Source: Perkinsela sp. CCAP 1560/9
Lineage: Eukaryota; Protista; Euglenozoa: Kinetoplastea
DNA length: 64,000 nt
Direction of reading: 5' to 3'
NCBI GenBank assembly: GCA_965644495.1
Contig: CBFFSA010000001.1
Span: 3,410,001 to 3,474,000 of the forward strand
Part shown: in pieces, positions 1 to 64,000 of the stretch
Position numbering within the stretch: the stretch's first letter is position 1
Layout of the letters: every line of letters begins with the position of its first letter
The notes under the pieces: generated by a model
Seen by the model: only the letters and a program-made list of their open reading frames with translations
The model's database searches: none
What the model was told of the DNA's origin: nothing
Made by a program: the position numbers and the translations under genes

Positions 1-704
1 TTGGATTCGGAAGCACTATGCCACTCAAGTTGCGGGGTAATATCTCATGGGAATATCTTCCACAAACGTTTCACGTTGTACGACTTGCCGAACAGGAGTT
101 ACAAGGGCAAATGAAAAGTGACCTTCCTCCCGAATTGCAACAGCTAATGATTAATGAAAATGACTTTTTGGGACCTCTGGATTACGATTTACTTCCTGAA
201 ACGATGAAACTATTCGTGATAAATGGTAACTATTTGGGCGGTAGCACGGATCTCGCTCATTTGCCACATGGGATGCAAAGGTTCGAAGTTTCCAGAAATA
301 ACATTAAGGGAACTATTTGCATGGCTCTTCTACCGCGCGGTTTAATGTGTCTCAATTTGAAGAAAAACAATTTTAGCGGCTTGATCCATTTATCGGAACT
401 TCCGCGCATGCTTATGGTAATGTCCCTGGGGTGCAATAGATTCGAAGGAGATCTTGTATTAAAGAATCTACCACCTCTTATCAGTGATGTCGACTTAAGT
501 GGAAATCAACTACGAGGGAAATTATTTTTGGAAGGTGTTCCAATGAAACTGAGTGTGTTACATCTTAACGGAAATCTTTTTACAGGAGTTGCGGATTTTC
601 GTGGCCTTCCACATGGACTCAGGAAGGTAACTATTGATCGTGTGGAAAGCTTAAAATTTATTCCCGATCCACCAAATTTTCCTGTTCAAATCACCAATGA
701 ATGA
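1..704 (+). CDS. Leucine-rich repeat family protein (5' part outside the window)
   Basis: Repeating LPxxLxxLxLxxNxFxGxxdL units; 'LRGNISWEYLP' matches the other paralogues; the frame is open back to the window edge. Confidence 0.85.
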   Translation, partial: GFGSTMPLKLRGNISWEYLPQTFHVVRLAEQELQGQMKSDLPPELQQLMINENDFLGPLDYDLLPETMKLFVINGNYLGGSTDLAHLPHGMQRFEVSRNNIKGTICMALLPRGLMCLNLKKNNFSGLIHLSELPRMLMVMSLGCNRFEGDLVLKNLPPLISDVDLSGNQLRGKLFLEGVPMKLSVLHLNGNLFTGVADFRGLPHGLRKVTIDRVESLKFIPDPPNFPVQITNE

Positions 705-1090
705 GAACGTGACATACAACTCTATTTGTACTGAACCGCGTATAGTTTGAGCCTCAGTACATATTGAAAATTTCGGTGAAATTTTTATTCTGTGTCTAAG
801 ATGGAGATGCCTTGAAATGTAGACGACAATTGAAGATGATCTCAGAATTTCTGATATCATAAATGTTTCGCTTCGTACTTGTTTTCTACTATCTTGTATT
901 CTGTGAACTCTGATTCCTTTTTCCCTAATTTTAGGTAGTTTCTGGTCCAATAACATTTATCTCCTTTTACATGTACATTTCTATGTACGTTTCGTACGTT
1001 TTAGTAGCTTATCAATAACCTATAGGCCACTCCATCGCATAATGTAATGATCGATTAGTGCTACATATCTTTTCAAATTTTCTCGATTCT

Positions 1091-1891
1091 ATGCCAATTT
1101 TAAGTTCGTTGTTGTTCACCCATGCCCACGCATTTTGTGTAGACCAACATTCAGGATACATGAAGGCTTCAAAAGTAAGGAGTACCAATCTTCCACTCGA
1201 ATACTATCTTGAAAGACTTGTTTCAAACATTGAGAATCCCCTTCCTTCATGGAATATATCTATTCCTGCCTGTGAGTGGCAAGGTGTAAGTTGCAAGGAT
1301 AAAGAAGTACAAGCCTTAGAATGGCAAAAGATTAATATTGGGGGTCAGCTGAACTTCGCATCATTCAAATTCTTTCCTTTTTTGCAAAACATCGACATTG
1401 CATATACCTCTATCTCTGGTTCTATTACACTAGAATCTTTTCCTGAGAGTCTTGAACTGATGACTCTCGCGCGGAACTCTTTTTCCGGACATATTGAATT
1501 GGCTTCTCTTCCATCGAATCTGCAAAAATGCAAGTTGTTTCACAACCAATTATCCGGAGAAATTGATTTAACCCGATTACCGTGCACAGTGGAAGTTTTA
1601 TCCCTCCATGAAAACATGTTTTCAGGGCCTGTAGATCTCACAAAGCTTTCTCCTAAAATGCGTCATCTGGTGCTTTCTGATAATAAATTTGAAGGCTCCA
1701 TCGATGCGACTTCCTTCCCGGAATCTTTAGAACATTTCTGGATCGAAAAGAATCGGTTGTCCGGCATCGTAGATTTAAGGTTAGTTTCTCAAAAGTTGGT
1801 ATTTTTTAATCTTTCTGGGAATTATTTCAAGGAATTCATCGGCCCAGGTCCTCCTTGTGCAACGCTCTACCCGCAGAATCCAGAATTGTAG
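1091..1891 (+). CDS. Leucine-rich repeat family protein
   Basis: Leader MKASKVRSTNLPLEYYLERL, LRRNT-like cap (PSWNISIPACEWQGVSC), about 7 LRR units; first ATG at 1091. Confidence 0.88.
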   Translation: MPILSSLLFTHAHAFCVDQHSGYMKASKVRSTNLPLEYYLERLVSNIENPLPSWNISIPACEWQGVSCKDKEVQALEWQKINIGGQLNFASFKFFPFLQNIDIAYTSISGSITLESFPESLELMTLARNSFSGHIELASLPSNLQKCKLFHNQLSGEIDLTRLPCTVEVLSLHENMFSGPVDLTKLSPKMRHLVLSDNKFEGSIDATSFPESLEHFWIEKNRLSGIVDLRLVSQKLVFFNLSGNYFKEFIGPGPPCATLYPQNPEL

Positions 1892-2265
1892 CCTATAGTT
1901 CACGCTATGGATCAGAAATTCTGCAATATATTATAAATTACGAATTGTTTACCAAAGATAATTGCTAAAAAATGAAAAGCTAAATCACTCTGTACATATT
2001 GTAGCTGTGGTATGTGCATCATAAGAAGCGGTGGTTCTTCCAAAGTTCATTCAATTTTGGGGTAATTTGGCATTGTACGATTCTAAAAACTGATAAAAGG
2101 GTGGAGTTCTGAGCATGGTTTTACGCTATTAAGAGGGTTACAACCTCTTTTTATTTATCTCTAATCCACATTGCAGTATAGTACAAAGTTTTTAAGGCAC
2201 AAAAACACAACTTTTGGTTTGTGAGTATTTCGGCGCGTTTGTAATTCATCTCAATTTCGTCTCAC

Positions 2266-3639
2266 ATGCATCGATCTATAGATGCCGAAGTTACTGCTGT
2301 TCTGAGCCAGCTCCGAATCTTAAACGATGCGGATCGTAAATTTTTTATGTCCCTGTGGGAAGCCCGCGCGGAATCTGCTTTGCTAAAGGAGCTCACCACC
2401 GGCCATGAATCCACTGTCGCAAACTTTATGCTGCGAATCCTCACCACGATTCATACGGAGTCTGTACGAAAAGAGATTACCCGACTCTGTGCCATTCTCT
2501 GCCGTGAATCCACAAAATTCTCCATTGCCTACGCCAACGCCATGCAAACCTCCCAATTTGTCGCCCAGAGCCTCCCCTCCGCCTCCGGAAGCACCCTCGT
2601 CTGTCTCGCCTACGCCCTCTGCCACAACGACACCCTCCAGAACTACGTCCCCAAATTCCTCCGCCTCACCAACGCCATGCTCCGCAAGACCTCCGAGGAG
2701 GACCCCCCGCCCCCCTCCGTGGTCCACGACACCCCCGCCCTCCTCAAGGCCCTCACCATCTTCCTCCGCAACCGCGCCCTGCGTGCCGCGTTCTGTGCCA
2801 ACGACACCCCCGCCCGCCTCCCCCGCCTCATCACGCTCTACTGCGCCGGGGACTTCGCCGCGAACGCCCAGCTCGCCTACGACACGCTCTTCTGCTGCTG
2901 GGTCTGCCTCTACCAGCCCAGCGTGATTGCGCCCCTGGTCGCCCAGGAGCGCCTGATCCCGATCGTCCACGACGTGCTGCGCCGCGCGGCCCGGGAGAAG
3001 TGTGTCCGGGTCGCGCTCGCGGTGGTGGAGGTGCTGCTGCTGCAGCAGAGGCGGTACTCCTGGGGCACCCACCCCGGGCTGTCCGCGTTGAGTGGGATGA
3101 ATGACGGCCGCGGGCCGTGTTTTGTGCAGGAGATGTGTGCGATTGGGCTGGTGAAGACGCTGGTGCGGTTGGAGAAGAGGACGTGGGAGGATGGGGATAT
3201 TCCCGCACGGTTGGGGGAGATTATTAAGGAACTTACGATGAGTTTTGAGGCGATGACGACGTTTACGCAATATCAGGGGGAAATCCGAAGCCGGCATCTG
3301 GAGTGGACCCCGCCGCACACAAGCGAGACGTTCTGGAAGGAAAACATTCATTGCTTTGAAGAGAACGAATTTGAAGTTGTGCAGGAGATTTATGAAATCC
3401 TTCGTACCTCGAAAAATGAGCAATCGCTTGCCATAGCCTGTCATGACATTGGAGAGCTTGTTCGGTACCACCCACAAGGTAGAAAAGTGCTAAGTGCACC
3501 AATCTTACAAGGACTGGACGAAAGCGTGCTAAATTTAATCACGCATGAGTCTCCCATGGTAAGTAGGCACGCACTGATGGCCACGCAAAAAATTTTAGTA
3601 CAGAAGTGGCAGTACTTGGATGTCCAAGAAGTTAAGTAA
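2266..3639 (+). CDS. VMA13: V-type H+-ATPase subunit H
   Basis: C-terminal domain motifs LEWTPPH..ETFWKEN, LAIACHDIGELVRYHPQGR, V...AL.A.QK; also REKCVRV motif. Confidence 0.92.
   Translation: MHRSIDAEVTAVLSQLRILNDADRKFFMSLWEARAESALLKELTTGHESTVANFMLRILTTIHTESVRKEITRLCAILCRESTKFSIAYANAMQTSQFVAQSLPSASGSTLVCLAYALCHNDTLQNYVPKFLRLTNAMLRKTSEEDPPPPSVVHDTPALLKALTIFLRNRALRAAFCANDTPARLPRLITLYCAGDFAANAQLAYDTLFCCWVCLYQPSVIAPLVAQERLIPIVHDVLRRAAREKCVRVALAVVEVLLLQQRRYSWGTHPGLSALSGMNDGRGPCFVQEMCAIGLVKTLVRLEKRTWEDGDIPARLGEIIKELTMSFEAMTTFTQYQGEIRSRHLEWTPPHTSETFWKENIHCFEENEFEVVQEIYEILRTSKNEQSLAIACHDIGELVRYHPQGRKVLSAPILQGLDESVLNLITHESPMVSRHALMATQKILVQKWQYLDVQEVK
2520..3280. other. C-to-G polarity island 1 (switch near 2950)
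   Basis: C-ending codons on the left, G-ending codons on the right; boundaries by eye. Confidence 0.85.
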
Positions 3640-3901
3640 ATAGTGTCAGCTTAAGTGAGAGTAACCTTTTATTGTTATGTCGTTAGACGTATCATGTATC
3701 ATTTCACTACATGGGCAAAATGCTGCTTAACACGCTATCGATTTCCTTAAATACTCTAAAAGTAATCGTTAATACTTTGACTGTTTGTGCCAATAGAAAG
3801 GTATGATTGAAGGTACATACTCTTTTATGATGTAGAGCAACATTTACTATATTTTTTTTTGTGTTTTTTTATCTAAAGCTTAGCTATCTTTAGCTTAGGT
3901 G

Positions 3902-5533
3902 ATGGCGGATATGACTTCTGATACGGCATGTAAAATAGCCTGCGAAGCACAAACAGGACACCCACAACCTTCGGAGGCCTTCCAAAATCTGCAAAACGCC
4001 TACGCCAAACAGCAACAATCCTTGGTGACTTTGCATGAAATGCATTCCAAGCGTGTGAGCGATCTTCAACTCCAGATTCAACTACTGAAGCAGAAGGAGG
4101 AAGAGGCCGTGCAACGCGTCGAAGATGCCGATCAAGCGACCAAAGCAGCGGAGGCTAAGTTGGATCTGGTAACCTTGGAATTAAATATTCTAGTAGAAAA
4201 TTCTCAACAGAAGGTGGTTGCACAAGAAAAAGAATATGAAACGAAGCTGACCTCATTGCACAGCTCGCTAGCAGAAGTTATACAAAAACAAAAATGCGAG
4301 ATGGAAAGCGCGACAAATAAATTGGAGAAAACCAGAATTGAATTAGTAAAGGCGAAAGCAGAAACTGTTAAGGTTCCCAAGCTTATAGCTGAGGCTGTGA
4401 ACGAGGTAAATCTTTTGGCTTCGGTACATATACTTAATCTTGAAAAACAGATTCGCATTCTGTCGGAGGAAAAATCTGCGAACGATAACGAAAGAGAAGT
4501 GCTTCAAAAAAACCTCTTGGACCTTAGTAATAGAGTTTCTCAAAACGACAAACAGTGGCAAACTCAGGTGGAGAAACAGCAGAACGAAATACTGTCTAGT
4601 CGAATGCAATACGAAGAACTGCAGGTTGTTAACCGTGCTCTTGAATGCCGAATTGAGGATATAAAAAATGGTGTATGCGAGGAGCATTGTGCTTCTATTG
4701 AGCAATTGAACGAACAACTAGTGCGCGAACGTGAATTAAGGTGTACAACTGAAAATCTATATGAACAGCTGAAGGAAAAAGTATGCGTATCTGAGAAGCA
4801 TTTCGAGGAGTACCAGATGAAAGCCACGTTAGACATTAAACGGAATCGCGACTGTGCGTGGAAGAATGCCCTGCTAGTTGCTCAGGAAACAAAATCCTAT
4901 AATGAACTCTTCGCAGCATTACATGCTAAGCTAAACAGCGCGAATGCAGAAGCGGCGGCGACGCTATCCCTGCGAGATAGTACGATAGAACTTCTTCGTC
5001 AAGAGCTGATCAGCCTTCGAGGCAATATGGAAAATGGAATGACAGAACAACAGATATCTCAACAGGAAGAATTGGATCTTCTTCGAGATCAAATTACACA
5101 GTTACGCCAAGTGAAGACACCACAAGACCTTCCAGCAAGCGTAAATAATGACGCAATCCGAATCGAGTCCATTGAACAAGAAAACGCGAGCCTAAAAATG
5201 CAGCTTCAAACATTACAAATCACTTTAGAAATGCAGCGATCCGAGCAGGAGATGATTAACAGTGAATTACGACAAGCACATGCCTCAGAAGTCGAAATCG
5301 TTCACAGAAATTCTACAGAAAAAGCTGAACAATCTTTTGAAATGTTGCAGAAATATCGTAACGAATCTCTGCAGGCTTCTGAAAATGCTTCACGGTTGGA
5401 GGCGAGAGTGAGAGAGTTGGAACAGGAATTGAAGTCCACAGTTTTAACTTTAAACAGGGCACGGGCCAAAGCTATTCTTCAAGAAAATTCGGAAAAAGCA
5501 GATGAAGAACCTTTGCACTCTCGTAAAAGATAA
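3902..5533 (+). CDS. Long coiled-coil protein, function unknown
   Basis: About 540-aa ORF rich in E/Q/K/L with heptad character throughout. Confidence 0.75.
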   Translation: MADMTSDTACKIACEAQTGHPQPSEAFQNLQNAYAKQQQSLVTLHEMHSKRVSDLQLQIQLLKQKEEEAVQRVEDADQATKAAEAKLDLVTLELNILVENSQQKVVAQEKEYETKLTSLHSSLAEVIQKQKCEMESATNKLEKTRIELVKAKAETVKVPKLIAEAVNEVNLLASVHILNLEKQIRILSEEKSANDNEREVLQKNLLDLSNRVSQNDKQWQTQVEKQQNEILSSRMQYEELQVVNRALECRIEDIKNGVCEEHCASIEQLNEQLVRERELRCTTENLYEQLKEKVCVSEKHFEEYQMKATLDIKRNRDCAWKNALLVAQETKSYNELFAALHAKLNSANAEAAATLSLRDSTIELLRQELISLRGNMENGMTEQQISQQEELDLLRDQITQLRQVKTPQDLPASVNNDAIRIESIEQENASLKMQLQTLQITLEMQRSEQEMINSELRQAHASEVEIVHRNSTEKAEQSFEMLQKYRNESLQASENASRLEARVRELEQELKSTVLTLNRARAKAILQENSEKADEEPLHSRKR

Positions 5534-5892
5534 GAAAAATAGGGTATTTTAGCAAATTTTGCGAATCAAATATTCAGATAAGTTTCAAGTTATAGGAGAC
5601 TTCAAAAATTAATGCGTAATGTAAATATTTCTTCCTGATTAGCCAATCCGTTTTATAGGACAATGTATGTTTGATACGTACCACACTATGCGTTATGTAC
5701 GTATTACGTACGTGTTCTATACACCTATTAGATTTCTTTCACTGTTTCATAAAATTTAGCTTCTCGCCTTGTCACCACTCTTTACCTTGTCACAATACAA
5801 GCGCTTAGATCTAACAGGGAATACATGGTTTTTTAAAGAACCACGGATACAGTGTTGACAATCCTGTTGTGCTTCATCTGTGCCATTCTATA

Positions 5893-7155
5893 ATGTCGAG
5901 TTCACACTCACGTCGTGTTCAGCGGATACTACACATGGAATCCGGACAGGTTGGTGCCTCTCGAAATGATGATCTCACTCGTCACTACGCACGTCTCTTG
6001 TTAAGATTAATCTTTCCTGTAGTTATAACGATGGTAGGGGTGATCTGGTCCGTATGCTGCCTATCTGATGATCATCTCGCAGATGCTACAGCACTTCCTC
6101 TTCTTTTTGAAGAGGGTGAACACCTCTCTCATTCCACCAACGTTCGTGCGGGAACAATGAATGCGCTCATTCTCGTTGGTGTCATTGCTGCCGCCACGAT
6201 TCTCATTGTTTTACTATACAAATGGGGTTGTAAACGTCTACTTTTCGCTTGGTTGCTTACAGGAGTCTTTTCTCTTTTGGGATTGCAAATGTGGTTATGG
6301 TTAGACCTACTCTGTGCTACCTATCGCATACCGTACGAAGCGCTAACTATGGCCTTTGTAGTCTGGAATCTAAGTCTGGTAGGAATACTTTCTATCTTTT
6401 TCGAAGGTCACCCATACATACGACAAGGTTACCTTATTGTTATTTCAATTATTCTGGGTTGGTTGTTGTGTAAACTGCCACAATGGACTACGTGGGCACT
6501 TCTACTATTAGTTGCCATTTACGACATTTTAGCCGTGTGCTTACCGTACGGACCTTTGCGCCTCTTACTTCAGGAGATCGAACGCAGAGGGGAGGCGGTT
6601 CCTGGTTTGATATACGAACCTCGTAGCGGGGTTGCCTATCAGGGCGACCTACAAGATCGTATCAATATTGAGGAAGAAAACATTGATGAGACCGTTACAA
6701 GCGGAAGCATAGTGGATGTAACTGTGGGAGAGCAAACGTCAAACTCGTATTCAAACAATGGCTCCACTGAAGAGCTTTCTGCTTACCAACGCAATGAGGA
6801 AGTAACAATAATATCTCCAAGTGCGGAGAATTCCTCTTCAGTGTCTCAAGAAGCAACCGCTCAAGCTGCTACAAGTGGCACTTTCGAATTTCCAGCCAAC
6901 TCTTTCGGACTTGGTTTAGGTGACTTCATTTTTTATTCTTTGCTTGTCGGACGTGCTGTTCGCACCTCTATGATATCTTGCATTTGTTGCATGGTGGCTA
7001 CTGTAGTTGGCCTCTCATGTACCCTACTCGGACTTATGTTCCTTAGGAAGCCTCTTCCAGCGTTACCCATTTCTGTTCTTCTAGGATGTGCATTCTATTT
7101 CTCGTCTCGTTTTCTACTAGAGCCTAATATCCAGAAAAATATGTCTTGGCATTAA
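5893..7155 (+). CDS. PSEN: Presenilin (GxGD intramembrane aspartyl protease)
   Basis: Multiple TM segments; catalytic 'AIYDILAV' and 'GLGLGDFIFYS'; C-terminal 'LPALP'; 'GPLRLL' motif. Confidence 0.95.
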   Translation: MSSSHSRRVQRILHMESGQVGASRNDDLTRHYARLLLRLIFPVVITMVGVIWSVCCLSDDHLADATALPLLFEEGEHLSHSTNVRAGTMNALILVGVIAAATILIVLLYKWGCKRLLFAWLLTGVFSLLGLQMWLWLDLLCATYRIPYEALTMAFVVWNLSLVGILSIFFEGHPYIRQGYLIVISIILGWLLCKLPQWTTWALLLLVAIYDILAVCLPYGPLRLLLQEIERRGEAVPGLIYEPRSGVAYQGDLQDRINIEEENIDETVTSGSIVDVTVGEQTSNSYSNNGSTEELSAYQRNEEVTIISPSAENSSSVSQEATAQAATSGTFEFPANSFGLGLGDFIFYSLLVGRAVRTSMISCICCMVATVVGLSCTLLGLMFLRKPLPALPISVLLGCAFYFSSRFLLEPNIQKNMSWH

Positions 7156-7549
7156 TCAATGACGGTAATCCGTACTTTGGTGCTGATCTACATGTATGAC
7201 GTTCGTGGTGTAACGCTCGGCAGTATACTTGTCTTCATTAGACATCTCAATTGTATCACACACGGCAGGCGAGAAAAATTGCGGCCGAACAGATTCAATT
7301 TTTCCTGAGGTGCTGCGACCAAAATGGTAGGTGACTTGATTGCCCGTGATCGATGCAAAGCTCAATGACCTCATATTGCTCCATACATTAGAGCGAAGCG
7401 ACACGAGTCCACATTGTTCGAAGATTGCACCTTGTTCGAAGACTGCAAAGGATGTTGTATGTCATCAGCTAACCTTACTTTACTTTTGTTGTTCTATTCG
7501 CAATAATTTCATAAGGTCTAATGCCCTTTTTGCATAAACGGGGGCCCGG

Positions 7550-7630
7550 GATAACATACCTGTAACACGATAACATACCGGGGGGGTATGTTATCGTGAA
7601 CAGGGGTGGATAACATACCCCCCCCTCTGG
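7550..7630. repeat. Cluster of GATAACATACC repeats with a perfect 14-bp hairpin; probable transposon-end remnant
   Basis: Direct copies at 7550, 7569 and 7609, inverted copy at 7585-7595; stem cacgataacatacc (7566-7579)/ggtatgttatcgtg (7585-7598) with a G5 loop. Confidence 0.7.
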
Positions 7631-7769
7631 ATTTTGGAACATCTCTACAAGACAACTTGTCGTTCTTACAACTTTATTTCTTATTACTAGAACGCTAAAC
7701 ATTTTCAAAAATTAGCAAAGAACATTGCTCCGGAAACTTTTCAACGAATAGCAATCGAATTCTTTCAGC

Positions 7770-9770
7770 ATGGTCGATACGACGTCGAAAAACCTTGACG
7801 CAACCGAAGTAGATGACATGTCCGCACACCTCAGTGAAGCAAAAATAGACTCACGATCAAGCACAAACAACGATGCGCAGCGAAAGCAAGACACTTCCTC
7901 CTCTCGACGTCCTCCCCCCATCGCGCTTCCCACGGAATCTCACGAGACAAAGCCCTCCGATGAAGCTTCTGGAACCAAGCTCGAGCCTCGTACCCCTGTA
8001 GCGGTGGACCTTCCCAACAGTGCCTTGCAGAACGCACTTCCGTACCTTACACTGGAGGGTCTGCTCACCGCCCGATCCGTCTCCCGCAGCCTTCTACACG
8101 CCGTGCACGGACGCTACCTCACTATGTACAACCAGGGCGTCGTGTTCCTCCACGCCCCTGAGGGGGGTTATGCCACCTACCTAACGTCAACCGACAATGC
8201 CCACCGCTGTCTAACCTGTGGAGGCCCACGGCCGGGAACCCATGCAGAACCCGGAGCGATGAAGTATAAGAACATGGAGAGTGTCCCGGAGACCTCCGCG
8301 CATCCTAGCGATACGTCGGCTGCGAAGGAAACGGACGGCGCGTCGTGTGTCGCGTGCGCTCCTCCCGCCTCCCGGCTGTTTGTCGGTCAGCTCCGCCGTC
8401 AGCATACCGCCGGGTCGATTTTGTGGGCCCTCGCGATGGTCGCCCCTGAGGTGGCCATCGCCCACGTCGACAACCGCACCAACCGCGACACTGGCCGCGA
8501 GAAGGGGTGTTGCTGGATCCACATTCCCTCCCGCTTCGAGTCCACCCTCCTCGGTCTCAACCGTCGCCTCCTGTTCGACATCAACCCCCACGGCGGCTCG
8601 CTCTCCCAAGGCGAGGGGTTCTGGCGCGTCCCGGACCACTTCGCCCGGGTCTCTGACCTCGAAGGCTTTGCCCTACGCCGGGTCGAACGCGACCTCCTCC
8701 TCCCACGCCGCCCCGTCGTCATCGAACGCGCCAACGGCTCCGGTGGCCGTGACCCCACCCGTGGACCCCGTGGCGGTCTCCACAACCTCCCCTCCCTCAC
8801 CCGACACACCCCTCGTGAGTGTGCCCGAGCCACCCCTCTTAGTCTCCACCCCGCAACCGCTCCCCCACCCCCACCCCCTCACCCCCCGATGCCCCCCACA
8901 GGTCTCCATCCCTCCACCCTCCCCGGTACCATGACAACCCCGATGCCCACCACAACCCACCGGGACACAACCACCACCACGACGACTCCTCACCCTACGG
9001 CTACGACTACCCTTCCCCCCCCCGTTGCCCCCTACCCCCCGACCTGCACCCCCACCGGCCCCTCCCCCCGGGCCCCCGCCCCCCCCCTCCCGCTCTTCCG
9101 CGTCCCCTCCGGCACCTGGGTCCCCTCCCCCGACGGCACCACGCTCGTCCACGTGGCCTGCGCGTGCGCGGAGTGCCAGGCGCTCCGGGTGCTGGGGAAC
9201 GAGACCCCCGCGGCGTCCCCGGTGACCCCCACGGGGGCGGGGGCGCGCTGGCCCGGGGCGGACTCCCCCGCGAGGGTGCGGTACGGGTCGGGGATCGGGG
9301 CCGTACCCCATCCCCACCCCCCGGGGATGCGGCGGAGTCACAGCGGGGTGATGGTACACCCGTACAACCCACAGGGTATGCCGCGGGGGGAGAGTGGGGA
9401 GGTGATGATGGGGAGTTCGGCATCGCTGGAGGGGGGGGCGTTGGTGGCGGGGGTGCATACCCCGCCGTATATGGTGATTACCCCGGAGCTGGGCGAGCTC
9501 TCCGGGATGGGAGGGGGGGGGATGATGGGACACTACCCGCCTCCGATGATGATGGCCCACCCCTCGGAGGAGATGTTGGCCTCGAGTGAGAATGTGACCC
9601 CGGCGCCGGTGCTGGTGGATCCCTCGGTGCCGTACCCTGTGAGTCCGTTGCTGGCGGGGTACCACCCGGGTGGGGGGTCTCCGGTGTTTACGGCCACGAA
9701 TGTGGCGTTTGGTTCTCCGCAAGGTGTGCGTCACCGGGCACGGTCCGGTACTCCGCACAACCAGGGATAG
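7770..9770 (+). CDS. F-box-like plus RRM-like protein with Pro-rich then Gly/Met-rich low-complexity tail
   Basis: F-box-like DLPNSALQNALPYLTLEGLLTARSVSR; RNP2/RNP1-like RLFVGQL...EKGCCWIHI. Confidence 0.6.
   Translation: MVDTTSKNLDATEVDDMSAHLSEAKIDSRSSTNNDAQRKQDTSSSRRPPPIALPTESHETKPSDEASGTKLEPRTPVAVDLPNSALQNALPYLTLEGLLTARSVSRSLLHAVHGRYLTMYNQGVVFLHAPEGGYATYLTSTDNAHRCLTCGGPRPGTHAEPGAMKYKNMESVPETSAHPSDTSAAKETDGASCVACAPPASRLFVGQLRRQHTAGSILWALAMVAPEVAIAHVDNRTNRDTGREKGCCWIHIPSRFESTLLGLNRRLLFDINPHGGSLSQGEGFWRVPDHFARVSDLEGFALRRVERDLLLPRRPVVIERANGSGGRDPTRGPRGGLHNLPSLTRHTPRECARATPLSLHPATAPPPPPPHPPMPPTGLHPSTLPGTMTTPMPTTTHRDTTTTTTTPHPTATTTLPPPVAPYPPTCTPTGPSPRAPAPPLPLFRVPSGTWVPSPDGTTLVHVACACAECQALRVLGNETPAASPVTPTGAGARWPGADSPARVRYGSGIGAVPHPHPPGMRRSHSGVMVHPYNPQGMPRGESGEVMMGSSASLEGGALVAGVHTPPYMVITPELGELSGMGGGGMMGHYPPPMMMAHPSEEMLASSENVTPAPVLVDPSVPYPVSPLLAGYHPGGGSPVFTATNVAFGSPQGVRHRARSGTPHNQG
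8400..9720. other. C-to-G polarity island 2 (switch near 9170)
   Basis: Poly-C tracts at 8860-9130, poly-G tracts at 9190-9680. Confidence 0.88.
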
Positions 9771-10099
9771 AGCCAGCGCTGGTGTTTGGGTAAGTTAAAT
9801 CGGTCGTATACAAAATAAGTGTGACATGCAAGGGGTACACAAGAAGTTGCGTTCATTCGAATGTCACTACTGTTTCCGAAAAGAATAGAATTGCATAACA
9901 CGTATTTACGGAATAATGTTTTAAGTGTTTCTGTGAACACTGAGAATAAGTTTAAAGCAAATGGTTTGAAGGTAGGTTTTCTGGTTGTATTAGAAAAACT
10001 TTTTTTTCTTATCACGATGATGTAGTGGATGCGTAAAACTTTTTCTTGTTTACGAGAGTTTTCTCGTCAATTTTATTTTTGACTGATGTAAGAAAAGTG

Positions 10100-11485
10100 A
10101 TGAGGCTTTCGCCTTTCAGTTCTTTGGTCAAGACCAACGCAACTATTGGGAGGTTGAATTTTGCTTTTGACGCATTTTCTGGAATAGCAATCCCACCAAG
10201 GCCCCGTAGGAAATATGCTCCTGCAAGAAGATTTGCTTCTTGTTGTCGTGGTCATGAGCGCACGCTGTGGTTTTCCAGCAAGCGAATGTACTGGAACCCC
10301 TTTTTGTCTTCGAGTAGTCAACGTTTCAATTGGAGAAGGTATCGACCGATTTGTTGGGTTTCTGGTGCAGCGATTACAGCCCTTTTTTTGTTTGACAGTC
10401 CAGCTGCACGCCTTCAAATAGCGCGTGAAAAGTTTCACTGTTTCATAGAGAGGTGTTCCTTATTTTTAAGAGATTTGAAATCGTTACCAGTGTCCTTGGC
10501 TAGTCGAAAATTAAGCGGAGATCAGGCAGAGTTCAACTTTGAAAGCGTGGAAGATCTGGACAGCAATGAGTCTCTGGAAGAATATATTGCTGCAATGAGC
10601 ATAAAATCACCCAAGAAAGAGACTGGCAAGAAGCGACGTACTGGAAAACCGCCTCCTGGCTTCACCAATGCTTTTCAAGCTTACGCACTGGGGGATATCA
10701 TTCCTCTCACTCACGATGTCGCACTGCTTCGCTTTCTTTTTGATGACCCCGACACTGAGTTTAACCTCAGGCCTTGTAGCACACTACAAGGAAAGTTCAC
10801 CACAGGTCTTCAGCTTGCCGATTTGATAACCCGGTTCTACACCCCCGTGACCCCTAACCACACAAAAGGCTATTTCGACATCATTGTCAAGCGCAAACCG
10901 AATGGAATGATGACAAAACACTTATTCGGGCTACACGTCGGTGACCGCATGCATTTCCGTGAGGTCCCTTTCAAACTGCTGTACAAACCCAACCGGTGGA
11001 AAGAGGTTGGTCTCATTGCCGGGGGCACGGGACTCACCCCAATGCTTCAGGTCATCCGGCACGCCTTGGAGGAGTACCCCGAGGACCGTACCAAGCTGCG
11101 GCTTATCTTTTGCAACCGCACTGAGAACCACATCCTGTTAAAAGGGCTGTTGGACCGACTCGCCCGGGACCATCCCGAGCGGTTCTCTGTGGTCTACGGT
11201 GTGGACTGTCCGGTGGATGCGGAGAGGTGGAAGGGGTTCACCGGGTACCTCACCGCCGATCTGCTCCGGGCTCACCTGCCCCCACCCTCCCCTAGCTCGC
11301 TTATTCTGGTATGTGGGCCAGACAATTTGCTGTGGCACGTTGCCGGGACCCCGACCCAGCTGATGGATACCCTCTCCGGGGGTCGCCCGGTACAGCCCAT
11401 GGCCGTGGATCTTGCCAACCTGACCAAACTTGGGGGTTTGTTGGCACAGTTGGGATACACGGATCATGACGTGTATCGGTTTTGA
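10100..11485 (+). CDS. NADH-cytochrome b5 reductase-like flavoprotein (FNR family)
   Basis: RFYTP, GMMT, IAGGTGLTPM, LIFCN and VCGP motifs; N-terminal extension with basic and hydrophobic segments; start codon uncertain. Confidence 0.9.
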   Translation: MRLSPFSSLVKTNATIGRLNFAFDAFSGIAIPPRPRRKYAPARRFASCCRGHERTLWFSSKRMYWNPFLSSSSQRFNWRRYRPICWVSGAAITALFLFDSPAARLQIAREKFHCFIERCSLFLRDLKSLPVSLASRKLSGDQAEFNFESVEDLDSNESLEEYIAAMSIKSPKKETGKKRRTGKPPPGFTNAFQAYALGDIIPLTHDVALLRFLFDDPDTEFNLRPCSTLQGKFTTGLQLADLITRFYTPVTPNHTKGYFDIIVKRKPNGMMTKHLFGLHVGDRMHFREVPFKLLYKPNRWKEVGLIAGGTGLTPMLQVIRHALEEYPEDRTKLRLIFCNRTENHILLKGLLDRLARDHPERFSVVYGVDCPVDAERWKGFTGYLTADLLRAHLPPPSPSSLILVCGPDNLLWHVAGTPTQLMDTLSGGRPVQPMAVDLANLTKLGGLLAQLGYTDHDVYRF

Positions 11486-11718
11486 GGGTCTGAATTGGGA
11501 TGATATTGGGTTCAAAAATGCTTGTAGGTCTGCTCTGACGACGATAACATTGTCTTAAGCATAGTGATGTTTTTGTTATAGGGCTCCGTTCTTTTCAAAG
11601 AAATACAAAATTGTTTTTATTTACCTCAGATTAGATCACACGGAGATGTGCATTGGTACGCATCAAAATATTGCATAGTGTAACTAGGAAACATGATTTA
11701 TTTCCCTACGTTGTTCAT

Positions 11719-12123
11719 ATGTTTGGTTTCCGAAGAGCATTATCTCAACAAAGAGGAAAATCGATAGATGCCACGCGCGGCGGTAAAATGAAATCTTCAA
11801 CGAAGATCCCGCCATCTTCTCTTCACATGAGACATAATTCAATTAAACAGAATTTGGACCCTATGGATCATTCTTGTCCTCGGAGACCATGGACACCAGC
11901 AACCCCGGGGATCGGGACAATTTTTGCCGGTAATGATCCATTTGATTTGCGAAAATACCGAAAAGCGATTAAACAGGGTAGAGTTCCCGCTGAATACGGT
12001 CGGGTCTCGCGACCTGGAAGTGTAGGCGCCCCTGCATCTAAGCTATATCCGCACACCACACTCCCGACTATTTTAAAACGTGATTGTTCTCCTTTTCTCG
12101 CTTACCGGCGACCTCCAAAGTAA
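11719..12123 (+). CDS. Small basic protein, probably mitochondrial (possibly mitoribosomal)
   Basis: Presequence-like start MFGFRRALS; very K/R-rich; co-oriented with the cluster. Confidence 0.55.
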   Translation: MFGFRRALSQQRGKSIDATRGGKMKSSTKIPPSSLHMRHNSIKQNLDPMDHSCPRRPWTPATPGIGTIFAGNDPFDLRKYRKAIKQGRVPAEYGRVSRPGSVGAPASKLYPHTTLPTILKRDCSPFLAYRRPPK

Positions 12124-12360
12124 GTGCGGGGGCATGACAGTCCCTGTCCTGGCTTGTCCATGTACGAGGAATATACAACTCGGTACATAAATTCTCTCTG
12201 GTATTCATAATTATGCTGGACTTCGTACGATGCGATTTTATATATTTTACAAAACACAGATGTTATTACGTGGATTCCCCGAGATTCCCCGAGAACCCAC
12301 AAAGTTGTTGATTGTCAGTATTTTTAGAATTTTTCGCAACTCTTGAACTATGTCCATGCA

Positions 12361-14052
12361 ATGTATCGGCTAACTTTCCACCGACTCACATGGATCGAAC
12401 GTGTACACGCTGCCAGAGAGGAGACTGCTCGTCGATTCGGAAACATAAACTGTCTTGGGACCCCCGGTGCCATTCCCGGCTTTGACAACTTTGTAGCACA
12501 AAAGCGTGAGGAGAAACAATATGAGGACTTTGACCAACGCGTGGAGAGAGCTTTTCAAAAAGCGTGGGGTACACACAAGCAAGAGGTATGGAACGCACAT
12601 AAGCGACAGGTAAGAGATGGAACTCTACCAAAGGGCACCTCACTGAACCAAATACGGGACTTGGAAGGCAAGCTCGAGGAGCGCAAGGAGTGGCTACGAA
12701 ACGTGTGGGCACAGGTGGACTCAGATTACCGCAGTGGAGACACCGAACGTGTGACTCGAGCCATGTCTGACATAGAGAAGGCTAATGCAGGAAAGGGCAA
12801 TGGCTACATGGAGTGGGCCTACCAAACAAAATACGATATGCGCTTCATGGGGAACAAAGAAAAGGACGAGCTTGTTCGCAAATTAAACTCAACGGAATTC
12901 CCGGATATCTCAGAGGAAGAGACGACACGATTTATCAACCGAAAGATGAACATGAACGAGTTGGAAAAATCTGTTACGCGCGTGTTCGGGGAAGCCGGAC
13001 GACGCCACTGGGAGCTTCTGCAGCAGGAAAAAGATGATGAATACACGGAGAAAATGGACCGCGCGCTTGACATGTATGAAACATTGAGCAAGGAGGAACG
13101 CGAAGCTTTCAGTGCGCAACGAAATCGTCGTCTCCAGGCCCGGCCCTCTCGAACCGATGAGGCAAAGCAACGCCTCGCCGCTGCACTGGAACGAGAGGAG
13201 AAGAGACAGAACTTAGTAGACGCGGATCTTGCACGAGAGGCAGAGGAACGTCACGAAAAATATGTTAAGCGCCGTGAGAGTATGCTTGCCGCAGAGAAAA
13301 TGCGCGTAGGTGGGGTCCCGAACCGCGAGCTGCTAAACACAATGCGTCGCCGATCCCTGGAAGAGATCCAGCAAAAACACAACTTGGCGGCACAACAGGA
13401 GCGCACGGAGTTGATGGAGAAGAAACGGGTACTGTTCGAGACGATGCGCGTGATGCAGCAAGAGGCGGAGAAGCGTAGTGTGTTGCGTGCGATGAGTCCC
13501 GGGGGGGTAGCGGCGGCACAAAAGTACACCCCTCTCAGCGACGCGGAGAATACCTTGGAGGCCGCCAAAAGCCTTGCGCGACAAACCGTAAAGTCGAGCG
13601 CCGAGTTGGAATTTGCCACGAAGCGTTCACTGTGGAAGTTAGTCCACAATACGAAATATGAGTCCCCCTCGGACGTGATTCACCAGGCACTCGTTGATGC
13701 GCACAAAACGTACAGCCAAGTGTATCGAAAGACCCGTGCCCACCGCCTGCGCCATAAACGTTACAAGGACATCAGCCAGGCGTACAGCGGGTTTGAGAGT
13801 CGATGCTATTCTGGGGGATGGCGTGAGCGGGGGATCTCTACATGGGGGCTCAGTGCTTCGACGATTGCCAATTTGGATGACGATACTAATGTGACTTATG
13901 TGGAGGACAGCCGCGGACCTCACCGCATGGATAAGAATATCCCCGGAGAGATCGATCCTCGGGAAGAAAAGCGAAGTGGTGAAGGCCCGATATTTCATGG
14001 GAAACGTTATCACAAGCTTCCTCCGTCGGATATTGGGGCCAACCTGTCATAG
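12361..14052 (+). CDS. Helical charged protein, probably mitochondrial (possible kinetoplastid mitoribosome-associated)
   Basis: Presequence-like MYRLTFHRLT; 563-aa R/E-rich ORF. Confidence 0.6.
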   Translation: MYRLTFHRLTWIERVHAAREETARRFGNINCLGTPGAIPGFDNFVAQKREEKQYEDFDQRVERAFQKAWGTHKQEVWNAHKRQVRDGTLPKGTSLNQIRDLEGKLEERKEWLRNVWAQVDSDYRSGDTERVTRAMSDIEKANAGKGNGYMEWAYQTKYDMRFMGNKEKDELVRKLNSTEFPDISEEETTRFINRKMNMNELEKSVTRVFGEAGRRHWELLQQEKDDEYTEKMDRALDMYETLSKEEREAFSAQRNRRLQARPSRTDEAKQRLAAALEREEKRQNLVDADLAREAEERHEKYVKRRESMLAAEKMRVGGVPNRELLNTMRRRSLEEIQQKHNLAAQQERTELMEKKRVLFETMRVMQQEAEKRSVLRAMSPGGVAAAQKYTPLSDAENTLEAAKSLARQTVKSSAELEFATKRSLWKLVHNTKYESPSDVIHQALVDAHKTYSQVYRKTRAHRLRHKRYKDISQAYSGFESRCYSGGWRERGISTWGLSASTIANLDDDTNVTYVEDSRGPHRMDKNIPGEIDPREEKRSGEGPIFHGKRYHKLPPSDIGANLS

Positions 14053-14243
14053 TCCTACACTTGAATTGCATCATTACTTGTGTGTCAAGGATTTCGGTAG
14101 TGTCTTTTCAGTAGCATAGATGTTTTCTTCTCATTTAAGTTCTGTATGGTGTACAAACAACGTAAACTAGTCTCCACTATGTCATGTGTTCTTTTCTGTA
14201 CGTTTTCTTACTCTCCTTAGTTGATTTACAGAATTGTTACAGA

Positions 14244-15026
14244 ATGGGATCACTGCGCTATCGTCGTCCCTACTGGATGCTTCACCTGAAAAACGTGAAG
14301 TACTGGAGAGTATACGCCAAAACAGGGGCAGGATATCAACGCACAGAGATGCTCTATCAGGCCTGGCTAGGAGGCATTGACCGGCCCTATGCCCGACCCC
14401 GATGCACGCATCGCACTCCTACGTGGCTTACGCGCAAGCGCTTCGCCCTCGAGAAACCCCACTTGACTCCCGATACGGTTGTCGAGCGCCTTTTTCTTGA
14501 GTTTCACCAGAAATATTTTGCGTATAGAGGAACACTAAGACCAGTCGTGGAGGATGTTCATAACATGTTTGAGCTTGTAGAGCGTCCGTTGGACATGAGC
14601 TATGCATGCCGAACGCTGTCTCACCTTCACAATGACTTCCTTGTTGTACTTACCTCAGAAACATTTGCTCTGTTCTTACATGCTGCTATGAAGGTGGACC
14701 GACGGGATCTCATTACTTTTGCGATCCAGAATGCTGAAAAGCTTGGATTTGTGTCGATCGACTCCAAATCTCGAGCCTTTGCCGAGGGAAAAAGTTCGTG
14801 GTATAAAATCGAAGACGGGCAATATCTTCCTCTTGAAGGCAATGAAAAATTGAACTCACCGGAGCTGGTCAAGGAACGTAGAGATGAAGAGTCCGAACTT
14901 TTGCGCCAGTTGGACCAAAAGAAGCATATTTCGAACATAGAAAATACACGCTCTCCTGAGGAAGAGCTTGCTCAATTAGAGAAAGAGCTTGCCGAAGCAG
15001 AGTCTGTAGGAAACGAAGAGAGATAG
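14244..15026 (+). CDS. Kinetoplastid-type mitochondrial ribosomal protein (LSU, probable)
   Basis: RYRRPYWM...QRTEMLYQAWLGG.DRPY.RP.C and LVERPLD.SYA resemble, from memory, a Trypanosoma mitoribosome-specific protein; subunit number not certain. Confidence 0.6.
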   Translation: MGSLRYRRPYWMLHLKNVKYWRVYAKTGAGYQRTEMLYQAWLGGIDRPYARPRCTHRTPTWLTRKRFALEKPHLTPDTVVERLFLEFHQKYFAYRGTLRPVVEDVHNMFELVERPLDMSYACRTLSHLHNDFLVVLTSETFALFLHAAMKVDRRDLITFAIQNAEKLGFVSIDSKSRAFAEGKSSWYKIEDGQYLPLEGNEKLNSPELVKERRDEESELLRQLDQKKHISNIENTRSPEEELAQLEKELAEAESVGNEER

Positions 15027-15269
15027 TAACGAAACAACAATTTCTTTCTTATTTCCCGTAGGTGAATTTTCTTACTTTTTTCTTACTTGTAGCTAGTATT
15101 CATTATTAGAGGCACTAGTGTAGCACGTCAACCCATTTTGCGAAGTTTCTTAGGATTAGCATTTTACATTTCAAAGTTTCAAATTTTTGTATAGATCTTT
15201 GTCCTTATTTTCTTGAATAGACAGGTGTTTTTTTGCACTAACCAGATACACGTGTAAACAAGCATACCC

Positions 15270-16241
15270 ATGGGATCTACCATCGCTCAACGTACCCCCT
15301 CTGATGTGCCACATCATTTATGGAACACATATCGTCACACTGTAGCCGTTCAAATTGCTGCCGCGTCCAGCACGTTACTATTCTACCCACTGGACTCTGT
15401 CAAATTTCGTATCATGTCCCAGGATGGCACATCCAAGCACAGCTATCATCACCATCGAGGTGACTTCTCTGGTGTCTCTCAAGCCCTACGCCAGACCTAC
15501 AAGGTGGAAGGATTGATGGCCTTGTATCGCGGCGCACTCATTTCGGTAAGCGGATCCGTCCTCTCTTGGGGAATCTACATGTTTGCCTACAAGTATCTTC
15601 TGCACTTAGGAAGCACCGGGTCGATGTCAAACTCGATTTATTTCGACTATACAGCGTCTTTGAGCGCAAGTGTGTTCTGTGCGATTTGCACTAATCCACT
15701 ATGGCTAGTAAAAACGCGCATGCAGTTGCAGGACCGTACGGTTAAGAACCAGACATATTACCGAGGCTTTTTTCACGGCACAAGAGAGGTAATAAAGAGC
15801 GAAGGGATTATTGCTCTGTATCGCGGTCTCCTCTCTCAAATTCTACTAAGTGTTCCTACTGCAGCATATTTCCCCATGTACGAAGCCTTTAAGGCGTACG
15901 CCAGATCTATGAAACAAATAGAAGATACCCAACACTTGAATTTCTTTGAGCTTCTTTTATGTACATTGGCTACGAAAGTCATTATGGCTGTAGTTTCGAA
16001 TCCACTTATGGTGATAAAGACAAAGATACAGGATCATCGTAACGTGTCCACCTCTGCGAAAACCGGGACTAGGGCACCAGGTCAATATGAATCCATACGC
16101 AGCACAATTCTACTGGCGACTCGTCGAGAAGGCCTAATTCGTGGGCTGCTCGCCAGAGGGCTGTGGAGTAATCTGGTTCAGTCCATTCCTCGAAGCACCT
16201 CCCATATGCTACTGTACGAGCTTATTCTAAGGTACATTTAA
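15270..16241 (+). CDS. Mitochondrial carrier family protein (folate/FAD/NAD carrier-like)
   Basis: Three Px[D/E]xxKxR-type signatures: PLDSVKFR, PLWLVKTR, PLMVIKTK; EGxxALYRG motifs. Confidence 0.9.
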   Translation: MGSTIAQRTPSDVPHHLWNTYRHTVAVQIAAASSTLLFYPLDSVKFRIMSQDGTSKHSYHHHRGDFSGVSQALRQTYKVEGLMALYRGALISVSGSVLSWGIYMFAYKYLLHLGSTGSMSNSIYFDYTASLSASVFCAICTNPLWLVKTRMQLQDRTVKNQTYYRGFFHGTREVIKSEGIIALYRGLLSQILLSVPTAAYFPMYEAFKAYARSMKQIEDTQHLNFFELLLCTLATKVIMAVVSNPLMVIKTKIQDHRNVSTSAKTGTRAPGQYESIRSTILLATRREGLIRGLLARGLWSNLVQSIPRSTSHMLLYELILRYI

Positions 16242-16712
16242 AAGATTATTTACTTGACTATCTCTGCTAGTCTTTCGTTAGTTTTTGGCCTCCTGTTAGC
16301 ATACTGCAAGCATGATTTCCACGGTAGGTAAGTTCCTAAAGTTCGAGGCGTTGCGAGTAGAGAAAAGAAATCAAAGGAAATCGGACTTATCTCCGTTTGA
16401 GAAATTGCGAAGGTGGGAGATACGAAGGGGGGGAGATTGTGCAGTCTAGAAGATAGCTGGACTCCTAACCCCCCCCCCTTTACGTTTCGCATGCAGAGCA
16501 CTTTGGTTAACCCACCCTACTGCCTCTCAGTCTAAAAAGAGTCTCACACATCTTATTGGAGATCACGGTACGGTAGTGTACGCTGTTAACTTTTACACTG
16601 CTTAATTTTATGGTCATGTATGCTATTCATATTCTTCACCCAATAAAAAAATGGAAAGCAAAAATCATTTTTGCAACGTCTTGAAATTGTTTTTGTACAA
16701 TTGAAATATTCA

Positions 16713-18002
16713 ATGTGTTTGTCCAAGATGCGGAGCGTGCTTCTATCACATTTTTCAAGGACATTTCGTCATCTTTTCGGCAGGTTTCCTCTTTGTCTTA
16801 CTGTGCACGACATTCCCTTGATTCTGGGAGGCACTTCAATAATATTGAGCGTGCTTTCAGGCAAAGATCTAAGCCGTACCTTACTGGTAGTGGGAGCTGT
16901 GACTTATGGACTTCGTCGTATTACAGCTCTAATTTTTCCGAAGCTTTGCGTTCGACCCTTGTCTCAGGGGTTTGGCGCGACCCACACTGTCGGCGTCCGT
17001 TGGGTTCGATCAGACTCTTTGACCATTCCACATTTCGTCACACTTTATCCCATAATTTCCACAAGGGCTTTGAAGGCGATGAATTCGGTGCCTTGGCTTC
17101 CTTTCGGGAACTTGCGCTATGCTTCGGAATTCGCCCAGTCGCTTCATTTGCCGCAATTTCTAACAAATCATTTATCGGAGTGTCGAATTGAAGCCACCTT
17201 AGATGCTCCGTCGTTGTACGATCAACAAAACATGCGGGGCAAGGCGAAATATGTTGTATTCTCACACGGTCTGTACGGGCACATGAATATGTACAGTACC
17301 TTGGCTCAGGAGTGGGCCGCTCGCGGTTACGTTGTGCTGTGTCCGGAGCACCGAGACGGTAGTGCTGTGTTCACCACGTGTGTAGATAAGGAACCGATTC
17401 CCTTTCGCCGCCCCTCCCTGCCTCACAATGATCCTGGGGTGAGACAACTCCGGTACGATCAAGTGCAACATCGCACGGAGGAGTTACTGGCACTGATTCG
17501 AGACAATGTTCCTTCTACGGCTCAGGAGGTGATATTGGCTGGACACAGCTTTGGTGCCACTACCGCACTAAACACAGCTATTGAACTGCGTCTACGTCAC
17601 TGTACTGATGGTCAAGTAGAATCCTTTCCTGTTATTTCTCGAGTCGTCACATTTGATTTGTGGACTTATCCGTTGGAGCATATTGCTTTTAGGCAGAAAT
17701 TGAGCCGTTTGTGCTCAAAACTTGAAAAAATTCACGAATTAGTACCAATAAGATTGCAGCTTTTTGATAGTGAAGAATGGTACGAATGTGAAGAGCGAAA
17801 TAGTATCCTGTCCAAGCTATTCTTGCCTGATCTTCGTAAAATTTTTACTTTAAGTCGTTCATGGCGTGCAGGGACAGATCATCACTCGGCCTCTGACATG
17901 GGTTTACTGAATCCTTATATTCGAAGGAAAAGAGCGTGGCGTCAGCATTGCAGCGATTCTTACCATATTCAGGCTTGGGCTTTACGCGGTATCCGAGAAT
18001 AA
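16713..18002 (+). CDS. PAF-acetylhydrolase-like alpha/beta hydrolase
   Basis: VVFSHGL, EHRDGSA, nucleophile GHSFG, FDLW, HHSASD. Confidence 0.85.
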   Translation: MCLSKMRSVLLSHFSRTFRHLFGRFPLCLTVHDIPLILGGTSIILSVLSGKDLSRTLLVVGAVTYGLRRITALIFPKLCVRPLSQGFGATHTVGVRWVRSDSLTIPHFVTLYPIISTRALKAMNSVPWLPFGNLRYASEFAQSLHLPQFLTNHLSECRIEATLDAPSLYDQQNMRGKAKYVVFSHGLYGHMNMYSTLAQEWAARGYVVLCPEHRDGSAVFTTCVDKEPIPFRRPSLPHNDPGVRQLRYDQVQHRTEELLALIRDNVPSTAQEVILAGHSFGATTALNTAIELRLRHCTDGQVESFPVISRVVTFDLWTYPLEHIAFRQKLSRLCSKLEKIHELVPIRLQLFDSEEWYECEERNSILSKLFLPDLRKIFTLSRSWRAGTDHHSASDMGLLNPYIRRKRAWRQHCSDSYHIQAWALRGIRE

Positions 18003-18286
18003 TTTGTTATGCTTTATCTGTGTATTCTAGGGCTCCTAGTCTAGAGTTATAGAATGAACACTAGGTAATTATTTCAACACAGGGGTCTCTCAAATACGAA
18101 TTGAACATTATTTTAATTCACTTTATTCATTTGTATGCTACGTAATGTATCATACAGAATGTGACATTCAGTAATAGATGCGAATCATTTTCATATAACG
18201 TCTAATATAACATCCTATACACCAATTTTAGTCAAACATTCGTACATCTAATACATAAAACACTACGTATACTACATCCCCGCGGA

Positions 18287-19768
18287 ATGACATCTATTCC
18301 CAGACAGGATTTTCCCGGATCACAACTCCGATCGCACTCCACAGCACGAACTCTCTCATCGAGCGCACGCCCGACCCCACACATTTCTCTTCACAAATCC
18401 TTCTCCACCCTACCCCCTTCCCGAGGCTCCACGCCCCTTCCCTTGCGGGACCCCACCCCCATACTCTCACGGAATCGACCCCCTCGCTTGTCCCTTCGCC
18501 CCGCCCACACCGTCCGCACCTCCCTCCGCGTCACCACGGCCTTCCACAACTCCTCTGAGGTCCTGTGCTACGGCGGCCCGAACGGACTCGGCCTACTCCA
18601 CACCCGCTACCTCCACCAGCACGTCACCCCATCCCCCGGAATCGCCCCCCGTGCCATTCTCCCCTACCTCCCCGACCGTGACGCCAACCGCTTCCTCCTC
18701 CTCCTCCCCCACGGTGAGGTCCTCTCCCTGGACGGTACCCCCCATGCGGAGCTCACCCCCTACACCACACTCACCCTCCCGAGTCCCGCTCCCCCCTCCT
18801 CAGGTACCCCCCCTCCTACCCACGGGAACCTCCACAGCGCCACCGTACTCACCCCCTCCCCCTCCGTCGTCGTGAGTACCACTCATGGAGGGCTGTTGCT
18901 GTGGGATGGTGAGGCCCACGCCCCTTTCCCTAATAACTCTTCCACTACTCACTCCACTACTCACTCTACCACCCCTACCCCTAACTCTATGACGCCTCCT
19001 CCTCACTCTTCTTCTCCTACGGCTACTACCTCTTCCTCTCTCCAGCCCCTTCGTCCCCCCCTCCCCGGTCTCTGTGTTACGTGTTCCCAACACGAGTCCG
19101 GCCCCTACGAGCCCTTACTGCTCCACACCCACACGCTGTCGTTGCTCTACGACCTGCGGTGTGAGAGGGTGGTGGGGCGCTTCCCCGTGGGGAGGGGGGG
19201 CTCGGGGGGGAGGGCTGGCCTTCCGGCGGGTAGGACAGGCAGCTCCTTGGGTACAGCCTCGACGCTGTCACCTGGAGTGTTCCCTTTTGCGGGAAATGTA
19301 TCCAGTGTGTCGGCTGGGATGGCCGGCAGGAGTTGTGTTGGCACACAGGTCCCTGAGATCTTGTGTGCGACCCGTGAGGTCTCGGGACGGTACCTTGCGG
19401 TAGCGAGTGGGGCGGGGCGGGTGGGGTTGTGGGATGTGCGAAAGGGAGGGGGGAGGGAGGGGGAGGGGGGAGTACGAGGGGGGGAGGTGACCTCGGTGGA
19501 GGTACCGGGTGGGGTCACGGCGATGGGGTCTGGGCTGGCGTGTGCGTCGGGGACTTTTTTTATGGGGACAGCGCAAGGGGAGGTGTGGACGTGGGGGAGT
19601 GGGAGTGAGGAGGTTGCGCGGTTGGAAAAGGGAGTGGAGTTGGGGGGTAGGGAGGATCGGTCAGCGATTACCACCGTTGTAGTGCCCTCGATGGCGTGTG
19701 GGGGTGGGCAGCACGTGATGACGTTCTCGGAGAGTACGCAGGCGACGGTGTATGAAGTGCGAACGTAG
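18287..19768 (+). CDS. Hypothetical protein with degenerate WD40-like repeats
   Basis: GRYLAVASGAGRVGLWDVRK, GGLLLWDG, GEVWTW; composition heavily distorted by the C-to-G island. Confidence 0.55.
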   Translation: MTSIPRQDFPGSQLRSHSTARTLSSSARPTPHISLHKSFSTLPPSRGSTPLPLRDPTPILSRNRPPRLSLRPAHTVRTSLRVTTAFHNSSEVLCYGGPNGLGLLHTRYLHQHVTPSPGIAPRAILPYLPDRDANRFLLLLPHGEVLSLDGTPHAELTPYTTLTLPSPAPPSSGTPPPTHGNLHSATVLTPSPSVVVSTTHGGLLLWDGEAHAPFPNNSSTTHSTTHSTTPTPNSMTPPPHSSSPTATTSSSLQPLRPPLPGLCVTCSQHESGPYEPLLLHTHTLSLLYDLRCERVVGRFPVGRGGSGGRAGLPAGRTGSSLGTASTLSPGVFPFAGNVSSVSAGMAGRSCVGTQVPEILCATREVSGRYLAVASGAGRVGLWDVRKGGGREGEGGVRGGEVTSVEVPGGVTAMGSGLACASGTFFMGTAQGEVWTWGSGSEEVARLEKGVELGGREDRSAITTVVVPSMACGGGQHVMTFSESTQATVYEVRT

Positions 19769-19770
19769 TA
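18370..19770. other. C-to-G polarity island 3 (switch near 19150)
   Basis: C/T-rich up to about 19140, G-rich after about 19160. Confidence 0.88.
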
Positions 19771-19965
19771 TGAGGCGGAGATAAAACCAACCCCTACAGA
19801 TGGAGTTAAAAAAATATTGATAGAAAGCCGTTACAAAACATGGTTATAGGACGTACGATTTACATACGAAAAAGGGATTACTGACAGCAATAATGGTGTT
19901 TACAAGATGCATACACTATTCAAATCTCGTGTCAGTAGAACACTTTTTTCCTTGTATATCGTAGT

Positions 19966-20610
19966 ATGACTGATGTCAATTCTTCTTTATGTTCGTTCTG
20001 TGGTGCGCAGGGCATTTTTTCATTTTGTTTGAAGTGTCCGGGGGGCGGATACTGCAGCACGGTATGTCTCACAATGCACGAAGAAAGGGTTCACTTCGTT
20101 GAAGAGGACGACCCCGAGCTAACTGATAGTGACAGTTTTGATGAAGTTGCCTCGGAAAGTAGCACCACGTGTAACTCCGAAGCCGGCCGAATACCATTAA
20201 TTTCATCAAACGTGTCAGTGGAGTCAAGTTTGCACTCTTCAAAAGATTCTGAAGATGATTCAGTAAAGGATTTATCACAACCCGAAGCAACGTACGCGAA
20301 AATTGTCGAAGAGGGATCTTATGTAACAGAAAAGGAGGTATGTGCTACGCCAGCGCCGAAAGACGCGGAAACAAACAGCTTGACTTCTGGCAGGGAAATT
20401 GAGGGTTTACTGACACGTCGACAACTTCACGCTCTGGCTTCTGACTCAAGAATCCGAAATGAGGTTCGAACGTCAGAACTTCAGACTCTCTTAAAGACGA
20501 TAGACTCCAGTCGCAGCCGCCTTGATGTGTTAGAAACTGCAGAATATAATATACCTGAGTTTTCAGAATTCTTGAGGCACGTTTCACAGACAATATACAT
20601 GCACCCATAG
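19966..20610 (+). CDS. zf-HIT domain protein (ZNHIT3/Hit1-like)
   Basis: CxxC..CxxC...YCSxxCxxxH at the N-terminus; C-terminal LQTLLKTIDSS...PEFSEF resembles the Hit1 C-domain. Confidence 0.7.
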   Translation: MTDVNSSLCSFCGAQGIFSFCLKCPGGGYCSTVCLTMHEERVHFVEEDDPELTDSDSFDEVASESSTTCNSEAGRIPLISSNVSVESSLHSSKDSEDDSVKDLSQPEATYAKIVEEGSYVTEKEVCATPAPKDAETNSLTSGREIEGLLTRRQLHALASDSRIRNEVRTSELQTLLKTIDSSRSRLDVLETAEYNIPEFSEFLRHVSQTIYMHP

Positions 20611-20826
20611 TGTTACCCCAAATTCGGAATTGTTGACTGCTTAATCTTGATTTTTCTGTATATAAGCGGAACAGTACACTTACGTAAATTCTAAATTCTA
20701 ATTTAAGATTCGTGAGTAATTTTTACTTTTCTCATATCGAAATTGCCACATTTGCAGGATGTTACATACGAAAGGACGAGTGTTATGTATATTCGTATTA
20801 ATCTATGAAAAAAATACAGCAAGCAC

Positions 20827-21513
20827 ATGATCCATCCTTTTTTCTTATCTGACGACCAAAAGTCGTCGGAAAAATGCTCAGGAGCTGTTCTTCCACTAGA
20901 ATATGATTTAATGAGACTCGTACAACACGTCGAAAATCCTCATATTTCTTGGCATACCGGTACACCTGGATGTGAGTGGCGAGGCATAAACTGTAACAAC
21001 AAGAATAGCGTTCTCTATATTAAGTGGTCCTTCTTGAAACTGGGAGGAAAACTAAATTTGAAATACTTACCCCCACGACTGGTGAAGTTGGATGCTTCTT
21101 CGAACAACTTGTATGGCGAGTTTTTATTTGGGGACCTGCCTCCGAGTTTAGAATACCTTATGGTACCCCACAATAATTTTTCTGGAACTCCGATGCTTCA
21201 TCTTTTGCCGCCATCTTTGAAGGCAATCGAAATTAACAACAACAATTTTGGTGGTCGTATCATTTTTAGTGTACTTCCTGTATCCTTATGCGAAGTGAAT
21301 GTAAGCTACAATAAAAACTTGGAGGGAACGCTAGATATCAAATGTCATGTGAAAGATTTGTGCTATAATGTTGAAGGGACACGAATCAAAGTATGCAACG
21401 GTCCAATGAGAACTGCGTCGGTAGTCAACCCTGTACCGGATTCCGAAGCTATGAATGCAGAAATTGAATCCATGGAGAGGGAAATGGAACGTCTAAAATG
21501 GCTACTGATCTAA
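20827..21513 (+). CDS. Leucine-rich repeat family protein
   Basis: Leader SSEKCSGAVLPLEYDLMRL, cap SWHTGTPGCEWRGINC, 4-5 LRR units. Confidence 0.85.
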   Translation: MIHPFFLSDDQKSSEKCSGAVLPLEYDLMRLVQHVENPHISWHTGTPGCEWRGINCNNKNSVLYIKWSFLKLGGKLNLKYLPPRLVKLDASSNNLYGEFLFGDLPPSLEYLMVPHNNFSGTPMLHLLPPSLKAIEINNNNFGGRIIFSVLPVSLCEVNVSYNKNLEGTLDIKCHVKDLCYNVEGTRIKVCNGPMRTASVVNPVPDSEAMNAEIESMEREMERLKWLLI

Positions 21514-21775
21514 TCTGAATTACGAATTCGATCTAGTCTGGCAATTTGATTGAGTCGTTTTGACATTCATTTGTTTATTTACTCTAGCCTCCCCCTTATC
21601 CTAATGTTTCCCGGGTACCCCCTTTATTTATTCTGCCAAACCGTGCAGCTTTAGGTAAACTTTGGGGTAGAGAGGAAAACAACTAAAAAAAGGTGCCGGT
21701 TTAGAAAGCAGTATTAGCCAATTGTTCAAAACTAAGTTTAGAATTATTATTGTTGTTTTCCTATTATAATATTCA

Positions 21776-22363
21776 ATGTCCGATGCACAATCCGCGGACG
21801 AGAGCTCGATGATCTTTATTGCTAATTTACCTATTCGAGAACGCAAAGAAGAAACTCGAGAAAATTTATATTTTCTCTTCTCAGCGTACGGCGCAATAAA
21901 AGAAGTCATCTACAGACGCCTTCCCGGTCGTCAGTGCTATGCTCATATAGTTTTTTATACTCCACGATCTGCACGAGCCGCTATTCGCGACCTGCAGGGA
22001 TTTTCTTTTTTTGGTCAACAAATCAGAATAGAATTGTGTGGAAAAAGCAAATTTTCGGAACCACAAGGAATAGAGAGCAAAGGCGAAGAGGAGCAAGAGA
22101 ACCCATTGCCTGTGAAAGAGAAAATGGAAGATGAAATTGCAGCTGAAAGTGGTGGTAAATTTGTGGTACATGTGACTTTTCCATCTTTACTTCAGCCTAC
22201 GGATATTTTTAGCTCACTAAACGGATATCTAGGGATATTAGCGAGTAGGCAAATTGAACCTGCACTTTGCGAGGCTCGGGCAGAATTTCAAACGTCCGAA
22301 AGTGCGCAAGATGCCTTAATATTCCTTGAAGCAAATGAATTCAAGGCCTCTATAGTTCTATAA
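21776..22363 (+). CDS. U1A/U2B''-like snRNP RRM protein
   Basis: IFIANL...KEETRENLYFLFSAYGAI...AHIVF...A.RDLQGFSFFGQQIRI matches the U1A/U2B'' RRM1 pattern. Confidence 0.75.
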   Translation: MSDAQSADESSMIFIANLPIRERKEETRENLYFLFSAYGAIKEVIYRRLPGRQCYAHIVFYTPRSARAAIRDLQGFSFFGQQIRIELCGKSKFSEPQGIESKGEEEQENPLPVKEKMEDEIAAESGGKFVVHVTFPSLLQPTDIFSSLNGYLGILASRQIEPALCEARAEFQTSESAQDALIFLEANEFKASIVL

Positions 22364-22550
22364 AACAAGAGGGTCCTTTTAAGTAAACTTTTTTTCTTGA
22401 GCTGCTAATCCTGGAAGAGGAGCCACCTAAACAATATGAAAAGTGCAACATACAAGTAGTTTATGTCTCAGAACACCCTTGATGTTTATACCTTAAACTT
22501 CTTGGTTATACCTCAAACTATTACGATTCTACTATTAAAATCTATGCATC

Positions 22551-23684
22551 ATGATTCACCGAACCGCTTGTCAATGGATCAAAACCATTAAGCCAGCGAA
22601 CATGCAGCGTCCCCGTCACTATGACGGACTTTCAAAGATGTGGGCTGGGCGTGACACAAACATGAAGTGGACCGAGTACTACGACGGCTACACAGACGAC
22701 TATGGTACCTTTAAGGAAGGCGCACCTACCTCCCTACGTCTGGAGTACATTCGCTCTCCAGAGCATAAAACCTCAAACCTAGAGTTCCTTCGCTATCTAT
22801 GGTCTCCGTTCGAGGTTGGTAGAGACAAAGCCAATTACTCTCCTCTTTTCTGGGACCGGCAAAGTTACGGCAACAGAGACATGGAAGGACACGCACGAGG
22901 TCTAGCCCCCGGTGAGCCCAAGCGCAACTGTGTCGGAATGAAAACCAAACGAGAGGTACCCATGGGAGGCAGTCGATACTCTGTGAACTACAAGCCGCTG
23001 CATCGAATTCCGAAGTGGCTTGCGTACATTGTACACGACCGCGAACGAAAACGTTTGCTGGGATTCTTTCTGTACAGCAACGGGTGTTACGTTGCGGAGC
23101 TACTGACGTACAAACAGATTCCCCGGCTTGTGTACAACAAGTATTTTCAAAAGTACATCCCGACTCTGGGGCAGACCGTCGAGCTCCGTCAAATTACCTA
23201 TGGTAAGGAATTCCACTCGCTGGAGTGGTACCCAGGGGGTGGAGCAAGCATGGTACGAGCGGCCGGGACCTCGGCTGTGATCCTACGCGGAACGGAACCA
23301 AATTTGGTACCTGTGCTGCTACCGAGCACGGAGGTTCGATTATTCGAGGATAACTGTCACTGCGTGTTTGGACGGCGTGCCGGGGTCATGCAGCGCTACA
23401 CCCGTTTCGGGGGATTTCGCACTCGTATAGGAATTCGTATGGTGCGACCTCGGAGCAAGAAGAACCAAGTGAAAATGGACCAGCACCCCGCAGGAGGGGG
23501 GAATGGCTCCAAGTGGCATTTAATTTTTCCACTGGATTACCGCATTCACCCAGTGTCACAGAAAACGAAGCATTGGCTCTCGTCGTATATTTTGCGAGGA
23601 CGATTGTACAACAAGCATATGTCGATTGCTGAAATCAAGGAGAAAACATACGGGTGGAAAAGTCGCGATCCAGTTTATCGATAA
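22551..23684 (+). CDS. MRPL2: Mitochondrial ribosomal protein uL2m
   Basis: L2 C-domain motifs PGGGASMVRAAGTSA, LPSTEVR, RPR...QHPAGGG; presequence-like MIHRT. Confidence 0.88.
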   Translation: MIHRTACQWIKTIKPANMQRPRHYDGLSKMWAGRDTNMKWTEYYDGYTDDYGTFKEGAPTSLRLEYIRSPEHKTSNLEFLRYLWSPFEVGRDKANYSPLFWDRQSYGNRDMEGHARGLAPGEPKRNCVGMKTKREVPMGGSRYSVNYKPLHRIPKWLAYIVHDRERKRLLGFFLYSNGCYVAELLTYKQIPRLVYNKYFQKYIPTLGQTVELRQITYGKEFHSLEWYPGGGASMVRAAGTSAVILRGTEPNLVPVLLPSTEVRLFEDNCHCVFGRRAGVMQRYTRFGGFRTRIGIRMVRPRSKKNQVKMDQHPAGGGNGSKWHLIFPLDYRIHPVSQKTKHWLSSYILRGRLYNKHMSIAEIKEKTYGWKSRDPVYR

Positions 23685-23864
23685 ACTGCTTCATTTCTAA
23701 GATTTCTTGTAGATAGTTTAGGTTTTTTAAATATTTCTGTTCTACATGTACCTGTGGTCTTCACATGCTCGAGTGCCAAATATCGAATATTTTTTGAAAG
23801 TAATTTTCGTTTACCCCTTTTTAGGAAAGATTGCGATTCACATACTACAGCAATCACTTACATT

Positions 23865-25577
23865 ATGATGACTGCACCATCTCCCACTGTCGACAGTTCC
23901 CTACTCGATGACGCACTAAGCTCTGCGCTTCATAATTTATACCCCACCGGTCCACCCAAGCGCAATACCGAAAACTTACCTCCCAGCGAGCCCCCAGATA
24001 AAGCCATCCCTCGGGTTAAAATCGCCTCACGACCTCCCCCCCAGGAGGAACCTCCCCACACCTCGCCCCCCGAGACCTGTTGCCTCCACATCCCCACCCT
24101 GGAACCCGGAGTCACGGACCAAACCCTCTTCGAGGCCTTTGCCCCGTTCCACGCCCTTGACGCCTTTGTCATCCAAGACCCCGCACTCTACACCTTCTCC
24201 ACCTCCACCAGTCCCCCCACCTCCCCTCCCCCTCCCACCCCCACCCCACCCGCCGGCATCCTCCTCTTCCGTGACCCCACCACCGCCGCCGCCGCCGCCG
24301 AACGCGTCTCCCTCACCGGCCTCGTCCCCTCCCCCCCCTCCTCCCCCCCTCCCCCCCTCCCCGAGCTCGCGCGCTCCCCCCCCGCCTCCGCCCTCCGCAC
24401 CCCCCTCGGTTGCGCCCACCGCGGCTGCCGCACCCTCCTCTGCATCCTGCTCCACTCCCCGCACCACACCCAGGGCGCCACCGCGGAGGTGCTCTCCGCG
24501 CTCGAGGACCCCCGCCACGCCGCGGCCATCCTCGCCCACCCGCGGTTCGTCTCCCCCGGGCTCGGCTCCGTCGTCGCGCGCGCCCGCCCCGAGCTCCGCC
24601 CCCACCTCTCCCGCGAGCTCCTCACCACGCTGCTCCGCGAGGACAGCGCCGAGGGCTACGTCGCGGAGGCCATGGCGCTCTGGGGGGAGCTCTTCGCCCG
24701 GGGGTGCTTCCGCGGGGTCAGCACCCCCGGGCGCGTGCTCGAGGCCGTGCTGGAGTCCGGGGTGGGGCTCACCCGGAAACGGGTAAAGGGGTTGTGTGGG
24801 TTGGTGGCCCGCACGACACGGGAGGGGTGGGAGGGGGAGGCTGTGGAGGGGGTGCTGCGGAGGTTAAGGGGGCGGAGTGTGGAGCCGGAGGGGAAGGAGG
24901 CGTTGGTGGAGCTGTGTAGGTTGTTGCGGGAGAGGGGGAGGGGGGAGAGGGGGGAGGGATCGAGGGGGGGTGGGAGGGGAACGCATGGGGGTCAAAAGCA
25001 AGGGGGGTCGGGGGAGGGGAAGGAGGGAGGGGGGGTTCATACGCAGCGGAAGCCCTCGTCCTCGTCGTCTTCCTCCTCTGCGGGTGGTGCAACGCCTCTT
25101 GCAGCCTCGCTCGGTACCCCTGCGGTGGTTGTGCTCACGAACAACACAAAGCTCACCTGCGCGCTGTGCTCCGCAAGGGCAAAGGTACGGTGCACGGAAT
25201 GTGAAAAGAATTTCTGTGCGGAATGCCAGAAGTACGACGTCCAGATTCATGATTGCCTGTCCCGTACCGTGTACGTTAGCAAGCTGGACCCCTCCGTAAC
25301 GGCCTCGGAGTTTCGAGAAATTCTTGATCGATTTGGCACGGTCGCAAAAGTACGACTCTGTGGTGACCCCACGCAACGCAGCTTGTATGCTTTCATAGAG
25401 TTTACAACTGCGGCAGCAGCGCGTAAACTTCTTCAAGCTGACAAACAAATGATACGGAGCCTTAGTTGGCGGTGTTTACCCGCTCGTCAGCCTATCCATG
25501 ACCACAACGAAGAAGATCAATCCGGTAAGTCACGGATCTGCACCTTTGGACTTTCTTCTGAAGCAGCCGCTCAATGA
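23865..25577 (+). CDS. Multi-domain RNA-binding protein (degenerate RRM, helical MIF4G-like region, B-box-like Zn finger, RRM)
   Basis: C-terminal RTVYVSKLD...FGTVAKVRLCGD...YAFIEF; CALC....VRCTECEKNFCAEC..VQIH; ALWGELF helix. Confidence 0.7.
   Translation: MMTAPSPTVDSSLLDDALSSALHNLYPTGPPKRNTENLPPSEPPDKAIPRVKIASRPPPQEEPPHTSPPETCCLHIPTLEPGVTDQTLFEAFAPFHALDAFVIQDPALYTFSTSTSPPTSPPPPTPTPPAGILLFRDPTTAAAAAERVSLTGLVPSPPSSPPPPLPELARSPPASALRTPLGCAHRGCRTLLCILLHSPHHTQGATAEVLSALEDPRHAAAILAHPRFVSPGLGSVVARARPELRPHLSRELLTTLLREDSAEGYVAEAMALWGELFARGCFRGVSTPGRVLEAVLESGVGLTRKRVKGLCGLVARTTREGWEGEAVEGVLRRLRGRSVEPEGKEALVELCRLLRERGRGERGEGSRGGGRGTHGGQKQGGSGEGKEGGGVHTQRKPSSSSSSSSAGGATPLAASLGTPAVVVLTNNTKLTCALCSARAKVRCTECEKNFCAECQKYDVQIHDCLSRTVYVSKLDPSVTASEFREILDRFGTVAKVRLCGDPTQRSLYAFIEFTTAAAARKLLQADKQMIRSLSWRCLPARQPIHDHNEEDQSGKSRICTFGLSSEAAAQ
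24030..25050. other. C-to-G polarity island 4 (switch near 24670)
   Basis: For example cccccccctcctccccccctccccccctcc at 24331 versus ggggagggggagagggggggaggg-type tracts near 24930. Confidence 0.9.
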
Positions 25578-25941
25578 TTCTTGCTGCTACTCAACCTGTG
25601 CGAAAGGAAAAAAAACGAATAGAACACGGCGGGTAGTACATTCGCGCATTTTAATTATCAACGTGAATGATTTTGCCAACAGAGATACAATGATTGGTTA
25701 TCATCTAAGTTTGGACTCTCTTGTATTGTTTATGGAATATATTCTACGTATTGATGCATTCATATGCATTTTGTAAAAAAAACAGTAATGCCATTAATAC
25801 ATTATGAACCTTGATCTTCTGAAAGTTTTTTTCTCACCACTGTGATAGGACTAATCCTTTCACCAGTACATTAGCTAGTCTTTTACGTTAGTGAATTTTA
25901 TTTGTCTTCAGACACACTTTAAGTCTTACACTTTTTTACAC

Positions 25942-26352
25942 ATGACTGCGCAGCATACCACTATGAGTAAATCTTCTAGGGGGAGACCTCGCATGCCCAA
26001 AACTCCACCAACGACAATGGATGATGATCCTCCAAAGCAAGAAGAGGAGCAATTAGAGGAATCTACGAAACCTGCGCCCAAAAAGCGCTTTGAAATTGTC
26101 AAATGGAATGCCGTAGCACTATGGTCGTGGGATATTACCGTCGACACCTGTGCCATATGTCGCAATCACATTATGGATTTATGCATTGACTGTCAGGCTA
26201 AAGCACAACCCACGACGCATAACGAGTGTACCGTGGCGTGGGGCAAGTGCAACCATGCTTACCACTTTCACTGCATCTCTAGGTGGCTACGAACCCGCAA
26301 TGTATGTCCTTTGGATAATCGAGACTGGGAATTTAAGAAATACGGCAGGTAA
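25942..26352 (+). CDS. RBX1: RING-box protein 1 (cullin-RING ligase subunit)
   Basis: [35 protein letters not shown]...[28 protein letters not shown]. Confidence 0.97.
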
Positions 26353-26736
26353 AGATCGTCTGAATCATAGCAGTGTGTTTAAAAGTGGTTCCCAGTTTTC
26401 TAATTATTCACTTATCAATAGTTCTCTAGGGTTAGAGCATCGGATGATATTCAATGTAAGGGTAGACGTTCTCATGTACATGTAAATTGAGGTTATTCCC
26501 CTTTTTGGTGAACTTTTAAGCATTTGCGGCTTTATTTATTCTTGTTGATTCAAAAGCTTTATACTTTTGAAGTGGATTGTCTTGAAGTTTTATTTGCATT
26601 CGAACTTATAGTGGAAATTTTTCGATGTCCGGTCTTTCGGTATTCACCTTCAGGTCTAGGAAAGCGATTCAGGAACGCTTCCTGCATATACATCACGGTA
26701 TAGGGAAATAGTAATTCATTGGGCTCCTCCGCACTT

Positions 26737-29436
26737 ATGCTCCGTCTTGCGACTATTTTGTGCTCGTTGTGCTTTTTATCCATCGGTTTATTTACCAGAG
26801 GTTTCTTGCTAAGCAGAGAAACTCTCTTAGGATATAATCAATCTAGCCCTTCCGTTCCACGACTTGTGGATCGAGTTGTGATTATTCTGGTAGATGCACT
26901 TCGTCCTGACTTTATTTTCCCTAATATTCGATCTCATCCCCCTGGGGCTTCAGTTCGTCCTCACTCCCTTTCCTACATTTCCGATGCTCTACGTTCGAAG
27001 TCCAACGTCGCCGGGTTTGCTTTTGTTGCGGACCCGCCCACCACCACAGCCCAGCGACTTAAATCCCTCACGTCCGGAACGTTTCCTACGTTTATTGAGG
27101 CCGGTCAGAATTTTGATTCTGCTGTGCTCCGCGAAGACAACATCATCGCTCAACTTAAGCAACAGAATATTTCACGTGCGGTTTTGGGGGATGACACTTG
27201 GTTGAATTTATTCCCCGAACCCATGTGGAATCGCACCCATGTGTATCCCAGTCTGGACGTCTACGATCTGCATACGGTAGATCGCGGAATTCTCTCCCAT
27301 CTTTATCCATTGTTGCAAAATGATCAACATGAATTTGTGGTGGCTCATTTTTTGGGTGTCGATCATGTAGGGCATCGATACGATGCGCGTCATCCAGAAA
27401 TGTCATCAAAGTTGGCAGAAATTAATGAGTGTATTGAGAAAACGAGTGCCGTATTACAACAGGGTGAACAGGATTCTCTTTTGCTCGTGTTTGGAGATCA
27501 TGGTATTACGGATAGTGGAGATCATGGAGGAGGCAGTGAAGACGAAGTCACTTCCTTTCTCTTTGCTGAATACTTTTTTAATACCAAAACGACGGAAACA
27601 GAAGTCCATAACTCTATGAAAGGCAAGGATAATTCCGATAGCTCGAGAAATAAGACAGTCACACGTGCTAACAATAATTCTCCTCTTCATGAAAGTACAG
27701 CACCAAAGCTAGAGACATTTCTAAGACAGATGCAACAACAGCGTCATACATATTACGACCCAGAAAACAGAACCTGGGATTATGAGGGTCGCGCGTTGAA
27801 GGGCACTGAGGTGTGTATTAACGGCACTATACCGTATGTGTACCAGGTAGATCTTGTTCCTACACTTGCCATGCTTTTCGGAATTCCTATACCTCAAAAT
27901 AACATGGGTAGAATTATTCCAGAAATTTTAGCTTTCCCCATTTTTGCTCAATACACAGATGGCGTTGAAGTACTAGAAAATGCCTATCTGGATAACATCC
28001 ATCAAGTATCGGAATGTTTGCGAAATTCTCATCATGCGGATGAGAAGTTAGAGTATTTATCTCAAAAATTATCTAACAATTCTGCTTTGAACGCAGAAAA
28101 ATATGTTAAGCAGTCTAAAGATACGGAGTCCCTGTCTTTTTTGTTTGCTTGTGATTCTGCTTTACGAGAGGCATCCAGTCGTCTTCGACTTGAGTGGACT
28201 CATTATGATGAGAACCTGATGATTATAAGTCTTTCTGGGCTTGCAATTTGCTGGGCGGCCTCTTTTTTATGTTTGCTCCAAGTTTTACTACCAGACCATG
28301 ATTTACGCGACATACGAAACGTGAAAAGTGTTCGACTAAAAGGCTTTGCTCACACCATCATACTTGTTTCTCTATTGTTTTTTAAGTGCTTTTCCGCGTT
28401 GAGTAGTAGCCTCATAATAGAAGAATCGGCAGTGGTCTGGGCAGGAATGCAGTTAACATTGGTTGTTCTTGCTGCACACTGTTCTGTCCAAAGGAGTAAG
28501 GCGCTTACTGTTACTTTTGTTGCGCTATACTTGTTGCACTACGGAGTACCCGTGAGAACACACAGTCTGGCGCTGGCATCATCTGTTGTTAAACACGTAG
28601 AATACTTTTCACCGCTTTTTCTTGCATGCAGCGGATATTTAACTTACTCTTTCTTGCACGACAAACATACCAAAGTCTTGAACATTGTATGTGTCTGTAT
28701 GCTTGGTTGTTATCGCTATTTCCGCTCCGAACCCGGATGCCAGGTGGCAATACTAAGTTCTAGAACTGCTCTGCTCCTTATAGTGATTTTGTTTTCCTTG
28801 TCGTTGCGTAATCTTCGTAAAGGCTCGCAAGCCGCGTACGTCATTGTGAGTTCATGCATATATTTCGGAATCTTGGTATCTCAGCCCAAATATATTTTTT
28901 CGTACGCGCTCTACATTGTTTTTTTGAAATCTGTTCGAGAATGGAGCAAAGACTTTAGTGAAGTGAAGTTACGAAAAGATGATAAGAACTTGTTCCTTCT
29001 TGCCACTCCAATACTCGCAGTCTATGTGAGCCACTATGGACTGTTTTTCGCAACAGGTCACCACACTGTTTTATCTACTTTGGACTGGACGTCTGCATAT
29101 ACAGCCATGGGGGAGTACAATTGGTACACGGGAATGTTTTTTGTGAGCAGCGAATCTTTTTTGGCTTATTTTGTCGGACCGATAGCAGCGACTGTCTTAG
29201 TTAGCGGCGTTTTTGAGTCATCTTATAGCAAAAAAATAGTGTCTCCATTTAGGATAGTAAGCCAAGTATTGTTGTTCAACTCTCTAGGATCTATATTCGG
29301 TGCAGCTCTCACAATATGGTTACATCGTAGGCATCTGATGTTATGGGAAATTTTTACACCTTACTACATATACACCGTGATTGGAAATATCATGAGCATC
29401 GTCGTGACGCTTTTCTTCTTTGCGATTACAAGATGA
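26737..29436 (+). CDS. PIGO: GPI ethanolamine-phosphate transferase 3 (PIG-O/GPI13)
   Basis: GFLL.R, VDALRPDF, ADPPTTT.QRLK.LTSG, GDDTW, HFLGVDHVGH, GDHG...GDHGG, RRHLMLW.IF; many C-terminal TM segments. Confidence 0.92.
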   Translation: MLRLATILCSLCFLSIGLFTRGFLLSRETLLGYNQSSPSVPRLVDRVVIILVDALRPDFIFPNIRSHPPGASVRPHSLSYISDALRSKSNVAGFAFVADPPTTTAQRLKSLTSGTFPTFIEAGQNFDSAVLREDNIIAQLKQQNISRAVLGDDTWLNLFPEPMWNRTHVYPSLDVYDLHTVDRGILSHLYPLLQNDQHEFVVAHFLGVDHVGHRYDARHPEMSSKLAEINECIEKTSAVLQQGEQDSLLLVFGDHGITDSGDHGGGSEDEVTSFLFAEYFFNTKTTETEVHNSMKGKDNSDSSRNKTVTRANNNSPLHESTAPKLETFLRQMQQQRHTYYDPENRTWDYEGRALKGTEVCINGTIPYVYQVDLVPTLAMLFGIPIPQNNMGRIIPEILAFPIFAQYTDGVEVLENAYLDNIHQVSECLRNSHHADEKLEYLSQKLSNNSALNAEKYVKQSKDTESLSFLFACDSALREASSRLRLEWTHYDENLMIISLSGLAICWAASFLCLLQVLLPDHDLRDIRNVKSVRLKGFAHTIILVSLLFFKCFSALSSSLIIEESAVVWAGMQLTLVVLAAHCSVQRSKALTVTFVALYLLHYGVPVRTHSLALASSVVKHVEYFSPLFLACSGYLTYSFLHDKHTKVLNIVCVCMLGCYRYFRSEPGCQVAILSSRTALLLIVILFSLSLRNLRKGSQAAYVIVSSCIYFGILVSQPKYIFSYALYIVFLKSVREWSKDFSEVKLRKDDKNLFLLATPILAVYVSHYGLFFATGHHTVLSTLDWTSAYTAMGEYNWYTGMFFVSSESFLAYFVGPIAATVLVSGVFESSYSKKIVSPFRIVSQVLLFNSLGSIFGAALTIWLHRRHLMLWEIFTPYYIYTVIGNIMSIVVTLFFFAITR

Positions 29437-29512
29437 AAGATTTTATCTAGACCTCTCCGCAGGATATCTTTTTGTTGATTCTTTGGATATTTTTTTATTT
29501 CTGGTTTCTATA

Positions 29513-30449
29513 CACCCCTGTACAGCTTCATTTACCCCCCCTACAGGTCTTGTATTTTGTTCGATTTTGGAAATGTTTGGTATAGGACTGTTTTTCGACG
29601 CGATCGTCTCGAATCCGCTGTCCTTTTCATGATTGGAATAAAAAAATTACTAAAATGACCAGACGATTTTTGAGCTTTTTCCATATTTTTGAACTTTTTT
29701 ATGTTTATAAAAGTATACAATTTTAATAAAATTAAAAGTATATTAATCGTGTGTAGAGAACGTAAAAATGACGCTAGATAGGTATTCAATATCCAATATG
29801 ATACCTTTTCTTTTCTATCACCAATTGAAGTCTTTTGCAATAGTTTTTAAAAGGATTTCTTAATTCGTCAACATGTTCTCCCGTTTTAATGATGGCATCT
29901 TGTAATTCGTGTCTATTCTTAGGTTTTATTACTGTTTGGATGTGATAATCCATCCAAGACCACACCTTCTCTACAGGGTTTAAATCAGGGGATAAGGGGG
30001 GCCAATCTATTGCTCCCTTTTTCAACTTTTAAATGCGAGGCAATGAGTTGGGGCATTATCCAACTGAAGAATTACCCGGCTCTTCTTTCGTAAAGAAGAA
30101 ACGAAACCGCTTTCTACCATAGCTTTCCACACATCTTTTAGTTCCTTGTACCGTGCTATGATCAGCGTTCGCCTTTCGGGTGGAATGCGCTGATTTGGGA
30201 GAGAGGAAGCCCGATATCTTTTGACCATTAAGGAAAAAATGTCAAAAAATGGATTTTTTTTAGTGTGGGCAAATGAAAAACGAGTTTTTCGACGAAATTT
30301 TTAAACTCTCGGAAGAAAAAAAGGTCGCTCAAGTGAAAAGGACAGCGGATTCGAGACGATTGTGTCGAAAAACAGTCCCACACCAAATATCTCCAAAGTC
30401 GAACAAAATGCAAGATCTGTGCGGGGGTAAATGAAGCTGTACAGGGGTG
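29513..30449 (-). mobile_element. Internally deleted Tc1/mariner DNA transposon
   Basis: TA|CACCCCTGTACAGC...GCTGTACAGGGGTG|TA; imperfect TIRs of about 117 bp (29513-29629 and about 30333-30449); transposase relic inside. Confidence 0.88.
29786..30228 (-). pseudogene. Tc1-like DDE transposase fragment (frameshifted and deleted)
   Basis: QLDNAPTH, then after a frameshift near 30023, WPPLSPDLNPVEKVW...KRLQLVIEKK. Confidence 0.88.
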
Positions 30450-30476
30450 TATCTACAGTAAGTTGGTTTCTACCTA

Positions 30477-30806
30477 CTGCCCTCCCACTTAAACGCAGCC
30501 GGGTTTTGGCCGAAAATTGCGCGCAAGTAGCCGGGTCAAAAATAACACAAGGGGGAAATTGAGCTGAAGGTGGAGAGAGAAACATACAGTAGTGGAAAAA
30601 AAATCTGAGAATGAAAGAAAGCTAACCAGAGTGTAATGAGTCGATCAATAGGAAATCGTGCATGCGATAAAAAAAAATAAGCGATATAAACGATAAAAAA
30701 AATCCTCTAAATAAATCGCCCCGCTTCGCGTGCGGTTTTGGTCGTGCCTCAAAATTGTGCTTAAGTAGTCTTATCAAACGGTTGCGCATAAGTGGGGGGG
30801 GCGCAG
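30477..30806. mobile_element. MITE, degenerate (330 bp, TA-flanked)
   Basis: TA|CTGCCCTCCCACTTAAACGCAGCC...GGTTGCGCATAAGTGGGGGGGGCGCAG|TA. Confidence 0.7.
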
Positions 30807-30922
30807 TATGTAACTGATATTTCATTTGTGATTCCGTTTATTTTACGAAACTTTAATTGTGAAGATTTATTACTACAATAGTAGTATCTTTTGTATTTCA
30901 ATTTGGAAATCTTACTATCCAC

Positions 30923-31855
30923 ATGCCTGCAGCTGAGAAAAGAATTAAGTCACCCGACGACTTAACACATTTTCTACATTGCGAAACTCGTCAAGAGTTG
31001 CTTCGGTTTATTGAGGAACTAGCCACCAGTGTCCGGGGACTTCAAAGAACCGAAGTAGCCGTTCCAAAGCCAGAATCTTTGGCCCAGCGCATAATAGACA
31101 TGCTGCGAATCCTTCAAAAATGGGTTGTAGATATACCTCTACAAAGCAGCAGCACTCAACGATACGGAAATAGGGCGTTTCGAGATTGGTGTGCCCGGTT
31201 GCGAGAGCAGTGCAACAGTCTGGTACACAAGATGCTTTCAGAAGACTCGACTACGTTGTTATATCTAGACGAAATAGTGAGTTACCTGTTGGATGCTTTT
31301 GGAAATGCCACCAGATTGGATTACGGTACGGGTCATGAACTTCATTTTCTCGTCTTCCTGTATTGTCTCCACAAAATTGGGCTTATCTCCAAAGATGCAT
31401 TTCGTGGCATTACAATGTATGTGTTTTGGGAATACATAGTTCTGGTACGTGCCTTGCAATCTCGATATCATCTCGAACCTGCAGGTTCACACGGAGTTTG
31501 GGGGCTCGACGATTTTCACCATCTTCCATTTATTTTTGGTTCCTCACAGCTTATAACATCTACACAGACAAATTCGTATCCCCCTTCGGTAATCACAGAC
31601 ACTTCACTAATACAAAGTCGGCGAGCAGAAAATTTTTACTTCGACGCTGTCGCATGGGTCTTGGATAATAAACGGGGTCCATTTCATGAGCATAGCTCGA
31701 TGTTGTATAGCATCAGCGGAATGAACAGCTGGGAGAAAATATTTGAAGGCATGTTACGCATGTATGATGGCGAAGTATTGGGAAAATTCCCTATTATGCA
31801 ACACTTTTTGTTTGGGACACTTTGTCCATACGACGGTTCCCACGAGGCTTTATGA
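30923..31855 (+). CDS. PTPA: PP2A phosphatase activator (PTPA/RRD1)
   Basis: QRYGN.AFR.W, FGNATRLDYGTGHEL.F, LEPAGSHGVWGLDD, KRGPFHEHS, EVLGKFPIMQH. Confidence 0.96.
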   Translation: MPAAEKRIKSPDDLTHFLHCETRQELLRFIEELATSVRGLQRTEVAVPKPESLAQRIIDMLRILQKWVVDIPLQSSSTQRYGNRAFRDWCARLREQCNSLVHKMLSEDSTTLLYLDEIVSYLLDAFGNATRLDYGTGHELHFLVFLYCLHKIGLISKDAFRGITMYVFWEYIVLVRALQSRYHLEPAGSHGVWGLDDFHHLPFIFGSSQLITSTQTNSYPPSVITDTSLIQSRRAENFYFDAVAWVLDNKRGPFHEHSSMLYSISGMNSWEKIFEGMLRMYDGEVLGKFPIMQHFLFGTLCPYDGSHEAL

Positions 31856-32889
31856 TAACAAAAAAAAACATACATGTGAACGTATGGATCAAAGTAAGGA
31901 GAGGCGTCACCTATAACGCACCCCTAAAAGGAGTACTGCTAGCTCAACGTATTTTCAGTTCAACGCATCTTATTGAGTACGTTATTGAGTATGTATAGTT
32001 TTTGGTGAAGTTCAGGAACCACAGTATCTTTCGCTAACAGTCAGACCTCTCGAAACTACCCCCTCAACTGCGCCACATTATCAATGGCACCGATCTTACG
32101 CTACTGTTGCCTTGAAACAAAGATGACCTGTACTATTGCTCGTAGCTGAATGCGTCTGTAGCTCCATGCATGTTTGTAACTGTATGACGTCGTGGTTTTT
32201 GTAAATAAAAGTAAAATATCTGCCCTAAAAATACTTCTTGTGGTGCGAAAAATGCTTTTTCGTTTTATCGACACCTCCCTGAACACGGGCGCCCTCAGTG
32301 TGAAAGGAATTCATACCTAATTTATCATATCCGGGGAATACATATCGGGGGAATCACATCGGGGTATGTATTATTGTGTGGGATCTACAGTCCCATTTCG
32401 AATCCTTGCAACAAACTTTTAGAAAGCATAAAATGAGCTTTTTAGATGCGGTTTTCTCTAGGTTTCTCGTATTCTTATAAGGTATAGTGCAAAATTACGC
32501 AAAGCTTTTGATTTTTACGCATCACGTGCTTATTCCATTAATAATACGTAATTTAGCTCTGCTTTGCTGCTTAATCACATTTTTTTATAGATTTTTTTCA
32601 TTTTAGCCAACCTTCCACCTCCTGAGTATTAGCTTTAAGCTGGATAGTGAGTCGGATTTCTCGACTAGGGGATCATCGGAACATTCTTGCTCAAGCGAAA
32701 CTGAAGGAACATTTGCTACTTCAGACATCACCACGGGCTCAGAGGGTGATGATTCTGATTGGGACCCGGACGATGAAGTTTCTTGCTCGTCCGGTTATAA
32801 ACGGTTTAGCACCTACGAAAGTGACACCAGTGAAGATGTATCATCTCTCATTACTGGGCTGGTCCCAAGAAACTGCTCAGGCCGGTCAA

Positions 32890-33636
32890 AATCCTCCATC
32901 ACATATTACCATGCTAAAAGAAAATAACATGTCCAATGACACATTTTTCAGTCATCTAGTTTTCACGGATGAGGTGAATGTTCACGCTGGTGACCTATCA
33001 CGCGGGGCTTGGCAGAGTCCTGAAGATAGAGTTCCAAAAGGCCGTTCCCATCATCCAACAAAGGTTATGCTATGATGGGCTATTGACGCTGAAGGCCGGG
33101 TAATTTATCATTGGTGTGATGACTTCCGTCGGTTCTACGCTGATGAAAATATCAGTCGTACGGTGTTTAACGAAATTGGTGAAATGCCACCTCAAAATAA
33201 GCAAATTGGGTCAGTACATTACAGAAAGCAAATCCTCGAGGCAAATTATTCTCGTTCACAGCCATCAGCAATCCTTGTTGATGACGGTGCACCTCCCCAT
33301 ACTGCAAAACGAACAACTGAATGGTGGGCGACGTACGTAGGCTCAGAAAGTGTTGAGGCGCCTCTCCGACAATATCACTCTTCGTTCGATGAGAAAAAAG
33401 TACTTCCAAAATGGCCAGCGGATTCTCCCGACCTAAATCCAATAGAGAATCTGTGGAGAAAAATAAAAATCGAAAAGAATAAGAGAAATCCATCAACCGT
33501 TTCTCAAATTAAAGCGGTATGTGAAGAGTATTTGGAGTCGGAATCATGCGTAGGTTATTGTCAGTTACTTCATGCATCATTCAAAAAAAGGTTAGAGCTC
33601 TGCATTCGGAAAGAAGGTAAAAAAATTCCTTACTAG
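32890..33636 (+). pseudogene. Tc1-like DDE transposase with one in-frame TGA and an extended D-E spacer
   Basis: LVFTDE, KVML*WAI, VDDGAPPH, WPADSPDLNPIENLW; ORFs 32647-33075 and 33163-33636 share a frame and are separated only by TGA 33073-33075; 5' boundary approximate. Confidence 0.85.
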
Positions 33637-34175
33637 ACGCTTGTTGATGAAAATTTGAAAATTTGGGGTGGAAAAAATACGATAGATCTTTCTGTCAACT
33701 CATCAATTGTTTTTCAAATGCGTTGTGCCTTAGTGGGCAATTATGTAGTGTCGTTCGTAAATTTTTTACAGGAGATTTTCGACAAAAATTGGGTTCCAAA
33801 ATTACTTCCCGCCCAACATTTTGACTCAAAAGCAAATTGAAAAATCCTAAAACTGTTTCAACAAACTAATTTTGCACTAAAGTCCTGACCCTAAATGATG
33901 CGTTTCCACCACTTATTTTTTCAGACGCACCCCCTCTCCACTAAACTTTCCACGCGTATTCTCAAAGAGCCATTCCTTGTCCTCGGTGGTAAGATCATAG
34001 TTTTCCCGATCATCCTGGGTTAAAATCACAAGGGCCTTCAACCGCAACATCCTCCCCCACATCGTTGCTTTCGTCAAGTCAAAATATATAATATTCATTA
34101 AGAAAATTTTAATACGCATAAATATATACCCATGTAATATAAATGACAAATATTCGCATTCTGCAGTGAAACCTC

Positions 34176-35087
34176 ATGAGGCAGAAAGTCTCTTTTGTGC
34201 GATGCATTAAGCCTTTGCGCGACCTCAATGAATGGATTTCTAAAGGTTGTGATGGAGTTCCAACGGAAATAGACAAAGCTTCTTTAGAAAGATTGATCAA
34301 AGAATCTGAGCCTTACTTGTACAGTCCGGAGTACAACTTGCCTTGGAATACCTTAGAAAACTTTTGCAGAATAAGGTCAGTGACACCAGAAGCGGTCCGA
34401 GTTATGCGACGTCTTACAGTGAAAATGGCACTGCGATCTCAAGAACGACACCCATCACATTACGGAAATGCACATCGCATCTCACAAAAGAACTGTCACA
34501 CTCTTCTACGCTTCCTAGCCTATGCGATGGAAACAGACAAGGAATCTGGACAACTATCTGTCGGTTTTTTGAATGAATTTCAGTGTGTGTTGCACTACAT
34601 TGAAAGTTATGCCAGTAGTGTAACTCATCTACTCTCTTCTGTAGCAAATGAAAGCGTCAGAAAAAGACAAAGAATATTTGTTCCGTTTCGAAAATCTCTC
34701 TCGAACCACCATTTTCCACTTGGGAGTGTTCCGCAGACTGTGCACTCGGAACGAAAGGCAAAGTTCATTTTGCGAGATAATGTTTCCAGTAGGAATCTTT
34801 TATGGCAGTTAAATCAGTTTTCGGAAACGTTACTAACGGTGACAGGAGTTAAATATCCAGTAGAGAGAGACGTTTCGTTTTTTCAATCCTTATTTCGGGT
34901 CTTATATCTTATAGTTCAATGCCTTGATCACCGTTCCAAGAAGTGTACTTATAAACAGCTTATGAATGTAGCCTCACATGATCTACGCACTTGCTTATTT
35001 TGTCTGCGACGAAGAGAACATGAGTGGGATAGCATCTCAGAAGTATCTTTATTAAGCGGTTTACTGGTCCACGTGCTAGACGCTTGA
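34176..35087 (+). CDS. Hypothetical protein
   Basis: 303-aa ATG-initiated ORF co-oriented with the cluster; no recognised motif. Confidence 0.65.
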   Translation: MRQKVSFVRCIKPLRDLNEWISKGCDGVPTEIDKASLERLIKESEPYLYSPEYNLPWNTLENFCRIRSVTPEAVRVMRRLTVKMALRSQERHPSHYGNAHRISQKNCHTLLRFLAYAMETDKESGQLSVGFLNEFQCVLHYIESYASSVTHLLSSVANESVRKRQRIFVPFRKSLSNHHFPLGSVPQTVHSERKAKFILRDNVSSRNLLWQLNQFSETLLTVTGVKYPVERDVSFFQSLFRVLYLIVQCLDHRSKKCTYKQLMNVASHDLRTCLFCLRRREHEWDSISEVSLLSGLLVHVLDA

Positions 35088-35843
35088 AAGCAGTTTCGGC
35101 ACATTATTAGGCTCACTCAATGTAGCCTTGTACTAATCCAATTTCGAACGAGTGAGTATCCCCATCCGAAATTTAATGGCAACGTTTCTCTAGTACCTGT
35201 ATTGCTACCTGCACTCCGATGCGGGATTTTTGTTGTGACGAAAGGTTCTTTTTATCGAGTACCCGAAGTGTCGTACATTTCCACTACAAACGTGTATAAA
35301 CTACTGTATAAAGTAGTGGTATCTCTGCAAGGAGAAAGCATTGAGGTTTTAGAGTTTCGATTGAAAATTGTGGTTACATGAGAATGGTAAAGGGGGTCCT
35401 GATATCCTGTCCGTCCCATGATCCCCCCTATGGAAATCTTAGTTACTTCATGCGTTTTTTGTCCATTTTGGTCGAGAGCCCATAAATGACGAACAAAAAA
35501 ATACGAAGCGTGTTCGCCTTTAAGCTCCGATGCTATTTTTAAACGTTTTGGAACCGGATTAATGTATATCAAGGCCTTCCTATCACTGGTTCCGCTTTGT
35601 ACATACCCCTCTAGAGTGGTCTTGTTTTTGTCCTCACTCATAGCCTCTCAAAATTCTTTTGAGAAAAGGTCTTTTAAAAGTAGACTTTTTTCAGCTTTTC
35701 ATTTTTAGCGTTCAAATCGAGTTGCACACTAACATGAGAAGTCGGTGCCGCATTCTTATTTTTCAAGCTGTGTTCTCATTTTCCCGTTTAAGTCATTTAC
35801 ATTTTTAAGTAAATTTTAGTTATGTTCCGGTTTAATGTACCTA

Positions 35844-35894
35844 GAACCTATAAAGGGGGGAGGGGTCGAGGCTATTATAAACGGGTGGGTACAG
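35844..35894. mobile_element. Solo end of the 59352-59658 MITE family
   Basis: gaacctataaagggggg aggggtcgaggctattataaacgggtgggtacag|TA is nearly the reverse complement of 59352-59403. Confidence 0.8.
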
Positions 35895-36448
35895 TACTAT
35901 ACGTGGCTGAAGTACAGTTGTAGTGAGTACCACGAATGCCTACCCCTGCATATTTACGCCCTTCATTTAGACTTTCTCAAAGAGTTTTATGTGGGTACGC
36001 CGCGAAGCGGCGCGAAATTTTTTTTTTCATTTTTTATTACGCGGTAACGTTCTATACCTGGTAGTTATACAGTGGTTTCAATTGAACTTCCTCCCCCCGC
36101 GGAATTTTGAGTTTTTTTGTCCGTTTTTGCTCATTTTTGTTGCAAACGAGAGTTCTCGTTCCCCTAGTGAAGCGCTTTGGCACCTTTTTTTCATAGGGAC
36201 CCTCTAGTGCTCATATGATGACCCGAAAAACAGCCAAAACAAGATTCTTGATAAATACGAATCTTGGAAGGAAGTCTAAAACCATGTGATTTGGACCCAG
36301 GGGGTACCAGGGGGTTCCTTCAAAAAAAGGGCAGCAAAGCGCTTCGTCAGAAAAACGAGATCTATCCAATGCTGCGAAAATGAAAAAACACAGATAAAAG
36401 CAGGGTTCGCAGAAACTATAAAACTATCAATATAGTACTATATAGTTA

Positions 36449-36774
36449 CTATACCCCCCCCCCCTGCTTATGAGTTCCCGCAATTCTGGTACGCTTATGA
36501 GTTCCTTTTTCTAAGGCGAATGTTTTTGTACCCACTTTTCGAGAAGCGATTTTTTTTTGAACAGAACAAAAATTCACAATTTTACCAACTACTGTACGTC
36601 AGGCTGCTGTACAGACTTGCATACTAAGCTGACAATCTTTTTAGTGCCAGTACCATTGTAAAGGAGAACCCGCGGCGCCTATTTTCGCTTTTTTATAGCT
36701 CGATTTCTGGTCTGGTACGCTTATGAGCTCCTTTTTCTCAAAACGAGGGAACTCATAAGCAGGGGGGGGTATAG
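36449..36774. mobile_element. MITE (326 bp, TA-flanked)
   Basis: TA|CTATAC(C)nTGCTTATGAGTTCCC...GGGAACTCATAAGCA(G)nTATAG|TA; internal direct repeat tctggtacgcttatgag near 36485 and 36711. Confidence 0.88.
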
Positions 36775-37780
36775 TAATATAAACTTTTTTTAAAAACTAT
36801 AAAAAACTATATTTTTTTGTTTCACGTTTTAAGCACTCCTAAGCTCACCAACACGCCATAAATACACAGATAATTCTTTTGTGTACGATTTTTCTTATTT
36901 TTAAACCCGGAAATTGATGCCCGAAATTAAAGGTACGAGGGGTACTTCCTGCAAAGATTATATTATTGAAGTGTTGCGCACGGAGAGAACTAAACAAGCG
37001 GTTGAATGTAACTTGTGTCAGGAGGGGTCGTACCCCAGTCCCAACGAGTGGCCTTGACAGATTGTCTTGTGCGAATCTTGCGTCCCAAACATCTTCTCAC
37101 TGCATCGCTGTCGCCGCACATTGGCTGGAGCCACCGACGTTATGACTTGGGACTGAATAACTGCTGCTCACAATTCTATGAGTTTGAATAAATACAATCT
37201 TATGAGTTTGAATAAATTACGCGATGTGTTGTCCGGTGGAGAGTGCGTGTTTCCTATCGTCACTCCTTTCGCATGCGTTTCATTGCTATTTCCGATTGCT
37301 ATTTTTCATTGCTATTTCCGAGGAGATGACGCACTAGTCGATGATATTTTTCGGCGGTGATGGAACCGCGGGGAAGAGGGAACATGTTTCGATAACCACC
37401 ATAAAAATCGAAGGGTATCTCCCCGTTTGTAAAGGATTCCGATATAACAAAAGAATCTTTAAGGGACATGCCCTTCCATTTTTGTCGTGGTTTGCCAAAG
37501 GTGCTTTTAGTATCTCCCTCGTCCACTTTAGCTTGGGTTACATTTTTTTCAGAATTTCTTGTCATATCATACGTACGTAAGCGTGTAAGAACGCGTGTAG
37601 AGGCGTGTGTATGTCCTTCACAAGCGGAGAGGACTCAAAAAATATCACTTGTAAAGTGAAAAATACTTTATACTTTTCGCATAGTTTTATAGTAAAATAT
37701 AGTAAATGTAGTACTATACAAATGTATAGTAACTATATTCCATGAAAAAACTATATTTTACTATATTATACAAACAACAA

Positions 37781-38188
37781 AGGGGGGGGTACGTCTATTG
37801 TTGGCATTCATCTATTGTTGGCAAACTAATAAAATCACCTATTGTTGGCAATCGGTTATTGTTGACATTTAATTAATTTTGATTTTTTTGACCCATTGCC
37901 ATGTGTAACGGATAAAATCCTGGAATCTGCTAAGGTCAAAATTTCCACGTTTTTCGAAAATTTTCGAAAATTTCCTCTTTTTCGAGGATACGTATAAGTA
38001 TCCTCGTGTATGAGGGGGGCGACGGTAGTGTAAGTGATAAAAGTAGCGCAAGTTACCTTGATAGCCAACAATAGATGATTTTATTGCCGTTCCATCTATT
38101 GTTGGTTAAGGGGGGTATTGTATCATCTATTGTTGGCAATCGGCTATTGTTGGCAAAAAAAGTTGCCAACAATAGACAAGCCCCCCTG
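37781..38188. repeat. Element or element-end with about 9 copies of CTATTGTTGGCA in both orientations
   Basis: Copies near 37795, 37812, 37839, 37857, 38064 (rc), 38096, 38127, 38144 and 38164 (rc); G-tract on the left and C-tract on the right as TIR-like ends. Confidence 0.75.
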
Positions 38189-38711
38189 GATAAAAAAACT
38201 CAAAATTCCGCGGGGGGAAGATACATGTATCTTGAAACCACTGTATTAACCCGGAACACGGTACAAATTAAATCATTTACAATGCCGATACCTCAGTTCC
38301 TATTTTTTGCTATTCTCACAACAGGTTCGTCTCATTATTTTTCTTCTAAACTGTATGATGACAATTTTAACGTGATTGCTGTTCTGTGCAGGAAGAAATG
38401 ATAACGTATACCCACAATTCGCTGAGTTATTTTTTATTTTGTGTACACAGAACATTCACATTCACAAAATCACGTTCATAAAATCAACATAATAAATGTA
38501 GCCTGCGCCTGCGCCGTCTCACCAATTCTTTTTATTTGCATGAGAATATATTTCTAAGGCTTCGTGAGGGTGGATCTCTTATGAATGTATGACAGTGTAT
38601 TGTAAGTCCCTTGATCGTAGCACGTATGCTGTATGATAGTATTCGGACTGTTTCACGTAGACGGCTGCGCCTATATTGTTTCCTTCGAGAGAAGCGGGCA
38701 CCTGCCCACTA

Positions 38712-41700
38712 ATGAAGCTTCGCTGCCAACTATTTGTACTGGATCATGTATACGAGACAGATTTTGCAGACCAAAAAAGCCATGGAACTACTATACTTAA
38801 CCGTGTGTCTAGGAAACACGAAATCAGTTCATTGTCCTCTAGCTATCCTGGAAGCGTTTCAGCCCAACAGGCTCGAGTTCCGGTGCTCAGGTGTTTCGGA
38901 AGAACATTGAAAGGGGAAAGCGTATGCGCTCGAATTCACGGAGTTTTTCCTTACATTATGCTTTACTCACCTCTTCAGCACTCGAGAGAGAATGGTTTAG
39001 GTGTCTGGGATGACACTCTTCCCCGCAGGTTTAGCTGCACATTGGAAGATGCTATTAGAGAGCAATACCACATGCCACGAAATAGAAACATTATTCATTC
39101 CGTATGTCTTGTAAAGGGAATGCCTTGCTATGGTTATCATCCTGATTCTGCTATCTTTTTTAAAGTGGAATTCTATCACACCGCATACGTAAAGCGTGCG
39201 GTAAATGTTTGCACTCAAAGCACAGCTGTCGGTGGTATCAAATGGCTCCCACATGAAGCTCACTTGAGTTTTGAGTTACAATTCTTAGTTGACTTTGACC
39301 TTGGCGGCATGTCATGGCTGGACCTGTCTGATTGTAAATCTGCGCAACACAAAACGACTACAGTTGAAATTGAAGTAGACGTGGAGTGTAGAAACGTACA
39401 ACCCGCTGACACAACTGTGACACAAGGTCATCGCTTTCAGTCGGTGTCATCTATGAAGTATGTTACGATGGAATTGGAAGAATTCTATAAGAATACTAAC
39501 GCCACAGATATGTTCTTATCGGAGCTGAAAGAAACTGAATCCGCATATCACACAAACAATACTGAAGCATCTTTGATATTATGTGACAACAAGAAGAATC
39601 CTGTCAATCGTAACATGGAGAACATGTTCGAAGAACTCTATTCAGTTTCACATAAAGAAGCAGAAGTCGTGCATTCAACTCCTTCATTATCATCAACGGG
39701 TGCCTTCAGTGACAAAGAGGCTACACCAGAGCCATTAACTTTGGATCTCATTCGCGAGATCGGGCGCACCGGATACAGTCCTGAAGCCATATGTTTTTTA
39801 GATGATGATAATAATTCAATCAAGCGCAATAGTAGTTCATGCTTAGAGCATTCCTCAACGAGCACCGAATTTTACAAACAAGAAAGCGAAGATGTTTCTT
39901 TAAGCCCACGTGAAAATGTCAATGTACGTCGGGAGCTTGACTTTGAAACTCCACGAAAGGCTCGGAACTCAGGTCGTAAAAATACAAAGGATACATCAGC
40001 TCGCCGTCTACAGCATGACATTCTGAACTACAACGCTTTTTCTCAGGCAGAGGCTGCAAGTTATTCCATCTCGTGCAGTGGTAAAACGCAAGATTCTCTT
40101 GATTCTGTTGAAAGATCAGAAAGTTCCATTGAATTGTTCTCAGATCGTCCCACTGTGTCTATCGGTCATACCAGTGAATCATATTTCCTTCCAAGGAGAA
40201 ATGGACGGGACGAAGTGAGTCATATCGAAAAGCCTGGTACTCCATTACATAGTCCCATGCGCGCTCAAGGAGAGTCAGAGGATTTTATTCTTACTCCAAA
40301 ACGCTGTGTGCGCTTTGACAACTCTTCAAAATCAGCTGGGTTGGGTTCAGTCTCTGAAAAAGAAACATGTTTAAGAACTGACGGCAGTTCAGCCGGACCT
40401 TACAAGTCTATGCCCAAGTCTATTTGCGGTCCTATGAATGTTGGTGTCCCGAAAAGGTGGAAACGCGTCGTTTTTCGTACTTCCGCTCCATCTTGGAAAT
40501 CTGTTGAAAGTACCCCAGATTCCATAAACAATCTGCAAGATCCTTTTCCTAGAAATGCATTGCCTACTTCCCTTTCTACTCGATCATCCCAAGCATACAG
40601 GGAGTTTCAAGAGATATTCAAAAAACAGACTTATTATCCTGAGCATTATGATGTATCATTGAAGACTGAAATTAATTTGACCATATCTGCAAGAAATTTG
40701 TCCCCCAGCTGGGCAGAAATCAAGTCCTCCTATGACACCTGTTCCAGAAGTGCAGAAATGGCTATCCGAGATAGAATACGAACACCAAGTGGAGAAAAGG
40801 GAATATATACAGCAATTTCTGGGATAAAAAATGTGCGCAGCCCTGAGGCTTTTCGGTTGGAAAATTCACGTAAGCATCTTGTTCAATTACGCTGCCTTTA
40901 TTTCGAGATTATGATAGGCTCACGAGGTGTCTTACGTGCTGCATGTCTAATCTTTTATAACGCTCAATCGGAGAATATTACCGACTCCGAGATGCATATA
41001 ATTGGTGCTGGGGCCCGAAGGTTGCGCACGAAAGGCCAATCACAGTGTCACGTGTGCTGCATTTATCACCATACAGAATTTTTACTTCTGCGTGCCGTGG
41101 AGAAAAAGTTGGTCAATAGTGACCCCGACCTCATTGCAGGGTGGGAAATACAAAAACGAAGTTTAGGATACTTTATATCAAGATATAAACATGTCATCGG
41201 GAGTGAACCTGTACTCGGAAGATCGATTAGTAATATTACTGATAAAGATGCGGGTTCAGCTGCACCGGATTCAAGGCCAAAATCTAAGGAAATCAAATCA
41301 GACGATGACCAGAGTGACATAAACCAAATTGATAGAGATGAAAACCGAAAGAAACATAGAGAACATGAAAATTTTCTGTCCGTTTTCGGTTCTGTTTTGA
41401 ATGCAGCCGAGAAAGATGAGTCAAGTGTGTCGTTGGAACACGTATCAACAGACACGTATAAATCTTCGCGAACTCTACATTTACATGGAAGAATACTAAT
41501 AAACTTATGGAAAGTCTACCGGAGCGAACAGAAATCCAAATCATACACACTTCAAAACGCAGCATGGCATTTACTGCGTCGTAGACTTCCTGAACATTCA
41601 GACCTAAGTTTGGAGCAATACCTAACGAATGGATCTGTTTCCCAATCCTACTATGCTCTACATCGCCTTTGGGACTACACAATGTGCAGTCTTGAAGTTT

Positions 41701-43847
41701 GTTTGAAGCTAGATTTCCTTGTTCGCACCGCTGAAATGGCTAGAATCTACGGTATACAATTCTTTGAAGTCCTCTCCAGAGGATCTCAGTTTCGTGTGGA
41801 ATCTATCCTGTTGCGAATAGCCCGGCGTCAAAACTATGTCGTGCTTTCACCATCAACAGAAGAAGTAGCCAGGCAAAACGATCAAGAGGCGGTACCCTTG
41901 GTAATGGAACCTGCCAGTGGATATTACCGCGACCCCGTTCTTGTGCTAGACTTTCGGTCCCTGTACCCTTCCATAATAATCGCATATAATTTGTGTTACA
42001 CTACTTGCCTTGGAAAATTATCCCGATTGGAAAGTAAAAAATTGGGAGTTTTATCAGGATATCAGACCCCTGTTGATGTTGTTAGATCTATCAAATCTCA
42101 CATTAGGATTGCACCCAACACTACGATGTTTGTCAGTGAGGATCTTCGTAAAGGCATTATTCCAACAGCACTGCGTTCAATACTGGGTACAAGACAGCTT
42201 GTCATCAAGGCAAGAAAAAAAGCTGAAGCTGAGAGCGATCTCATAGGCAGCCGGGTTCTTGAAGCACGTCAACTGGCTCTCAAGCTGCTAGCAAATGTTA
42301 TTTATGGATATACGGCCGCGACATGGACAGGGAGGATGCCGTGTTCGGACCTCGCCGACGCAATTGTGCTACTTGCGAGAAACGTGCTGGAACAAACTAT
42401 TCACAGTGTGAACCAGAATGCGGAATGGGGAGCTTTCGTTGTGAGCGGAGACACGGATTCACTGTTCGTACATATAAAAGGGGCAACTCTACCTCGAGCT
42501 TTTCAAGTTGCGCACGAAATAATAGACTTTGTGCAGAATCGCTTTCCTTCTCCAATTGCGTTAAAGCTGGAGAAGGTGTATCTGCCATGTGTCTTGGTCG
42601 CTAAGAAGCGTTACGCCGGATATGCTTACGAATCACTTTCAAGCACTCCGAAACTGGATGTTAAAGGTTTGGAATGCATTCGTCGTGATCAAACCGATGC
42701 GACAGCGAATATGCTGACTAAAATGTTGCATCTTCTTTTCAAAAATTCGGATATTCAAGCTTTGGAAAGTTACTTTACTAGACAATGCGAAAAACTTTTA
42801 AGTGGAAGCGTGACACCTTGTGATTTGATTCTACGTCAAGAAGTTAAGTTTGGTACCTACCAAGCAGCCAATTTGCCTCCTGCAGCCGAAATTGCCGTAC
42901 AAGAAGTGAAGAAAGGAGAAGGAGTTCCAATGTACGGAGAACGGGTGCCATATCTAATTACTCACACCGCGCAGTTTGCCAAACGACTCCGTGACATGTT
43001 GGTACATCCGCGCGTATATTTTTCTAGTATAATCAGCAAACCTGATTCCGGACAATTTTTTAGTATCAATATGTTTGACAATCCAGAGACGCAACGACCA
43101 CCGAATATTCATGTAGAATACTATCTGGATAGACAAATCGTACCTGCACTGCAACGCGTTTTTGGCCTAATCAACGTGCACCTTGGCGAATGGCTCTCTA
43201 GAGTGCGAAGGTCAGTTTCTTCTATCCCTTCTATGAAAGCTACTCGTGACACATTAGATGGTTTTTTGCGGCAAGCGAATTGTGTTTCGTGTTCAAAACC
43301 GGCCGGTTCTACGGCAGTACCAATACGGACTGAAGAATTTCCCAAGCGAAGTAAAAAAGTGGTGGCCAAAAAAGCAAATGAGAAAATTGTGAATGAATCC
43401 AATGCCTTATGTCAACAATGCTTTCAGGATTCTCAGACGACTCTACTAGGCCTCCGTATGCGCCTCAACGCAGTGCAGAAGAGACTTCACAATCAATACA
43501 TCATTTGCCACCGTTGTACAGGGGAAGTCGGGGGACCAGACGAAGTCTCGACGTGTGTGAACACTGAATGTCCAATATCATTTGAGCGTGTTAAATTGCA
43601 AGGAAGGTTAAGTTATCTTCATGAAACTGTTATAGATATAGAGGATCTGTTTAATCCTATAAGATTGAACAACTCTGATGAAACTCATTCAAACTTTAAG
43701 GTCGATGCGTTCTATAGAAAACCTTTTAATAAATTGTCCAACCGGGAGCCCTGCGAAACACTTAGCTCAGTCGAATCCTCAGAGTACATTGATCTTCTTA
43801 CCCCGCGAGCCTCATCTCGAGATATAAACGAGATTTATGTCGAATAA
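38712..43847 (+). CDS. REV3: DNA polymerase zeta catalytic subunit
   Basis: N-terminal RVPVLR.FG...HGVFPY; VLSRGSQFRVES; LDFRSLYPS.IIAYNLCYTT; QLALKL.ANV.YGYT.A..GRMPC; GDTDS; KKRYAG; C-terminal CysA and CysB clusters. Confidence 0.95.
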   Translation: MKLRCQLFVLDHVYETDFADQKSHGTTILNRVSRKHEISSLSSSYPGSVSAQQARVPVLRCFGRTLKGESVCARIHGVFPYIMLYSPLQHSRENGLGVWDDTLPRRFSCTLEDAIREQYHMPRNRNIIHSVCLVKGMPCYGYHPDSAIFFKVEFYHTAYVKRAVNVCTQSTAVGGIKWLPHEAHLSFELQFLVDFDLGGMSWLDLSDCKSAQHKTTTVEIEVDVECRNVQPADTTVTQGHRFQSVSSMKYVTMELEEFYKNTNATDMFLSELKETESAYHTNNTEASLILCDNKKNPVNRNMENMFEELYSVSHKEAEVVHSTPSLSSTGAFSDKEATPEPLTLDLIREIGRTGYSPEAICFLDDDNNSIKRNSSSCLEHSSTSTEFYKQESEDVSLSPRENVNVRRELDFETPRKARNSGRKNTKDTSARRLQHDILNYNAFSQAEAASYSISCSGKTQDSLDSVERSESSIELFSDRPTVSIGHTSESYFLPRRNGRDEVSHIEKPGTPLHSPMRAQGESEDFILTPKRCVRFDNSSKSAGLGSVSEKETCLRTDGSSAGPYKSMPKSICGPMNVGVPKRWKRVVFRTSAPSWKSVESTPDSINNLQDPFPRNALPTSLSTRSSQAYREFQEIFKKQTYYPEHYDVSLKTEINLTISARNLSPSWAEIKSSYDTCSRSAEMAIRDRIRTPSGEKGIYTAISGIKNVRSPEAFRLENSRKHLVQLRCLYFEIMIGSRGVLRAACLIFYNAQSENITDSEMHIIGAGARRLRTKGQSQCHVCCIYHHTEFLLLRAVEKKLVNSDPDLIAGWEIQKRSLGYFISRYKHVIGSEPVLGRSISNITDKDAGSAAPDSRPKSKEIKSDDDQSDINQIDRDENRKKHREHENFLSVFGSVLNAAEKDESSVSLEHVSTDTYKSSRTLHLHGRILINLWKVYRSEQKSKSYTLQNAAWHLLRRRLPEHSDLSLEQYLTNGSVSQSYYALHRLWDYTMCSLEVCLKLDFLVRTAEMARIYGIQFFEVLSRGSQFRVESILLRIARRQNYVVLSPSTEEVARQNDQEAVPLVMEPASGYYRDPVLVLDFRSLYPSIIIAYNLCYTTCLGKLSRLESKKLGVLSGYQTPVDVVRSIKSHIRIAPNTTMFVSEDLRKGIIPTALRSILGTRQLVIKARKKAEAESDLIGSRVLEARQLALKLLANVIYGYTAATWTGRMPCSDLADAIVLLARNVLEQTIHSVNQNAEWGAFVVSGDTDSLFVHIKGATLPRAFQVAHEIIDFVQNRFPSPIALKLEKVYLPCVLVAKKRYAGYAYESLSSTPKLDVKGLECIRRDQTDATANMLTKMLHLLFKNSDIQALESYFTRQCEKLLSGSVTPCDLILRQEVKFGTYQAANLPPAAEIAVQEVKKGEGVPMYGERVPYLITHTAQFAKRLRDMLVHPRVYFSSIISKPDSGQFFSINMFDNPETQRPPNIHVEYYLDRQIVPALQRVFGLINVHLGEWLSRVRRSVSSIPSMKATRDTLDGFLRQANCVSCSKPAGSTAVPIRTEEFPKRSKKVVAKKANEKIVNESNALCQQCFQDSQTTLLGLRMRLNAVQKRLHNQYIICHRCTGEVGGPDEVSTCVNTECPISFERVKLQGRLSYLHETVIDIEDLFNPIRLNNSDETHSNFKVDAFYRKPFNKLSNREPCETLSSVESSEYIDLLTPRASSRDINEIYVE

Positions 43848-44327
43848 ACATTTTGGTTGAATACCTTTGTTTGACCTTACAGTAAGGGTAATAGGCGGCT
43901 TCGGAGCAGTTTTGCTGCAGCCTTGGTAACATTTGTTGCTAATCGAGGATGTTGTGATGGTTGCGCAACCACTATCAATAGCAACATAAAAGCCAAGTAG
44001 AGTGTATTCCCGGTCAATGTCCATTATTCCTATCAATGTCCATTATTCCCACCGTGATTGGCACTTCATCCGGATTAGTTTCAAATTATTCTTTGTTGAA
44101 CGACGCACTGCAGTTTTGATGTGATTCGTGTCCACACCCATCTGCAATTCTTCGAATACACATCAAGTACTTTCCCTGTACAGTAAGGACGCTTAAAAGC
44201 AGCATTTCATCTCTCATCATAGCGATTCGTGTTGAGCACACTTTCACGTGTTTTTACTGTCATTTTATTCTTCGTTTTCTATTTTCTCAACTTGTATATT
44301 ACATGTCCTGATCCTCCCGTGCTTCAG

Positions 44328-45104
44328 ATGGCACCTCACCGTCCTCACCTAACCTCCTTCTACCTCCCTCTCACCCTCCTCACCTGCCTTGTGCTGTGTG
44401 TCGAAGCCCTCACCGTCCGCACCTTCTTCCCCGGCTCCCTCTCCTCCCCCTCTCTCCTCCTCTTTTTCCTCACCACCTTTGCCACCGTGGTCCTCCTCCT
44501 CCTCTTCGGGGTTTTCACCCCACGAAAAGACATCTTCCACACGTTAGCCCAACACGACATGGACCACACCAATACACATAGGCCTGGTTTCTCGAACGTT
44601 GCGGAGGATCCCGGCATGTTGGACCCCGATAGCGTCCCCCCCGCCCCTCCCACGGTGGCCGACCGGGTCCCCGGCGCCACCTACTCCTGTGAGCGCTACA
44701 CCCGGGACGCTCTCGCGGAGCTCCTCGGGTCCCAGCCCTACCGCCGCTGGCTGGAGCGCTCCATCCTCCAGGCCAACGTGCAGCGCACGGTGGCGGGACT
44801 CCGACACGCCCTGGTGCGTACCCTCCTGGGGTGCGTGCTCTCGGCCTGGGTGATCCGCGAGGGGGTGGGGAGGGGAGGGGGGGCGGTGGGGGTGGAGGCC
44901 GTGGCAGCGTTACTCACGGCGTTTCTGGTGGCGCTGCCCCCCCGGGAGGGGGTGGTGGCGGGGTGTGTGGTGGCGGCGAGCGGGGTGTGTTATCTAAGTG
45001 AGGGGGAGGAGGCGAGCTCGCTGCCGATTGTGACCTGTACCACCGTTATATTGCGTATATTGGCGGAGGAGACCTTGGGTGGGTGGAGTTCGTGTGTCGT
45101 TTAA
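44328..45104 (+). CDS. Hypothetical membrane protein
   Basis: Two N-terminal and several C-terminal hydrophobic segments; contains a C-to-G island; start codon uncertain. Confidence 0.6.
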   Translation: MAPHRPHLTSFYLPLTLLTCLVLCVEALTVRTFFPGSLSSPSLLLFFLTTFATVVLLLLFGVFTPRKDIFHTLAQHDMDHTNTHRPGFSNVAEDPGMLDPDSVPPAPPTVADRVPGATYSCERYTRDALAELLGSQPYRRWLERSILQANVQRTVAGLRHALVRTLLGCVLSAWVIREGVGRGGGAVGVEAVAALLTAFLVALPPREGVVAGCVVAASGVCYLSEGEEASSLPIVTCTTVILRILAEETLGGWSSCVV

Positions 45105-45160
45105 GGGCGTGTGTTTAATTAGGGTGGGGAAGGGATGGTTGACCTGCGTTGAAGTGCGGG
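44330..45160. other. C-to-G polarity island 5 (switch near 44800)
   Basis: C-rich at 44330-44780, G-rich at 44830-45160, extending past the stop codon. Confidence 0.85.
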
Positions 45161-45370
45161 TTTGTCATTCTGTTCTTTTGAAAGGGATAGTACGGAGCTG
45201 ATAAGAATTTTCTTTTTTAAAATAGGTACGATATACGCTCTTACGATAGCCACAAACAATCTTTTTTTAAGTAATCTTTTTTTCCTGTCGGCAATACTTT
45301 TTCCCGAATGTCAAGCCTTCGAAAGGCATGCTCATGCGATTTTTTACATTTTTGAAGGAACTTTTGCCTG

Positions 45371-46381
45371 ATGAGTTCATTTGAACTTTCACACATCTTT
45401 GTATTGGATTGCGGGCGTCAACCACTACGTCGCCTACAGGGACCGAGTGAAAATACACGAAGGACATCCGACGGGAAAGACAATCTCTTCGTTGAATCGC
45501 CGAATTCAAACAGTAAGGTGCTCTACGTTGCACCAAAGGTAAGTCGTCGTATGGATTTGACTTATCCTACTATCTTTACTTCCGGCGAAGAATTTGTTCC
45601 GGTGGAACAGTGGTTGGGTGAGACTCTTAAGGGTGTGACTAGTTTTCAGCTTCTCCGACGAATTTTCATGCCCTCTGAGACCGTAATAGTTGTATGTCAG
45701 AGTCAAATACACGCCTCACGCGCTATAAACCGAATTCAGCGACACCGTCCTGTTGGTTTGCAAGCTGTACTAAACTCAGAGAATGAGTGCAACAATCAAA
45801 GTGGTGGGAGTTCGAATGATCAAAATGCTGAACCGTGGCGCCGTTCCGATCATCTCGAAATGACACCACTTACTTTCGACAGACTTGAGATACTCTGTAT
45901 GTCAGCGCCGCAGTCCATCCATGGATTGATCGCGGAGCTTTCGGAAATGTCCCGCAATATTCTTCGCAGGCCCTCCGTGGTGAATACCAAAGTGTTTCAC
46001 AGAATGGTGACCACTGTAGTGCGTGGCAATGTTAGAAAAGACCTTTTCCAAGCGCGTGTGAGTACAGGCGCGCCGAAATCGAGTTTGCAAGGAAACCCAA
46101 ATGGGAGTACATCCATTGTGAAGAGTGATTTGCATGTAGCTGACGTCATTGAGAGTAAAGAACAGACAAATCAAACAAGTAATACTGCAACAGATGCCTT
46201 GCAATCGTCAGCGCCAGTACACGATGCTCCCTGCTCACTCTCTCTGCTTCGTTCAGTGAGATCGAGAAGTGCTCCGCATGTGTCAAGCACCAAAATAAAG
46301 AAGCACAACATTGTGCGTTCACGTTCACTCTCACCCTGCGGGTCGACAACCACACATAAGACTTGTGACCATCTAGTCTAG
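45371..46381 (+). CDS. Hypothetical protein
   Basis: 336-aa ATG-initiated ORF on the cluster strand. Confidence 0.62.
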   Translation: MSSFELSHIFVLDCGRQPLRRLQGPSENTRRTSDGKDNLFVESPNSNSKVLYVAPKVSRRMDLTYPTIFTSGEEFVPVEQWLGETLKGVTSFQLLRRIFMPSETVIVVCQSQIHASRAINRIQRHRPVGLQAVLNSENECNNQSGGSSNDQNAEPWRRSDHLEMTPLTFDRLEILCMSAPQSIHGLIAELSEMSRNILRRPSVVNTKVFHRMVTTVVRGNVRKDLFQARVSTGAPKSSLQGNPNGSTSIVKSDLHVADVIESKEQTNQTSNTATDALQSSAPVHDAPCSLSLLRSVRSRSAPHVSSTKIKKHNIVRSRSLSPCGSTTTHKTCDHLV

Positions 46382-46870
46382 ATGCACGTTTTGCTTTTTT
46401 CTGTGGTAGCAAAACAGGCCTATGCGCCTCTACCCTTAGGAACAATAAGTTCCATAAAAAGTGTAGTACTTGATCTGATTTACTCTGTTCATTTCAGAAG
46501 ATGCTGAGAAGATGTTCCAGTGACGGAGCGCTCCTCACGTTCGTCAAGCGCTGCATATTAAATCTCCTAGGGATTTTGGAAAGTCTTTCCTTTTCCGCTC
46601 CGTTGGTTTCAAGCTTCCGATTCCGTTGGTTCAAGCTTTCCCACTCCTCGTTTGTTTTACTGCAAGCGTCGAAAAATACTCCACTTACTAACTCTATTGC
46701 AGCTTCAGATGCGGTCATACTATCATACCGTTTAGGCAAACGTACCTTTCAATTATCCACTTATCCGCTGTAGTGCTCTTAACCTTACTGTATATAGAGA
46801 ATGTCGCGCGAATAAAGGAAGCTGTCAAGTAATTTCGACTCTTTCTGTGATTTATAATTCTACCAATAAC

Positions 46871-47449
46871 ATGGCCGATTATGTGCGTCCCGCTAAAGTC
46901 CATGGAAGTGCGTTGCCTCAGGAGTACTTATTAGAAAAAATACTGCAAGACGTGAAGGTAGTACCACTCAAAATACCAGTAAGATCTCCTTTTTGTTGGA
47001 GTACCGAGACACCTGCGTGTAAATGGCGTGGTGTGACTTGTGACGCACAGGGTATAGTGACAAAAATCTACTGGGGCTGCTGTAACTTAAACGGTGAATT
47101 GCACTGGGAGTTCTTGCCTAAAACGCTCATTACATTCAACGCGCGTTCTAATGAGCTCCGCGGTATCGTAGAGCTCATCGATCTGCCTCCTGGATTAGAA
47201 AGCTTCAGTGCCTCTTATAACTTACATGGAGGAACGCCTGATTTACGTGAACTGCCTCTCACCATGAAGGAATTGTGGCTAGAATACAACTGCTTTGAGG
47301 GGCGAGTGGATCTGGATGCCCTTCCCAAATCTATGAAGGCTTTACATCTTGAAGAAAATCAAGATCTGAGTGGTCAAATTGATGTCTCAAAACTTCCTCC
47401 AAAACTGTATTACAACATACGTAGCACGAATATTACGATGTTGCATTGA
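46871..47449 (+). CDS. Leucine-rich repeat family protein
   Basis: Leader VRPAKVHGSALPQEYLLEK, cap WSTETPACKWRGVTC, LNGELHWEFLP, about 4 LRRs. Confidence 0.87.
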   Translation: MADYVRPAKVHGSALPQEYLLEKILQDVKVVPLKIPVRSPFCWSTETPACKWRGVTCDAQGIVTKIYWGCCNLNGELHWEFLPKTLITFNARSNELRGIVELIDLPPGLESFSASYNLHGGTPDLRELPLTMKELWLEYNCFEGRVDLDALPKSMKALHLEENQDLSGQIDVSKLPPKLYYNIRSTNITMLH

Positions 47450-47486
47450 GACAACGACGCAGTGCATTATTGTTAAATCATACATT

Positions 47487-47607
47487 ATTTTCTTTTTTAG
47501 GCTCTTCGTTAAACGCGGCGGTAGTTTTCAACGCGAAGCGCGCAGCATGAGTGACTTCTAAGTTGAAAGCAACCACCGCGTTTAACGAAGAGCCTAAAAA
47601 AGAAAAT
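47487..47607. repeat. 46-bp inverted repeat with a 29-nt loop
   Basis: 47487-47532 pairs with 47562-47607 (3 mismatches); the loop starts with GCGAAGC. Confidence 0.9.
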
Positions 47608-48186
47608 TTAGCCTGGAAATCGGAAAGATTATAGCCAAAAATAGCCGAATTTCGGGTACAAATGGGGTCATTTTCGCATATTTTTGCTCTCAGAGCACTA
47701 AATCCGACATTTGCGCGTGGGAAATCACTCGCAGGCATGAATGAAAGCCTACCGAACGTATTGGGTAGAGAATACGACTCCAACCATACCATTCGTTCGA
47801 CACAAAAATGCCCCTTTAGGTCCGAAAAATACTTTTTCACCTTTTTTAGTCAAAACTGGGTCATTTTGAGGGGCGCACCACGGTTCGAAGAAGTGATACC
47901 TTGCGAAAACAACTGCGGAGAAAGCTAGTGTAGGTCCCAAACTATCGAAATACAATAGGTGAAACGATTTTGGAAAAATATTTTTTTTGTCATTTTTTTC
48001 GCCAAGTTGAATTTTTTTTTAAAATTTTTTTTCCGAAAAAATCCGAACTTGGCGGACCCGTCATGCGGATACGCGGGGGGGTCACCCCGGGGTAGGGGGG
48101 TGGAAAATGCGCGCCAAGACCCCGGCTACCCTTTCTGCGGTTTTTTTTCGAAAACTAATTTTTTCGAAAAAATTTGCTCGACCATG

Positions 48187-48270
48187 CCCCCCCCCCCCCT
48201 GGACCCCCCCCCTGGACCCCCCCCCTGGAGCCCCCCCCCTGGACCCCCCCCCTGGACCCCCCCCCATGGA
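48187..48270. repeat. Minisatellite of about six C9-TGGA units; G-quadruplex-prone on the - strand
   Basis: Six tandem units of about 13 bp read directly from the sequence. Confidence 0.9.
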
Positions 48271-48674
48271 CCTCCCATTTTTTTCAAATTTTTTTTTCAG
48301 TTTTGGACCACCGGAGCCCCCTTTTATATTTTTTTCTTCTATTATATTACTGTGTTCCTCTTTATATTTTCACTGTTTTTGTTCACTTTTTTTTCAATAA
48401 TCGAGTGTAGAGCGGTAGTTTTACAACCACCGCAACATTCAATAAATACGAATTCAATGTGTATAGATTGTATATGAATACAATATGTATTGGCCTTCAA
48501 AAATGGCGGCATAAATAGAATAATAAATTAGAATAGCTTGAATGTAGCGAGGTCAAAGCACTCTCCTCCGAGGATCCGGATCTTCCCTAATTTCATACAT
48601 TGGTTTTGTTTTTTGAGCTAATAGTCCTTTACAAGTGTTTTTATAAGGAAATTCTGTTGCGTTCAAGATTTTTT

Positions 48675-49757
48675 ATGAGTGCACTTGAAAACGTCCGCGA
48701 AGCGCTTCTTTTTGCATTTTGTCGTATCAAACACTCTGACGGCGATCACATAAAATCTATGGTAGAAACAACCTTACAATGGGTAAGAGAAGCACGTCTT
48801 TTGATGCCGGATATCGTCACCGGGATGTGGCTTCACCTACAAGGGGTCGAACACCTGCAAGGGAACGATGATTATAAAGTGGAGTCCATTCTAACTGTCT
48901 CGTATTTTTTAGATTGCCTTATTTCCAAGCTTGGTGAAGACTCTGATCAAGCGCCATTAGAAAACCTATGTTACTACCTCGACAAAGCTGGCTTAGTAAC
49001 CTTACTTCTAAATACGTCTCAAAAGCTTCCGGAAGGCCAACGGAAGCAAATGGAGCGTTTGGTTTCACATTGGAAACTATGTTCCGCACTTAGACCGGAA
49101 AATAAAGATTTTAATTCGTCTGTGAATGATCTATTTCTGGGGATTTCCTCTCAATTGTCGGACGATGCGCTTCAGAGTCGAACAGAAGTGCTACAAAATA
49201 TTTATAACGCACTTACCAATGTATCGGAATGGAGACTACAACAGGTATTACATCTACTCCCATCCTACCTTGGTGAAATACACACGCGAGCGGGTTTCGA
49301 AAGGCTGAAAACATTACACAATATCTTGAAACAAGAAAATGAGTCCGGTCGTACGTCTGACTCCGCGCAAACAATTGCACACTACATCGAGGCCTATCAA
49401 CCTCATAAATCAATTTCACAGCGACTCAGGCTCCTTGCGAATCACCACAAATATGGTTCGGCTGCAAAAAGAACAACTAGAAGAGATGGACCCATAGTTG
49501 TTGAGCCGTTCGTTTCTCCGCCGTCGCGTTTGGAGATGCTATCTCTTATGTCCTTTCAATACCATCCGCCGCGTGCCGACACACTTCACATTCCAACTGC
49601 TAGCGACGTGATGTCATACGCATTTTCTTCAATGGAGCGTTTCGATTCCAAGTGCGTCTACAGGCGGCCATGGCTTCCTTCCACAAAAGAGTGGTTTAAC
49701 ATGCGTGATAATCGTAGCACTGTTGTGTCAAGCAGTAGAAAAATGGACGACTTTTAA
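48675..49757 (+). CDS. Hypothetical helical protein
   Basis: 360-aa ORF on the cluster strand; no confident motif. Confidence 0.65.
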   Translation: MSALENVREALLFAFCRIKHSDGDHIKSMVETTLQWVREARLLMPDIVTGMWLHLQGVEHLQGNDDYKVESILTVSYFLDCLISKLGEDSDQAPLENLCYYLDKAGLVTLLLNTSQKLPEGQRKQMERLVSHWKLCSALRPENKDFNSSVNDLFLGISSQLSDDALQSRTEVLQNIYNALTNVSEWRLQQVLHLLPSYLGEIHTRAGFERLKTLHNILKQENESGRTSDSAQTIAHYIEAYQPHKSISQRLRLLANHHKYGSAAKRTTRRDGPIVVEPFVSPPSRLEMLSLMSFQYHPPRADTLHIPTASDVMSYAFSSMERFDSKCVYRRPWLPSTKEWFNMRDNRSTVVSSSRKMDDF

Positions 49758-49973
49758 CCAAGTGGGATACGGTTTGATCAACAAGGAAAAGAAGGGGTGA
49801 AATTCACTTCGAATTGGCAACGGTTTGTCTACAAAAGCATATTTCGAAAAGAGTATCTCGTCTACTGTGTCAATCTTTTTATGTCATGTGTTTCGCAATT
49901 TGGAACATTGAAATTTTAGAAATATTCTATTTTAAACACTTTAGCAAATGGGAGAACGGTAAAGAGTCACTTT

Positions 49974-50543
49974 ATGAGTAAAGCATACAGCAAGGTAGCA
50001 GTTCGCCGGAAAAGAAAACCCGTTTGTTCGTTACACCATCTTGGATATGGTTCTTGGTTTGCGCTCTTAGTGTTCATCGTTTCTTGGGGTTTGTTAGTGC
50101 CCAGTGAATTGCAGTTCGGTTCACTTTTTCTCTCGTGTGGTTTCAGTGTTATCGAATGGCTTTACTACAGACACAGTAGTGAACGCTCTGACGGCACGGT
50201 ATCGCTCTCTCTTCAACCCGTGCGCGGAGGCCATACCACCGTTGAGCAGTGGATAATGAATCTGCTCTTTATTCCTGTTTTTGTTTTTGGCTATCGCGCG
50301 TGCATCAAAGGAACTCTTCTTCGTTGCCTTCTGTCTCCATTGAATATTTGGATGCTGGAAATTGTTGAAGGAAGTGTTCTAGGGTCTTTATACGGGTATA
50401 ACCCTGCATGGGATTACTCAGGTCAACCAGGCAGTGCATTCCGAGGTCTTATCCAATTATCCTATTGGAAACTCTGGATCGGTCTTCAAATCCTTATTGA
50501 ATTGACGCTTCTTGTGTTCATAAACTCCAAGTCTGGGGTGTAG
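49974..50543 (+). CDS. Hypothetical multi-pass membrane protein
   Basis: 189 aa with 4-5 hydrophobic segments; LEIVEG...YGYNPAWDY motif. Confidence 0.7.
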   Translation: MSKAYSKVAVRRKRKPVCSLHHLGYGSWFALLVFIVSWGLLVPSELQFGSLFLSCGFSVIEWLYYRHSSERSDGTVSLSLQPVRGGHTTVEQWIMNLLFIPVFVFGYRACIKGTLLRCLLSPLNIWMLEIVEGSVLGSLYGYNPAWDYSGQPGSAFRGLIQLSYWKLWIGLQILIELTLLVFINSKSGV

Positions 50544-50759
50544 AAAAGCAAAGTGAAGCACACTTGTGGGAGCAACTCGTTATTGTGTATATGCACACTG
50601 TACATTTCTTTTGGCAGGTGGGTTGGGTTCTGTATATCACCACCCTCTAGCCTAGAATGTGGGCGGTATCTAGACTAGATACTCATGCAAGGCACTATTG
50701 ATATAAAAAAACAACACAAAACCGTTCCAAAGCTTTCTTTCTCCTTCCTCCTTTTTTCC

Positions 50760-51450
50760 TTTTCCTTTTCTTCCTCTCTCCCTCACCACCACCCCCTTCA
50801 CCACCATGCTTCTTCTCGCCCTCTCCCTCGACTCCACCACCCCCTCCCCCTCCCACCCCCTCCGCCCCTCCAAACTCCACACCTCCACCCTCCCCCCCGC
50901 CCACCACCTTGCCCGTTTCACGGCCAACCTCTCCCACCCCCACCCCTCCTGGGACCCCGCCCTCCCGCTGTGGCAGTGGCACCACGTGCTCTGTGGGCGT
51001 GCGGGCCAGCCCGTGGCCCTGGCCTGGGCCTCCCTCGGCCTCCGCGGCACCCCGCGCTGGGCCGCCCTCCCCCTGCTCCCCTCCCTCCAGGGCGTGGAGC
51101 TCACCCACAATGCGCTACGGGGCGAGATCCCCTGGGGGGAACTCCCGGAGTCCCTCCACACGTTACTGCTCGCCCACAACCGGTTTACCGGGCCGTTGTG
51201 GTGCCTGGGGGCAGGAGGGGGAAGACTCCCGGGCAAGCTGCAGATGCTTGATCTCGCCCATAATGGGTTTAGTGGGGAGGTGGATCTCTGTGGGGACGCC
51301 CTTCCGGGGTCTCTGCAGGAGATGGATTTAAGTGGGAATAGCGGGTTGTGGGGGAAAGTGGTGGTGTATGCACTGCCGCCGAGGTTGAGGAATTATGATT
51401 GGGAGGGGACAGGGATTGTGGAGTGTTATGATTGAACAAGGGGAGTCTTT
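50760..51450. other. C-to-G polarity island 6 (switch near 51150)
   Basis: C-rich at 50760-51110 (starting upstream of the ATG), G-rich at 51200-51450. Confidence 0.85.
50806..51435 (+). CDS. Leucine-rich repeat family protein (GC-island-remodelled paralogue)
   Basis: Leader LRPSKLHTSTLPPAHHLARF, cap HPSWDPALPLWQWHHVLC, LRRs (LPESLHTLLLAHNRFTG, LQMLDLAHNGFSG). Confidence 0.85.
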   Translation: MLLLALSLDSTTPSPSHPLRPSKLHTSTLPPAHHLARFTANLSHPHPSWDPALPLWQWHHVLCGRAGQPVALAWASLGLRGTPRWAALPLLPSLQGVELTHNALRGEIPWGELPESLHTLLLAHNRFTGPLWCLGAGGGRLPGKLQMLDLAHNGFSGEVDLCGDALPGSLQEMDLSGNSGLWGKVVVYALPPRLRNYDWEGTGIVECYD

Positions 51451-51685
51451 GGGTAGCGGATCAAAGGCTTGTAAAATATCGTTTGTATGATAGTGCCCGA
51501 TCGAACGCTTGTAATGTATAAAGATTAAAGATTTGAATCAACAGTTTGTGTCATACAAGAAGGTTCATCACATGGGGTCAGTAGGTTAACCGGCTTTTTC
51601 ATACGCGTACATGAATAACTTTGTTGCAAAAAGTATTTTTTGTGTTAGAAGAATTTTAGGATTAGTACATTCTATTGAAGAACAC

Positions 51686-52096
51686 ATGGGCAAACCAGAG
51701 ACTGCTCGATTCGGGCTACAAACCCGAAAATTCTCTTACAACCCTCTGCTCAGTCGCAAACAAATGGTTCTGGAGATCACCATGCCACCCAACAAAGGAA
51801 CAATCCCTCGCAAGGACGTCCGCCAGAAAGTACGCGAGCTTTTTAAAGTAGCGGACGAAAATCTTGTCTCCATTTACGGTTTTAAAAACGCATTCGGGGG
51901 CGGGAAGGTCACGGGTTTCTGTCTCATCTACGACAACCTTGATTCCTTGAAAAAGTACGAGCCAAATTACCGCCTGCTTCGCATTGGAATGGGTAAGAAG
52001 AGAGGTCCCGCGCGCAAGGGTGTGAAGGAGAAGAAGAACAAGCGCAAGAAGCTCCGTGGCAAGAATAAGGTCAAGCAGGTCAGCAAGAAGAAGTAA
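51686..52096 (+). CDS. RPS24: 40S ribosomal protein eS24
   Basis: TRKF..NPLLSRKQMV...GFK.AFGGGK.TGF.LIYD...LKKYEP.YRL; Lys-rich tail. Confidence 0.96.
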   Translation: MGKPETARFGLQTRKFSYNPLLSRKQMVLEITMPPNKGTIPRKDVRQKVRELFKVADENLVSIYGFKNAFGGGKVTGFCLIYDNLDSLKKYEPNYRLLRIGMGKKRGPARKGVKEKKNKRKKLRGKNKVKQVSKKK

Positions 52097-52344
52097 CAAA
52101 CCAAAATCGGTGCTGCCTAATGGTGATGCTAAGCTAGTGCAAGTTTTTTAGCCGACTATCTGTAGGTGCAGATGTCTGTGTAAGATAAAGAAACTAAAAA
52201 CTTTTTTCGCCATGTCCTTTGTTTTAATTTCGTAATGCTATTGTTATTAAAACAAAATAATATAAAACGGTCGACGTATCGCCCGCTCTATGGCAGCTTA
52301 CTACATAAAGTACATCTAGCTTTTACAGTTTTTTTAGGAGCCTC

Positions 52345-54228
52345 ATGCTTTTTCACTACACTCGAGGACTTCTCCGCTGGAAGTGGGCCAAACGACTCCC
52401 CCGGGTGCCCAACCCGAAACGATTTCTTCTCAAACTAAAACCTCCAATCCCAGTGGCACGGCGAGACCCGCGGGTGTGGTCCTCCGACAAGACCACACCA
52501 AAATCTTTTGCCGCCCCTATGTGGGACAACTGGGCGTACCGTGCCCGAAGTGAGGACACCGATGAAGCCCTGCAGCCGATCATGGATATGCCCGACTCCC
52601 TCAAGCAGCGTATGTTTGAGGTCCCCTGGTGGGCTAACCCCTTCGGGAGCTGGTACTTAAACAACATACTAAGCTTGGAGCTGCTTCGTATTCAATACCG
52701 CAAGCAGGATGTCAAGCCGGATAGTCAACCCGGCACAATTCAACCCGAGGCGCAGCAAACCTTTCTCGGGCCGAACACACGTTCTCTAGAAGAAAAAATT
52801 CGAATTTACCGAAAGTTTCGTCTAGAGGTGAATGCAGGCACTACTCTTTCCGAAGATGACGACAACGCGATTAAAAAACTTATCCAGCGCCGCTGGGCCT
52901 CACTTCAATTTGGGGAACGAACGAAGGGGTATCCTTGTACCTACGCGGACTATATTCTTTTTCTTAATGAGTGGTTCCGTTCAATGGATGAGGAGGGACG
53001 GACACGATTACGTGAGCACTTCGATAAGAACATACGCCCTCTTCTCTCCGTAATGTCTCACAGTGACGTGCAGTACTTGGAGGCGAAAACCCAAAACTCA
53101 ATGACACCGGAACTGGAGAAGCGGGTAGCTATCTACTCCAATGTCGGCACCCCCGAGTTCTTAGAAATGTCTCAGAGATTGAAATATGAGATCAATGAAG
53201 ACTACAAAGTCCGCGATGAACTCGGCCCGGAGATGTTTGCGTTGTGGACCAAAGCTCCGGAGCGCTGGCCTCCAGAACGCCTTGCAAAAATGTACAGCCT
53301 GGACTTTACTACAGTACGTAAGATACTGGTGTGGCATCATTTCAAGGCTTGCTATGATAGCTGCGTGGAACCCGACTGGTCTCTCCCCAAACGATTGTTC
53401 GCCTTGGAGTGGATTCGCGATGCCCGCGCTCGGCAAGCTGGGAAATTCTACGGACGTATGCGGTTCGCGGAGAATAAAATCAATTTCATGAATGATCGAC
53501 AACTGTTCAGTGACTTCTTACGTAGACGAGAGGCGAGTTATGAACATGTATGGGATATGGACGACCCGTATCGATTTCTGCAAACGGAACGCGATCTCGA
53601 GGACTACTTTGGTGACAACTATGATCTGTACCGTCGTCTGTTTCCGGAGATGATTGGGAGAACCGGGGAGCCTGTAATGAAGTACGCAAGCATGCCCTAC
53701 TGGGCAGGAGATCATCAGGAGCCGTTTCGAAAATCTCCATACAACTGGTTGTTCGCTGAAATTGGAATTAACGTTGGATACGACGCCACGAAAAAACTTG
53801 AACTTGATCCTACCAATGAGAAGCGGCGTCGTTTTATTGTGCAGCAACCGGACGGCACCTTGCGCTCGGCGAAGATGTCTGAGATGCGAGCATGGTACTG
53901 GAAAGAGAACTGGGCGGATTTCCGTTTTTGGACACCTCATATGGAGTGGGGGCAGCAGGACTCCCCCTCTCATGAGTCCTACCAGGATTTACACCGCAAC
54001 ACTTCTGATGCGGACTATCGAAAAGGGAAGCGTCTCTCCTCGAACCCGACAAAGTGGTTTTATGAGTCGCACTACACCCGTACTGGTCGAATTAATTTTG
54101 ACAGCACTCGATTGAAAGACACACAGCGAAAACGCCCCGTGATTTACCCACAGGTCGTGAATCCTCCCTCGGTGCAGCTAAGAAGTAAGGCAAAGTTTAA
54201 ATTGTTCCAAATGGTTCCTGAGGTGTAG
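52345..54228 (+). CDS. Kinetoplastid mitochondrial ribosomal SSU protein (T. brucei mS22-like)
   Basis: Long motifs recalled from the T. brucei mitoribosomal protein: PWWANPFG.WYL.NILSLEL, YEINEDYKVRDELGPE, KAPERWPPERL, QPDGTLRSAKMSEMRAWYWKE. Confidence 0.8.
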   Translation: MLFHYTRGLLRWKWAKRLPRVPNPKRFLLKLKPPIPVARRDPRVWSSDKTTPKSFAAPMWDNWAYRARSEDTDEALQPIMDMPDSLKQRMFEVPWWANPFGSWYLNNILSLELLRIQYRKQDVKPDSQPGTIQPEAQQTFLGPNTRSLEEKIRIYRKFRLEVNAGTTLSEDDDNAIKKLIQRRWASLQFGERTKGYPCTYADYILFLNEWFRSMDEEGRTRLREHFDKNIRPLLSVMSHSDVQYLEAKTQNSMTPELEKRVAIYSNVGTPEFLEMSQRLKYEINEDYKVRDELGPEMFALWTKAPERWPPERLAKMYSLDFTTVRKILVWHHFKACYDSCVEPDWSLPKRLFALEWIRDARARQAGKFYGRMRFAENKINFMNDRQLFSDFLRRREASYEHVWDMDDPYRFLQTERDLEDYFGDNYDLYRRLFPEMIGRTGEPVMKYASMPYWAGDHQEPFRKSPYNWLFAEIGINVGYDATKKLELDPTNEKRRRFIVQQPDGTLRSAKMSEMRAWYWKENWADFRFWTPHMEWGQQDSPSHESYQDLHRNTSDADYRKGKRLSSNPTKWFYESHYTRTGRINFDSTRLKDTQRKRPVIYPQVVNPPSVQLRSKAKFKLFQMVPEV

Positions 54229-54604
54229 TCCTGCACGTACACAGGTGTAAGACCCTGCAAAGTTTGATTTTTCGAGACGCTGGTTGGATCAATCGATATT
54301 GATCTTCCATCAGCAAAAGCAGTTGAGACTGATTGGTCTCTACAGTGTATGTAGAACTCAAGAGAAGGTAGTGAAGAGGAAATGATTCGATGGCTTGCAC
54401 ATAGTGGTAAACCTAAAGTACAGATTGGAGCGTCCCTGAAACGCGTTGAAAAATGTTTTGTGGTTTTCCTATCTCATGAAGTTGATGTACACAACTTGTT
54501 CATATTCGTATGGCCTTATATTCTGTCAAACTACACTAGTAATAAAATATTGAGCCAGCCTCTCGATCTCTTTGATTACATTTTCCTCTTCAAACCACAT
54601 CACT

Positions 54605-55318
54605 ATGTACCGCATTTCACGCTACTGGTTTGCTGCCACCTCCGCCGTACATGCCACACAAAACCGAAAAGTTCACAAACCCCAAACTCCCCCGGAAGCC
54701 GAATCCGCAAGCCAACACGGCCCTTCCCCCCACCCCAACCCCAACGCCAAAACACCGGCCGGAACCGAAAGCGGTCTGCAGGCCCCGAAGAAGCCTCGGC
54801 GGTTTACGATTATGACCACAACCACCAAGGCGGTTCATGTGCACTACCGGAATATGCTCTCCCTGTGGTGGTGGTACGTGGCCCGGGGCCCACGCTACCT
54901 GGCCGTCGCGACATTTACCTTTATTGCCAGCGCACTTATCTACCGTGCAAAAAAGGGACAGCAGAAATCCGCCGAGTGTGTAATGCTCGGGGAGAACTTA
55001 CTCGATGAACGCACAAAGGAGCTGCTCGGGGATATTGAGAAACTTCGTGAGAAAGACCCGGTGAGACTGGAGAAGGAGGCGAACACATTTCACGAACAGT
55101 TTTGGAAGACCCGGGCGCTTGCCGTGACGGAGGATCGCCACCACCGACGGTCGCTCGAGAAGAAACAAATCCAGGCGATCTCCGCGAGTACCGGTACGGA
55201 TATGTCGGAATGGATGGAGGCAAAGGTGAAGGACACAAAGGAGAAGGAGGTGGCACGACGTACGCATGACTATATTCAAGGCTTTCATACCCACCTGAAG
55301 GTGCGGAGATTGATTTAG
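54605..55318 (+). CDS. Probable mitochondrial single-pass membrane protein
   Basis: Presequence-like MYRISRYWFA; one TM segment (LAVATFTFIASALIY); charged helical C-terminus. Confidence 0.62.
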   Translation: MYRISRYWFAATSAVHATQNRKVHKPQTPPEAESASQHGPSPHPNPNAKTPAGTESGLQAPKKPRRFTIMTTTTKAVHVHYRNMLSLWWWYVARGPRYLAVATFTFIASALIYRAKKGQQKSAECVMLGENLLDERTKELLGDIEKLREKDPVRLEKEANTFHEQFWKTRALAVTEDRHHRRSLEKKQIQAISASTGTDMSEWMEAKVKDTKEKEVARRTHDYIQGFHTHLKVRRLI

Positions 55319-55638
55319 TAATGACTGGAAATCCTGACTTTCAGTGCAGTGTACATGTGTATACTGCACTGCGCTAGTTTCATGTTTTTAGAACCTTTGC
55401 TCCTGGATGCGGAATGTCTTCTTGGATGTGGTGGTAAACCGCATGAGTGGACCAATGCGTTTGGCTTTCGTCGAATATCCTTTGGGACTCCTAAATCATT
55501 CATATTTTTAAGTCGCGTGTATATTCTACCACAATGGAAAAAAACCACAATACAATGTATGTACACGTATCGTATCCTTTTTAGCATATTATACTACACT
55601 TAGGAATTAGAAAATAAGATAGTTCGAATCGGCAAACA

Positions 55639-56517
55639 ATGCCACTTCTTCTAATAGGACTCGGACTAGGCGATGAAAGTGATATCACACAGAGGGGTCG
55701 AACGCTACTCCGTAGTGCCGAGAAGGTATATCTCGAGTACTATACCTCTCTGCTCTGCAACCCAGACTCTCTACAAAGTGTTACCAACTCTACCACGCAC
55801 GACTTTGAGAAACCCGTAATGCTTTGTGGACGATCGGCTTCGATTGCGGGCAGGGAGTTTATTGAGGACGGCACTCAATTGCTTTGCGAGGCAAAAACTC
55901 AGTCCGTGGCTTTACTTGTAGTCGGTGATCCCTTTGGTGCCACAACACACAGTGATCTTTACGTAAGGTGTGTACGGAGCCAAATCCCTGTAGAGGTCGT
56001 GCACAACGCCAGTATAATCAACGCCATCGGATGTACCGGATTGCAGCTCTACCGTTTCGGATCCACCATTACTCTGTGTCTGTGGACAGAGTCTTGGAAA
56101 CCGGAGAGTTGGTATTCTGCTCTGGAGGGCAACCTGAGCCGTGGCTTACACACCCTTGTGCTACTTGATATAAAAATACGTGAGCAAACCGAGGACAGTT
56201 TAGCCAGAGGAAGTTTATCCCAACGTCAGTACTTATCCCCACGCTTTATGACGTCAAGGGAGGGCGCGGACCAACTATTGGAAGTGTCACAGCGTCAACC
56301 GCACAGTTTGATATCGGCGTCGTCCAAGATTGTGGCAGTTGCTAGAATCGGTTCTTCCTCACAGGCCATAGCGTACTGTACACTGGGGGAGCTTGCGGAA
56401 GGTGCTGCGGATGAGGTCCTAGGAGGACCTTTGCACTCTCTTGTGGTCCCGGCGCCCGAGCTTCACGAATGTGAAATGAGTCATTTGCAGTGTATTGCAT
56501 GGACCTCATCTGGATAA
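55639..56517 (+). CDS. DPH5: Diphthine methyl ester synthase
   Basis: IGLGLGD..DIT, VYLEYYTS, LLVVGDPFGATTHSDL, HNASI..A.GC.GLQLY.FG, GLHTL.LLDIK, GGPLHSL. Confidence 0.96.
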   Translation: MPLLLIGLGLGDESDITQRGRTLLRSAEKVYLEYYTSLLCNPDSLQSVTNSTTHDFEKPVMLCGRSASIAGREFIEDGTQLLCEAKTQSVALLVVGDPFGATTHSDLYVRCVRSQIPVEVVHNASIINAIGCTGLQLYRFGSTITLCLWTESWKPESWYSALEGNLSRGLHTLVLLDIKIREQTEDSLARGSLSQRQYLSPRFMTSREGADQLLEVSQRQPHSLISASSKIVAVARIGSSSQAIAYCTLGELAEGAADEVLGGPLHSLVVPAPELHECEMSHLQCIAWTSSG

Positions 56518-56772
56518 TATGGATGAACCAGAGGGATGCTCTAAGCCTTTGTACACGTGAGTGCAGTTAGTGATCGTCCAAGCAAAAGAGCATGGAAGAG
56601 GTGATGTTTATTTGCGGACACAGACTGGGTGATTTTTAACTTTGGAAACGAAGTATTGTGGTTGACCTGAAAAACAAGTAAGAGTAATATCGAAATTCTT
56701 TTTTCAAATAGGCAAATTTTTTTGTCTACTTTTCCAAAGCATTTCTTATTTCTTTGCTATACGTCGTATTCG

Positions 56773-57846
56773 ATGAATGTTTTTCTCTCATTGGTGACCC
56801 TCTTGGCCCTGTCGAGCAGCCCAAGGTCTGGATCTTCCGGATTTTCTTCTTTTTCTCTTGTTGCACTGCCTTGTTTCAGTCAGCTTAGTCTTATGTGCCA
56901 CAGCGCTGAAGAAGAGGAACAAATTACTATTGAAGACTCATCAGAAGTTGAACAAAGAAATAAGAAACGCCGACGCCAGGAAAATTCTAGAACTCCCAAT
57001 GTGCGTGATCCTCCTCCAGGGGTCGAAGAGCCAGAGGCTAAGTCACTTGACGAGGCGCATGCAAAACTTTCGACGATTCTACACACTCTCAAAGATTCTC
57101 TGAAGCAAGGTAAAGGCTTTGTCGATGGTCAAATTCTAGAAAATCTACACGCGCAGCACGAGCGGCACCAGTTCACAGTGGCATTACTACAACGAAAACA
57201 CCGTATGATGACGGAGGGTCAACGCCTAGGGACCTCACCCGATCAATTTCTTATGCTCTTCCAAACCCTCCCTGGTAAGTTGAAAGAATTTACCGAACTT
57301 GTGAACACGCAAAAAGAGCGACATGCTCGCGTGCTGGAATCCACCCTGGAGGTCTTGCGATCTCACAACAGTCCCATCGACACTTCTCTTCTCGCCTACT
57401 GTGAGCAGAAGTGGAAAGACAAGGCGTACGCCTCGCTGAGTAAAATCAACGAAATGTTACGACGACACTCCGCGATACGTTCCCGCTGGTGGGCCGGATT
57501 TACCCCATTTGAGTGGGTATGGATCACACAGCACATTGCGGTGTATTACGTACTTTATATTTTACTACGTGCCGCAGTCTACTATGCCGTGGGAAACCGG
57601 CACGGGGGTTTCATTCAATGTACCTACCGCTACATGTTACCTCTGTTCTCCTTTGTTATCTTTGGCGTGCTACACACTGAATCTAAAAGCCTACTGACGC
57701 TGTCCCTCACACGATGGCGAGTGTTTGTGATTTATGCTATCTTGCTTTGGGTGGTATATCTTTGTGAGTACGTGCGCAGCGTACTGCGCGCATTGTACTT
57801 GTTACGCAGGCGTCGTGGCACAAAATCTGTTATACGGAAGGAGTGA
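56773..57846 (+). CDS. Hypothetical protein, coiled-coil middle and C-terminal TM segments
   Basis: About 357-aa ORF with three C-terminal hydrophobic segments; start could be 56893. Confidence 0.65.
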   Translation: MNVFLSLVTLLALSSSPRSGSSGFSSFSLVALPCFSQLSLMCHSAEEEEQITIEDSSEVEQRNKKRRRQENSRTPNVRDPPPGVEEPEAKSLDEAHAKLSTILHTLKDSLKQGKGFVDGQILENLHAQHERHQFTVALLQRKHRMMTEGQRLGTSPDQFLMLFQTLPGKLKEFTELVNTQKERHARVLESTLEVLRSHNSPIDTSLLAYCEQKWKDKAYASLSKINEMLRRHSAIRSRWWAGFTPFEWVWITQHIAVYYVLYILLRAAVYYAVGNRHGGFIQCTYRYMLPLFSFVIFGVLHTESKSLLTLSLTRWRVFVIYAILLWVVYLCEYVRSVLRALYLLRRRRGTKSVIRKE

Positions 57847-58288
57847 TGCTCCGCGTGGTATGTCTTTTTAGTTGGACCACTGCCTAATGTAGGAGCATGC
57901 GTACGGAGCAAACACAGGGTACTGTATCTTGACCTTGTTCAAGAGATTCATTTTGTTTTCCTTTTTAACTTTCGCATAAGAATCGTTTAATTCTGTGATC
58001 TTTTTTCCATACTTAGAGGATCACTTAAAAAGTTAGCCTACTTTGTTAATTCCTCGAAACGAAAACATTTTTAGAGCTTAGTGGTGCTTCCGTATTCTAT
58101 AAATTACGGAGGTATGTACATGTATACGGAGGTACGTTGGCGGGAACACTATACACTGTACTTTGACATTTGAGTCATAGTGCTGAGCGTGTTTCGTGAG
58201 TTACTACTGATTTGATCGCCATCTTGTTTGTTTCTCTTTTCCTTACTGTTTTCTACCAATTCATATTTTCTTATGAGCTTACTTGGCG

Positions 58289-58468
58289 ATGGATCTAGGT
58301 AACAATGAAAAATTACTAGGAGACGTCCAATACATCATGAACTATGACATAGCTCATCACATGCAAAAGGTACTCAAGCAAATAACTTGTAAACTTCCTA
58401 CAGATCCAATTGAGTTTATGATTCGATACTTCGAGACATTAGAAGAAATTGGCGCTAAAAGCACCTGA
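58289..58468 (+). CDS. Small Dpy-30/RIIa-like dimerisation-docking domain protein
   Basis: YIMNYDI...MQKVLKQI..KLPTDPIEFMIRYF matches the PxDPxxFxxxYF motif; preceded by a pyrimidine-rich tract. Confidence 0.6.
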   Translation: MDLGNNEKLLGDVQYIMNYDIAHHMQKVLKQITCKLPTDPIEFMIRYFETLEEIGAKST

Positions 58469-59351
58469 AATGCATGTACTACCAAGATTCTGACATAACA
58501 TTTTCTACGTGTGCACTTTGCGCACTTTTGGCGCAAATTTACCACCGGCCTACGGTGCAAATCTCAGCTCCTATTTATCGAGTCTTCTCGTGTGTGACCT
58601 AATGAAAAAACAGAGCAAGTGGGAAGTAGGTTCTCGTGATCCTAGAAGCAGGCCGTGAAGTAAAAGGCACTGTTTCAAAAATGATGGTTTACCTTTAAGA
58701 TTGGTCACGCAAAAAAATCTGATTGTGAAAATTAAAAGAAAATTAAAACTCAGTGTTAAACCTCTGAAAATGAATGAAAGGTTTTGTATCTATCATACAC
58801 GAATTATACGTGCATCATACAGGATGCATCATACATGTATACATGTACGTGCATCAAACAATCATACGTTCATTTCGATACATACGACTGTCCATCTTGT
58901 ACGTTTTTGTGTAAATTCTTGTACAAAAATATCACCGGCTTCTGTTCGTACTTTAATTTATTGAAAGTGCTTTGAATTTGTTTATCCTTTTACTTCTCTT
59001 TCTTCATAACATATCTTTGATAATTCGGTAATGACATCTCCTGATCACAATTCGAATTCATCGGCATCTGATATTTCCCACAATGAGAATTTTGATCCGA
59101 AAATGTGGACTATTCCGAAAGTGGATAACTTGTCTGATGAAATCGACGATAAACTAGCAGAGTTTATTCAAAAAAGGGAGCAAGAGTTCGAAAAAGCTTA
59201 ACCTGTAAGGACGGAACGAATCTTTGATCTTTGTGATCTTCCATACGACAGTACCGTTTCTAATGTGCTCTTTGAAACGCCTTATCATACATGTATAATT
59301 AATTTTACATCTTGATCTTTCCTGCACATTTGTTTGTGTTTCTTGCACATA

Positions 59352-59658
59352 CTGTACCCCCCTGTTTATAATAGCCTCGACCCCTCCCCCCCTTTATAGG
59401 TTCTTTTTTTTGGCGAACCACGGAAAATGTTTTTAATTTTCTTGCACCGTCTTAACTATTTTGATATTTTCACGTGGTTCTTCGAGGTATGGCGCGGGGT
59501 GGTGCTGGACATTTTACTTTGGCAGAGCACCGGGGCCCACTTTGCGATTGAATAATCGCCCAAATGTAGGGCGATTTCTGTGCGAACTTTTAATCGCCCT
59601 CCCCCCTTTATAGGTTCATTTGGGCCAAAGCGAGGCTATTATAAACGGGGGGGTACAG
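59352..59658. mobile_element. MITE (307 bp, TA-flanked, 28-bp TIR)
   Basis: TA|CTGTACCCCCCTGTTTATAATAGCCTCG...CGAGGCTATTATAAACGGGGGGGTACAG|TA (27/28 match); internal direct repeat ccctcccccctttataggttc. Confidence 0.92.
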
Positions 59659-59913
59659 TATATTTATTTCGGAGTAATGTGACCCCCACCTAGTTTAGTG
59701 CCGCGGGGTACCCTCCCTCACCTACCTAGTGCCGTTTTTCTACATTTTTGGTTTCAGCTTTTTTGGAGGGTGGGAAGAAAATTTGGAGGATACAGTATGT
59801 ATCTTTTGCTTGACTCACGTGAAACGAATAGCATACTTACAGGCCTAGAAGTTTCTATCAATTGTAATTCAATTTACTGTGCCCCCCCTCCACTTATAGT
59901 GCCGCGGGGTACT

Positions 59914-60155
59914 CCCCCACTTATAGTGCCGTTTTGACAAAAATGTTCGAAAAATGACTAATTGTTTTTGTCCAAAAAGTACAGTAAACATGGTGGAAAT
60001 TTCTAACATTGAGTGGCTTCAAAGTTGAAAACAGCCACCACGTTTAACTAAGCCACTCAATGTTAGAAATTTCCACCATGTTTACTGTACTTTTTGGACA
60101 AAAACAATTAGTCATTTTTCGAACATTTTCGTCAAAACGGCACTATAAGTGGGGG
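59914..60155. repeat. Near-perfect 106-bp inverted repeat with a 30-nt spacer
   Basis: 59914-60019 pairs with 60050-60155; one mismatch seen. Confidence 0.93.
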
Positions 60156-60168
60156 GGCTATAAGAATA

Positions 60169-60346
60169 ACCGAGGGCAAAGTGGACGAGGGAGTACCATT
60201 AGTTTAGGTGCGGCATTTTCCACAGAAAAAACGGCATCTCTACCTTTTTAGGCGCTTGTCTTCATGCCATAAGGGAGATACCGTTTTTCCTGCGGAAACT
60301 GCCGCACCTAAACTATTGGTACTCCCTCGTCCACTTTGCCCTGGGT
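60169..60346. mobile_element. Fold-back MITE (178 bp, arms about 72 bp)
   Basis: TA|ACCGAGGGCAAAGTGGACGAGGGAGTACCA...TGGTACTCCCTCGTCCACTTTGCCCTGGGT|TA. Confidence 0.85.
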
Positions 60347-61333
60347 TACATAAGAAAAACATGTTCCCTAGGACTCCTTACAGCTTCCCACGCGAGGAAG
60401 TCGTCGTCGCTGCGGCAAAAAGTCAAAAGGCTCCGCCATCTTCTTTTTGCATTGTGCCTCCTCCTTCCTCTAAGGTCTTGCGTATCCCAAACCTGAAGTT
60501 GAAGAAAGCATATGTGGCGAATTGGGGTTTGCAAATCGCTTCCAAAGAAGGGGGTCCCGAGTGGTCGAAAAGGCGCGTTTTTTTTACCTAAAACTATCAA
60601 TTTATGCTGCTGCCTTTGGTTCTTTACGAAAAAAAACTTTTTCAGGAAAATTTTTCGCCGGGCCAAATTTATTAATATAGGATAGCGAGGGAGTAGTATC
60701 TCCCTCAATACGTTTTAGGAGTCGATTTATCAATCACGCATCAATCGCGGTCTCAAAGGAAGAAAGCGCCAGAGAAGCTTTAACAAAGAGCGAAAGGCAA
60801 TTTTAAGGAAGGTGCACCTTAAATTGCTCCAAGAAATTAATGGTAAGCATGCAGTGACGAAGGTATTTATCTTTTCCGTTATGGAAACATACTGAATACG
60901 GTTAGTCATTTCGAAACTTGTTTACGAATTAATATTTCATAATTTTTTATTTTAGGGCATCTTTATTTCACAATTTTTTACGACCACTCCATTTACAGCG
61001 CTTATGCACTCAAAACCACATGATAGAAAGATTTGCGCCGCGAAGCGGCGCGCTTTTTTTTTTGAGGGTGGAAAAATTTTCACCCTCGATCTGAAACATA
61101 CTACCCCCCCCACTTATACTGCCGTTTGGTCGAAAACCGCGGCACTATAAGTGGGGGGGGCACAGTAATGATTCTTGAGAACATTTTAATTATTTGTGTA
61201 TCCCCACTCATAGTGCCGCTTGGCCAAAACCCGCGGCCCTATGAGTGGAGGAGGACGCAATAACTATCGATTTCCTTTTTTTCATCATTTTTCTACTATC
61301 AACTATTTTTCTACTATATCCCGCATACTAGAT

Positions 61334-62017
61334 ATGGTACTTTCTGTACGGACCGTATTGGTCCACTCCGCGGACAGCCCATCGGCGAGTACGTCAGTGA
61401 TGAAGCCGGCTAAAGCACGGGGCATTGCACTTCCTCAAGAGTATCAATTGGTTCGTATGTTCGAAAATGTCAAAGATCTCCCTTCTACATGGAATATAGA
61501 CACCCCGGCCTGTGAGTGGGAAGGCATTTTATGTATAGAAAAACGTGCTAGTTTTTTTCATTTGACAGGAAATGTGCGGTTTCTTGATGGGCACCCCCAG
61601 TGGGAGTATCTTCCAAGCAGTGTGACATGCCTCCATCTCCCTGAAAACCGACTGTGCGGCGAGATCAATACAAGTTCATTACCAAATGCTTTGACAGAAC
61701 TTAACGTGCGAAACAATGTGAAACTATCCGGCGAAGTCAACCTTGGAACTTTGCCCTCCGCACTGACCCTCTTCCTGATTTCATGCAATTCCTTTTCTGG
61801 AGAACTAGACTTTGGAAATTTGCCGGCGACCATCAAGCAGCTTTGGATGCAAAATAACAAGTTCAGCCATGCGATCGGGCTCCGCTCCCTCCCGGTTTCG
61901 CTTAGAGTGCTGTACTTGCATGATAATCCCGAGTTAGTGGGAGAAATAAATGTTACTCTTTTACCTGAGTTTTTAGCTTTAAAAACATGGACAAATACTC
62001 AAATTCGAGTTCTGTGA
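61334..62017 (+). CDS. Leucine-rich repeat family protein
   Basis: Leader MKPAKARGIALPQEYQLVRM, cap PSTWNIDTPACEWEGILC, LDGHPQWEYLP, about 5 LRRs. Confidence 0.88.
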   Translation: MVLSVRTVLVHSADSPSASTSVMKPAKARGIALPQEYQLVRMFENVKDLPSTWNIDTPACEWEGILCIEKRASFFHLTGNVRFLDGHPQWEYLPSSVTCLHLPENRLCGEINTSSLPNALTELNVRNNVKLSGEVNLGTLPSALTLFLISCNSFSGELDFGNLPATIKQLWMQNNKFSHAIGLRSLPVSLRVLYLHDNPELVGEINVTLLPEFLALKTWTNTQIRVL

Positions 62018-62169
62018 AATAAGGGCTTTTACTCTCGTGTACGTGTTTCCTCTCACCATCATTAGATTCCTCTTAGTTTTAAGGAATGGAGACACTCTTG
62101 GGGCAATACTGTTTATTCGATGACATATTTTTCTAACCCACTGTCACAAAACTATTATTTATTGTAACA

Positions 62170-63159
62170 ATGAGCACAGCGCTAATTCCTTCAAAAAATT
62201 CTCTGGTGAGCCGTCAAGTCTCGGATACTGATCACAGAACTGCTTTCTGGAATGCTCATGGACAAGAAATCTCAGCAGTACGTTTCTCTCCCTCTGGGGG
62301 TTTGCTTGCTACCTCAGCATTGGAGAGTGACGTTCAGTTGTGGAGAGGGGCAGAGAAATATGAATCCGTGGCGCTGCTAAAAAGGCATCGGTTTCCCGTT
62401 CGTGATGTTGCCTGGTGTAGCGACTTGTTTCTATTTTCCGCGTCCTCCGATGGTTTTGTCAATCTCTGGGACATTGAAACGGAGCAATGCATTTGTGGAT
62501 CCCAAACCGACTCACGAGCCATTATTAACTCCATCCACGTACTCCCATCAACTACGCTGGTACTGATGGCAAGTGATGATCGAACCGTGCAATGTTCTGA
62601 CATTCGAATAAAAAATGGCACCGTACGGGTTTTTGAGAACAATATACCATGCACTACGGTGGTCAGCAGTTCGTGTGGGTCAAATCTTTATGTTGGTGAC
62701 ATTGCGGGGAGGATTCATCGTTATGATTTTGCCTCCACAGATCGACTTGACACCACCCAGGCCCACAGTAGCGTCATCACATCACTGTCTTGTCAAAAAG
62801 AGCAACTGCTGAGCACTGCCTTGGAGGGGCAGAGTAAGGTGTGGGATATTCGCCCCTACGTGGAGGTGGGAAAAGAATTGCTATGGGAGACTCAGGGGCA
62901 AGAGTATCCTGGGGAACAGATTCTTTACCGCAGCGCGTGGCTGGTAACTAAAAAGGATACGATACTAGTTCCCTCCGCGAAGTCACCATATGAGATCATA
63001 TTGTGGAGTATGGAAGGACACAGTGAGGCTCCGCACAGAGAAGTCATGTCAACGGCGCATACAAGCTTGATTACCGTGGTTGAAGCGCACCCAACCGAAA
63101 CTGTTGTTGCATCGGCTACCCTTGGGGGAACTGTGGAGTGTAGGCAACTCCCTGCTTAA
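62170..63159 (+). CDS. WD40-repeat protein (U5-40K/SNRNP40-like)
   Basis: About 7 WD repeats: HGQEISAVRFSPSG..LAT, H..PVRDVAW, SASSDG.VNLWD, ASDD.TV, VWDIRPY, H...HP...VASA. Confidence 0.75.
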   Translation: MSTALIPSKNSLVSRQVSDTDHRTAFWNAHGQEISAVRFSPSGGLLATSALESDVQLWRGAEKYESVALLKRHRFPVRDVAWCSDLFLFSASSDGFVNLWDIETEQCICGSQTDSRAIINSIHVLPSTTLVLMASDDRTVQCSDIRIKNGTVRVFENNIPCTTVVSSSCGSNLYVGDIAGRIHRYDFASTDRLDTTQAHSSVITSLSCQKEQLLSTALEGQSKVWDIRPYVEVGKELLWETQGQEYPGEQILYRSAWLVTKKDTILVPSAKSPYEIILWSMEGHSEAPHREVMSTAHTSLITVVEAHPTETVVASATLGGTVECRQLPA

Positions 63160-63566
63160 TGTTGGCAGTACCGTACGATTCATGCAAAGGCTCAATGAAC
63201 AGATCACCGGACGCCTGATAAAAAGCTTGAGTACTTCTACAACATCTACACATGCATGTATTATTCGCAGATTTCACTTCGAGCTACACAAGCTGCGCAT
63301 TCTATTTTTTATTGAGAATAGAGTGCTGCAGTAGTAGAGTGACCGAATCCTGAAATTTAACTGTATCTTGACCGATACCACCGTCATTGTCTACATTTCA
63401 ACAAAAGGAGGGAGATGCTACACAGGGGTGTTAATAACTGAGGCCCACTAATTAAAGGCCGTTGTCCCGGCGGTTTAAAGGTAATGATTAAAGCAACAAC
63501 TTTTTAGTTCGTTTAGTAGACTCTTTTTATGCCCTACTTACTTTCGTATTATCCAAAGCTACTAGC

Positions 63567-64000
63567 ATGATACTAAACGCAGCTGATATTCGAACTTCAC
63601 GTGCTGGTAAAGTTAGAGGGCATTATTGTCCACCCGAAGTAAGGCTTTCTCAATTCATACGTTTGGTCGAAAATCCGCATCCATCTTGGAAAGCAGAAAA
63701 TCCAATCAGTGAATGGGTCGAGGTGAAATCCACAGATTCAGGATTGGTCATATATTGGGGCGGCTTTGGTCTAAAAGGACAAGTGGAATGGAAACATCTG
63801 CCCGAGTCCGTGAACTCGCTTTACATTGGAAAAGGTATCCGGAAGGGCAAGTTAAGGCCTAATTTACTTAACGGATCAATTGAATTCTCGACACTACCGC
63901 GTGGGGTGGAAGAATTTTCTGTAGAGGGTCACATCAGAGGCGAGTTTTCGGGGACATTAGATTTTACACAGCTTCCCATTGCACTCCGAGGGCTTAACAT
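63567..64000 (+). CDS. Leucine-rich repeat family protein (3' end outside the window)
   Basis: Hand translation: MILNAADIRTSRAGKVRGHYCPPEVRLSQFIRLVENPHPSWKAENPISEW...IYWGGFGLKGQVEWKHLPES; same leader and cap as the paralogues. Confidence 0.82.
   Translation, partial: MILNAADIRTSRAGKVRGHYCPPEVRLSQFIRLVENPHPSWKAENPISEWVEVKSTDSGLVIYWGGFGLKGQVEWKHLPESVNSLYIGKGIRKGKLRPNLLNGSIEFSTLPRGVEEFSVEGHIRGEFSGTLDFTQLPIALRGLN

Follow-up and report, generated by a model that had tools for sequence, protein, structure and literature searches.

What local process could push one side of a gene segment towards C and the other side towards G, irrespective of the family to which the gene belongs? The question is raised by a 64,000-nt window (the whole stretch of DNA analysed here) of Perkinsela sp. 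CCAP 1560/9 (Kinetoplastea; assembly GCA_965644495.1, contig CBFFSA010000001.1, positions 3,410,001-3,474,000 of the forward strand), a kinetoplastid that lives as a symbiont inside the amoeba Paramoeba atlantica. Patches of about 1 kb, which we call islands, lie within its genes, each with a centre that separates a C-pushed side from a G-pushed one; they are real features of the genome and no artefact. A literature search found no published description of such islands.

Detection and composition of the islands

The islands were located with a switch statistic, D, computed over 400-bp arms, whose null distribution (200 block-shuffles) reached a maximum of 0.18. D peaks of 0.23-0.38 stand at 2970, 9152, 19153, 24636, 44742 and 51111, with a GC content of 0.62-0.76, and change points calculated from four-fold degenerate sites only fall at 2952, 9149, 19129, 24746, 44774 and 51156, so that all six strong islands named in a preliminary description of this DNA were confirmed. 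A seventh, weak island proposed near 11180 does have a high GC content but shows no significant polarity (z 0.9), and the earlier list had missed two weak islands elsewhere. The features are as follows (no strand is assigned to the islands themselves; host strands are in brackets):

2500-3310: Island 1, centre ~2950, in the V-ATPase subunit H gene (2266-3639, +)
8300-9770: Island 2, centre ~9150, in a 666-aa ORF (7770-9770, +) that lacks any Pfam match and turns from Pro/Thr-rich to Gly/Met-rich
10800-11485: weak GC-rich zone in the NADH-cytochrome b5 reductase gene, the tree of which shows no close relative
18400-19770: Island 3, centre ~19130-19150, in a 493-aa ORF (18287-19768, +) with no Pfam match, sitting on a stretch that differs between two haplotypes
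22551-23684: weak C-then-G island, switch ~22950 (z 4.5), in a ribosomal L2-family gene
24000-25050: Island 4, the strongest, centre ~24640-24750, in an RRM/B-box gene (23865-25577, +)
44330-45160: Island 5, centre ~44770, filling the ORF at 44328-45104, with a G arm that continues beyond the stop codon
50760-51450: Island 6, centre ~51110-51160, filling an LRR-family gene (50806-51435), with a C arm that enters the pyrimidine tract preceding the ATG
54605-55318: weak C-then-G island, switch ~54950 (z 3.7)

The bias persists at four-fold degenerate sites, where it amounts to roughly 75% C and then 65% G: left arms (-500 to -200) hold 72-77% C and 2-14% G and right arms (0 to +300) hold 60-69% G, against a background of 22% C and 20% G. 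The centres carry a negative-to-positive GC skew flip, the skew being lost past ~600-800 bp from the centre. The order was said never to be G-then-C. This holds in the window, where no GC-rich G-then-C island was found, and among 83 sampled genes, of which 18 (about one in five) show C-then-G and none the reverse; on contig C4, however, one GC-rich G-then-C island occurs in 200 kb, between two forward islands, and centres can be only 1-2 kb apart. Since C-then-G is unchanged by reverse complementation, the proposed comparison with minus-strand gene clusters cannot discriminate between explanations.

All GC-rich centres lie inside ORFs, and the bias is confined to single genes, spilling into UTRs without continuing into neighbouring genes; 19 of 20 skewed gene ends point inward. 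We considered intergenic origins or breaks acting inward and rejected them, as the arms stop short of the adjacent genes and several islands sit well away from gene ends. The family of the host gene is irrelevant (only 2 of 32 LRR paralogues are clear island cases), and orthologues of the host genes lack islands. One-way polarity, bias at four-fold sites, UTR spill and independence of gene family together support the earlier suggestion of a process that is symmetric about fixed points.

The islands are neither artefacts nor inserted elements

Low-complexity runs of C and G, together with the transposon remnants present elsewhere in the window, might suggest an assembly artefact, an inserted element or a repeat family. 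This reading has next to no chance of being correct. An independent ENA assembly (ERZ24900291) matches positions 719-60019 at 99.7-99.98% identity, and island 1 is spanned by single Logan contigs in two further samples, which also disposes of the artefact concern raised beforehand. A DNA search of the organism's own genome with island 4 returned a single copy; host proteins align in frame through the islands, the V-ATPase subunit H end to end with its kinetoplastid orthologues; and, as the preliminary description had stated, the arms are not true inverted repeats, our search yielding low-complexity matches only. An element with true inverted arms, dispersed copies and an interrupted host frame is thus rejected. 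Tandem repeats account for short stretches only, a tRNA search found none, and the cores share nothing beyond C-run words, slightly above shuffles. The cores had been called CpG-rich; they are so because of base composition alone, their observed/expected CpG ratio being 0.61-0.98 versus 0.96 for the whole window.

One fixation-bias parameter fits the outward strand

On the strand that runs away from the centre, here called the outward strand, every base drifts to G, in every neighbour context and with no deaminase-like preference, while sites that can only be C or T barely move. At 200-400 bp from the centre, four-fold sites hold 66-72% G, 10-13% A, 11-13% C and 7% T; A/G-only sites are 80-84% G (71-86% overall); and C/T-only sites are 38-43% C versus a background of 45% (pooled, 37% versus 44%). 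Ordinary symmetric GC-biased gene conversion (gBGC), which had been offered as established background, is ruled out by the missing C gain at these last sites. A single fixation-bias parameter, B = 2 in favour of outward G (equivalently, inward C), predicts G 69, A 11, C 9 and T 11% at four-fold sites, and 86% and 46% at the two-fold classes. The composition is thus fitted by one bias of B ~2 favouring C on the retained strand of a resected break. A model of X-to-G mutation needs three fitted rates, and it also reproduces the two-fold sites. The outward strand also shows a slight excess of A relative to T and of T relative to C, which falls outside the one-parameter model.

The bias also reaches the proteins: proline is enriched three-fold in C arms and glycine 2.5-fold in G arms, and the LRR island copy carries 48% C at codon positions 1+2 versus 24% in its paralogues, indicating that it overrides protein constraint. 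RNA editing followed by cDNA conversion was rejected, the T-to-G change being strong.

Polymorphism in a small sample leans against ongoing hypermutation

Tracts where the haplotypes differ alternate with identical tracts. Across three islands and two comparisons, 28 linked variants comprise 8 synonymous differences in islands and 20 in flanks, a ratio of ~0.45x (best 0.4-0.5). Ongoing X-to-G hypermutation predicts ~1.65x, whereas the fixation-bias model predicts 0.8x at B = 2 and 0.5x at B = 4; for these linked variants, P is 0.0016 against 1.6x, 0.04 against 1x and 0.12 against 0.8x. Because mutation models predict a rise where a fall is seen, fixation bias is tentatively preferred over a mutator acting at origins. 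Coalescence time varies locally along the haplotype tract, which weakens this small comparison, and the all-site difference density in islands 3 and 4 (5.0/kb) is near that of the rest of the tract (5.6/kb).

A proposed strand-aware conversion at intragenic break hotspots

We tentatively favour, at somewhat below even probability, the view that the islands record, over the long term, a strand-aware biased gene conversion that favours C alone and acts at stable break hotspots inside genes. A double-strand break would form near the island centre, and 5'-to-3' resection would leave the broken chromosome with 3' tails, formed by its top strand to the left and its bottom strand to the right, which would then enter heteroduplex with DNA copied from the homologue. 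There, a mismatch in which the tail base is C would be restored, or escape conversion, more often than others. To the left of the break this would favour C alleles on the top strand, and to the right C alleles on the bottom strand. Both strands would then read C-then-G, scatter in the break positions would leave a mixed core depleted of A and T, and each arm would be about as long as one conversion tract (400-600 bp). The composition, its polarity and dependence on position, the altered amino acids and the lack of strong neighbour-base dependence are direct observations, as are the low island polymorphism (in a small sample) and the presence of meiotic genes and divergent haplotypes; breaks at the centres, sex or homologue repair, and a C-only repair rule are inferred. 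The fuller statement, in which hotspots are stably intragenic and heteroduplex repair protects only C on the retained strand, rewriting codons and proteins as it does so, is marginally less probable still. Resection and repair of breaks, one of the processes first proposed, survives only in this form of a strand-aware conversion bias, which the preliminary description did not put forward.

The recombination gene set includes a SPO11-type gene, a DMC1 that scores above the curated cut-off, and five MutS homologues, which together with the haplotype-difference tracts provides what classical gBGC requires; its strand-symmetric AT-to-GC bias is absent from the islands. As in the gBGC described by Li et al. 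2019 (PMC6715734), there is a GC peak of 1-2 kb, fixation bias can override protein constraint, and repair tells recipient from donor strand. Described gBGC, however, is scored as AT-to-GC without dependence on side, whereas the islands gain only outward G (inward C), G/C transversion sites are strongly affected and the hotspots would be intragenic; mouse non-crossover tracts, moreover, are only 30-41 bp long (PMC6715734), unlike the 400-600 bp arms. Several observations count against conversion at break hotspots: haplotype tract boundaries do not match the islands, and confinement to genes is not predicted. Hotspots formed without PRDM9 usually lie in nucleosome-poor intergenic or promoter DNA. 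Three other Perkinsela (97 kb together) showed no islands, and among relatives CCAP 1560/4, which also has SPO11 and DMC1 (PMC5601477), has none in the 32 kb scanned.

Alternative explanations

An unlikely alternative is a replication footprint, in which fixed origins drive X-to-G change on the outward strand by a process that may now be extinct. An exposed lagging-strand template could be damaged and REV1 place C opposite abasic sites, or synthesis could start in an error-prone manner; in a variant, the fixed points would be sites of fork stalling or termination, with G4s on both leading-strand templates. The minus-to-plus flip has the sense seen at bacterial origins, although the skew does not persist along an arm to a terminus; a spacing of 5-20 kb is plausible, and the three-rate mutation model copes with the two-fold sites. 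In its favour, the genome encodes three Y-family polymerases, UDG, AP endonucleases and Pol zeta; against it, the REV1 C-terminal domain was not detected (a weak test) and no repair gene was found to be missing (MutS, UDG, dUTPase, AP endonuclease and HhH-GPD glycosylases are all there). At constitutive human origins, too, mutagenesis raises GC locally and the skew inverts at the centre, a pattern that Murat et al. 2022 (PMC9645720) ascribe to a fixed process working in both directions; that is an effect on mutation rate, whereas diversity in the islands is lower and their four-fold sites are near saturation. We lowered the probability of origins because those mapped in T. brucei by SNS-seq are intergenic, flanked by poly(dA)/(dT) and of opposite polarity, with plus-strand G4 upstream (PMC13179062). 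They resemble the islands in being kinetoplastid and in having strand-specific G-rich sequence two-fold symmetric about a centre, but read G-then-C, whereas the islands are intragenic, GC-rich and C-then-G, without plus-strand G4 upstream and minus-strand G4 downstream. Centres 1-2 kb apart on C4, and the absence of islands from three relatives although origins are universal, also speak against this reading. Origin firing as an active mutator, suggested at the outset, is accordingly disfavoured by the low polymorphism and the T. brucei pattern.

Less probable again is selection for structure, either of DNA G4/i-motif pairs or of a loose mRNA fold-back between C arm and G arm. It would account for the low synonymous diversity and for confinement to single genes, and canonical G4 motifs occur in five of the six islands in the expected strand pattern, plus-strand motifs lying downstream of the centres. 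Island 1, however, has no canonical motif on either strand, so that G4 selection, as proposed earlier, is not required; the proposed fold-back gave no clear signal either, folding energies against synonymous shuffles reaching z 0.3, -2.0, -1.7 and 0.1 (weak power), and alone would permit G-then-C. The host genes are arbitrary, orthologues and most LRR paralogues doing without islands, and it seems implausible that redundant elements would be selected, in the face of protein constraint, at hundreds of sites in each island.

We consider internal bidirectional transcription starts or R-loops, in which damage to a displaced G-rich strand would make the skew self-reinforcing, as at CpG-island promoters, very improbable. 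The polarity would suit displaced non-template strands on both sides, judging from known promoter GC skew, but this is still a mutation model and meets the same diversity problem; unlike CpG-island bidirectional promoters, the islands show no CpG excess over their surroundings, and the left arm would need stable antisense transcription inside a gene. In a spliced-leader-bearing RNA run (contigs unstranded), one contig passes through island 1 and has leaders only at the gene starts at 3859 and 5731.

Finally, resection at break hotspots exposes single strands, and damage to these (C-to-T, C-to-G, A-to-G), alone or combined with ordinary gBGC, is a further candidate, to which we give scant credence. 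Such damage is known from human meiotic breaks, where it is strand-asymmetric and spans a similar width, ~1 kb to either side (Hinch et al. 2023, PMC7615360). Left of the break, however, the exposed strand is the forward one, and its loss of C would build G-then-C; no deaminase-like context was seen either. The polarity already contradicts this reading, short of a different resection geometry in this lineage.

Implications

If strand-aware conversion is the correct reading, the islands would bear on whether it is the G or the C of the recipient strand that the repair bias in gBGC targets, a point left open in PMC6715734, and would provide sequence-level evidence that Perkinsela recombines, with hotspots located in a kinetoplastid. 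Were the hotspots intragenic and C-protecting, break sites and conversion tracts of an endosymbiotic kinetoplastid could be read off its genome sequence, which would show by natural example that GC-biased conversion can be single-base and strand-specific; were the islands origins or fork sites, the sequence would be a readable replication map contradicting the T. brucei pattern. The centres are placed to ~100 bp, which makes the question directly testable. On both readings, about one sampled gene in five appears to be reshaped by a local process that is not adaptive, and genes reshaped in this manner affect annotation, codon analyses and phylogenies.

The islands are real and run in one direction

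The assembly that holds the window comprises 21 Mb in 110 contigs, and the genes of the window have no introns and all lie on one strand. The six C-rich-then-G-rich islands of the preliminary description were all found at their claimed positions, far above block-shuffled sequence, and their polarity is not only kept but strongest at four-fold degenerate sites, where the left arms carry 72–77% C and the right arms 60–69% G over a background of ~21% each. The mixed core is nearly devoid of A and T, and the islands end fairly sharply on their outer sides. The proposed one-way order also stands: 18 of 83 genes read C-then-G (z >3) and none the reverse, counted over the window and 200 kb of C4, another contig of the assembly whose genes lie on the minus strand. 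Two claims fell away, since the cores, described as CpG-rich, show no CpG excess, and the weak island near 11180 is GC-rich but not significantly polar; two extra weak islands were located, at about 22950 and 54950.

2266–3639, + strand: V-ATPase subunit H gene, with island 1 (centre ~2950)
9150, 19130–19150, 24640–24750 and 44770: approximate centres of islands 2–5
25600–44300: 19 kb without islands, holding a DDE_3 transposase remnant (33163–33636) and the Pol zeta catalytic subunit gene (38712–43847)
48191–48276: 13-bp minisatellite (C9 run plus TGGA, ~6.5 copies) with G4 motifs nearby and, unlike the islands, no GC-skew pairing
50806–51435: LRR-family gene, with island 6 (centre ~51110–51160)

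On C4 the islands are clustered, with centres ~1–2 kb apart (20000–25000, 59500–65000, 126000–131000 and 175000–180000), and one long gene sometimes carries two or three (ClpB; ORFs of 1534 and 1360 aa). An assembly artefact or inserted element is refuted, its probability being vanishingly small: an independent assembly (ENA ERZ24900291) is 99.7–99.98% identical over 719–60019, and single contigs span island 1 in two other samples, one of these runs being RNA in which spliced leaders occur only where genes start. In RNA contigs of run X1 the spliced-leader sequence is joined to trans-splice acceptors at 3859 and 5731.

Host genes are rewritten in place

The islands consist of host genes whose sequence has been rewritten in situ. 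V-ATPase H, whose best relative is from the prokinetoplastid Papus (45%), aligns with its orthologues straight through island 1. Short LRR genes form a very large family, with 199 or more matches spread over many contigs and several copies inside the window; 2 of 32 paralogues are clearly affected, and the left arm of the window copy has 48% C at codon positions 1 and 2 vs 24% in paralogues. Pro, Thr and His are raised in C arms, and Gly, Met, Glu and Val in G arms. The arms extend into UTRs and pyrimidine tracts, so the bias is not a codon effect. The islands are confined to single genes: strongly skewed 5’ ends are C-rich 9:0 and 3’ ends G-rich 10:1, where uniformly placed centres would split evenly. 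Separately, ~60 weak AP-endonuclease matches are spread genome-wide; many fall in ORFs of 1200–2500 aa, several share identical scores, and they probably belong to an expanded non-LTR retroposon family.

Substitutions follow a strand-specific rule

On the outward strand (5’-to-3’ away from the island centre), four-fold sites at 200–400 bp are 66–72% G, 10–13% A, 11–13% C and 7% T. A/G-only sites there reach 80–84% G, while C/T-only sites stay at 38–43% C, equal to or below background, and the G gain is seen in all neighbour contexts. The rule is any base to G outward, equivalent to any base to C on the complementary, inward strand. Ordinary symmetric GC-biased gene conversion (gBGC) is excluded because it would raise both kinds of site. 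The islands behave most like gBGC at a hotspot yet lack its defining symmetry, and are therefore not to be classed as classical gBGC.

Haplotype variation as a tentative test of mutation against fixation bias

With three extra rates, an equilibrium mutation model reproduces the composition and predicts 1.65x synonymous variation in islands; one fixation bias alone (B ~2) accounts for the same values and predicts 0.8x, a figure that drops to 0.5 when B is 4. Among the variants listed, which by table ordering apparently omit only 23 entries outside 2209–3772, island 1 has 6 synonymous haplotype differences vs 10 in the smaller flanks of its gene; the tract with islands 3 and 4 has 2 inside vs 10 outside. 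The best island/flank ratio is 0.4–0.5 (P = 0.0016 vs 1.6, 0.04 vs 1.0 and 0.12 vs 0.8, among variants listed). This ratio is the main, if fragile, discriminator, built on 28 linked variants among those listed, with uneven coalescence along the tract and an assumed transition ratio. All-site variation in islands 3 and 4 is 5.0 per kb, near the 5.6 of the rest of the tract.

Haplotype differences in V-ATPase H are 16/16 synonymous among variants listed; those in ORFs 19966–21513 and 18287–19768 are non-synonymous in 9/12 and 7/9 cases, as if nearly unconstrained. Against the ENA assembly of the same organism, SNP tracts (~0.3–1.1%; 5939–6817, 17784–30115 and from 59621) are separated by tens of kb with 0 SNPs, a pattern pointing either to a diploid (with loss of heterozygosity or with recombinant haplotypes) or to an assembly that switches between haplotypes.

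A proposed model of strand-aware conversion at breaks

We tentatively favour, at somewhat under even probability, gene conversion at break hotspots with C-keeping repair on the retained strand. With 5’-to-3’ resection a broken chromosome retains its top strand on the left side of the break and its bottom strand on the right side (PMC7615360). Were breaks to fall at island centres, the retained strands would be the inward ones, and repair that kept only C on them would yield C-then-G order, an A/T-poor core and reduced diversity, and would leave inward A/G sites unbiased; these predictions match the observed polarity, core, A/G-site pattern and diversity. Poor repair of C-containing mismatches would push in the same direction. 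A proposed recipient-strand GC-restoring pathway may act on G or C, not both (Li et al. 2019, PMC6715734). The genome carries a SPO11-type gene, DMC1 and five MutS homologues, and tracts of haplotype difference alternate with identical ones. Two genes of the uracil-DNA glycosylase family lie within 12 kb of each other (2165731–2178470 of the window's contig), and their substrate class could bear on repair bias. One speculative idea for the intragenic centres is that indel-rich intergenic DNA may block heteroduplex formation. The mechanism is unproven, and break repair is our reading of the sequence pattern.

A replication footprint seems unlikely: the islands have origin polarity by the bacterial rule and human origins give a precedent (PMC9645720), but it predicts more variation where less was found, and the islands depart from T. 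brucei origins in two tested features, the mapped origins lying between genes and having their G4s arranged the opposite way round (PMC13179062). A now-extinct footprint is excluded only weakly. Selection for G4s or fold-back is distinctly improbable. It would account for the reduced diversity and the confinement to single genes, but island 1 lacks a canonical G4, and the z-scores for folding come out at 0.3, −2.0, −1.7 and 0.1. Bidirectional transcription or R-loops, without support, are very unlikely, and resection damage to exposed strands is extremely so, because it would strip C from inward strands and give the wrong polarity, G-then-C.

No islands in the sampled DNA of other Perkinsela

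No description of the islands was found in the literature searched, which took in few subscription journals, and they are apparently undescribed so far. The C4 ClpB matches a Paramoeba atlantica MMETSP0151 protein at 100% identity and that of Perkinsela CCAP 1560/4 at 75%, which identifies the genome as belonging to the Perkinsela symbiont of P. atlantica. Three other Perkinsela have 0 islands in 97 kb, where the density seen here would give ~6, and their ClpB orthologues likewise showed none. On present sampling the islands thus appear lineage-specific. A faint gene-level C-then-G trend occurs in this genome and in relatives (p 0.035 across three relatives), and one CCAP 1560/4 gene (L024:12820–13470) has a C-rich first half (z 3.9); together, that gene and the relatives' trend may reflect, in a weak form, the process behind the islands.
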